The notes below the pieces were generated by a model, which worked only from the letters and a program-made list of their open reading frames with translations, made no database searches and had not been told where the DNA came from. From an uncultured archaeon (GTDB taxonomy: Archaea; Asgardarchaeota; Thorarchaeia; Thorarchaeales; Thorarchaeaceae), in the NCBI GenBank assembly GCA_964558645.1, contig CAZLEV010000025.1, forward strand, positions 1 to 39,438: a stretch of DNA of 39,438 nt, written 5' to 3'. The translations under genes and the position numbers were made by a program. Numbering within the stretch: the stretch's first letter is position 1; the number at the start of each line of letters is the position of its first letter. Of this stretch, positions 1 through 39,438 are shown one piece after another.

Positions 1-1
1 G

Positions 2-3000
2 GACAGAGTCCAGTAGTGCCTTGGGTGAGTCATCGTCCCAGTTGGAGTACTCCTGCACCGTAGGTCTGACCTGCATGGTCTCGTTGGTCACGAACAGAGA
101 GTCCTGGACAGGTTTCTGCAAGGGCTTCGGCGAGTCAGAGTACTTCCCGGGCTCGTACCAGTCTGCGCCGTTGTAGTCGGACACGGTCTTCTTCACGAAC
201 CAGTCAAGCTGGTCATTGCCGTACCACCACTCATCACCATACTGCTGCTCCCACAGGGCACGAAGGATACTCTTGGCAACCAGTGTGCCTGAGGCTGCGT
301 CCATGAAGGTGTCAAACAGCGTGGGGTCTTTTGCGATAAGCTCATCCAGCCAGCCCTCGCGAGCGTACTGCTCCAATCGATCCTCCACGGTGTAGTCGAG
401 TTGCACCGAGGAGATGAGGTCACGGATGGGGTTGTGCCCCCAGACGTTCATCTGGTTGGCCCGGGCGATGTAGTCCATATAGGCCTCCGAAAAACTAGCG
501 TTCATCCATGCGTGGTCCATAGAGAGCATCTGAGACAGGCCAAAGGTCAACACACCACCACCATCCGGGTCAGCCTGAAATGTGACTGGGTCGGCATAGC
601 GGGTGGGTGCCTGATTGGCCCAGGTACCGTACTCGATGTAGCGCCTGCCAGACTCCCGCAAGTACTGTGTGTCAACTGACCAGAGCGGCGAGAACTCCTT
701 GAAGTCGCCGAGAATCAGCTTGCCTGTATCTGTTGCGATGCCCCCAGCAGACTCGTGACTGAGGGTGGTGGACATGACCGGCATCCATTGACCGGGAACT
801 TGCCCGTCGTCCTCTGACTGACCCGGAATCACATTGGGGTACTTCAGCTTTGACGACGCAGGAAGATGTACCTGCCAATAGAAGGGACTGTAGGCCATGG
901 ATGCGGAGGCTGACTGAACGAAGTCGAAGCTGAGCCGATAGTTCAGTTCATTCACCTCTGTGTCGTCTTTGAAGTCTACCTCTGTGACAACTAGGTTCTC
1001 AGACACATCTGCAGTGTACATGGCGGTGGTAGCGGTTCTGCTCCGCAACTCAACAGTACCCAGTGAGATGAGCTGGTAGTTCCTGACAGTGGCCCTCATC
1101 CTGTCGTCCCACACACTGCCACCCCGACCATATTCCATCAGTGCCCTCTCAAGCAGCAGTTGAGCCTGTGCCTGTCTGCTCGGCAGTATCCTGCGCTGTG
1201 ACTCAAGCTCCATTAGGATGCCAGAGTCCAGCACAGGTAGAACCATGGAGGCCTGCTCGTCCACTCCCTGATACGTTCTCACTCCGAACTCCTTGTGAAT
1301 TCGTATCCCCTTTATCTTGAACAGGACTCGAGTATGAAACTCCGAAATGAAATACAGGTCGAAGGATAGTCTGTCGATGAATGCATCATAGAAAAGGTCC
1401 GTGTTCGACAGGTCAAAGGACAGGGTTGTGCAAGCTTCTGATGTCAGCGAATTTGTTTCACTCTCAATCTCTAGTGAATTGAACACATTCTCCGGCGGTG
1501 TGTAAGACATTCTTGATGAAGCATCCCAGACATAGTAGCCATCTGCATCGACACCCTTCAAGACTGCAACAGCTTCGCCATAAGAGTCGTAGGGTATGAT
1601 GTCAATGTCAATAGAGGTCCTTCCGGGGGCGAGGACGAACTCGTAGTCAGGCCCGTTAAGATTCCTAATATTGCGCCAACACCCATCATCGAGCAGTTCG
1701 TCGACTCTAAGGCCAGTATCACGACTAGCGTCTGTGTTTGCACTGAGATTGAATCGAACATAGCGAACAATGGCATCGGCGTTTACCGCCAGGTCATAGG
1801 TGTACTCCTGTGCCCAGTACTCTGGGTCATCATCACTCTCCTCGAAGAGGCCGGTATACGGGATGTCCTTGGGGCCGAACCGTTTCACTGCGCCATCAGA
1901 CCGATACCATGCCTCCGCCGGCATGTCCAGTACGTATTCCGGCCCCCGCGGCCAGACACTGCTGGTCCCGTCCTCGTGGGTTGTCATGTAGAAGGGGATG
2001 TTGCCGTCAGTGGTGAAGTAGCCGTTGAACTCCAGATACCGCTCGGCAATGGACCCTGAGTACTCACCCTTGTAGATCGTGTCAGGTACCGCGTCCACGC
2101 TCATGATCACCGAGCCCGCAGTCTCCGTCAGAGGAGTGACCGGCCTCCCCGTCCCGTCGTAGCCACCACTGTTGATGTCCCTGAGCATGTAGTCGAGCAG
2201 GTCATCGGCATCCAGCACCACCTTCAGACCACCTATCGCATCAGAGGCCATGATCACGTTGGTCTTGGTCCTCATCGCGTCGGGGTCCCGATAGTAGCTT
2301 GGAGAGCCACCCTCGCGGATACGGTGCATATGGTCAGGGTCGTAGTAGATGGCGGCCATGCGTCCGTGGTGAGGCACGTAGGCCCTGAAGCCGTCCTGCG
2401 CGCTTGCACCCTGCACCTGCAGCCTGAACGTGTTCAGGTCGTTCGTCCCGTTGGCAAAGGTACGGACGTGGATGGTGTGGAGCCCCGTTCGGAGATAGAC
2501 CTGGGCCTGATCACCATAACCGATGTCCAGCTGTCGCCCATCCACCCAGAGCTCGCGTCTAGCACCGTCAAGACCAAGTCCATGGGGATGCTCCAGCACC
2601 AGCGTGTAGTCCCGTGTGGTCGGCACATCGAGAATGGTGGAGTAGTGCTGGTACCACCTGGCACCCATCCACGACGCCATCTCCTCATCGTAGCCAGCCA
2701 TGAACTCTCCGTAGACACTCTCATTGTAGAAGCCCGCGCGGTACCAACCGTTGAGGAACTCCAGCTGGGCGTCAGGCATGAAGTACGCAGCAAGGACTTC
2801 GGGGTCGATGTTGAGCACTGACCGCGATAGCCCCATGTTCACACCCTCGGTGAGGCCAAACTGCAGTGCTGAACCGTACTCGTTCCATGCTGTGCTGGCG
2901 ACCATCTCGGCAACATCACCGTAGCTGAAGTCCTCGCGGATCACCTGCCTCGTGCCATTGTGGGTCATGACCCTGAGGTCGTCCACCAGATAGCTCACGT

Positions 3001-6000
3001 TGCCGGTACAGCCAGCCATGTCCTCCACGAAGGCGACGTCTGTCAGATGGTCCAGCTCGTGGTACTCACTGAAGGGCTCGATGTACTGGGGACCGATAGG
3101 GTTGCCACCCGCGTCCACCTCTCCATAACGCACATGGCTTCTCAGCAGGTCGAACTCCCACTCAGACCATGTGTCGTGTACAAAGGTGCTGTCTACTGTG
3201 AGACTCGCTATGATGACAGGGTTGAGGCCACCCTCGGGGAGCCACTCGTACTTCCTGACCTCGAACTGGTAGAGGTCTGCATCCCACTTGATGGGGTCTA
3301 GCATGCTTGGGAACCAGGTGTTGTCCAGACCCTCCTCCCAGTTGTAATGTACCTGATAGACCCGCTGGGCCCGCAGACTCATGGCACGGTCTGTGGCCGG
3401 GGCGCGATCGATGAACTCCAGCACCGTGCTCCAACCACTCGGGTAGTTGTACGTGGTGGTTGGCTCCTCCTCCGACACTACGGGGTCAGGGAGAGGCGGG
3501 TCGGTGTCGGTCCAGAAGTCCAGATACTGGTAGTAACTCACCGTGACATTGTGGGTGTTCATACCAAGGTGTCTGCGCAGTTGGCTGGGCTCGTGGGAGT
3601 CCGTCACACGGAGTGCCCGGTCCATGACGTCCCGCGGAGAGGCTAGCCAGTGGGTGATGTAACCCTCTTCGTCCACGCCGTAGACATCCCGCTCTGGGTC
3701 GGCCAGTGGGTCACGCCTGTCCTGCGACTGGTAGGCAAGGATGGGTGTCAGAGGCTCCGGTGAGGTCTCGAAGACCGCAGTGATACCATCCGAGACCGTG
3801 ACCGTGTACAGGTCAGGACACTCGCCCTCTGTCACGTTGAGGCCGAGGAACAGGCTCACCGCATCGAGATGGATGAGGCGCCGCATGTCCCGCGTCATGT
3901 TCAGGTAGTAGAGCTCGCCAGAGTCTGATGTTCCCTTGAGGCCCGACACGGTGACTGAGTAGGGTGACGCAGTCCCGTTTGCCCACAGATAGTTGACAGT
4001 CAGGTTCGCATCCCCAAGGGTCCTGTCAGCAAGGTAAAGCAGAGAACCACGCTCCACCATGTCCAGCTGGTCGACGCCCAATGACACGGGCGTCCCGGTC
4101 AGCGGACGGGCATCCAGAATCTCTGGTCCTGCGAAGGCAGAGCCGCTGACGTTCAACGCACTCGTGAGGTCGATGGGGCCACCAGTACTGAAGACCCCGG
4201 CCTCCATGGTGATGTCGCCGTACACGAAGACCCCGGCATCGCTGCCGAACCTGTGCAGGCCAAGGCCCTGCGTATCGCTGTACCGTATGGAGCTATCGAG
4301 ATAGCTGTACCAGAGGGAATCACTGGCTCTCACCACGGTATACAGCGACTCATCCTGTGCAGGGGCCGTGGAGTTGGTGAGATAGACATCATCGATCCAC
4401 ATGCCGACCAACCCATTGCAGCTGCTGTTGTCAGAGAACACGATGTCCAGTCCCGTGATATACCGGCCTCCCAGGGAGGTGTCCAGTCGGGACGACAGGG
4501 ACAGGAAGAGCTCCTCAGTCGTGTAGTTGCCCACCTCCTTGCCCACCTCGAAGTACGTGTCATTGTCCCCTGAGAGCACGTAGGCATAGGATGAGTCGTT
4601 CAAGACGAACCTGAACTGGTACAGGGCCTGGGACAGGATATCATCCTGACGTGCCTTGAATGAGAGGTGCAGGAAGTCGTGGACCGCGGGGTCGATTGCA
4701 GCTCCTGAGAACAGACGGCAGGTGATGTCCTTCTGGTTCACCCACGTGACGACTCGAACAGAACGATGCCCCTCTGTGAGGGCTGTGTCATTGTACGCAG
4801 CGGCGTCTGAGGCTGGGCTCAACTGGATATCGCCTGTAGACTCGACTCGGTTCACATAGAGCAGGTTCGGGTAGTCCTCAAGCTCCTGCCATACGGTGAC
4901 GCTCTCGATCTCCACTGGTCCCGAGCCATATCGTGTTGTCCAGTTGATCATGCCCGTACTCGTGACGGCATACGTCCTGTTCACCGGGATGTCTCCGAGC
5001 CAGCCATGTAGGGTGAACTCGACCCTGTGTCTACGCCAGTCCTGCACGGTGACCTCGTCAAGCATGATGTCTGTCTCGTTCTCGCCAATGGTGAACTCTA
5101 CCGCATTGCTCCTGACATGGAGGTTCAGGTCGTGACCGTCGGTCCAGACACGGATTCCGGCATTCGGGGCATAGTCGATGCTCGGGGGTATGCCGTCCTC
5201 AAGGAACCACACGCTCTGGTTGGCCGGCCCCGCATCGCGGTAGTCCACGGTGCTCACGAACATCCGTAGCAGCCTCGAGTCACTGATCTGTAATTCACTG
5301 TCTGAGGCAATCCAGCTGTCGAGGTTGAAGAGTGTGATACCTGTCTGACCGTAGCCATAGACCTCAAGATAGTCCGTTCCACTCTCGGTCTGAACCTGCT
5401 CCGCAGCACCGAGCCACAGCTCGTCAAGACCCAGTATGGGAGCTGCTGTGTTGTTCGATATGAACTCCAGACTCGTGACGACGGTGAACCCGGGACAGAG
5501 CTGGGATACGTTCAGCGAGATGGCATTCCACCCAGCAACAAGGCTCAACGCGGTCTGCACAACCTGCTCATCACCCTGACCATAGAACGTCAGGTAGGTG
5601 CTCGCTCCTGCCTCAGCCCTGATACGACCGTAGAGCATTGTGGCGGGAGCAACGGCAACGTCCAGGTCGTCATAGCGGAATCTGACCTCCGTGCTGTCAC
5701 TGACAGAGAAGCCGAAGGCCTCGATATCGAGTGAACCCTGCGACTCCGACGGCAACAGGAAACCAGTCGTGGAGAAGACTGGATCGCCCACCGAGAGATG
5801 TGCAACATCCATGATATGACCATCGACCCTGAGGAGGATGCGTTCCAGGGTCTCGATATCAGGCACAAGGTCTGTGATCGACTCAGCAAACACGTACCAC
5901 GGGGATGTTCCAGAGCTACCGGTGGCGGCAAGCAGATTGATGGTGCTACTGGTGCCATCGTGTTCAAGAACCGCCTGGAAGTCCGATGCTGCCGGAGGAG

Positions 6001-9000
6001 TCTGGGCAGAGTAGCGCCACCTCACAGTCAGGTAATCGTCCGAGACCCTGATGTCCGACAGGTCCCACTCAGCAGTGATCTCTCCAGCCTCCACCTGTGC
6101 ATCCAGCCTAGCGAAGAGGGCTCGGTTCTCTAAGAGTAGTTCGGGGTCATCACCCGGATAGGTCAGAGTGCCGGGATGACTGAATGACGCTGTATCGCAG
6201 ATGAGATAGCTCACGTCCTCGTCCGTGTGACCCACCTCGCTGTCGGAGTACCTGTCCTCTTGGATATAGGGCTCGATGTAGGTGCTGTCGAAGGGTGAGT
6301 CCTCCCAGTTGGTCCAGCCACCATCTCCGCCGTCCAGGGCCAGACTCATGGCCAGACCAAAGGCGGGTGTCCACGATGTCCCATGCGCCTCCCGGTTGTC
6401 GTTGGCATAGTGCTTGATGGCATCAGCAGTCCTGCCTGCCTTCATGTGCATGCCGTCAAAGCTGAAGGTTCCGGACTCCACCACGAGCCAGTGGATGGTC
6501 TCAGAGGGATGGTCGTTCTGTACGCTGACCTCGGCTGCGCACATGCCCACGCCAAAGCTGCTCAGGGTCGGATTCGTCTTCTGCCCGCCGCCGGTGACCC
6601 AGCTCTCGATCCATTTCGTCCCTGACGCAGCCGGATTCTCTGTACCCACCGAGCTGAAGAACTCTGCACTGCTCACACCGGCCCACAGATTCGAGTCAAG
6701 ACTGACGGTCGCGTACTCTGTCCAGTGGTTCTTGTAGGACACCCTACCGGTGGTGATAGTGCCAGCCTGTATCTTCGGCAGTCCCTCAATGTCCCACGAG
6801 CCCGCCTCGATCACGAACAGATGGATCTTGGTCTGCATGGAGATGAAGCCATTGCCATAGGCATAGTCTGGGAGGATTGCCCTGACCTGACAGCCGGTAC
6901 CCGTGATACCTCTGACACGCTTCCCGATAGCGTCTGTGCTGGGGTCTTGGTCTGTGCCAAGCTCTAAGGTGGCAATGACTACCGGCTCGTCGTACTCGTT
7001 CTGGAAGGACACATCCACCCAGTCGTCGATGGACGGGTCGGAGACCACGATGGTCTCGAACTTGACACTGTCTCTGGTCACGGTGATTGAGTCAAAACTG
7101 CCGTCGCGTAGGACGGGCGGAGCAGCATAGACCAGACTGGCCGATGCAATGGCATAGCTGACCTCCTCAGCAACGTGGGTGGTCTCGGAATCACTTGCCA
7201 GGTCCTCCTGGATGTAGGGCTCGATGTACGTGGCATCAAATGGGGAGTCCTTCCAGTTGGCCCAGCCTCCATTGGTCCCATCCATGGCAAGCTGCATGGC
7301 AACTCCCCACTGCGGGGTGTAGGGCTGCCCGTGCGCCTCGGTGTTATCCTTTGAGTAGTCCTCCACCGTGACCGCAGTGCGTCCGATGGTCAGCTCCGTA
7401 CCGCTCACAGTGTAGCTGCCGGCCTCCATCACGATGTAGTGAAGGGTCTCCTCGGGATGGGTGTTCTGGGCATCCACCTCGGCCGCGTTCATGCTGAGTC
7501 TGAAGTCTGTCAGGGTGGGCGGTTCGCCAGTACCAGAGCCGCATGTCCAGGCCTCGATCCATTTCGTGCCAGACGCAGCTGGATTCTCGGTGGCCACTGT
7601 AACGAAGTACTCTACACTGGAGACATCAGCCCATAGAGAGGAGTCAAGGGTGATGCTCTCGGTGGCAGTCCAGTCGCTGTTATGCGAGACCTGCGTTGTG
7701 GTGATGCTACCTGCCTGTATCCTGGGCAGGCCGTCTATCGACCATTCTCCCGCCTCGACGACGAGAAGATGTACTGTCCCGGGTGTGATGCTCCCAGACC
7801 CATAGGCATACTCTGGTGAGAGAAGGCGGACCTTGCAGCCGGTGGATGTGACATCTGTCACCCGTCTGCTCACGGCATCCGTGCTCGGGTCCTGTGATGC
7901 TGCAATCTCTACAGTGGCCATGACGATGGGCTCGGTATAGGTCTGCGAGAAGGCCACATCCACCCATTCGGTTCCCACGTTGGGCACGATGATGGTCTCC
8001 ATCTTGAAGTCGGACTCTGAAGTGTAAGAGAGCAGGCCGGAGAAGGTGAGGCTCTGACCTATCGGGCTCGGGGCTGAGGCGTAGAGGTCAAGGTCGTGGA
8101 TGGTGACCCAGACATGCTCGGTGTCAGTCTTGCCCGTCCAGTTCAAGCACACAGCAACGCCTGAGACCGTGGCTGGTTGTGTCTCCAAGATGGCCATCAG
8201 GTCGATCACAACTCTGCGTTCACTGGCTGCTGCTGATAGAGTCACTGCGTATCTGGTGCCATCAGCCAATACCGATAGCTCGAGCGACACATCGTCGTCA
8301 GCCACGGTCTGATAGGACAGGCTGATGTACCGAACCAGGTCACCGTTGAGATCAACCTCCTGCTGGGCTGCTACAGAACCAGAGCTCTCAGTGGTCATGG
8401 CATCAAGAGTGATAAGACCCCAGTCTGTGATACAGTCCATCCAGCGGTTCGACACATCCAGACGGGCCCAGTCATCATCACGCTGAAGGGCGCGGATACT
8501 GTGGATGGTCAGGTTATAGCCCTTGTCAGCAGCGGCACCCCTGAGATCAAGCCGGTATGTGAGATACCCATCGAACTGCTCAGCCATATCGATATACAGG
8601 GTCTGGAATGCGCTGTTAGGACGGAAGCCATCAAGCCATACCTCATCATAGACCTCAGAGGCCCTAAGGCCAGTGATGGGGTCTGCCTCATGACCTGCAA
8701 GGGCGCGCAGTCGTACCTCCGGTAGAGCTGAACCAGAATCAAGAGAGTAGTCTATGGCCAGAGTGGAATAGAGGTCTGTGTCGAGTCCCTCAGGAAGGGT
8801 GTAACTCTGTGACCAGGCTGAACCGTCAGACTCGATCGTGAGTGACCCATCTTCAGCATGGACCGCAGCCGCATCACCAGTCCAGCCAGCTGTGGAGTCA
8901 AACGTGATGGTTGCTCCGATATGGTGGGCAATGGTCAGGTAGTCGAGCTTCACTCCGCCCCCTCCAATCCCCAGAGTGATATTGCATACGGAGAGAAGAG

Positions 9001-12000
9001 CGTAGTCATCGAAGGTATATCTGAATACATCCTTGCTTGGTGCCGTCGTGATGATGTCAAGCACGGAACCGTTCTCAAGTCCCAGGGCAACCCAGAACTC
9101 GTCGGCGCTTGCCCAGGAGACCTCGAACTCCACCGTGTATCCGGGACCGAGCAGCAGAGAGTAGGGACGGGTGAAATTGGCACGTTCCTTGCCATCGTGC
9201 CTCTGGAGACTGGCCACATCCTTGCCATTGTCTACGAGGATGTCTCCGTCCAGTTCGATCCATTCGTCAACAGACGCAAAGCTCTCAGAGAGTCCTGAGT
9301 GATAGACAACCGGTTGATAGGCATCGACATCGTCACTGATGATGAGGTCTTCGACCCATAGTGTGTATGAAGAGCTGCTCCACTGATTGCCATACGAGTA
9401 CACTACGATATCAATCGCTGTTATCCATCCGGCTCCACACCTGGCGGTGACGTTCTCAATCACCCGGAACTGGTCCAGAGGGAGGTATACCTGGTAGGAA
9501 TCCTCAGCTCCGGCTGCTGACAAGAAGGTCAGATTCAGGACACCAAGGACGTAATCAGTCGGATTGGGACCGAAGGAGACATCAGTGAACACATAGTCGA
9601 TCTGTAGATTCGGATAGCGCACGGTGTCTATGGACAGCCCTTTGGTGGAGACCCTGTCGATATGAGTCGCCTCTGAACCGAAATAGCTCTCGCCCTTCAT
9701 GGTAAGGCTTCTGGAATTGACACCCGCCTTGAACCAGTTGTCTTCATCGACCTCGTAGTCCTGGACAGTCCACCTCTCAAGGTCAACGAAGTCATCCACG
9801 AGGTCAGGATGATGCCAGGTGGGTAATGGGTAGCGGACACTGTCGGACTCTGCTACCAGATGCCTGTCGCGAAGACCCACCCAGTCAAGCCTGACCCGGC
9901 TGTGGGGTGCAGTCCTGATGGCGCCAATGCGGATAGCAGTGACACTGCTGCCGCTCAGGGTCAGCGGCTCAGCGAACCTTCCTGTAACGTTGAACCAGAA
10001 CTCTTGTGTATCGGTGTCAGAGGTGACTTGTATGTAGGCATCACAGTCGATGACATCCGTTACCTCGAAGACTAACCAGTTCACCACATCCAACGAGATG
10101 CTCAGGTCATTCCACTCCACCCACATGGAGTCCCTGTTCTGTGCGGGAATCAGACTCATGATGTCACCATCAGAGGCGTACATGGCTGTTGCTGCAGAGA
10201 GGTCCCAGACGTAAGACAGGTCCCGTGAGAAGTAGGGACTGTCAACGTTCTCTTCTGCCGGGTCAATGTCCACCATCGCGGTTCGGGAGGGGCCCTGCTC
10301 GAAGGCCACACCGGACAGGCTCAGCAGCGGTACGGAGTCCGAGTCCATCTGTAGGTTCGTGATGGTCTGCTTGATACTGTACTCGAAGGACATCATGACC
10401 TCGTTGGCGTAAAACGAGTCATTGTCCAACCGCTGAACGTCTCGCTGGAAGTCGATGAATCCTGATGCCGATATCTGATAGGTGTCAGTGATGATCATCT
10501 GGGCTCCAAAGGCGCTCTGAACAACAGTGGTAGAGTCTGACGAGGAGAGCATGGTCAGTGACAGCACGTTATACCAACTCGGGTCTGAAGTGGTGTATCT
10601 CTGACCCCTATAGTCCACGGAGTAGTAGGGAGCATGACGCTCCAGCACTCCTGCCAGGGTGCTCACTGAGAGACCAAGCCTGTGGGTGTCCCATGAGAGG
10701 GTCACGCCCCAGTACGATAGCTCAAGAGAGGCGCTCTCGGGCTCAACGATCTCCACCGAGTCGACCTTCGCGGGGCTGAGGGACTCGAAGACCAGCCGCG
10801 TGATTCTGGCACCGAAGAGTGCTAGACCGAGGTCACGGGCGATTCCTGCTAGAGCCCTGTAGATGTCTATCTTGTAGGTTGTCCATCCAGAGTGAAGTGG
10901 TGTTGCAGAGGTGTATTCCACAGACCACTCCCCTGTCGGGCTGTCCGAGACCGTCAGGTTGTAGACCCCCACATCCAGAGATATGGTCACGATGGTGGTG
11001 ATGCTCTCATTGGCCACGAACCGGATGGTTGTGCCCTCTGTGATGCTCTGGTACATCGTCATGTTCAGTGGTGAGTAGTCTGGCCCGATGAGCGCTGCAC
11101 CGTACCCATGGAAGGCATCCTCCGTAGTGTTGTGAGTAGCAGATGCGATGTCGAAGTCATGGAACAGGGTTCCTGTTGATGTGATGAGGGGGGATAGCCT
11201 GTACTCGTAGGCCACACGGGACTTCAGGACCGTGACCAGCTCCACACGCTGGTCGGTGGCAATCTCACCGTCCCTCTCAAGGTCGGCAAGGTAGAGGCGG
11301 ATCTCCAGAAGTCGTGTGTACTCACCTGCAGACGTACCGTAGAGCTCTGCTGCCAGAGCAGCAAGGTCGGTGGTCAGTTCCTCCTCCCCGAGGCTGACCC
11401 AGTGTGTAGTCACCCAGACCGCATCCTCGGTGATGGCAGACCAGAGTCGTGCTCTGTACCTGACATACAGGCCTGTGCCATTAGAACTGAAGACGCTCTT
11501 CAGGACAGGGGTCGCGGTGATGTCCAGCTCGGTGGAGTTTGAGAGTACAACCTCGTCATGGAAGACATCGAACTCGTCCATATCCATGTCGATGGTGGTG
11601 GAGAGCCAGTTCTCGTCCTCAATGATGCTCGCTGTGAGGTGAGCCTCAGAGATCTTCTCCCACTCTGGACTCACGATGGGAACATACGGCGAATCCCTCT
11701 CAGAGGTCACTGCACGGAGCCCTCCGGGCTGGCCCAGACAGGTCACCGGCATGGCTGTGCCATTGGTGTATCGCAACATCGCACGCAGACTGTCCGGTGT
11801 GGCATTCGCAGCCGTGATATAGAGAGCAAAAGCATCGATACCCTCTCTGACTCTCAGGGGAATGTCTGTGGTCGCGTTGACTGTGGCAATGGACTCTCCA
11901 TAGTGCAAGACCTCAACCTGAGTCCCGTTGAGAGAGGACCCGAACTGGATCCGTAGCACTGCATTGGTCTCCTCTTGCACCATGAACTCGGTATAGGCTG

Positions 12001-15000
12001 CAAAGAACCCTGAGACCGTGCCACTCTCAGTTCCTAGCAGGTCGTGGGGAGAGAGGTTCTCTTTCAGGGAGATATCCCACGAGGTGAGGCCAAAGGTGTT
12101 CTTCACCAGAGAGACCTGGTCGAACCGCATCAGGCGGTTATCATAGTGTGACGAGTTCTGCTCGATGCGGATGCTTGCCATGGCCTTGTCAGGGAGTAGG
12201 ACCTCGAACCGGGTCCAGTCCTGCAGATGTCCCACCATAAGGGTCACATTGTAGTCTGTACCATCAGTGAACACCACGCTCACGTCCACACCACTGGTAT
12301 GGTCCACGTCACGCTTGATGAACATCGACAGGGCATAGGCACGTGTGCCGTTGGTGAAGGAGTATTGCATCCAGCCAGCAGTACCACTGGAGTCTGATAG
12401 CCTCAGGCTCTGCGAGCTGTAGTATCCATCCCAGACAAATGCGGTCCCACCAGAGTGGTCCCATGCACCGTAGTCCCCCTCGAAGTCGCCATCGATGCTG
12501 TCTGTGTCGTCATGGCGGGACATTGCGAAGTACTCGATGAGAGGATTGATTCCAAGGGCCCAGGCATAGTCGAGCCTGAGCTGGGTACTTCGGGGAGCTG
12601 GAGCAAGGGTGTTCCACGTGAGTGCTCCGCCCTCGGAAGTCAGTTGCGACTTGTGGTTCTGAACCTGTACTGCCCATGCGGTGTACCTGTCTCCTGTCTC
12701 GATACGAACCATGATGATATGGACACACCCCTCAAGGTAGACCTGTGACCCGGGGAGGTACTCCTGGCCGTCCAGCCACATGGTGAAGTTCGCCAGTCCG
12801 TTACTCACGATGGGTACAAGGGAGTAGACACCCTCCGTCTCGGTCGCGAACATCGTTCGGAAGGTCACGACCCTGTTTGCCTCCTCGATCAGCATCAGGT
12901 TCTCAGTCTGGATATCATGCGGCTGCAACACACTTCTGATGGTGTAGGAGACCGTTGCAGTCTGTAGCCAGTTGCCTGCGTGGTCGAAAGCGACGAAGTA
13001 GTAGTCCAGGGTGGAGCCCTCTTCCAGCGCGGGTAGAGTCAGTATCCATGTATCGGCCTCTGCATTGTAGCTCATACTTACGTTCTCCGGGCCGCCCATG
13101 TCGAGAGATATCGCGACAGTCACGTTCTTGACACCTGAGGCTGCGACTGGTTCGTAGAGGCTCACAACCAGTGTGCCATTGACCCCGGGCTCTGCACCTA
13201 CAACACGGGAATACTCGAACAGCGGGGGTGTGACATCATCGATAGATATGACCTCCTGAGTGCTGGACACTGCGATGTTCCCTGCATGGTCATACACTAT
13301 GACCCTGTATGAGAGCGTGCTTCCATACTGCAGAGGCACATGCCCCATGAACACAACGATATGGTCACCTGAGGAGGTCGTGATATTCACCAGCCCCATC
13401 TCCGTGGTGAACCAGCCCTCACCGGCAGTATAGTTGATGAGGGCGTGTGATGCATGAGAGGCATCTACAGGCTCGGAGACCGTGATGTAGACCCTGTTGT
13501 CTGAGGAGCAAGTCTGAGAACCTGTGGGGCCATCCAGTGCGTCGATGTCTGGTTCGGTCAGGTCCAGAATCTCTGTGCTCACTGTATAGCTCTGAGCAGA
13601 GAGGGGGTCGGTCATATTCCCAAAGTCGAGATCGTTGTCGGTGGCCTGAACGTAGGCGTAAAATGTGTCACCGTAGTAGGTATCGTCTGCTGAGACTGCA
13701 AAGCGGTAGCGCCAGGAGGTGTCGTTGTACGTCGCATCCAGAACCATATCGGCAGTGTGCACGTCATGGCCCTGCCAGTACGTCACAGTGATAGACGCTA
13801 GTCCACTCGCATCGGTCACGTTGGCATATATGATGAGCTCCTCGTCATACTCCACCTCTGGGACCCAGATGTTCATCAGGGGGGCATCGGTGTCATCATC
13901 TGCGACATAGAAGCTATGGTCCTGAGCCGACCAGAGTCGGTCATGGTCCATGGTGCCATCCGCGTCCTTGGCGAAGATGGTGAGATTGTGGAGTCCCTGG
14001 GTGAGCCCTGACAGAGCAATGCGATAGTAATAGCTGTCGAGGCTGAAGTAGTCACCGTCAACATCGCTCGCCCACAGAGTGAGAGACTGGTTGGCCCCCT
14101 GGTCAACAGATACGAGAACCTGCTCGATGGCTGACATGTCCTGAAGAGTCACGTCCAGTGTCCATGTGCCGCCCTCACAGTCAACTGCTGCCGAGCTATC
14201 GATTGTGACGATACTTGGAGCTGCGATATCATCATCTGCTATTGCAAGCACCCACGCAGCGTCCTCAGCCTGAGCGAGAGTGAGATACGAACCGTAGGAG
14301 CCCTGCCACTTGGCCTCCGAGTCTATGGCAAGAGTACGGTCATCGTCCCCATTCTGGGCATAGAGCAGGTACTCCAGACCCGTGTACTCGTACTCGTCAC
14401 CAAGAGTCAATGAGAAGGTGTACTCTGTCCCCTGCACCATGAAGCTGTCCTCTGTGTTCCACGGGTCGGTTGATCCCGCCCGCCGGTAATAGAGCACCAC
14501 ATCATACACGCCAGAATCAGGGTCCTGTACGTCAAACGACAGGTCAAAGGCCGTATTGGAAGTGGGAGAATCGGGGACCGTGTGAGCCACATCGGGGGCA
14601 GAAATATCGTCATCGCGGATCATGAACCAGTGGTAATCGCCCGGCATGGACTCCTCTAACGACAGGGCATCATTGGTACGGTCGTTGTCTGTATCTGTGG
14701 CCCTGATGCAGTACCTGAAGGTACGACCGGTATTGTTCAATGCAATATCGTACGGCATCTCGAAGTAATACCAATCGTCGCCAAGGGGCGTGGCAAGAAT
14801 CCATCCACTCCACGGACCACCGAAGAAAGACCAGTTGTAGTACACCGAGGTCGGGTCAACCGATGAGTGAAGGTCGGTTACTCGGAACTCGACGCGCATG
14901 TTCTCACCGCTCTGCCCCGATAACCATGCATCCGTGATGCTGGAGCCGTCAGCGGGTGATGTATCCGATACTTCTGGTGGAGCCGTGTCATCATCGATAA

Positions 15001-18000
15001 GTAGACCAGCCGTGGCAGGTGGGTCCCACGACCAGTAGCCTGTCTCTGGAGAGGCGTCACTGTCCCTCGCATATACCCGCCAGTAGAGCGTCATGCCGCA
15101 GTGGGCTATCCACTCCGAGTACGGTATAGAATGGCGATACACATCAGGGAGGCTGCCAGGAAACGGTCGCGCCATCTGGTACTCATTCCAGTCGCCAGAG
15201 CCGTACCGGTACTGCACCTTGACCCAGTCGATGCCAGAGCTATCCGTCACGGTGATCGTCAGGTTGTAGTGGCCTGTGTCCCATTCGTCATAGTCACCAC
15301 TGGTCACCGGGCTGCTGAAGGTTGGTGCTGTGATGTCATCGTCCTCCACGAGGAAGGTATACTCACTGGAGGTCCGGGTCATGCTATCACCGACGCGGTC
15401 ATTATCACCATCAGTGACTGTCACAACGAAGTGGCAGTACTTGCCCTCTGTGCCATCGGGCGGGGTGATGGAGTAGTAGAGATATCCCTCACCGCCATGG
15501 TACGACATCGAGTCTGTGGTGTTCGGTCCTCCATCGTACCAGTAGGTGATGGTTCCAGAGGCGATACCAGAGGCGTCAGTGGAGTAGACCCTGATCGTAT
15601 TCAGTGTCTGCTCCTTCTTGGGGTCGTCGTATTGAACATCTGTGATATCTGGAGGGGAGTCATCATCATCCAGCAGGAAGAAGTGGTACTGCACCCAGCC
15701 GGTACTTGCAGGCGCCTGGTCGTCATCTGTGAGTCTGACACGCCAATAGACCTGTGAGGGAACTCTGGAGGCCAGCCAGGTGCCTGGTATCTCCCAGGTG
15801 ATGTTGTAGGTCTCTCCCGCGACCAGTTCAGTGATGATCGGGGCATCCGCCTCGGTGTAGTCCTCACCTGATACCCAGTACTGCATTCTGGCCTCGCTGA
15901 ACCCGCTGACCTCGTAGACCAGCACTGAGACGGTGATGTTGGTCATCTGACCACCTTGAGAGTAGTCCCCGTCCATGATGGAGGCACCAGTGGTGGGCCA
16001 GTAGCCCTGGACAGATGGTGCCGAGGTGTCCGCATCGATGATTGTGGTCAGCGGGTCGACCTCCAGAACGGTAGTGAGTGGGGTGTTGTCGCTATCCGTG
16101 GCACTCACCCTGAAGTAGAGGCTGAGCTCCTGTCCATTCTCGGTTATTTTTGCCGACCAGACCGCATAGGGGATGTCGTAGTACCACGTGGTACCGTCCC
16201 CCTGTACTCCGTCATGGACTCCATTCACCGAGTAGGACTCTGTTCCGAACCTGTACTCAAAGGTGATGGTCCCACCGGTGAGTTCATCGTCTGTGATGTC
16301 AGCCATCAACCTGATTGGCTGGACGACATCGTCATACACCTCGTAGTTCGGGTCTGACCGTCCATTCTCGATCACGGGAGCTGTGGTATCATCGTCGGCT
16401 ATAGTGATATACTTGGTCTCGGTGGTCAGGAGCCTGTCCACTGTACCACGGTCCAGGTCACTGTCGTACACTCTGAAGATGACGCGCAGAGTCCTACCCT
16501 CATCATCCTCTGACCAGTGGGTCTCGGAGATCGTGATACTCCACGAGTCCTGAGTGATGGTGCACGAGTCGCAGTTGTACTCAGTGCCAGGGTCGTCATC
16601 CCAACACCATGTGATGCTGGAGAGCCCGGTGTCGATACCACTGGCATCGCTCAGCACACCGCTGTCAGAGAGGTCCTGGTCGTGGGTCGGCGTGGCGGGG
16701 TTCCACCCCGTGATGGATGGAGATGCCGTATCGTCATCACTCACAACGACATTGTAGACAAAGGCTGTGCTGGACTCAGGGCTGTTATCCTGGTCCACCA
16801 CGTAGATGTCAAAGTCCAGTGTCTCACTGCAGTCACTCGTCCACTCGATGGGAAGCCAGTATTCCCAGTATGAACGATAGCCCGACTGCGGAGCAGCTGC
16901 CTGCATATCTACAGTACCGCTGGTCCCTCCCGCCCACTCATAGGAGAGCTGGGGTGTGCTGATGGCACTGGCATCGACCACTTCGCAGTAGATTCTGAGA
17001 CGGCCGTGGGTTGCACCATCGTCCACACGACTGGAATCGCCGTCGGAGATCGTCTCATCTGTCTGAATATTGAGGTTCTCAATGGACGGGGCATCGGGGT
17101 CGTCGTCGCTGACATAGATCGAATACCAGTCTCCTGAGTTGTCCCACGTATGACCCCCGTACTCAGAGGTGTTGAACCTGTAATAGAGATACTCACTCTC
17201 CCACTCTGGAGAGATCGTCAGCCAGAAGCTCCAGCGTCCGCTCTCGTCCCCCAGATCCGTGAAGGAGTCATAGTTGTTGATGTAGATGGTTCCCCCTGAG
17301 CCCACCCTCCATGCCATTGACAGAGCAGCTGAGCCGAACATCCAGTCGACCTCTGCCCAGAACTTGCATACTGTGTCTGCCTGAGCCTCTTGGACAGGCT
17401 GACCAGCGTCGTCAGTGACCCACTGGCTATCAAGAGCAGGTCTGCGGATGTAGTGCCCGTCATAGTTCCTGTAGAAGAGATACTTGGAGAGGTATCGAGC
17501 ATCCGAGTAGACCACTGCGCCATCTGAATAACCGTTGCTCTCAAGAAGCGTCAGGGAGTCGGTGTGGCCGCTGTCAGCATTGTCCAGCGTGAGAAGGTCC
17601 CTCGGTGTCATCACCGAGTCCTTCCATGTGTAGAGCTTGACATCCCAGTCGCCACCGCTCTCAGATGCATGATTGTTCTCAACATAGCAACGGAGCGAAC
17701 TGTCAGTAGGTGCGTCTGAGTCGCTCACATCTCGCCACTGACCAACGTAATAAGACTCGGGATCGACCACGATATCAGATGCCGCGAAGGAGTCATACCA
17801 CTCCACAACAACGTCATTTGATGAGCCATAGCCCACTCCGGTGAGAGTGACTGTCCTGTAAGTCCCGGAGCCGCCTATAGACGGATTGCTACAGCCCGCA
17901 TACCAGTATTCGTCCCCTCCATGGCCAAGCCACTGCTCGTGGATGGTGTAAATCAACTTTCCCTTGACCGAGGAGTCTTCATCCCCATAGGTCGGGATGT

Positions 18001-21000
18001 AGTAGCTGTTGGGCAGGGTCCACTTCGTGTACTGAACGCTGTTGTACTCGTAGTCCGGGTCGTTCCAGTAGTGAGCTGACACTGAGGCATCAGGCCGACG
18101 ATAGAAAGTCTTGACATTGGTTGGGTTGATGTTGGTGAAAGAGGAGTCGATGCTCCCGCTTGGCCCCGCAGTGATCCACACGTCAGTAGCACCAGCATGG
18201 CTCTTGGTCTGACCGTTGGCCGTGAGCTCGGACTGGTAGTTCTGCCCGCCCACCGTCCAGTGAACATAGAGGTTCAGGTCCTGCCAGTAGGAGCCAAGGT
18301 CGTAGACCCGGCTCTCGTGGACCTGCATGTACATATCATCGGAATAGGTCTGCCAGAGGCTCCCTGAGTGATATCCAGAGTACTGACTTGAGTAGCCGTT
18401 GCCACCCTGCCGCCAGTAGACTGTTGAGTGGTAGTACTCCCAGTGACCGTCCGGGTAGATGAGGTCTGGAGGATACCATACTGACACCGTCATGGGCTTG
18501 AGAATGAGCCAGTAGGTGCCGGGGCCCAGAGAAGAGAAACTGATGGCACGCCACGAATAGCTCGTGGTCCAGTCAGCGTAGCCACTTCGCTGCACCGAGC
18601 TGCCGGGCTCTCCACCGCTATCACTCACAATCTCCCAGCGCACATTGTCCTCATTGCTGGGATAGCCAGAGGTCAGGTCGACCTTCGTGTAGACATCAAG
18701 ACGGCCAACCGTTCGGCCACTAGACACGGAGAAGGACTGCGCCCAGTATTGTGTAGTGGAACTGCCAGTGCCGCTGGACTGGTACGTACTTCCATATGAA
18801 TAGAGATTGTATTCGTTGTTCTGAGTCACAGTGCCAAAGGTCCAGGTGCTGTAGTCGTACTCAAGGGCACCATGTATGCTGAGGTGGCCGCCGTTGCTGA
18901 AAGAGCCGGGGTCGGCAGAGTACGAGCTCCAGACCTCCAGTGAGTGACCCGATGTATCGCCACTCCATGAGGCTCTGGGACCATGGTCCGGTGCCTCCGG
19001 GACATAGGAGAAGCTCATCAAGAGAAAGCCACCATCCTCGTCCCACGAGCCATCCGCAAATGAGTTCCAGTCGTACTGACTGGTATAGGGTTCTACGATG
19101 CGCATCCAGTCGAGATGCCCCTCACCCTCCTCCTTGGACCCGGCAGACAGGGTGATCTCTATGGAGACTGCATCAACGAGTTCCTGGATGTCTTCGGTCA
19201 AGACAGACCAAGTCGCTGCGTCCACTATAGTCGAAGACGACTCGCAGGTGGAGTTCGTGGCAGTGACGTTCATCTGGGAACCCATGCCCACTCGCTGGCG
19301 CCACTGGAAGATGCGGTTCCTGAGGACATCGGCCTGCTCCAGCTGTCTGCGAAGACGGATCTCCTTGCCCTTCTCTGCTCGAAGGAAGAGCACGCCATCA
19401 CCCTCAAACACCGAGTTGACCGTGGTGTCCGGTGTCAGGACCACCTCCCAGTCCGAAATGGTGTAGATGTCAAGGGTGTCCAACACGATGGACTTGTTAG
19501 CGATGACCTCGGTGTCAACCTCGGTGATCCAGAGCTCGATACCCTGAATCGTCCAATCAGCATAGCTGTCGTCCGTCATCTGCCTGTAGAGATTCGTGAA
19601 CTCGGTGGTGGCGATGGTAGGAGTGTCATGGCGCACCTCATAGAGTATCGAGGTCTGCGAGTCGGTCAGGTTGAAGTACACGGTGACATGCAGGTCGCCG
19701 GTACCCGCAAGTGACCAGCGAAGCATCTCGTATGTGCTTACATCTATGGATAGGTAGTTCAACTGCAGGTGCATGGCTTCTGCATCGGTGGTGTTGCAGT
19801 TCAGGGTGATATTGAGTTGCCCGTTATGATGGAACATGAGAGCCCTCTCCTCTGTGGAGAGGTCCTCGTCAACAATCCACGAGCCCTGACTGTCGAAGGT
19901 CTCATGGAGTGCGTAGTCCTCTGTAAAGGACCCATCCCAGAACGCGACGTTCTGAGTCTCCACCTTGCCTGACCACTCCGAGAGGATACCTGACTGACTG
20001 ATCATGATGGCCTCAGTGGCGAAGTTGAGGTCCACCGCTATCCCTGCAATCGTCTCGATGGTGGGGGCAAGATGTGAGAGGAGCTGGATGGGTGTATTCT
20101 CGGCCAGCATGAACTTGAAATGGGAGTTCGTGATGTCTGCTGTCACCGTTGTGCCTGTCAGCCCCCTGACCCCGAACCCGCGGTGGCTGTCATACATTGC
20201 TGCATAGGCGGGTCGCGACTGAAGGGTATCAGTCATGTTGGGACCCGCGTGGGTCACTGCGTAGTTGTCGGAGTAGGTGACGGCCCTCTCCTCCAGACTG
20301 AACACCATGTCTGAGGAGTTGGTTGAGAGGGTGACCCTCCCGAAGGCATCGATGATCACGACCACAGACTGTGTGCCGCTAAGTGAGGTACGCTTGACGA
20401 CCAGGCGCCGGTCGGTCATTTCGAGAATATCAGTGGTGTAGTGGGAGAGGTAGTTGCCCTCAGGTTCGGTGAGGTCCACCTGGGCATGACCCCACGCAAG
20501 CAGCGGCCCGCACTGAGGCATGGTGTAGGATCTCATGTCGTCGTATCCGCTCACTGAAACGTCCCGTCTATCCGAGAGGGGCGTGGGATCAACTGAAAGA
20601 GCAAGGGTCGAGATGTTCACTGAACCAGCCATGTCGAATACGAGGGCCAAGGACATGGTGACATTGACACCTGCGGGGATCTCGTAGACGGTCTGGTCAG
20701 CATTCAGGGCGATAGTATAGTTGCCATGAGCTGTGATGAACTGCATGGACACGTTTGTGCCATCGCCAAGAGCATGGTCGAGATGGAGATAGTTCAATAC
20801 GCGGGTGTCCGCCATGAGATCGAACAACGGGACAGTACCCTCACCGGTGACCTGCAGCTCTCCGCCAGTGATGTTAGCGGTGTACCCACCATGCTCCCGG
20901 TAGAGCACTTGCCTGTCGAAGGCGAGCATCACGTCGTTGCATGTGGAGACATCTACGTAGGCAATCTGCATCGTGTTGTTGGTCTCGAAGGTCATGCTCT

Positions 21001-24000
21001 CGATGAACTGGATACTCATGGGAGCCTCAAACACTGCGAACTCGGTGCTGGTCGGGAGTTCAAGCACCTGAGTACCGCCCAGACCTGCCAGTTCTAGGGT
21101 GACAGGGTCCTGTATTGTGTCTGTCTTGTACAGTATCTGCAACGTGGAGCCGATGGTGCCCGCGAGGTGTGTGTCTATCACGGTACGACCCGTCAGCTCG
21201 ATGTGATTGGTATGGTTCACGACTGCGTAGGTGGAGTTCGATACACTGGCAGAGAGTAGCCTGTGGTCCAGCAGGTAACCGTCATCGGCCAGTTGCGGCT
21301 GGCTCCCGGTGCTGACCCAGTCAAGGATGAAACTGCTGTTGGCCTCTGAAGAAACAGCCACGAATGTGAGATTGCTAACCGTTCCTGCGGGCAGCTCGAT
21401 GAGGTCAAGACCAGAGACGTCGGCAAGCAGCAACTGGTCCCCGTCGTAGAGGGAGAGAGTGCAGTTGGTCGTGTACGAGGATATACCCAGATATGGCGCT
21501 GAGATGTTGACGTTTCCGATGGTGATGCCGTACGAGGCAGGGTCCTGAGAGGGATAAATCTCCACATGGCCAGAGTCCTGAGCAATAGTTGCGTTGTGTG
21601 TGATCAGTCCCTCGTCGGTGGAGAAGTCGGCACCGTAGTGCCCTGCGACTCTCCCGAAGTCTGAATTGGGAATCATCAAGAGTGGTGTTCTGTCGCCCAG
21701 ACTGTAGCCCACATCCACACTGAAGTCATCAGAGCTGTACGAAGAGCCACCAATGGATGACTGTGTCCCCCAGAGGTCCCTGAAACCTCCATCTGTGCCA
21801 GTCAGCACGTAGAGCGTGAAATCCATGAGGCTGTACTCGTTGTCTGGACCTATTGCAGTTGGCTCAAGGACGGTGACAAGGCCCTGTCCAAGAGAGTAGC
21901 TGGCCTCGCCAGCCCGCCCTCCAATGGCCGAGGACCAGATCTTGTTCACTGCTGGATGGGTGATGTCTACTCCATAGGGATTGTCGAAGACCGGGTAGCC
22001 GTGTCTCTGTATATAGAAATCATCCTGATTTACGTCCCATGCATGCATGAGGATATCGGACTCCATGAGCAGGGAGTAGCCTGCACCAATCAGTGGCATG
22101 CCAGCAGCCTCCATCAGGGTTGCGGCATAGCTTGGGGTATTGGTCTTCTCCCACTGGATGATGTTGGTCAGATGGGGGATCCAGACAGGAGCGACATCCG
22201 AGGTCTTCGAGGAGTCCACGATGGTCAACGTGTGCGGACCCTGACTGATCTCGTAGCCCAGCTCCACTGACAGTAGACGGGCATCGCCATCGGGAACATT
22301 GCCTCTATCCAAGAGGCGGACTCGGCAATACTCTCGATTATAGTCGGTCTGCGATTGTTCCGAACCACTGAGTCGAATCCTGTCAGCGACGAGATAGCCG
22401 TCGAGGTAGACATCGACAGTGTGAGCCCGGGTGACATTCTCTGCCCCGATGATGGGGAGCAGGAAGGTCTGGTAGCCGGTACCTGCATTATGGGTATAGG
22501 TGACTGCCAGTGATGGGCTCTCGCCCGAGCCTAGCTGCATGAGGGTGCTCTGAGCAGTCCTCTTGTTCTGATATGTTGCTACTGACTCGTCTCCGGAGAG
22601 GTCATAGTAACGTGGCTCCAGCAGGTGCGCAAACGAGCCGGGTAGAACCCCCATCTCTGCCAGCTCGAAGGTGGGTACGACCCGTGCTTTGTAGAGGCAC
22701 TCATCCAGTGCTGTGGTGCCGGCTGTGACTAGCTGGTTTCCCTCGCGTACCCATTCGGCTAGGAGGGAATGGGTCTTCGACTGTCCGACCATGAGCAGCT
22801 CGTAGGGTACGTGGTCTTCCATGAGCACCAGAACAGCCCGTTCGCTCATAGTGACAGTCTCCACGAGCTTCCTAGCACCGATGGCCTCGGCATTCTTATA
22901 GCCAAGAATCTGTAGACCTGCAACAAGGAGCTGAGCGGTCGTACTGTCACCATAGACTAGCACCCTAGAGTCCTTAGGAGAGGTCTCAGGAACGGTGGAG
23001 TACATGGGTCCATACTTCTCCTCGTAGACTCTGTGGCCCACATGAAGGGTGTGGGTGGAGAGGTCGTAATAGGTCCCACAGACGTAGACCTCCTCCTCGA
23101 AGAGTTCTGGATGGAATACCGCCCACGACTCCAGATAGTCCATGCCAGCCTCCAAGACTTGGTCAAGAGACGAGTCATGCCCGTAGTCAGAAGTATAGAA
23201 GCTGGACCGTCGGTGCCAGCCATAGAGGTTTCTGTCGGTGTAGTGAAAGGTCATGCTGAGGGTGTACCCCGCAAGGTTGCTGCTACCGATATTCAACACA
23301 ATCCCTGATACATGATCTTCTTTGATTCCCGTGCCTGTATAGAGGACCGGCATGGGGCCATCAGCAATGACTCGCACAGTGACCTCGCTGTCAGGGGAAA
23401 CTGTGACCACTTGCGGGAGGTCGAATGTGAGAAGGCCAGATGCAAAGGCTCGGGTCGTTGCAGAAACAGTCGAACCTGATGCCTCGATGGTGAGGGTGAG
23501 GTCAACGGGTTCCTTGATACTCGCAAGCTGGATAGAGATCTTATCGATGCTAAGAGCCGTCCCTACATGCAGGCGCTGAGCGATAAGTCCTGACAACAGA
23601 TCCGGGTTGAGAACGCCAGTACGATCACTCCCAAGCGTGATCACATCACTACTCTCATCTGCAGGTTCATTGACCCACTCGCGGATGTGGAACGGCGGGT
23701 AGTCCCAATCATAACAGAGGGCACCCTGATAGTACTCATCCAGAGCGAGGGTTGACAGAATCATCTCCTTCAGTTCCTTTGATGGTATGTCGGAGGTCAG
23801 CATCGCCTCAAGCCAGCCGAGTGGAACAGAGTAGGCTGTGCTCCCTGTTTTCTGTGTGATTGTCGTGGAATTGGTAGAGAACTCCGGATATCTTTGTACC
23901 CATTCCATTGCCAAACCGACATCGATATCCGATATTAACGGGCCGGGGTCGATAGTGAGAAGTCTGACCAGCCTTTCCAGAAGCCAAGGGTGCGCATCAA

Positions 24001-27000
24001 GCTGAAGTCCAACCAATGCGGCTATTCTATCTGCTAGGGAATCGACTCTTGGGCCTCTCGGATACCCTGGAGTCAGTCTTCCCTCTTTATGTAATTGAGA
24101 GGCTTCATCGAGGATGGCTTCTACCTGCCTATGAGTAACATCCACTTCAGCTGCATGAAGGAGTAAGTCAATAGCCTTCAAAGAACATTTCCGCATATAA
24201 GCAACATAGTTCGCTTCCTTCCCGTGGCCGGAATCCACCACGTACTTCGCAGCCTTGGCGTGTTTGTTTACCAACAGAGCCAAGCGCTCGGCAACATCTA
24301 GCCAAGGAGTTTCGAATGCCCTTGGTGAAGATGCTGATATGAAGAACTCGTTGTTCGAGTAATCGATACTTCCGCATACAACTTGCGAATAAGTGTTGGC
24401 CCCAGTGAGATCCATACGCCTTTCTATGCCAGGCGTAGTGCTCCCAGTGGTCTTGGATAGAGTCTTCACAATCAGACTACGCCCGGTCCTTTGGTCAAAG
24501 ATGAGGGCCATGGCATCACTTGGTACATTTGCATCGATGTATGATGCTCCCTGTGGTGCGTCCATGAGGATTTGGATTGTGCTGTCAATGTCTGCCATAT
24601 CAGTACTGCGCAATGCCGCGAGAACTGCAAATCTATACAAAAAAGCATTGCCAATCGAACCTCGGCGTTTGCGGAGGTTCCATCCACGTAGCTTCTCAAG
24701 ATACACCTTCACTGTTTCGCCAACATCTACGGTATCGAGGTAAAATGCACTGAGGCTCTCGAAGTGCGCACCCAAACACCCGGATAGAGCATATGAAGGC
24801 ATGAAAACCATTCTGTCAACCCAGTTGGACAGTCCAGCAACCGTTAAGCGTACCTCCTTCCTACCAGGTTTCGGTTTGTAGTATCTATTCCCCTTTGGCA
24901 CCCGGTCAAGGAGAGGATGATGACCTTCTGGACCATGATTTCCAGCGATGTCACTGAGGTCTTGAATTAGACTTGCTATCTCTTTGTTCACACCCTCGAC
25001 CCTTTCAGGATTCGAGTCGATGTCGAGTTCTTGCAGTGACTCTATTCGTGTCCGGAGATCAGTCAGGATGCTTAGTACTGAATACCCAACCCATTCGCCA
25101 TTCTCCTCGTTCCATGTTCCTCTCCAGAACGCATCGTGTCCAGCAGTCTGGAAGGTAATCTCTTCTTTGGTGTTTCCATGGATGAGCCCAGTGTGGACAG
25201 TACCCCCACATCTTATCACATCGATGAGGCGGTCAAGCCAGGGTGGGACGTCTGGTGTAGCCAACGCTACGTTGCCGTAAGCGAGGTTACGGTCTGAGCC
25301 TTGGAACACTAGTGTCCCATCTATCTCTAGCCGAATGAGTTTACCTTGTTCCTTTCCGCCCTTGTAGACGACTCTCGCTGGTTTGGTTCCATCCCTGAAT
25401 AAGAGCGAACCAGCTACCGGCAGTTCTTTCATGAATACATCGGAGAACTTGCTAGTTCTCGATCCAGCCTGTGACTCCAGTGGACCTCTTACTACAACAA
25501 AGGAACCATCAACTACTGGGTTAATCTCACCACTGTGCAATTCTTGCACGATTCTAAACTCGGCTGGTTCATTCTCTCCCCAACCCCATCTAGCATATCC
25601 CTTTTCCGCCTCGGCCAGTCTCCTTGCTCGTGTTTTCGTTTCGTCTGATTTGACATAGGAGCTGTAATGAGGAAGAACGTTGGTGCGTGCGTGTACATCA
25701 CCCGAAACAAATAGGTCACGCATAGTGTGTCCAGGTTTTCGCCTCTTTTCTGAGCCGGGTCCAGACCCGAGAATAAGAGAAGTTTGTACGTGTAGCGTGT
25801 TTCCATCGAAGTAATAGAAGTCCCCCCATTGTTCTTCCATAGGGTGCTTGGTTTCTACAACTGCCGCCGGCTCTTGATTATGCGACCAAGCAACAAGCAT
25901 CGTGCGCAAAACTGTGTCTACTTCCCTCTCTGAGAGTGGCTGAGCTTCTGAGAGAACTCGTCCCTTCATGTAATAGGGAATCTCTGTCGTAGAGATGTAT
26001 TGGTCACCGTCAGGGCTAGCCAATACTGCAGCCTCAAAGAAGCCTTCAGGGTCCAACTGGATACATCCTGCGTCGTCAGGTTCTTTATCTAGGATTCTTT
26101 GGGCAACAGCGGCATGGTAAAGCTTTCTTAGACTCTCATGAGCAAGAACCTCGGTCTGCGGGCGACCGAGAAGAGCATAGAGAGCTTCCCCAAGGAATCT
26201 GACAGGTTTCTGATGAAGCTCTATCGAGCCATCACCCCAAGAGCCAATAAAGGCAATAGGGGGAATAGGCTGATCATACTTAGTCCCCAACAGAGGACCG
26301 GAACTCTCGAAGTGTGTAGTGATATGAGATGTACCGGCTTCTCGAACCATAACTCTAAGCACCGTTCGAGCCTTCTTCGATGCTTTGAGAGTCTGATGGT
26401 GGCTTTGGACTAATGCAACGGTATCCCCTTCTTCTAAGTTCAGAGTATGTGACAAGAAGCCGAGAGAGGCAGGCTGGGCTGCCATCGTTGCATATGTTAG
26501 TATTCTGTTTCTAGTTTCTGTTTCAATACCCATCTTCTTGACAACCGCAGATACAAGACAGAGGAAGGTTTCTGCTGTTGTGCCTATCTGACCGTTTCGA
26601 CCGTATTCAATGGCAAACGGGCCTCCGCCCTTCGCCGTCGTCCTCATCCCTTCTAGTATCATGTTTGCAATAGCTATCACTGGCAGCATCTGACCATCTG
26701 TACCCATCTTCTGTTGCCAGAACTTCTCCAAGTAGTAGTAGTCAACGCCCAGTTGAATCGCGAGACGGTCAATGGCGATACGCATCACGTCGAAGCCAAG
26801 ACTCACACCATTCACCCGCTCATTGAAGGCGTTCACGATGGCTGCAGACAGCCAAGGATCTTGGATTGCCCGGGTATCCCTATGGTCGCTCACCTTAACA
26901 AAGAACTCTGCAAGGTATCTGTCATGTTCAACACCTGTTCGGGTATCAATGTCGTCACCCCAAAGAATCATCTCCGTGAGCAAGAGGGCCGACTGTGCAA

Positions 27001-29230
27001 GCTTGTCAATATCACACTCACCGATCTCAAGGATTCGTCTTAGTAGCGAATTTCGCTTGCTTGCGCCCTCAACCTGAGGAATTGTCTTGAGGAATACCTC
27101 TAGACCATCCTCTACGTCGCTTGTATCCCTCATCCTTGCTAAGAGATTTACGAGACCCTCATAAAGGCCTTCCGGAACTCTTACTGCAATTCCTCTAAGA
27201 CCTGTAGCTAGCTTATCTGGAAGACCGATGGTAGTATCTGCCCTCAGATGTTCCTTCCCTGCGGCAGCTCGGCGTGCATTAGCGATTCCTGCCCAGATAT
27301 CTATCTGATGCTCTTCCCAATAGACCTTGTAGTTGGGTTCATAGAAGCAATTCCTTACTCCTGCACTAAGCAGTTGTGCGGCTTCTGAGTCTTTATGCTC
27401 GCGTACTGCAAGTGCAACGACATCCATAGCGTTGATGCCTGTGAGTCGCCCATTCTCGAAATCCTCTATCGTCTGCTGCATTACTACTCTCTCTATGCTG
27501 TTTCCTGTGAGCTGGACCTGCTCATACTCAACGAAAATTTTCAGATTCCAGTTGCAGAAGTCGTTCAGGAGACTTAGTGTGTTCCGACCTAGAATAATAT
27601 TCTCCACATCTTCTACGACCATCGCGGGCATACGGTTTCTGTCCACTCGCTGAGGCTCAAAAGCACGGCTGGTTTTCGTCCAGAAGCGATATTCTTCGGA
27701 ACCAGAACGAACAACGATGGTCTTGTTGAATCTGAGTCCCACACCGGCTTGCTTGAATCGCAGTTCCATGGATGCGTCCCATATGCTGATGGCGTTCTCT
27801 GTGTTCTGAATCTCCATGCGATAGGTGTATTCTTCTCCATCTTCCCAGCTCACAAACAAGTCAACTGCCGTGATGGACACATGGCTGACTAACTGACATT
27901 CGACCTCCTGTATGCCAAAGGAAGACCCCTTCGTGGGCGTCCAATCGTAAACGAAATCGCCAGATGGGGTACACTCAACCAGGGTGATCTCTGGTACAGA
28001 ACCGAGTGACCAAGCCGTCCCACCGAAGGGCACACCGGGTAGCAATGAGTGACTTTGTGTGGTCAGGTCGCCTGTACTGGGTAGGAAGGAGAACACCACT
28101 TGGATGAGGTCGGTGGAAATGAACATCCCCATCAATAGGAGCACAGTGAGAATACCCCAGCGTCTGAAGTGTACCGCAATCACCGACATAGAGATCCAGA
28201 ACAGCAGTGAAACCACTGTTGCCATGGGCACAGGAGTAGTACTGGTCAGGGGACTCCGAGGGCTGACCAGGGCAAGATGGTCATATCCCGGATGCTCCTG
28301 CAGTATGCCCAGTGCCTGCACCGCACCGGACATCGTTGATATCGAGGTTGTCGACTGGGAGCTGGCACTAAGGCTATTGTAGACCCGCATTCCATAACCC
28401 CGGAAGAAGACCTCATCCAAGGCTCCAAGATTATCCAACACGCTCAGAGCCTGGGCGAAAATTGTATCCGAAAGGACGTTCTCCTTGACCTTGTCGAAGA
28501 TGTCTTCACAGACCCACTCCTCTGGAAGCATGTGCTCCAGAACCACCGTGACCTCAGACGGCGAGACCACAAGGTTCTCACAGAGCTGATACACCATGAG
28601 CCGTTCCTCGAACGACAGACTCTCCAACTGAGATATCGTGTACTCGGGAATTCGCACATTCTCATCAGAGAGGTCGGACGCGTGCAACGGTCCCAGACCC
28701 ACCACATCTCTCAAACCAGTGGCATCGGCCGCCATGGACAACCAGTATACGTGTTCAATGGTGTCAGATCGGACCAGTGTGAGCAGGTCAGCCTCTCCTC
28801 GCAATGCTAGATCATACAGATAGTCAGCTGCATCGTCGATGACCTCTGGTGACAGGGCACCGAGCCGCTTCAGGCACTCCATGGCCAAGGCCGTGGCCTG
28901 TAACGAGCGTTCCTCCACTCCAAAGTCGCGAAAGCCCCCGATATACCGGTTCTCCAAGCCCAGGATAGAGTCGACAATCTTCTGGCGTGTGTCCCACGAG
29001 AGCGCGTACTCCTCCCGTAGTTCGGCTAGTATGATCATATCAAGCGTGGCCTGAAGTGTCGGTTCGCCATCGGCGGTATCGGCATATCCGATACTACGCT
29101 CATGGGCATCAACCCAGTTGGTATGTTCAATAGACTCCTCAGCTGACACCACCGTCACGAACATGCCGCAAATCAGCAGTAGTGATAGCAGTGCAACTGT
29201 CTTTCTGATTTTCTCAGCTCTAAACTCCAT
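2..29230 (-). CDS. Giant (at least 9,743 aa, C-terminus beyond window) membrane-anchored multidomain surface protein, adhesin/effector-carrier-like
   Basis: ATG at 29230 follows a GGAGGG SD-like motif and reads MEFRAEKIRKTVALLSLLLICGMFVTVVSA. I translated this frame by hand over most of its length and found no stop down to position 2 (ends ...WDDDSPKALLDSV). Every minus-strand ORF in the track below 29249 lies in the other two frames, as expected if this frame is one unterminated ORF. Confidence 0.95.
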   Translation of the reverse strand, partial: MEFRAEKIRKTVALLSLLLICGMFVTVVSAEESIEHTNWVDAHERSIGYADTADGEPTLQATLDMIILAELREEYALSWDTRQKIVDSILGLENRYIGGFRDFGVEERSLQATALAMECLKRLGALSPEVIDDAADYLYDLALRGEADLLTLVRSDTIEHVYWLSMAADATGLRDVVGLGPLHASDLSDENVRIPEYTISQLESLSFEERLMVYQLCENLVVSPSEVTVVLEHMLPEEWVCEDIFDKVKENVLSDTIFAQALSVLDNLGALDEVFFRGYGMRVYNSLSASSQSTTSISTMSGAVQALGILQEHPGYDHLALVSPRSPLTSTTPVPMATVVSLLFWISMSVIAVHFRRWGILTVLLLMGMFISTDLIQVVFSFLPSTGDLTTQSHSLLPGVPFGGTAWSLGSVPEITLVECTPSGDFVYDWTPTKGSSFGIQEVECQLVSHVSITAVDLFVSWEDGEEYTYRMEIQNTENAISIWDASMELRFKQAGVGLRFNKTIVVRSGSEEYRFWTKTSRAFEPQRVDRNRMPAMVVEDVENIILGRNTLSLLNDFCNWNLKIFVEYEQVQLTGNSIERVVMQQTIEDFENGRLTGINAMDVVALAVREHKDSEAAQLLSAGVRNCFYEPNYKVYWEEHQIDIWAGIANARRAAAGKEHLRADTTIGLPDKLATGLRGIAVRVPEGLYEGLVNLLARMRDTSDVEDGLEVFLKTIPQVEGASKRNSLLRRILEIGECDIDKLAQSALLLTEMILWGDDIDTRTGVEHDRYLAEFFVKVSDHRDTRAIQDPWLSAAIVNAFNERVNGVSLGFDVMRIAIDRLAIQLGVDYYYLEKFWQQKMGTDGQMLPVIAIANMILEGMRTTAKGGGPFAIEYGRNGQIGTTAETFLCLVSAVVKKMGIETETRNRILTYATMAAQPASLGFLSHTLNLEEGDTVALVQSHHQTLKASKKARTVLRVMVREAGTSHITTHFESSGPLLGTKYDQPIPPIAFIGSWGDGSIELHQKPVRFLGEALYALLGRPQTEVLAHESLRKLYHAAVAQRILDKEPDDAGCIQLDPEGFFEAAVLASPDGDQYISTTEIPYYMKGRVLSEAQPLSEREVDTVLRTMLVAWSHNQEPAAVVETKHPMEEQWGDFYYFDGNTLHVQTSLILGSGPGSEKRRKPGHTMRDLFVSGDVHARTNVLPHYSSYVKSDETKTRARRLAEAEKGYARWGWGENEPAEFRIVQELHSGEINPVVDGSFVVVRGPLESQAGSRTSKFSDVFMKELPVAGSLLFRDGTKPARVVYKGGKEQGKLIRLEIDGTLVFQGSDRNLAYGNVALATPDVPPWLDRLIDVIRCGGTVHTGLIHGNTKEEITFQTAGHDAFWRGTWNEENGEWVGYSVLSILTDLRTRIESLQELDIDSNPERVEGVNKEIASLIQDLSDIAGNHGPEGHHPLLDRVPKGNRYYKPKPGRKEVRLTVAGLSNWVDRMVFMPSYALSGCLGAHFESLSAFYLDTVDVGETVKVYLEKLRGWNLRKRRGSIGNAFLYRFAVLAALRSTDMADIDSTIQILMDAPQGASYIDANVPSDAMALIFDQRTGRSLIVKTLSKTTGSTTPGIERRMDLTGANTYSQVVCGSIDYSNNEFFISASSPRAFETPWLDVAERLALLVNKHAKAAKYVVDSGHGKEANYVAYMRKCSLKAIDLLLHAAEVDVTHRQVEAILDEASQLHKEGRLTPGYPRGPRVDSLADRIAALVGLQLDAHPWLLERLVRLLTIDPGPLISDIDVGLAMEWVQRYPEFSTNSTTITQKTGSTAYSVPLGWLEAMLTSDIPSKELKEMILSTLALDEYYQGALCYDWDYPPFHIREWVNEPADESSDVITLGSDRTGVLNPDLLSGLIAQRLHVGTALSIDKISIQLASIKEPVDLTLTIEASGSTVSATTRAFASGLLTFDLPQVVTVSPDSEVTVRVIADGPMPVLYTGTGIKEDHVSGIVLNIGSSNLAGYTLSMTFHYTDRNLYGWHRRSSFYTSDYGHDSSLDQVLEAGMDYLESWAVFHPELFEEEVYVCGTYYDLSTHTLHVGHRVYEEKYGPMYSTVPETSPKDSRVLVYGDSTTAQLLVAGLQILGYKNAEAIGARKLVETVTMSERAVLVLMEDHVPYELLMVGQSKTHSLLAEWVREGNQLVTAGTTALDECLYKARVVPTFELAEMGVLPGSFAHLLEPRYYDLSGDESVATYQNKRTAQSTLMQLGSGESPSLAVTYTHNAGTGYQTFLLPIIGAENVTRAHTVDVYLDGYLVADRIRLSGSEQSQTDYNREYCRVRLLDRGNVPDGDARLLSVELGYEISQGPHTLTIVDSSKTSDVAPVWIPHLTNIIQWEKTNTPSYAATLMEAAGMPLIGAGYSLLMESDILMHAWDVNQDDFYIQRHGYPVFDNPYGVDITHPAVNKIWSSAIGGRAGEASYSLGQGLVTVLEPTAIGPDNEYSLMDFTLYVLTGTDGGFRDLWGTQSSIGGSSYSSDDFSVDVGYSLGDRTPLLMIPNSDFGRVAGHYGADFSTDEGLITHNATIAQDSGHVEIYPSQDPASYGITIGNVNISAPYLGISSYTTNCTLSLYDGDQLLLADVSGLDLIELPAGTVSNLTFVAVSSEANSSFILDWVSTGSQPQLADDGYLLDHRLLSASVSNSTYAVVNHTNHIELTGRTVIDTHLAGTIGSTLQILYKTDTIQDPVTLELAGLGGTQVLELPTSTEFAVFEAPMSIQFIESMTFETNNTMQIAYVDVSTCNDVMLAFDRQVLYREHGGYTANITGGELQVTGEGTVPLFDLMADTRVLNYLHLDHALGDGTNVSMQFITAHGNYTIALNADQTVYEIPAGVNVTMSLALVFDMAGSVNISTLALSVDPTPLSDRRDVSVSGYDDMRSYTMPQCGPLLAWGHAQVDLTEPEGNYLSHYTTDILEMTDRRLVVKRTSLSGTQSVVVIIDAFGRVTLSTNSSDMVFSLEERAVTYSDNYAVTHAGPNMTDTLQSRPAYAAMYDSHRGFGVRGLTGTTVTADITNSHFKFMLAENTPIQLLSHLAPTIETIAGIAVDLNFATEAIMISQSGILSEWSGKVETQNVAFWDGSFTEDYALHETFDSQGSWIVDEDLSTEERALMFHHNGQLNITLNCNTTDAEAMHLQLNYLSIDVSTYEMLRWSLAGTGDLHVTVYFNLTDSQTSILYEVRHDTPTIATTEFTNLYRQMTDDSYADWTIQGIELWITEVDTEVIANKSIVLDTLDIYTISDWEVVLTPDTTVNSVFEGDGVLFLRAEKGKEIRLRRQLEQADVLRNRIFQWRQRVGMGSQMNVTATNSTCESSSTIVDAATWSVLTEDIQELVDAVSIEITLSAGSKEEGEGHLDWMRIVEPYTSQYDWNSFADGSWDEDGGFLLMSFSYVPEAPDHGPRASWSGDTSGHSLEVWSSYSADPGSFSNGGHLSIHGALEYDYSTWTFGTVTQNNEYNLYSYGSTYQSSGTGSSTTQYWAQSFSVSSGRTVGRLDVYTKVDLTSGYPSNEDNVRWEIVSDSGGEPGSSVQRSGYADWTTSYSWRAISFSSLGPGTYWLILKPMTVSVWYPPDLIYPDGHWEYYHSTVYWRQGGNGYSSQYSGYHSGSLWQTYSDDMYMQVHESRVYDLGSYWQDLNLYVHWTVGGQNYQSELTANGQTKSHAGATDVWITAGPSGSIDSSFTNINPTNVKTFYRRPDASVSAHYWNDPDYEYNSVQYTKWTLPNSYYIPTYGDEDSSVKGKLIYTIHEQWLGHGGDEYWYAGCSNPSIGGSGTYRTVTLTGVGYGSSNDVVVEWYDSFAASDIVVDPESYYVGQWRDVSDSDAPTDSSLRCYVENNHASESGGDWDVKLYTWKDSVMTPRDLLTLDNADSGHTDSLTLLESNGYSDGAVVYSDARYLSKYLFYRNYDGHYIRRPALDSQWVTDDAGQPVQEAQADTVCKFWAEVDWMFGSAALSMAWRVGSGGTIYINNYDSFTDLGDESGRWSFWLTISPEWESEYLYYRFNTSEYGGHTWDNSGDWYSIYVSDDDPDAPSIENLNIQTDETISDGDSSRVDDGATHGRLRIYCEVVDASAISTPQLSYEWAGGTSGTVDMQAAAPQSGYRSYWEYWLPIEWTSDCSETLDFDIYVVDQDNSPESSTAFVYNVVVSDDDTASPSITGWNPATPTHDQDLSDSGVLSDASGIDTGLSSITWCWDDDPGTEYNCDSCTITQDSWSITISETHWSEDDEGRTLRVIFRVYDSDLDRGTVDRLLTTETKYITIADDDTTAPVIENGRSDPNYEVYDDVVQPIRLMADITDDELTGGTITFEYRFGTESYSVNGVHDGVQGDGTTWYYDIPYAVWSAKITENGQELSLYFRVSATDSDNTPLTTVLEVDPLTTIIDADTSAPSVQGYWPTTGASIMDGDYSQGGQMTNITVSVLVYEVSGFSEARMQYWVSGEDYTEADAPIITELVAGETYNITWEIPGTWLASRVPSQVYWRVRLTDDDQAPASTGWVQYHFFLLDDDDSPPDITDVQYDDPKKEQTLNTIRVYSTDASGIASGTITYWYDGGPNTTDSMSYHGGEGYLYYSITPPDGTEGKYCHFVVTVTDGDNDRVGDSMTRTSSEYTFLVEDDDITAPTFSSPVTSGDYDEWDTGHYNLTITVTDSSGIDWVKVQYRYGSGDWNEYQMARPFPGSLPDVYRHSIPYSEWIAHCGMTLYWRVYARDSDASPETGYWSWDPPATAGLLIDDDTAPPEVSDTSPADGSSITDAWLSGQSGENMRVEFRVTDLHSSVDPTSVYYNWSFFGGPWSGWILATPLGDDWYYFEMPYDIALNNTGRTFRYCIRATDTDNDRTNDALSLEESMPGDYHWFMIRDDDISAPDVAHTVPDSPTSNTAFDLSFDVQDPDSGVYDVVLYYRRAGSTDPWNTEDSFMVQGTEYTFSLTLGDEYEYTGLEYLLYAQNGDDDRTLAIDSEAKWQGSYGSYLTLAQAEDAAWVLAIADDDIAAPSIVTIDSSAAVDCEGGTWTLDVTLQDMSAIEQVLVSVDQGANQSLTLWASDVDGDYFSLDSYYYRIALSGLTQGLHNLTIFAKDADGTMDHDRLWSAQDHSFYVADDDTDAPLMNIWVPEVEYDEELIIYANVTDASGLASITVTYWQGHDVHTADMVLDATYNDTSWRYRFAVSADDTYYGDTFYAYVQATDNDLDFGNMTDPLSAQSYTVSTEILDLTEPDIDALDGPTGSQTCSSDNRVYITVSEPVDASHASHALINYTAGEGWFTTEMGLVNITTSSGDHIVVFMGHVPLQYGSTLSYRVIVYDHAGNIAVSSTQEVISIDDVTPPLFEYSRVVGAEPGVNGTLVVSLYEPVAASGVKNVTVAISLDMGGPENVSMSYNAEADTWILTLPALEEGSTLDYYFVAFDHAGNWLQTATVSYTIRSVLQPHDIQTENLMLIEEANRVVTFRTMFATETEGVYSLVPIVSNGLANFTMWLDGQEYLPGSQVYLEGCVHIIMVRIETGDRYTAWAVQVQNHKSQLTSEGGALTWNTLAPAPRSTQLRLDYAWALGINPLIEYFAMSRHDDTDSIDGDFEGDYGAWDHSGGTAFVWDGYYSSQSLRLSDSSGTAGWMQYSFTNGTRAYALSMFIKRDVDHTSGVDVSVVFTDGTDYNVTLMVGHLQDWTRFEVLLPDKAMASIRIEQNSSHYDNRLMRFDQVSLVKNTFGLTSWDISLKENLSPHDLLGTESGTVSGFFAAYTEFMVQEETNAVLRIQFGSSLNGTQVEVLHYGESIATVNATTDIPLRVREGIDAFALYITAANATPDSLRAMLRYTNGTAMPVTCLGQPGGLRAVTSERDSPYVPIVSPEWEKISEAHLTASIIEDENWLSTTIDMDMDEFDVFHDEVVLSNSTELDITATPVLKSVFSSNGTGLYVRYRARLWSAITEDAVWVTTHWVSLGEEELTTDLAALAAELYGTSAGEYTRLLEIRLYLADLERDGEIATDQRVELVTVLKSRVAYEYRLSPLITSTGTLFHDFDIASATHNTTEDAFHGYGAALIGPDYSPLNMTMYQSITEGTTIRFVANESITTIVTISLDVGVYNLTVSDSPTGEWSVEYTSATPLHSGWTTYKIDIYRALAGIARDLGLALFGARITRLVFESLSPAKVDSVEIVEPESASLELSYWGVTLSWDTHRLGLSVSTLAGVLERHAPYYSVDYRGQRYTTSDPSWYNVLSLTMLSSSDSTTVVQSAFGAQMIITDTYQISASGFIDFQRDVQRLDNDSFYANEVMMSFEYSIKQTITNLQMDSDSVPLLSLSGVAFEQGPSRTAMVDIDPAEENVDSPYFSRDLSYVWDLSAATAMYASDGDIMSLIPAQNRDSMWVEWNDLSISLDVVNWLVFEVTDVIDCDAYIQVTSDTDTQEFWFNVTGRFAEPLTLSGSSVTAIRIGAIRTAPHSRVRLDWVGLRDRHLVAESDSVRYPLPTWHHPDLVDDFVDLERWTVQDYEVDEDNWFKAGVNSRSLTMKGESYFGSEATHIDRVSTKGLSIDTVRYPNLQIDYVFTDVSFGPNPTDYVLGVLNLTFLSAAGAEDSYQVYLPLDQFRVIENVTARCGAGWITAIDIVVYSYGNQWSSSSYTLWVEDLIISDDVDAYQPVVYHSGLSESFASVDEWIELDGDILVDNGKDVASLQRHDGKERANFTRPYSLLLGPGYTVEFEVSWASADEFWVALGLENGSVLDIITTAPSKDVFRYTFDDYALLSVCNITLGIGGGGVKLDYLTIAHHIGATITFDSTAGWTGDAAAVHAEDGSLTIESDGSAWSQSYTLPEGLDTDLYSTLAIDYSLDSGSALPEVRLRALAGHEADPITGLRASEVYDEVWLDGFRPNSAFQTLYIDMAEQFDGYLTYRLDLRGAAADKGYNLTIHSIRALQRDDDWARLDVSNRWMDCITDWGLITLDAMTTESSGSVAAQQEVDLNGDLVRYISLSYQTVADDDVSLELSVLADGTRYAVTLSAAASERRVVIDLMAILETQPATVSGVAVCLNWTGKTDTEHVWVTIHDLDLYASAPSPIGQSLTFSGLLSYTSESDFKMETIIVPNVGTEWVDVAFSQTYTEPIVMATVEIAASQDPSTDAVSRRVTDVTSTGCKVRLLSPEYAYGSGSITPGTVHLLVVEAGEWSIDGLPRIQAGSITTTQVSHNSDWTATESITLDSSLWADVSSVEYFVTVATENPAASGTKWIEAWTCGSGTGEPPTLTDFRLSMNAAEVDAQNTHPEETLHYIVMEAGSYTVSGTELTIGRTAVTVEDYSKDNTEAHGQPYTPQWGVAMQLAMDGTNGGWANWKDSPFDATYIEPYIQEDLASDSETTHVAEEVSYAIASASLVYAAPPVLRDGSFDSITVTRDSVKFETIVVSDPSIDDWVDVSFQNEYDEPVVIATLELGTDQDPSTDAIGKRVRGITGTGCQVRAILPDYAYGNGFISMQTKIHLFVIEAGSWDIEGLPKIQAGTITTGRVSYKNHWTEYATVSLDSNLWAGVSSAEFFSSVGTENPAASGTKWIESWVTGGGQKTNPTLSSFGVGMCAAEVSVQNDHPSETIHWLVVESGTFSFDGMHMKAGRTADAIKHYANDNREAHGTSWTPAFGLAMSLALDGGDGGWTNWEDSPFDSTYIEPYIQEDRYSDSEVGHTDEDVSYLICDTASFSHPGTLTYPGDDPELLLENRALFARLDAQVEAGEITAEWDLSDIRVSDDYLTVRWRYSAQTPPAASDFQAVLEHDGTSSTINLLAATGSSGTSPWYVFAESITDLVPDIETLERILLRVDGHIMDVAHLSVGDPVFSTTGFLLPSESQGSLDIEAFGFSVSDSTEVRFRYDDLDVAVAPATMLYGRIRAEAGASTYLTFYGQGDEQVVQTALSLVAGWNAISLNVSQLCPGFTVVTSLEFISNNTAAPILGLDELWLGAAEQVQTESGTDYLEVYGYGQTGITLFNLDSWIASDSELQISDSRLLRMFVSTVDYRDAGPANQSVWFLEDGIPPSIDYAPNAGIRVWTDGHDLNLHVRSNAVEFTIGENETDIMLDEVTVQDWRRHRVEFTLHGWLGDIPVNRTYAVTSTGMINWTTRYGSGPVEIESVTVWQELEDYPNLLYVNRVESTGDIQLSPASDAAAYNDTALTEGHRSVRVVTWVNQKDITCRLFSGAAIDPAVHDFLHLSFKARQDDILSQALYQFRFVLNDSSYAYVLSGDNDTYFEVGKEVGNYTTEELFLSLSSRLDTSLGGRYITGLDIVFSDNSSCNGLVGMWIDDVYLTNSTAPAQDESLYTVVRASDSLWYSYLDSSIRYSDTQGLGLHRFGSDAGVFVYGDITMEAGVFSTGGPIDLTSALNVSGSAFAGPEILDARPLTGTPVSLGVDQLDMVERGSLLYLADRTLGDANLTVNYLWANGTASPYSVTVSGLKGTSDSGELYYLNMTRDMRRLIHLDAVSLFLGLNVTEGECPDLYTVTVSDGITAVFETSPEPLTPILAYQSQDRRDPLADPERDVYGVDEEGYITHWLASPRDVMDRALRVTDSHEPSQLRRHLGMNTHNVTVSYYQYLDFWTDTDPPLPDPVVSEEEPTTTYNYPSGWSTVLEFIDRAPATDRAMSLRAQRVYQVHYNWEEGLDNTWFPSMLDPIKWDADLYQFEVRKYEWLPEGGLNPVIIASLTVDSTFVHDTWSEWEFDLLRSHVRYGEVDAGGNPIGPQYIEPFSEYHELDHLTDVAFVEDMAGCTGNVSYLVDDLRVMTHNGTRQVIREDFSYGDVAEMVASTAWNEYGSALQFGLTEGVNMGLSRSVLNIDPEVLAAYFMPDAQLEFLNGWYRAGFYNESVYGEFMAGYDEEMASWMGARWYQHYSTILDVPTTRDYTLVLEHPHGLGLDGARRELWVDGRQLDIGYGDQAQVYLRTGLHTIHVRTFANGTNDLNTFRLQVQGASAQDGFRAYVPHHGRMAAIYYDPDHMHRIREGGSPSYYRDPDAMRTKTNVIMASDAIGGLKVVLDADDLLDYMLRDINSGGYDGTGRPVTPLTETAGSVIMSVDAVPDTIYKGEYSGSIAERYLEFNGYFTTDGNIPFYMTTHEDGTSSVWPRGPEYVLDMPAEAWYRSDGAVKRFGPKDIPYTGLFEESDDDPEYWAQEYTYDLAVNADAIVRYVRFNLSANTDASRDTGLRVDELLDDGCWRNIRNLNGPDYEFVLAPGRTSIDIDIIPYDSYGEAVAVLKGVDADGYYVWDASSRMSYTPPENVFNSLEIESETNSLTSEACTTLSFDLSNTDLFYDAFIDRLSFDLYFISEFHTRVLFKIKGIRIHKEFGVRTYQGVDEQASMVLPVLDSGILMELESQRRILPSRQAQAQLLLERALMEYGRGGSVWDDRMRATVRNYQLISLGTVELRSRTATTAMYTADVSENLVVTEVDFKDDTEVNELNYRLSFDFVQSASASMAYSPFYWQVHLPASSKLKYPNVIPGQSEDDGQVPGQWMPVMSTTLSHESAGGIATDTGKLILGDFKEFSPLWSVDTQYLRESGRRYIEYGTWANQAPTRYADPVTFQADPDGGGVLTFGLSQMLSMDHAWMNASFSEAYMDYIARANQMNVWGHNPIRDLISSVQLDYTVEDRLEQYAREGWLDELIAKDPTLFDTFMDAASGTLVAKSILRALWEQQYGDEWWYGNDQLDWFVKKTVSDYNGADWYEPGKYSDSPKPLQKPVQDSLFVTNETMQVRPTVQEYSNWDDDSPKALLDSV
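1980..2360 (-). other. GATase1-like alpha/beta domain, copy 2 (N-terminal part)
   Basis: AIYYDPD...VVLDADDLLDYML...VIMSVDAVPDTIY...SIAERYLEFNGYFTTDGNIPFY aligns by eye with copy 1. Confidence 0.5.
2450..2670 (-). other. PA14-like beta-sandwich segment
   Basis: YSTILDVPTTRDYTLVL...LDGARRELWVDGRQL...VYLRTGLHTIHVRTF. A similar segment lies at ~12700-12870 (GVYSL...MWLDGQEY...VYLEGCVHIIMVRI). Confidence 0.5.
6197..8008 (-). repeat. Tandem duplication (~315 aa period) of a module of three H-type-lectin-like subdomains
   Basis: Unit 1 is 7145-8008 and unit 2 is 6197-7063. Shared blocks: WVDV.F...Y.EP.V.AT, GLP.IQAG.ITT, ENPAASGTKWIE, DSPFD.TYIEPYIQED. Each unit has three ends of the form (H..E).[VLI][HS][YWL].V.E.G. 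Confidence 0.8.
12110..12500 (-). other. CBM4/9-like (galactose-binding-like) jelly-roll domain
   Basis: IDGDFEGDYGAW...GYYSSQSLRL...DWTRFEV...FDQVSL resembles the NGDFE...W...SL...W...D.V.L pattern. Confidence 0.45.
12940..17110 (-). repeat. About 12 tandem Ig/cadherin-like repeats (~105-125 aa each) with acidic DDDxxxP linkers
   Basis: Linkers at approx. 17100 SDDDPDAP, 16735 SDDDTASP, 16390 ADDDTTAP, 16035 IDADTSAP, 15663 DDDDSPP, 15340 EDDDITAP, 14992 IDDDTAPP, 14610 RDDDISAP, 14232 ADDDIAAP, 13896 ADDDTDAP, 13562 LDLTEP and 13238 IDDVTPP. Internal D(A/S)SG(I/V) and DxD/DxAGN motifs recur. Confidence 0.85.
18500..18760 (-). other. Choice-of-anchor-R/DUF4082-like beta-sandwich
   Basis: YWAQSFSV...VRWEIVSDSGGEPGSSV...WRAISFSSLGPGTYWLIL matches the AQSF...D..G.PG...GTYW pattern. 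Confidence 0.55.
22680..22950 (-). other. Class I glutamine-amidotransferase-like alpha/beta domain, copy 1 (N-terminal part)
   Basis: RVLVYGD...AEAIGARKLVE...AVLVLMEDHVPYELL...SLLAEWVREGNQLVTAG, a typical GATase1-like strand/helix pattern with no recognisable catalytic Cys elbow. Confidence 0.5.
28082..28225 (-). other. Two-helix transmembrane hairpin (aa ~336-383) of the giant protein
   Basis: MATVVSLLFWISMSVIAVHF-RRWG-ILTVLLLMGMFISTDLIQVVFSFL, preceded by a P/S/T-rich linker (SPRSPLTSTTPVP). Confidence 0.75.
28850..29095 (-). other. Prenyltransferase/squalene-cyclase-type (alpha/alpha barrel) repeat-like segment in the giant protein
   Basis: Two repeats, IGYADTADGEPTLQATLDMIIL and GGFRDFGVEERSLQATALAMECLKRLG, match the GG[FY]...T..A...L..LG pattern of Prenyltrans repeats. 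Confidence 0.55.
29141..29230 (-). other. Sec-type signal peptide of the giant protein (aa 1-30)
   Basis: Basic n-region (RAEKIRK), hydrophobic h-region (VALLSLLLICGMFVTVV) and a VSA|EE cleavage-like site. Confidence 0.8.
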
Positions 29231-30456
29231 TTCTTGCCCTCCGACTCTTCATCGGGATGAAAACAAAGCAGAGAGTCGGCGGTATGGCTCGATGGATACC
29301 ACTTCAAGAAACAGCTTCCCCGTTGCAGCATTCGATCCCTGCACATACTCTCCTATCTCCGCCGAACACGGTTCCCCACTCACTGCGAGAAATGCGTCCC
29401 CTCGGTACCACAAGCGTCTCTCCAGACACCTATGTGACCGATGAGCATTGACTGCACGGGGGAAACCGTGAAGAATCTGCACCGTTCATTGTAAGTTGGA
29501 CAATCTTGGTCACAGGAGCGTTGCCCTCCCAGAGACGGCAATGACTTGAGCTCCTTGAGGTCTTGCGATGACCTCGGATGAGCGTTCAGGAACAGAGGAT
29601 TTAAGCACCGCACTGATGCCCTCTCATTGTCCTGACTGTCATCTACTATGTGTCCAACTCTGTCCAAGTATGGTGTAGCTGTTGGTGTGCCCTGGTACGG
29701 CCGCGGTGCACCGGCGTTCGTTCCTTCGCTTCTTGGTAACAAGTGAACAACCATGGCCAGGTCACACCCCGTTGTCAGCGGCATCCCTCCAACAATGAAG
29801 GCCCATACGCCAAGTCATCCATCTGCAGTTCGCCATCCCAACACCTACACTGGTGTACGGTATGACAACGGCGGAGATTAGATAAGATATTCGTCGCCAC
29901 CCACCGAGGAGTATTAAGCCGCCTTTGGACGTATTGAGCGTTATAATGATATTGTGGTGACTGTTAGGCATTATCAGACCTGTAAGATGCTGGCAAATGG
30001 TTATCAGAGCGTATTCAACTGGCCTATTGGACAAATGTATACACGAGAGAATGCCAGTTACACCAAGATTCGAAAATTCGCTGTGTTATATCCTTCTGCT
30101 TATGTCTTGATGAACCAACTTGGTACAGACTCCGTGGCATGACTGAACGCATCTCAGCAGTGCGATCTTCTCTGCAGATATCTCTCCACAACGACTAACA
30201 GGGGGTTAGAACCTGCATAAACTCCACGATGGTACTTCGAGATCAGAAGGGCCACATTGATTCAGTGTCCTTAACAAGAAGTGCGAAAGTGACGACAGAG
30301 CAAGAACCTATAATGCTGGAGTTTCCTTCTACTGCTCAAATGCGTATGTCTCAGGAATCTTGCCGGATGAAAATCGTCACTCCTTATCCAAGATAGGCTG
30401 CACTATTGTTGTACTGCACAATCTTTCGACTGCGATGAGGGGTGCGGCATAGAACG

Positions 30457-30463
30457 CTTAATA
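30457..30463 (+). promoter_or_regulatory. Putative archaeal TATA box (CTTAATA) with purine-rich BRE-like upstream bases
   Basis: AGAACG-CTTAATA lies 26 nt before GTG 30490. The same heptamer occurs on the minus strand at 29912-29918 and 37753-37759. Confidence 0.45.
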
Positions 30464-30489
30464 GGTGGGTGAGGAGTGTTTAGTGGTGG

Positions 30490-31071
30490 GTGATTGGAGT
30501 GACCAGATCTTCAGACCTTTTCAGGATGAGTCTTGCGGTGATGATTGTCGGGGCGGTTATCGCAGTCTTATTCTATTTTGCAGATGTTGGAGTAGGGGCC
30601 GAACTCATCAGACAGTATCCACAGGCTCTTGAGTACTATCCTGCCTTCATTGCCACTGCAATGGGCGTTCTTCTTGCTCTCCTACTCGAAGAAGCATTGA
30701 GCCTATCAAAGCAAGAGAAGCGGATAGAAGGGATGAAAGACATACTCAAAAAGGAAATTGAGAGGATGCATGCACTTGTTGCACAACGGAAGGGGAACTA
30801 CTTGAACACACAAGTCTGGGACTCCCTAGTTAACTCGGGGGACGTATCATCTCTTCAAACCGACTTGTTGGGCGACTTGTTCGAGGTCTATGAGAAGGCC
30901 AAATCGCTTAACATCGAAACTTCTAGACTAAGGGACGCAGCCGAAGCACATCGCAGAATGCCTTCTGAGGATACCAAAGCAGCTCATACACAGCTATCAA
31001 TCCAGATAGATGAGAAGGAACTTCAGTTACAGAACGCTATCGGTAAGTTTCTCAAATCCAAGAAGCTCTGA
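30490..31071 (+). CDS. Hypothetical membrane protein, 2 N-terminal TM helices plus helical/coiled-coil domain
   Basis: 193-aa ORF with two hydrophobic stretches, then a charged helical region. A TATA-like box lies upstream. The start could be GTG 30499. Confidence 0.8.
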   Translation: MIGVTRSSDLFRMSLAVMIVGAVIAVLFYFADVGVGAELIRQYPQALEYYPAFIATAMGVLLALLLEEALSLSKQEKRIEGMKDILKKEIERMHALVAQRKGNYLNTQVWDSLVNSGDVSSLQTDLLGDLFEVYEKAKSLNIETSRLRDAAEAHRRMPSEDTKAAHTQLSIQIDEKELQLQNAIGKFLKSKKL

Positions 31072-31107
31072 GAGTCCCCAAGACCTGATAGGGCTACCAA
31101 GATTTCA

Positions 31108-32409
31108 TCATCTCTGACGAGACCAGACGTACAGTTTGTAGACAATAGCAATAATCACAAAAGATATCACAACAAGGGAAGACAGTCCAAACCAAATGTC
31201 GGGTTTGTTTGGCTCTGGCCCGTTTCCGCCGGAAGGAGTCGTCGATGTGCTTGTGGATTCACTTTCTTCTGTAGTCGTCGTTTGATGGTCTTCTGCAGAT
31301 ATGTCAAGTATGAAGCATTCAAATAAGGTTCCAAAATACAGTAGCTCAGGCTGGGATCGTACTGTGCCAAATGAATAGACTGAGAACCCATCCCACTGGG
31401 CCTCCTCCTGCGAATAGAATCGTTCAGTGTCATTGCTCAGAAAGAACACGTACACCCCGTTGGGAGAGCCTGCGTACAATCGATTGAAGTAGAGGTCGTA
31501 TTCGATTGCATAGATTGCATCCCATTCGTGGTCGGGAAGCAGAACTGCCCCAATGCTTGAGATATCGCCATCAACTATCTGATACGTTTCGATTCCACCG
31601 TACGTGCCAACGTAGATGGTGCTATTTGATGGCAAGTATGATAGGCATTGGACCTCCAGCGCAGTTGTTTGATGGGTCACTGTTATGTTGCTCCATTGTT
31701 CGCTGGCCTTCTCAAAGAAGAGCAACCCGTCCTTTCCACCAAGTATAATGCCTTCATTGGTGCCTTTCATGCAATCTAGATTCGCGAGGTTCCACATCGG
31801 AGACCCGTAGTCAAACGGCCAAGAAATAACAGACTCATTAATCAGCTGGGGTATGAACCGCTGATCCACCTCACAGAAGGCATGTTCGAGGTCAAGGGAA
31901 TAGACACCATTGGTGGGATCATAGATGTATAAGAACTGACCCGAGGGCGACAGGGCAATGCTATGAGGGTTGAACCCGATTCCCTTTTTGGCATCTACAG
32001 GTAGCTCAAGGTCCTGCCTTCTTTCACCCCACGAATAGAGAACGGATAGTCCTTGGTCCGAAGCGACATAGGCCAGCACGCCGTTTCGGGTTCTGTCTCG
32101 GTCGAAATCTGTTTCAATGTCACGAATATAGAGGCCGGAGAACTCAGAAATCCATGATAGGGTTGAGTCGCTCTGAACCTCAACTATTCCGTCAGTCGCG
32201 GCAACAAGGAAAGTTCCCAAGAATGTGACTTCGATGTCATCGGAGAATGCACCGAAGTCGTAGATCTCCTCAAAGCGTCCCGTATCATCGGTCCGTGCGA
32301 ATTCCTCAGCACCGATGTGCGACAGTGAGATGGGACACCCTAGAATGAACAAGCAGAGTATGACAGAGATTGCGATTCTCTTTCTTGAGCGCCTTCCAAC
32401 TCGTTTCAT
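31108..32409 (-). CDS. Secreted, C-terminally anchored beta-propeller protein
   Basis: Likely start MKRVGRRSRKRIAISVILCLFILG (ATG 32409, AGGTG upstream). Blade-like motifs (LAYVASDQGLSVL, IYVGTYGGIETY, LYAGSPNGVYVF, LYFGT), a T/S/E-rich linker, a C-terminal TM helix and a basic tail. Confidence 0.85.
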   Translation of the reverse strand: MKRVGRRSRKRIAISVILCLFILGCPISLSHIGAEEFARTDDTGRFEEIYDFGAFSDDIEVTFLGTFLVAATDGIVEVQSDSTLSWISEFSGLYIRDIETDFDRDRTRNGVLAYVASDQGLSVLYSWGERRQDLELPVDAKKGIGFNPHSIALSPSGQFLYIYDPTNGVYSLDLEHAFCEVDQRFIPQLINESVISWPFDYGSPMWNLANLDCMKGTNEGIILGGKDGLLFFEKASEQWSNITVTHQTTALEVQCLSYLPSNSTIYVGTYGGIETYQIVDGDISSIGAVLLPDHEWDAIYAIEYDLYFNRLYAGSPNGVYVFFLSNDTERFYSQEEAQWDGFSVYSFGTVRSQPELLYFGTLFECFILDISAEDHQTTTTEESESTSTSTTPSGGNGPEPNKPDIWFGLSSLVVISFVIIAIVYKLYVWSRQR

Positions 32410-32854
32410 GCCATCAACACCTGAGCGATGAAAGTATATGCTCTGTATAGAAGTGGTTACTATGAATGACATCCGTAGTATTTCCGCCAGCCACTATTCT
32501 CAATGGACATTCAGCCCGTGTATTGATATTCTTTTCCTGTGCTGGTGGTGTTGGCCGAGTCCAAGTAGGATGGTGTAATCCGTCATGTAGTGGAACCCCT
32601 ATAATGATCCTTTCTTAGCCGGTTCCGCCGTCCAGAGCATTCTACCCCCTCTCACAGGAGTTCTGAAGTAATCAAAGAGCATTAACTACATGAACTACGT
32701 GGTGAATCGGGATGAGTGGCGCAGCTGAAACAGTAATTAGGCCCAGTCTGGATGAGATTCGGAACGGCAATTCCAGTTGCAGTTCCTCGCATCTCAGCGT
32801 CTGAAGCAAGGCTTAAGTGGCCCCTTGCCACATCTCTCGCAGGCTCTGCTAGTG

Positions 32855-34024
32855 ATGGGAGATGGCTTTAGGTTGAGTGTAATCGATGGCTACGATAACT
32901 CACTTCGTCAGATAGTCGACGAAGATGAACTTAAGAAGTACGATGGAAGAGTAGAACTAGTCGCCAGATTGTTCTTCTTCATTCTCACTGTAGCTGTCTT
33001 TGGTGCCGCCTATATTTTATATTTTGATATCGATTTGGGATTTAGCCCCATTCTGTTTTTCGCTTCAAGCCTTTTTGAAATTGCAGTGGCATTCTTTCTC
33101 GGCCTGTGGTACAAGCACGCCGCAAATGAGAACGATATCGAACGCAGATTCCAGATTGTTGTTCTGGCCCTTCTCTGTCTACTATATGGCGGCCCCATGA
33201 TGGTCTTACTTATTGTTCAGCTAGTTTCTTTGAATGCCTTTTCATCACTCGGTGTCGTCGCCAGTGTCAGCATCGTGCTAGTTCTGTGGTTCGTTGCTTT
33301 GACCGGCTGGGGTGTGCTTCTCGACCGGCTGACAGTATCTTGGGTGTCCAGTAGATTCAAGGCCGTTCTTAATGAATGTGCTAAGCCTTTCCATAAGGCC
33401 ATTGCTCTTTCTATGACAGAAAGCCCCTCCAGAACGAGGACTTTAGCCTTGTCCGTATGTATGTTCTTTGCATCATTCGTCTGGGCATTATTGGACATTA
33501 GCACGTTGCCGATACTGGTCATCGATATGGTATTCATAGCAGTTTTCTATTTCTTGAAAAGGCAACCAAATTACATGAGATACTACAATGGCGTTCTTGA
33601 TATAATAGATATGGCAACATTCTGCCTTAGGACCTCAGAAGAAATGTGCAGTTTCGGTATACACGAATATGATGTCTTACTGAATCGCAGACGGTTCAAG
33701 AACCACGTATCTCTTTTCACGATTGAAATCTATCCAGACAACTATGAACCACTCATGCTCATCTATTCCTCGCGCGAGAATGTGGACTATGACAAAATTA
33801 CATCACACTTCAATGAACAGTGGAGAGATGATTTTGCGGTGATGTTCCGAGGTAACTATGAGTGCCCCTTTAGGTCTTTCCAAGGAAGAGTGATTGTTGA
33901 TAGCACTGTTCGGGACGCAGAGAAGCTTCTCTGGCGGGGAGGTGACTCCAGAGTTGCAGTTGTTGTAGAAGGCAGCAAACTGCGCGACATACACAGTCTT
34001 GTTGTAGGTGACTTCACTTCTTAG
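32855..34024 (+). CDS. Polytopic membrane protein (~6 TM) with soluble C-terminal domain
   Basis: Long AT-richer ORF with multiple hydrophobic segments. ATG 32855 is preferred over TTG 32777 because a CTTAAG TATA-like element lies at ~32812. Confidence 0.8.
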   Translation: MGDGFRLSVIDGYDNSLRQIVDEDELKKYDGRVELVARLFFFILTVAVFGAAYILYFDIDLGFSPILFFASSLFEIAVAFFLGLWYKHAANENDIERRFQIVVLALLCLLYGGPMMVLLIVQLVSLNAFSSLGVVASVSIVLVLWFVALTGWGVLLDRLTVSWVSSRFKAVLNECAKPFHKAIALSMTESPSRTRTLALSVCMFFASFVWALLDISTLPILVIDMVFIAVFYFLKRQPNYMRYYNGVLDIIDMATFCLRTSEEMCSFGIHEYDVLLNRRRFKNHVSLFTIEIYPDNYEPLMLIYSSRENVDYDKITSHFNEQWRDDFAVMFRGNYECPFRSFQGRVIVDSTVRDAEKLLWRGGDSRVAVVVEGSKLRDIHSLVVGDFTS

Positions 34025-34149
34025 TCTGAGTACATGAATCATCAATTCTCTGGCTGTTCTTCATCTTTCCGGTTCAGGTTCAAGTGAGTAGAGAATGAGC
34101 AAGACCCCGATACAACATCGCTCCCGACTCCACCAACTTCCTGATTACA

Positions 34150-34291
34150 CTAGAGAATGGGAAAAGATCTCTCAAGGGCATGCAGTGGGGGCTCATACCA
34201 GTGGACATAGAACAGGGCGAAGATCTACTCGTTGACTGAGAAGGGAAGAGTGGCTATAACGTACCTTCACGACATAGTTTCCGAAACTTAG
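34150..34291 (+). pseudogene. Frameshifted relic, probably of a winged-helix regulator
   Basis: One frame gives ENGKRSLKGMQWGLIP. An adjacent frame gives NRAKIYSLTEKGRVAITYLHDIVSET*, where YSLTEKG is the typical wing end of PadR/MarR/ArsR-type wHTH proteins. Confidence 0.35.
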
Positions 34292-34417
34292 CCACAGGCC
34301 GCCATATCTGCCAAATACCTTGGACTTCAAGAGGGGCCTTCCTTTCGAGCGCTTCGTTCTAGGGCACATAGAAAACCTAGTATGTCAAATGTCCAAAGTA
34401 CGGGCTATGTGAGAGTA

Positions 34418-35488
34418 TCATCGCCTCAAAGAGAGGCCCGCAGCAGTACAAGCCGCTAGTACCCCGACAAAAAGAATCACCCATCCGAGTTGTCCCTGTG
34501 GGTCATATGGAGGATAACGCCATACGAGAAACGAAGCTGCAATCTCGGCTATTACCATTATGCCCAAGAATATAGCGGCCTTGTCGAATCTTTCTTGCTT
34601 CCTTGCATGCAATGCCTCTCTATCAAAGCTAAGCCGCGTTTGAACTGTCTTCTCTAGGCCATCTAGACGTTGGTCGAGGACTCGTAGGAGCTGTTCAACC
34701 GTATCTTTATTCAGATTGGTATCATGGTAGTCTGTGTATGCGTCAATAGTCCTTTCATGTATGACAAAGTCTCGCAATAGTAGCTGTGTACTTCTGACAA
34801 GTGATAGTTGCCCCCATGATTCAAGATGCTTTTCTACGCGCTCTTCAAGATAGAGATTTGAATCAATCAACTCGTCAGGCAGAGACTCCAATATCCTTGT
34901 GCACTCACTTCCAGCCCACGCAAGCGAGCCTCGAACAATACGCATCCTGTTGATTTGCAGAGTATAATCTCGTTGTGTCTCTGAGTCAGGAATGACGTTC
35001 TATGCACGTTTGGGACCCCCATTCGGCCTGGTGAAAGAACCCGGTATGGTGATTTTGCCAATGTCATCCCTCCTAATAAGCCATAGATATACCGGTGCTG
35101 CTTCGGAGCCGGAATATGCAAAATGGGAAAAGGGGACTTGTTCTATCGGGTTTCTAAGACGGAGCTCCATCACCCCATACTGCGTGATTTGAGCAAATGG
35201 GTAGTTGTGCGTTGCGGCAAAGATCCCTTGAGAAGCCAGCTCCTCATTGACAAGTTGAGAGAAGCGATGGAAATCGTCAACAACAAGGAATGCATATGCT
35301 GTTGGATACGTTGAGTTATCAATGATTGGCCCGGATATTGAGGGTATTGATTTCAAGGACGACCAATCAATCTCATCCTTGACTATCTCACCAATAGATT
35401 CACCTAGAGATTCGAACTGGCTGAAGATATCAAGGATGACTGCCGCGCTTTGCAGGATTTGTTCAAAAGAGCTCGCAAGGCCATGCAT
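34418..35488 (-). pseudogene. CorA-like-architecture membrane protein interrupted by one in-frame TAG
   Basis: Track ORFs 35000..35623 and 34418..34945 share a frame and are joined by ...GGPKRA*(TAG 35000-35002)NVIPDSETQRDYTLQINRMRIV... The C-terminus is long helices plus two TM helices. No GMN motif. Confidence 0.6.
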
Positions 35489-35505
35489 GGATTGGAGGGA
35501 TGAAC

Positions 35506-36357
35506 ATGGCAGAAGATGACGGAGATGGATATGAAGAGTGGAAGAAGAACCCGGACTTGGCGGAGATATTCCACAATCTGGACGAGGCTTTCCGTCCTTT
35601 CTTTGACGGGATCGAGCTGGCAAAGCTAGGGAATCTTTACGCTGCTGAGATGCAGTTCAGAGAGGCAGTGCGAAGGCATCCAGATGGAGCTGGCTATTTT
35701 AGTCTCGCCCAGGCATTGGATCTCCAGGCAAAAAGTGCTTACGAAAAGGCAATCAAACTCATTCAGAAGCAGCTTGATGAAATAGCCGACGAAATCTATG
35801 ATGGAGAACTCCCGGATGAGTACTTTCAGGTTCCTGAACAAGTCCAGGAATTGCATACCTTGGCATTATCCAAGTTCCGGATATTCCACATTAGTGAGGC
35901 CTACCAGACCTTTCGACGAATACTATCGCTCGACAATGAGGATGTCAAGGCGTGGTCGGGGCTGATGAGATGCCTACTAATTGGTGGTCACTACCAGAAA
36001 GCAGAGAGAGTCCGGAGGATTATGGCAGGTTTCAACCGTGAGATAGAGGGAAAGATTTCGGTGGGAAAACTGGTGGCCACAATGACAATGGCAGAACTCC
36101 CATCTTCAAAGCAGCTCTTGACCATGCAACCCTACAACCTGATGGTGAGATGGTCAGGCACTGCGCAGGAGTTCATAGGACGAATCATGAGGACTTATCA
36201 AGAGATAGAAGGTGGTGCCGTGGAAAAGAAGACCATCATCGAACATGCGGTATTCAGGGGGATGCCGAAGAAACTCGCAGAGTCCACGCTAAAACGGATG
36301 ATCAAAGATGGCCTGGCATTTGTCCCAAAGAGGGGTTTCGTTAAAATGACGTCGTGA
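35506..36357 (+). CDS. TPR-repeat protein with C-terminal MCM-type winged-helix domain
   Basis: GGAGG at 35494-35498 precedes ATG 35506. TPR-like segments: AEMQFREAVRRHPDGAGYFSLAQAL and AYQTFRRILSLDNEDVKAWSGLMRCL. The tail GAVEKKTIIEHAVFRGMPKKLAESTLKRMIKDGLAFVPKRGFVK resembles the archaeal MCM C-terminal WH. Confidence 0.8.
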   Translation: MAEDDGDGYEEWKKNPDLAEIFHNLDEAFRPFFDGIELAKLGNLYAAEMQFREAVRRHPDGAGYFSLAQALDLQAKSAYEKAIKLIQKQLDEIADEIYDGELPDEYFQVPEQVQELHTLALSKFRIFHISEAYQTFRRILSLDNEDVKAWSGLMRCLLIGGHYQKAERVRRIMAGFNREIEGKISVGKLVATMTMAELPSSKQLLTMQPYNLMVRWSGTAQEFIGRIMRTYQEIEGGAVEKKTIIEHAVFRGMPKKLAESTLKRMIKDGLAFVPKRGFVKMTS

Positions 36358-36583
36358 GATGCGATTCGGATATCAGAAATCGCTCTACTCCTGATCCCGT
36401 ACGTATCTGAGCTCCTTGGTGATCCAAGCCTGTGCGGTCTTCTTGCAGTCTGCGCTCTGGATCTGATGGCTTCCACTCCAGGCTCGCGGTTTGCTTCTCT
36501 TTTTGATATCTCGAGCCTGCACGTAAATGTGGTCACCCATGATGGAGTCACCGGCATGAACTAGCGTTGTTGGCTCATCGGAT

Positions 36584-37093
36584 TCATTCTGGCTCCCGGT
36601 CAATCTCTTCAAGCACCCCCTTCTTCATCAGCATCGTTGTGATCTTCATCACTTGGGCGAATGGTAGTCTGAGGTCCTCAGCCACGTCCTGAGGCCACGC
36701 CCGTCCATGTTCTTTCATGTACTCTTCTATCAGCTGTGTTGCCTCTTCATCAGACACTTCTCTGAGCTCGATGGCATCCTTATCATCCTCGATGCCGAGA
36801 TGCTCCTGTACTCGCCTCAACATTCTAGCCATCCTATCCTGTCCATCTTTAATCTCATCAAGCTTCGCATCTGTGCTATGGGCCACACTCAGAAACTCTT
36901 CCATGTCGCGTTTCAGATCCACAGTGCTGTACTCAAATCTCTCGAACTGCACAGATGTCTTGTCGCTAGAGATTATCTCCCAGTCGGAATAGTATTGCCA
37001 GTCGCTTGACTTGGTATAGGGGTACGATAGAGAAACGCTATCTGAACCGGAATACTCGGCCTCCCCAATCTTGACCCTATGTGAACGAGCCAT
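36584..37093 (-). CDS. Coiled-coil plus C-terminal winged-helix protein
   Basis: ATG lies 1 nt after the upstream stop. IELREVSDEEATQLIEEYMKEHGRAWPQDVAEDLRLPFAQVMKITTMLMKKGVLE is a wHTH pattern. Confidence 0.8.
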   Translation of the reverse strand: MARSHRVKIGEAEYSGSDSVSLSYPYTKSSDWQYYSDWEIISSDKTSVQFERFEYSTVDLKRDMEEFLSVAHSTDAKLDEIKDGQDRMARMLRRVQEHLGIEDDKDAIELREVSDEEATQLIEEYMKEHGRAWPQDVAEDLRLPFAQVMKITTMLMKKGVLEEIDREPE

Positions 37094-37094
37094 G

Positions 37095-37442
37095 CTATTC
37101 CTCACGCTCTTGATCCCTGATCATTTCTGCAGTAGTCTTCGCCAGATCCCGGTACGTCTGCATGGGCAATGAGATGGAAGCCACAAACCGCCGCCTGACT
37201 CTTCGCGGGCCGTCATAGGCCTTCTCCACGATGACTTTTCTGTTCCCTTTCTTGCCCTCTCTGAGCTCCTCTTTTGCGACATCATCGATGGGCTCGTCGA
37301 CGAAGAGGTTCATCTTCACCTGATAAGGTCCCAGGACCAGGAATCGTGCCCCGGTTGCAAAGAACTCCGGGATTTCCTCAGGATAATCATACTCGATGAT
37401 GGCAACAGTCTCTTCGTCCTTGCCCTTTTTGTTCGACACCAT
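37095..37442 (-). CDS. DUF3467-like protein
   Basis: PEFFATGA...VKMNLF...RRFVASISLPMQTYRDLAKTTAEMI fits the DUF3467 pattern. GGTGAGG SD at 37444-37450 and a CTTATTA TATA-like box at 37475-37481. Confidence 0.7.
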   Translation of the reverse strand: MVSNKKGKDEETVAIIEYDYPEEIPEFFATGARFLVLGPYQVKMNLFVDEPIDDVAKEELREGKKGNRKVIVEKAYDGPRRVRRRFVASISLPMQTYRDLAKTTAEMIRDQEREE

Positions 37443-37495
37443 TCCTCACCACAGCTTGAAGGAGCGGTACAGGATAATAAGGATATCGAGTACGG

Positions 37496-37732
37496 CTATA
37501 TTGTACTCCTGGGGGCCAGCCACGTGTGCAACCTGACATCGGCCGCCTCGTTCAACTCGTGCTCCAGGGCTCGCTTCACGTCGATGGCCAGCAGATTCGG
37601 ATCATCGTCACCTCTGCACTGCCGCCGGGTGATCATCTCGAGCACTGCATTCAATGCATCTATTCTGGCCTGCCGAGCAATCTCTAGTGCCAGTCCGATG
37701 TCCAACCTGTCGTTCAATACCATGAATGCCAT
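37496..37732 (-). CDS. Small helical hypothetical protein
   Basis: The protein-like part of track ORF 37496..37879 begins at ATG 37732 or 37723, just downstream of CTTAATA at 37753-37759. Confidence 0.5.
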   Translation of the reverse strand: MAFMVLNDRLDIGLALEIARQARIDALNAVLEMITRRQCRGDDDPNLLAIDVKRALEHELNEAADVRLHTWLAPRSTI

Positions 37733-38382
37733 CAGGTCGTTGTGAGGGCCGCTATTAAGCACCACTTCCGGAGAGTGTGCTGTTCCCCGTTGTGGAACGT
37801 CAATTGCCTGCCAATGACTCAGTCTGTGTCGGGGGAGGAAAGCTGGTCTATGATCTCGTAGAACTCCGTCTCCGAGCACTGCGCGCGTAGACCTCGAAGG
37901 ACCCCTTTAAGAAGATGCAGAACCAGTTCAACCGTATTCTCCGTGAACTCCACTGTCAATTCACCATTGGAGTCGGTGCCATTTCTTGGCTGATTCTGGC
38001 TTCAGATGACTCTCAGCCCAGTCCCTCATCTCAAGACAATCAATGGTGCTCAGCAGATGGCCGTATCTGGGACCATGCTTCTCACAGAGAGTCAGGTCGT
38101 TGCCACAGACAGTCTCGGTTTCTGTGTTTTGCGATGTACATTCACGGTACTCGCATACATCTCCTCGCATCGCGATCCAGTCCAGTTTGCATTGAGAGTC
38201 TATTAAATGCAGCCCTCATTCTCTCGCATACACCTCTTCCCCTAGGGGACACGTTTCGAGTATCTCCCAGAAAGTCTCTAAGCGGCGTTGTGTTCTCTAT
38301 GTCCGGAGGAAATGTATCATCGCTTCGTGTCGTTCCAGAATCGCCACGTCAGACTTATCCTGACGTGGGTCTCATATTCGAC

Positions 38383-38580
38383 ATGAGCTCCAAATCGCGC
38401 GTTCGCGACCCTGATGAGTATCTTAAGGAACTTGTTTCTCGGATTCTTTCGTACCGGCTCATAGAAGAGATGTCTTGGCAAGAAGCAACAAACCTTGCAG
38501 CCCAAGAAACGCGAAAGATGATGGCAAAGGACCTCAAGAAGGATATCATCGATGGTCTTGTTGACATGCTCTTTGAATAG
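38383..38580 (+). CDS. Small helical hypothetical protein (65 aa)
   Basis: Only the 3' part of track ORF 37915..38580 (MSSKSRVRDPDEYLKELVSRIL...) looks like an amphipathic helical protein. The start is uncertain. Confidence 0.5.
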   Translation: MSSKSRVRDPDEYLKELVSRILSYRLIEEMSWQEATNLAAQETRKMMAKDLKKDIIDGLVDMLFE

Positions 38581-38762
38581 TCAATAAGAATGGTCCTGAA
38601 TGTAGAATTCCACTGGCCAATCGTGTTGCGGGTGGTAGTACAGTGAATTCCCTCGCTTTCAGCTCACTTATATCCGGCCCATGCATACACTACAGCTGCT
38701 CACGGGGCATGTACCGAAAAAGCTAAAAGCCTTTTTGAGTAAAATGTCGCGAGTTGCTGCCC

Positions 38763-39438
38763 ATGGGAAAGCGAAAGAGGAGATACATCCCCCATCTTGC
38801 GGAGTTCTATCACGATCCGGACACTTGGACTGCCAAGCAGGCTAAGAGCCTGTTTCGAAAGCGGAAGAGTCCCTTCGGGACCGTGCCGCTTGACTCAGTG
38901 CTCTATGAAGACTGTGTCAGTGGAATGAGATCTCTCAAGAAATCAAGCGTTGATCTAGTGATTGCAGATCCGCCCTTTGGAATAGACTTCGATGGGAAGA
39001 GTAGTGCCTACAACCGGGATGCAGACAATGTGGTAGAGGGATATGAGGAGGTCGAGAGCGATTACTACACGTTCTCCCATACTTGGATGAAAGAGGCCAA
39101 AGATCTCCTCAAGGAGCACGGTTCGATGTACATCTTCAGTGGATGGAACCATCTTGATGATGTCATTAGAGCAACCAAGGACTTAGGCCTTGAAACCATC
39201 AACCATATCATCTGGAAATACAATTTCGGCCTGTTCACGCGTTACAAGTTCGTGACCAGTCATTATCATATCCTTCTAGTGGCTAAGGATAAGGATGAGT
39301 ACTACTTCAACAAGATCAAGCACTATCCCCTTGATGTCTGGGAGCTAAAGCGAGAGTATCAACCAGGGGAGAAGAAGAACGGAACCAAACTGCCAACAAG
39401 ATTGGTTCGAAGGCTCATCAGGTACTCGTCGAAACCAG
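38763..39438 (+). CDS. Site-specific DNA methyltransferase, N4-C/N6-A beta class (partial, runs off window)
   Basis: Not in the track because there is no stop in the window. Translation gives EDCVSGM...SVDLVIADPPFG (motif IV)...NHIIWKY...DVW...TKLPTRLVRRLIRYSSKP. Motif I (FxGxG) is expected just beyond the edge. Confidence 0.92.
   Translation, partial: MGKRKRRYIPHLAEFYHDPDTWTAKQAKSLFRKRKSPFGTVPLDSVLYEDCVSGMRSLKKSSVDLVIADPPFGIDFDGKSSAYNRDADNVVEGYEEVESDYYTFSHTWMKEAKDLLKEHGSMYIFSGWNHLDDVIRATKDLGLETINHIIWKYNFGLFTRYKFVTSHYHILLVAKDKDEYYFNKIKHYPLDVWELKREYQPGEKKNGTKLPTRLVRRLIRYSSKP

Follow-up and report, generated by a model that had tools for sequence, protein, structure and literature searches.

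The window analyzed here, 39,438 nt of DNA, covers contig C25 from end to end, in an archaeal assembly of 3.63 Mb, and carries a giant gene for a surface protein of roughly 10,200 residues. The protein looks like a candidate for an undescribed contact weapon or self-recognition device, and we see about an even chance that it represents a polymorphic-toxin-like Thorarchaeota system that acts on contact and is variable at both ends. Literature searches found no paper describing its family. Translation of the minus strand from the ATG at 29230 to base 2 gives 9,743 codons with zero stops, confirming the open frame from 29230 to the window edge that an earlier sequence-only reading had reported; elsewhere in the window the longest stretch without a stop reaches 461 aa, whatever the frame, and the second-longest ORF in the genome has 2,916 codons. 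Because the window is all of C25, the giant ORF (2..29230, minus strand, as are all features of the gene given below) exits at the contig end and its 3' end is cut.

A complete homologue of 9,975 aa (G026:C28) is matched by 18 of 20 query windows of 500 aa and a second of at least 10,134 aa (G003:C81) by 16 of 20, both colinear with the query except in the repeat region and 23-51% identical per window. This conserved order makes a chimera or a chance frame very unlikely, and both explanations were rejected. The same-genus orthologue in G073 matches the end at 62% identity and runs 478 aa beyond the query's cut, which puts the full length at ~10,220 aa. The record size implied earlier by comparison with halomucin does not hold, since most archaeal proteins >10,000 aa reside in Asgard genomes and size alone is therefore not new (10.1101/2023.11.21.568195). 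Homologous proteins come from genomes of the same family (Candidatus Thorarchaeota at NCBI; one is labelled Lokiarchaeota by its source), and the giant family had no match in 230 other Asgard genomes with the queries used. A related-loci search of the genome contigs found nothing, and Pfam and NCBIfam searches with the four quarters of the protein returned weak Ig/CBM matches and nothing else. The copies in G026 and G078 are surrounded by housekeeping genes. Two giants, L046 and the G078 copy (G078:C40, L039), are split, with the frame broken inside the variable block described below; the latter stops after about 3,450 aa in total, and no tail match is present anywhere in the G078 genome.

The scaffold combines a membrane anchor with a long repetitive stalk. 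Hydropathy indicates a Sec-type signal peptide at aa 1-30 (29141..29230; hydrophobic core 12-30), found at the same position in G026, G003 and L044-L050. It is followed by a helical domain (aa 31-320; 28271..29140) resembling prenyltransferase alpha/alpha-toroids on the basis of weak PF00432 matches in homologues P0007 and P0010 (E 5e-4 and 0.023), the domain of the query itself having no Pfam match. A transmembrane hairpin (aa 334-378; 28097..28231; segments 334-352 and 360-378) whose loop is short and basic, also recognized by hydropathy and kept in homologues, forms the membrane anchor, and by the positive-inside rule everything after it is predicted to lie outside the cell. Homologue comparison places a conserved junction, DPGP...DWxYPP, at the end of the variable block (aa 1761-1855; 23666..23950). 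Farther along, CBM_56, Big_5 and Big_3_2 matches delineate about 12 Ig-like repeats of 109-127 aa (aa 4040-5430; 12941..17113), each starting with an Asp-rich DDDxxxP motif; the CBM_56 match reaches E 3.7e-6. Farther downstream lies a tandem duplication of ~320 aa (aa 7038-7678; 6197..8119) with copies 52-56% identical, which is also present in G003 and whose place is taken by extra Ig-like repeats in G026. Its H-type-lectin-like assignment is a lead from an Atlas feature score of 0.93-0.94 for H_lectin-containing clusters, a score of low recognition value. The conserved C-terminal region (aa 7700-9743; 2..6133) is 29-62% identical to relatives and precedes a hydrophobic tail that is missing from C25. 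The membrane tether and the adhesion or glycan-binding modules proposed from the sequence alone are thus both supported, the former by signal peptide and hairpin, the latter by the Ig-like repeats, the CBM_56 match and the lectin-like duplication. A broken internal fragment of a giant gene, 47-62% identical to window 3895-4175 (aa 8240-8445), lies on C8 at 86.8-87.4 kb (L017) and runs into a small Cys-containing ORF that also occurs behind partner genes on C1 and in G073.

Between anchor and junction lies a hypervariable block rich in K, R and E (aa ~450-1760; 23951..27883), defined by homologue comparison and composition. As a single query it had no match in 85 family genomes and no Atlas match, and its homology emerged only through alignments, from which we collected >20 fused versions. 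Median identity among these is 15% upstream of the junction and 35% downstream. In the close pair L044/L045, block dS is 0.76-1.26 against 0.11-0.42 in the near flanks, although another scaffold stretch also reaches 0.72, and block dN/dS is 0.18-0.28. Raised dS combined with dN/dS below 0.3 fits mosaic allele replacement under purifying selection, and in this one pair it rules out positive selection on the block. Fused blocks contain 8 N-glycosylation sequons where 110 are expected (ratio 0.07), while two control motifs are seen 115 and 109 times; in the same genome the ratio is 0.93 for cytoplasmic and 1.70 for secreted ORFs, and the scaffold is sequon-rich. Such a deficit with normal controls suggests that the block travels past the machinery for glycosylation and that selection keeps it free of glycans. 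Its composition is cytoplasm-like (K+R about 0.11). The block had been described as compositionally foreign cargo, but the comparison reverses: its GC3 of 0.48 is at the 12th percentile of the genome and near the norm, so that the reading as foreign DNA was rejected, and the scaffold is the outlier at 0.69 (99th percentile). The block does stand as a distinct and variable module, yet not as a foreign one, for homologues occur in other giants and as stand-alone genes. A structural model of 1,140 aa of the block was poor (pLDDT 45), and fold searches with it were meaningless.

The end of the block likely adopts a PD-(D/E)XK nuclease-type fold (restriction-endonuclease-fold-like; aa ~1518-1646; 24293..24679), as indicated by alignments and fold matches. 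Asp1572 (24515-24517) is conserved in 26/26 aligned members and Lys1593 (24452-24454) in 20/26. At the second acidic position, 4 residues before the Lys, 10/26 members have Asp and the query has Lys1589, so that its copy may have a weakened active site. The best fold-search rows include defence nucleases (SPARDA, Cap4), and one member gives a lead to the CDI toxin EC869 REase model (E 0.02); with the domain alignment, neither a PDB sequence search nor PADLOC returned anything significant. Nuclease or effector activity of the block is thus a prediction from fold and residues.

Stand-alone versions of the block are proteins of 1,190-1,235 aa that end just before DPGP and carry neither signal peptide nor TM segment. 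Their sequon ratio is about 0.68 (46 seen, 67.5 expected; two RNA polymerase subunits were left out of this total, and one remaining row is a duplicate). A tree places them among query-like fused blocks with support of 93/96, below the tool's mark and too low to derive them from fused blocks. Their ~70-aa acidic leader is shared with LAGLIDADG-like proteins (a weak Pfam match in G042, by motif in G027 and G030) and with a protein bearing an HNH-like motif in G030, identified by eye, and three leader-bearing loci lie behind a membrane-bound HerA/FtsK-like ATPase. By guilt by association, the shared leader suggests that the block occupies a position which at other loci belongs to different nucleases. 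This arrangement is a second variable Thorarchaeota locus in its own right (L057, L058, L060, L086-L089 and L051; on G027:C42, G030:C259, G030:C215 and G042:C134), in which a membrane-bound ATPase of about 900 aa is followed by a leader protein with interchangeable bodies: HTH repeats with LAGLIDADG, HTH repeats with an HNH-like motif, or the giant's block. Two HerA-like paralogues are present on C2 of the source genome. Within the L081, L082 and L052 group, one stand-alone clade immediately precedes the gene for RNA polymerase subunit A' in three assemblies and another lies tail to tail with an S19e/dsDNA-binding operon.

The second variable end, a tail with its partner gene, lies beyond the contig break and is invisible from the window. 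The query's own tail is unassembled, and tail types are known from relatives and orphan copies. In relatives, the giant's C-terminus consists of 3-4 hydrophobic helices without a Pfam match, present in 16/70 family genomes, often as several truncated copies (up to 7 matches in G015), and in 0/230 other Asgard genomes. Two or more tail types follow one common core, with moderate variation within a type. Partner A lies behind type A tails at 10 loci and partner B behind type B tails at 11, with 0 cross pairs; these counts include loci on which the HMMs were trained, and related members are not independent of one another. G011, G015 and G085 carry both types, and G026 has a third partner, a membrane protein. 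Partner A has ~255 aa, an N-terminal TM helix and 53 sequons where 21.5 are expected; partner B is soluble and PH-like (bPH_3 E 1e-4). The source genome holds 6-7 copies of partner A, of which five stand in tandem; the arrays lie on C13 and C24. A predicted complex of tail A and partner A scored 0.00 and is counted neither for nor against the pairing. At the break, window positions 1..94 hold the beginning of a repeat that also occurs on contig C26, with the first 55 nt exact. C26 carries a truncated copy of the giant's end after unrelated DNA, with two frameshifts, C15 begins with a second, shorter tail copy, and C24 begins with the final codons of a tail, behind which lie two partner genes. 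Hence the tail is a cassette present in several copies, which the assembly collapsed and at which C25 broke. C26 was rejected as a direct continuation of C25 on account of its own upstream DNA and frameshifts and is an orphan or a collapsed consensus instead. A 244-aa membrane-protein gene on C26 (L015:5189-5920; also L016) has partial copies, 86-96% identical, on C15, C1 and C14 and adjoins the C15 orphan tail; a transposase-like ORF adjoins one orphan tail (L063).

Further features were observed around the giant gene. Upstream, a ~215-nt dispersed repeat (29482-29697) has copies 70-79% identical on C6, C8, C1 and C15; a 134-aa ORF over it has no Pfam match and may be a shadow. At 31108-32472 lies a 454-aa secreted protein, probably a beta-propeller, with a Thr/Ser linker and a C-terminal TM anchor and of no Pfam family. 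At 36584-37442, minus strand, a 115-aa acidic protein overlaps a 173-aa protein with a C-terminal HTH (TrmB/FeoC-like, weak), and the adjoining region is partly duplicated on C9. A DNA methyltransferase (N6_N4_Mtase; 38650-39438) is cut by the contig end, and C9 starts with a copy 95% identical to it; both copies join the same 55-mer of C34 and therefore mark another collapsed repeat. Elsewhere in the genome, a 16S rRNA match (L001, G000:C10:124412-126689) is 2,278 nt long where the model has 1,478 positions; the excess of about 800 nt points to insertions (introns or an N gap).

In the mechanism that we favor, the giant would be exported by Sec and tethered by the hairpin near its N-terminus, with the topology predicted from these segments. 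The glycosylated Ig-like and lectin-like stalk of about 8,000 aa could then reach and bind a neighboring cell, and the hydrophobic helices of the tail would insert into its membrane. Judged by gene layout, the gene directly behind the tail would encode a matching protective partner that blocks insertion in kin, a putative immunity function, and spare tail/partner cassettes and tandem partners may be a source of variants. The ~1,300-aa block would be exported as a nuclease-type payload, its freedom from N-glycans permitting release near the DPGP junction and entry into the target cell; cleavage and delivery are speculative. The main difficulties for a weapon are that the payload sits at the anchored end, that the block has no immunity gene of its own and that cytoplasmic versions are tolerated. 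The contact-dependent interaction system suggested by the sequence-only reading thus gains a polymorphic-toxin-like layout, while effector display stays at the level of prediction. Possible, though clearly short of probable, is a new Asgard contact-weapon architecture as a whole: a swappable nuclease payload at the anchored end, a swappable membrane-inserting tip, a partner that protects kin at delivery, and a payload module reused in the HerA-ATPase-linked locus.

We consider it somewhat unlikely that the giant is instead a self/non-self recognition adhesin that does not kill, with tail and partner as a pair for recognition at the surface and the block as a variable module outside the cell (a decoy, an inactive nuclease fold or an enzyme acting on outside nucleic acid). 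Partner A, being membrane-anchored and sequon-rich, should lie outside, tails are moderately conserved, the block lacks its own immunity gene, the query's nuclease-like motif is degenerate, and the variable Ig module of VARTIG offers a precedent with several open hypotheses (PMC8416519). Such an adhesin leaves the strong sequon avoidance of the block, its invariant Asp, the stand-alone versions among other nucleases and the soluble partner B unexplained. Cytoplasm-like composition, cytoplasmic stand-alone versions linked to a HerA/VirB4-like ATPase and the SPARDA and Cap4 fold matches would suit a cell-to-cell conduit or defence device. Here the block would work on the producer's side, for example within a segment that is re-entrant or stays unexported, as a nuclease that serves DNA exchange or attacks incoming DNA, and the tail would fuse or bridge membranes. 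This is improbable, as hydropathy shows no hydrophobic segment between block and stalk, cytoplasmic proteins do not share the sequon avoidance of fused blocks, and PADLOC gave nothing significant.

More improbable still is a plain giant adhesin or surface glycoprotein in which recombination and decay have left the variable stretch and the scattered fragments behind as neutral debris. Ig-like or lectin-like sequence does make up most of the length, and split or truncated copies exist (G078, L046). Debris would not be expected, however, to include a block that is under purifying selection, keeps catalytic-type residues and avoids sequons, or tails strictly paired with their partners and partners in tandem arrays. 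A mobile-element protein like the aloposon giants Otus and Ephialtes would account for the scaffold GC3, which suggests recent acquisition, and for the transposase-like ORF beside one orphan tail; it is highly improbable given the absence of tandem giants and of a ParA/MinD match among ten upstream ORFs scanned, the housekeeping surroundings in G026 and G078 and the lack of matches in 230 other Asgard genomes.

Asgard archaea are the closest prokaryotic relatives of eukaryotes, for which, to our knowledge, hardly any descriptions of contact-dependent conflict or of kin recognition exist. The finding yields small testable pieces, namely a nuclease-like domain of ~300 aa, in which an Asp and a Lys are predicted to be catalytic, and two types of tail/partner pair. 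Sequon avoidance in an exported domain could be a general marker for archaeal cargo that must cross a membrane. Because the tail is a repeat, such giant genes stay hidden from gene callers and in fragmented assemblies.

Among known proteins, halomucin of Haloquadratum walsbyi (about 9,200 aa) is likewise a giant secreted archaeal protein of similar length, but one in which neither a variable nuclease module nor partner cassettes are known. It is listed among huge archaeal proteins (PMC11573180). The aloposon giants Otus and Ephialtes of Heimdallarchaeum are also Asgard giant genes without annotation but are tandem genes of 3,000-6,000 aa with a MinD/ParA ATPase at tRNA sites (PMC8813620); in these described features they differ from the single ~10,000-aa ORFs of the query, G026 and G003, which lack tandem giants, show no MinD/ParA-like ATPase in the G026 flank or in the ten ORFs scanned upstream of the query, and were not found outside Thorarchaeota with the queries used. 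VARTIG of Thermococcales shares archaeal origin, large size, Ig domains, a hypervariable part and variable downstream genes, with conflict versus self-recognition open (PMC8416519). Its hypervariable part is a C-terminal Ig domain, whereas the giant ends in a hydrophobic helical tail, which rules out identity, and varies in this tail and in a 1,300-aa nuclease-like block within ~10,000 aa. The closest parallels are with polymorphic toxin systems such as CdiA-CT/CdiI and Rhs-CT/RhsI, which include orphan cassettes (PMC3482391). Like these, the giant is an exported multidomain protein with trafficking and presentation regions (signal peptide, hairpin, Ig-like and lectin-like stalk, sequon-rich scaffold), its C-terminal tip varies on a constant body, the downstream gene changes with the tip, orphan tips (C26, C15) and polyimmunity-like tandem arrays (C13, C24) occur, a restriction-endonuclease-fold-like domain is predicted and the distribution is patchy. 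Unlike them, it has no detected filamentous-haemagglutinin or RHS repeats, is tethered by an N-terminal TM hairpin, and has tail, partners and scaffold without Pfam/NCBIfam matches beyond weak Ig, CBM and PH; its nuclease-like variable module is near the anchor, giving two variable ends. By its genomic features the giant would thus qualify as a polymorphic toxin system with a putative toxin, one whose enzyme-like module sits away from the C-terminus.
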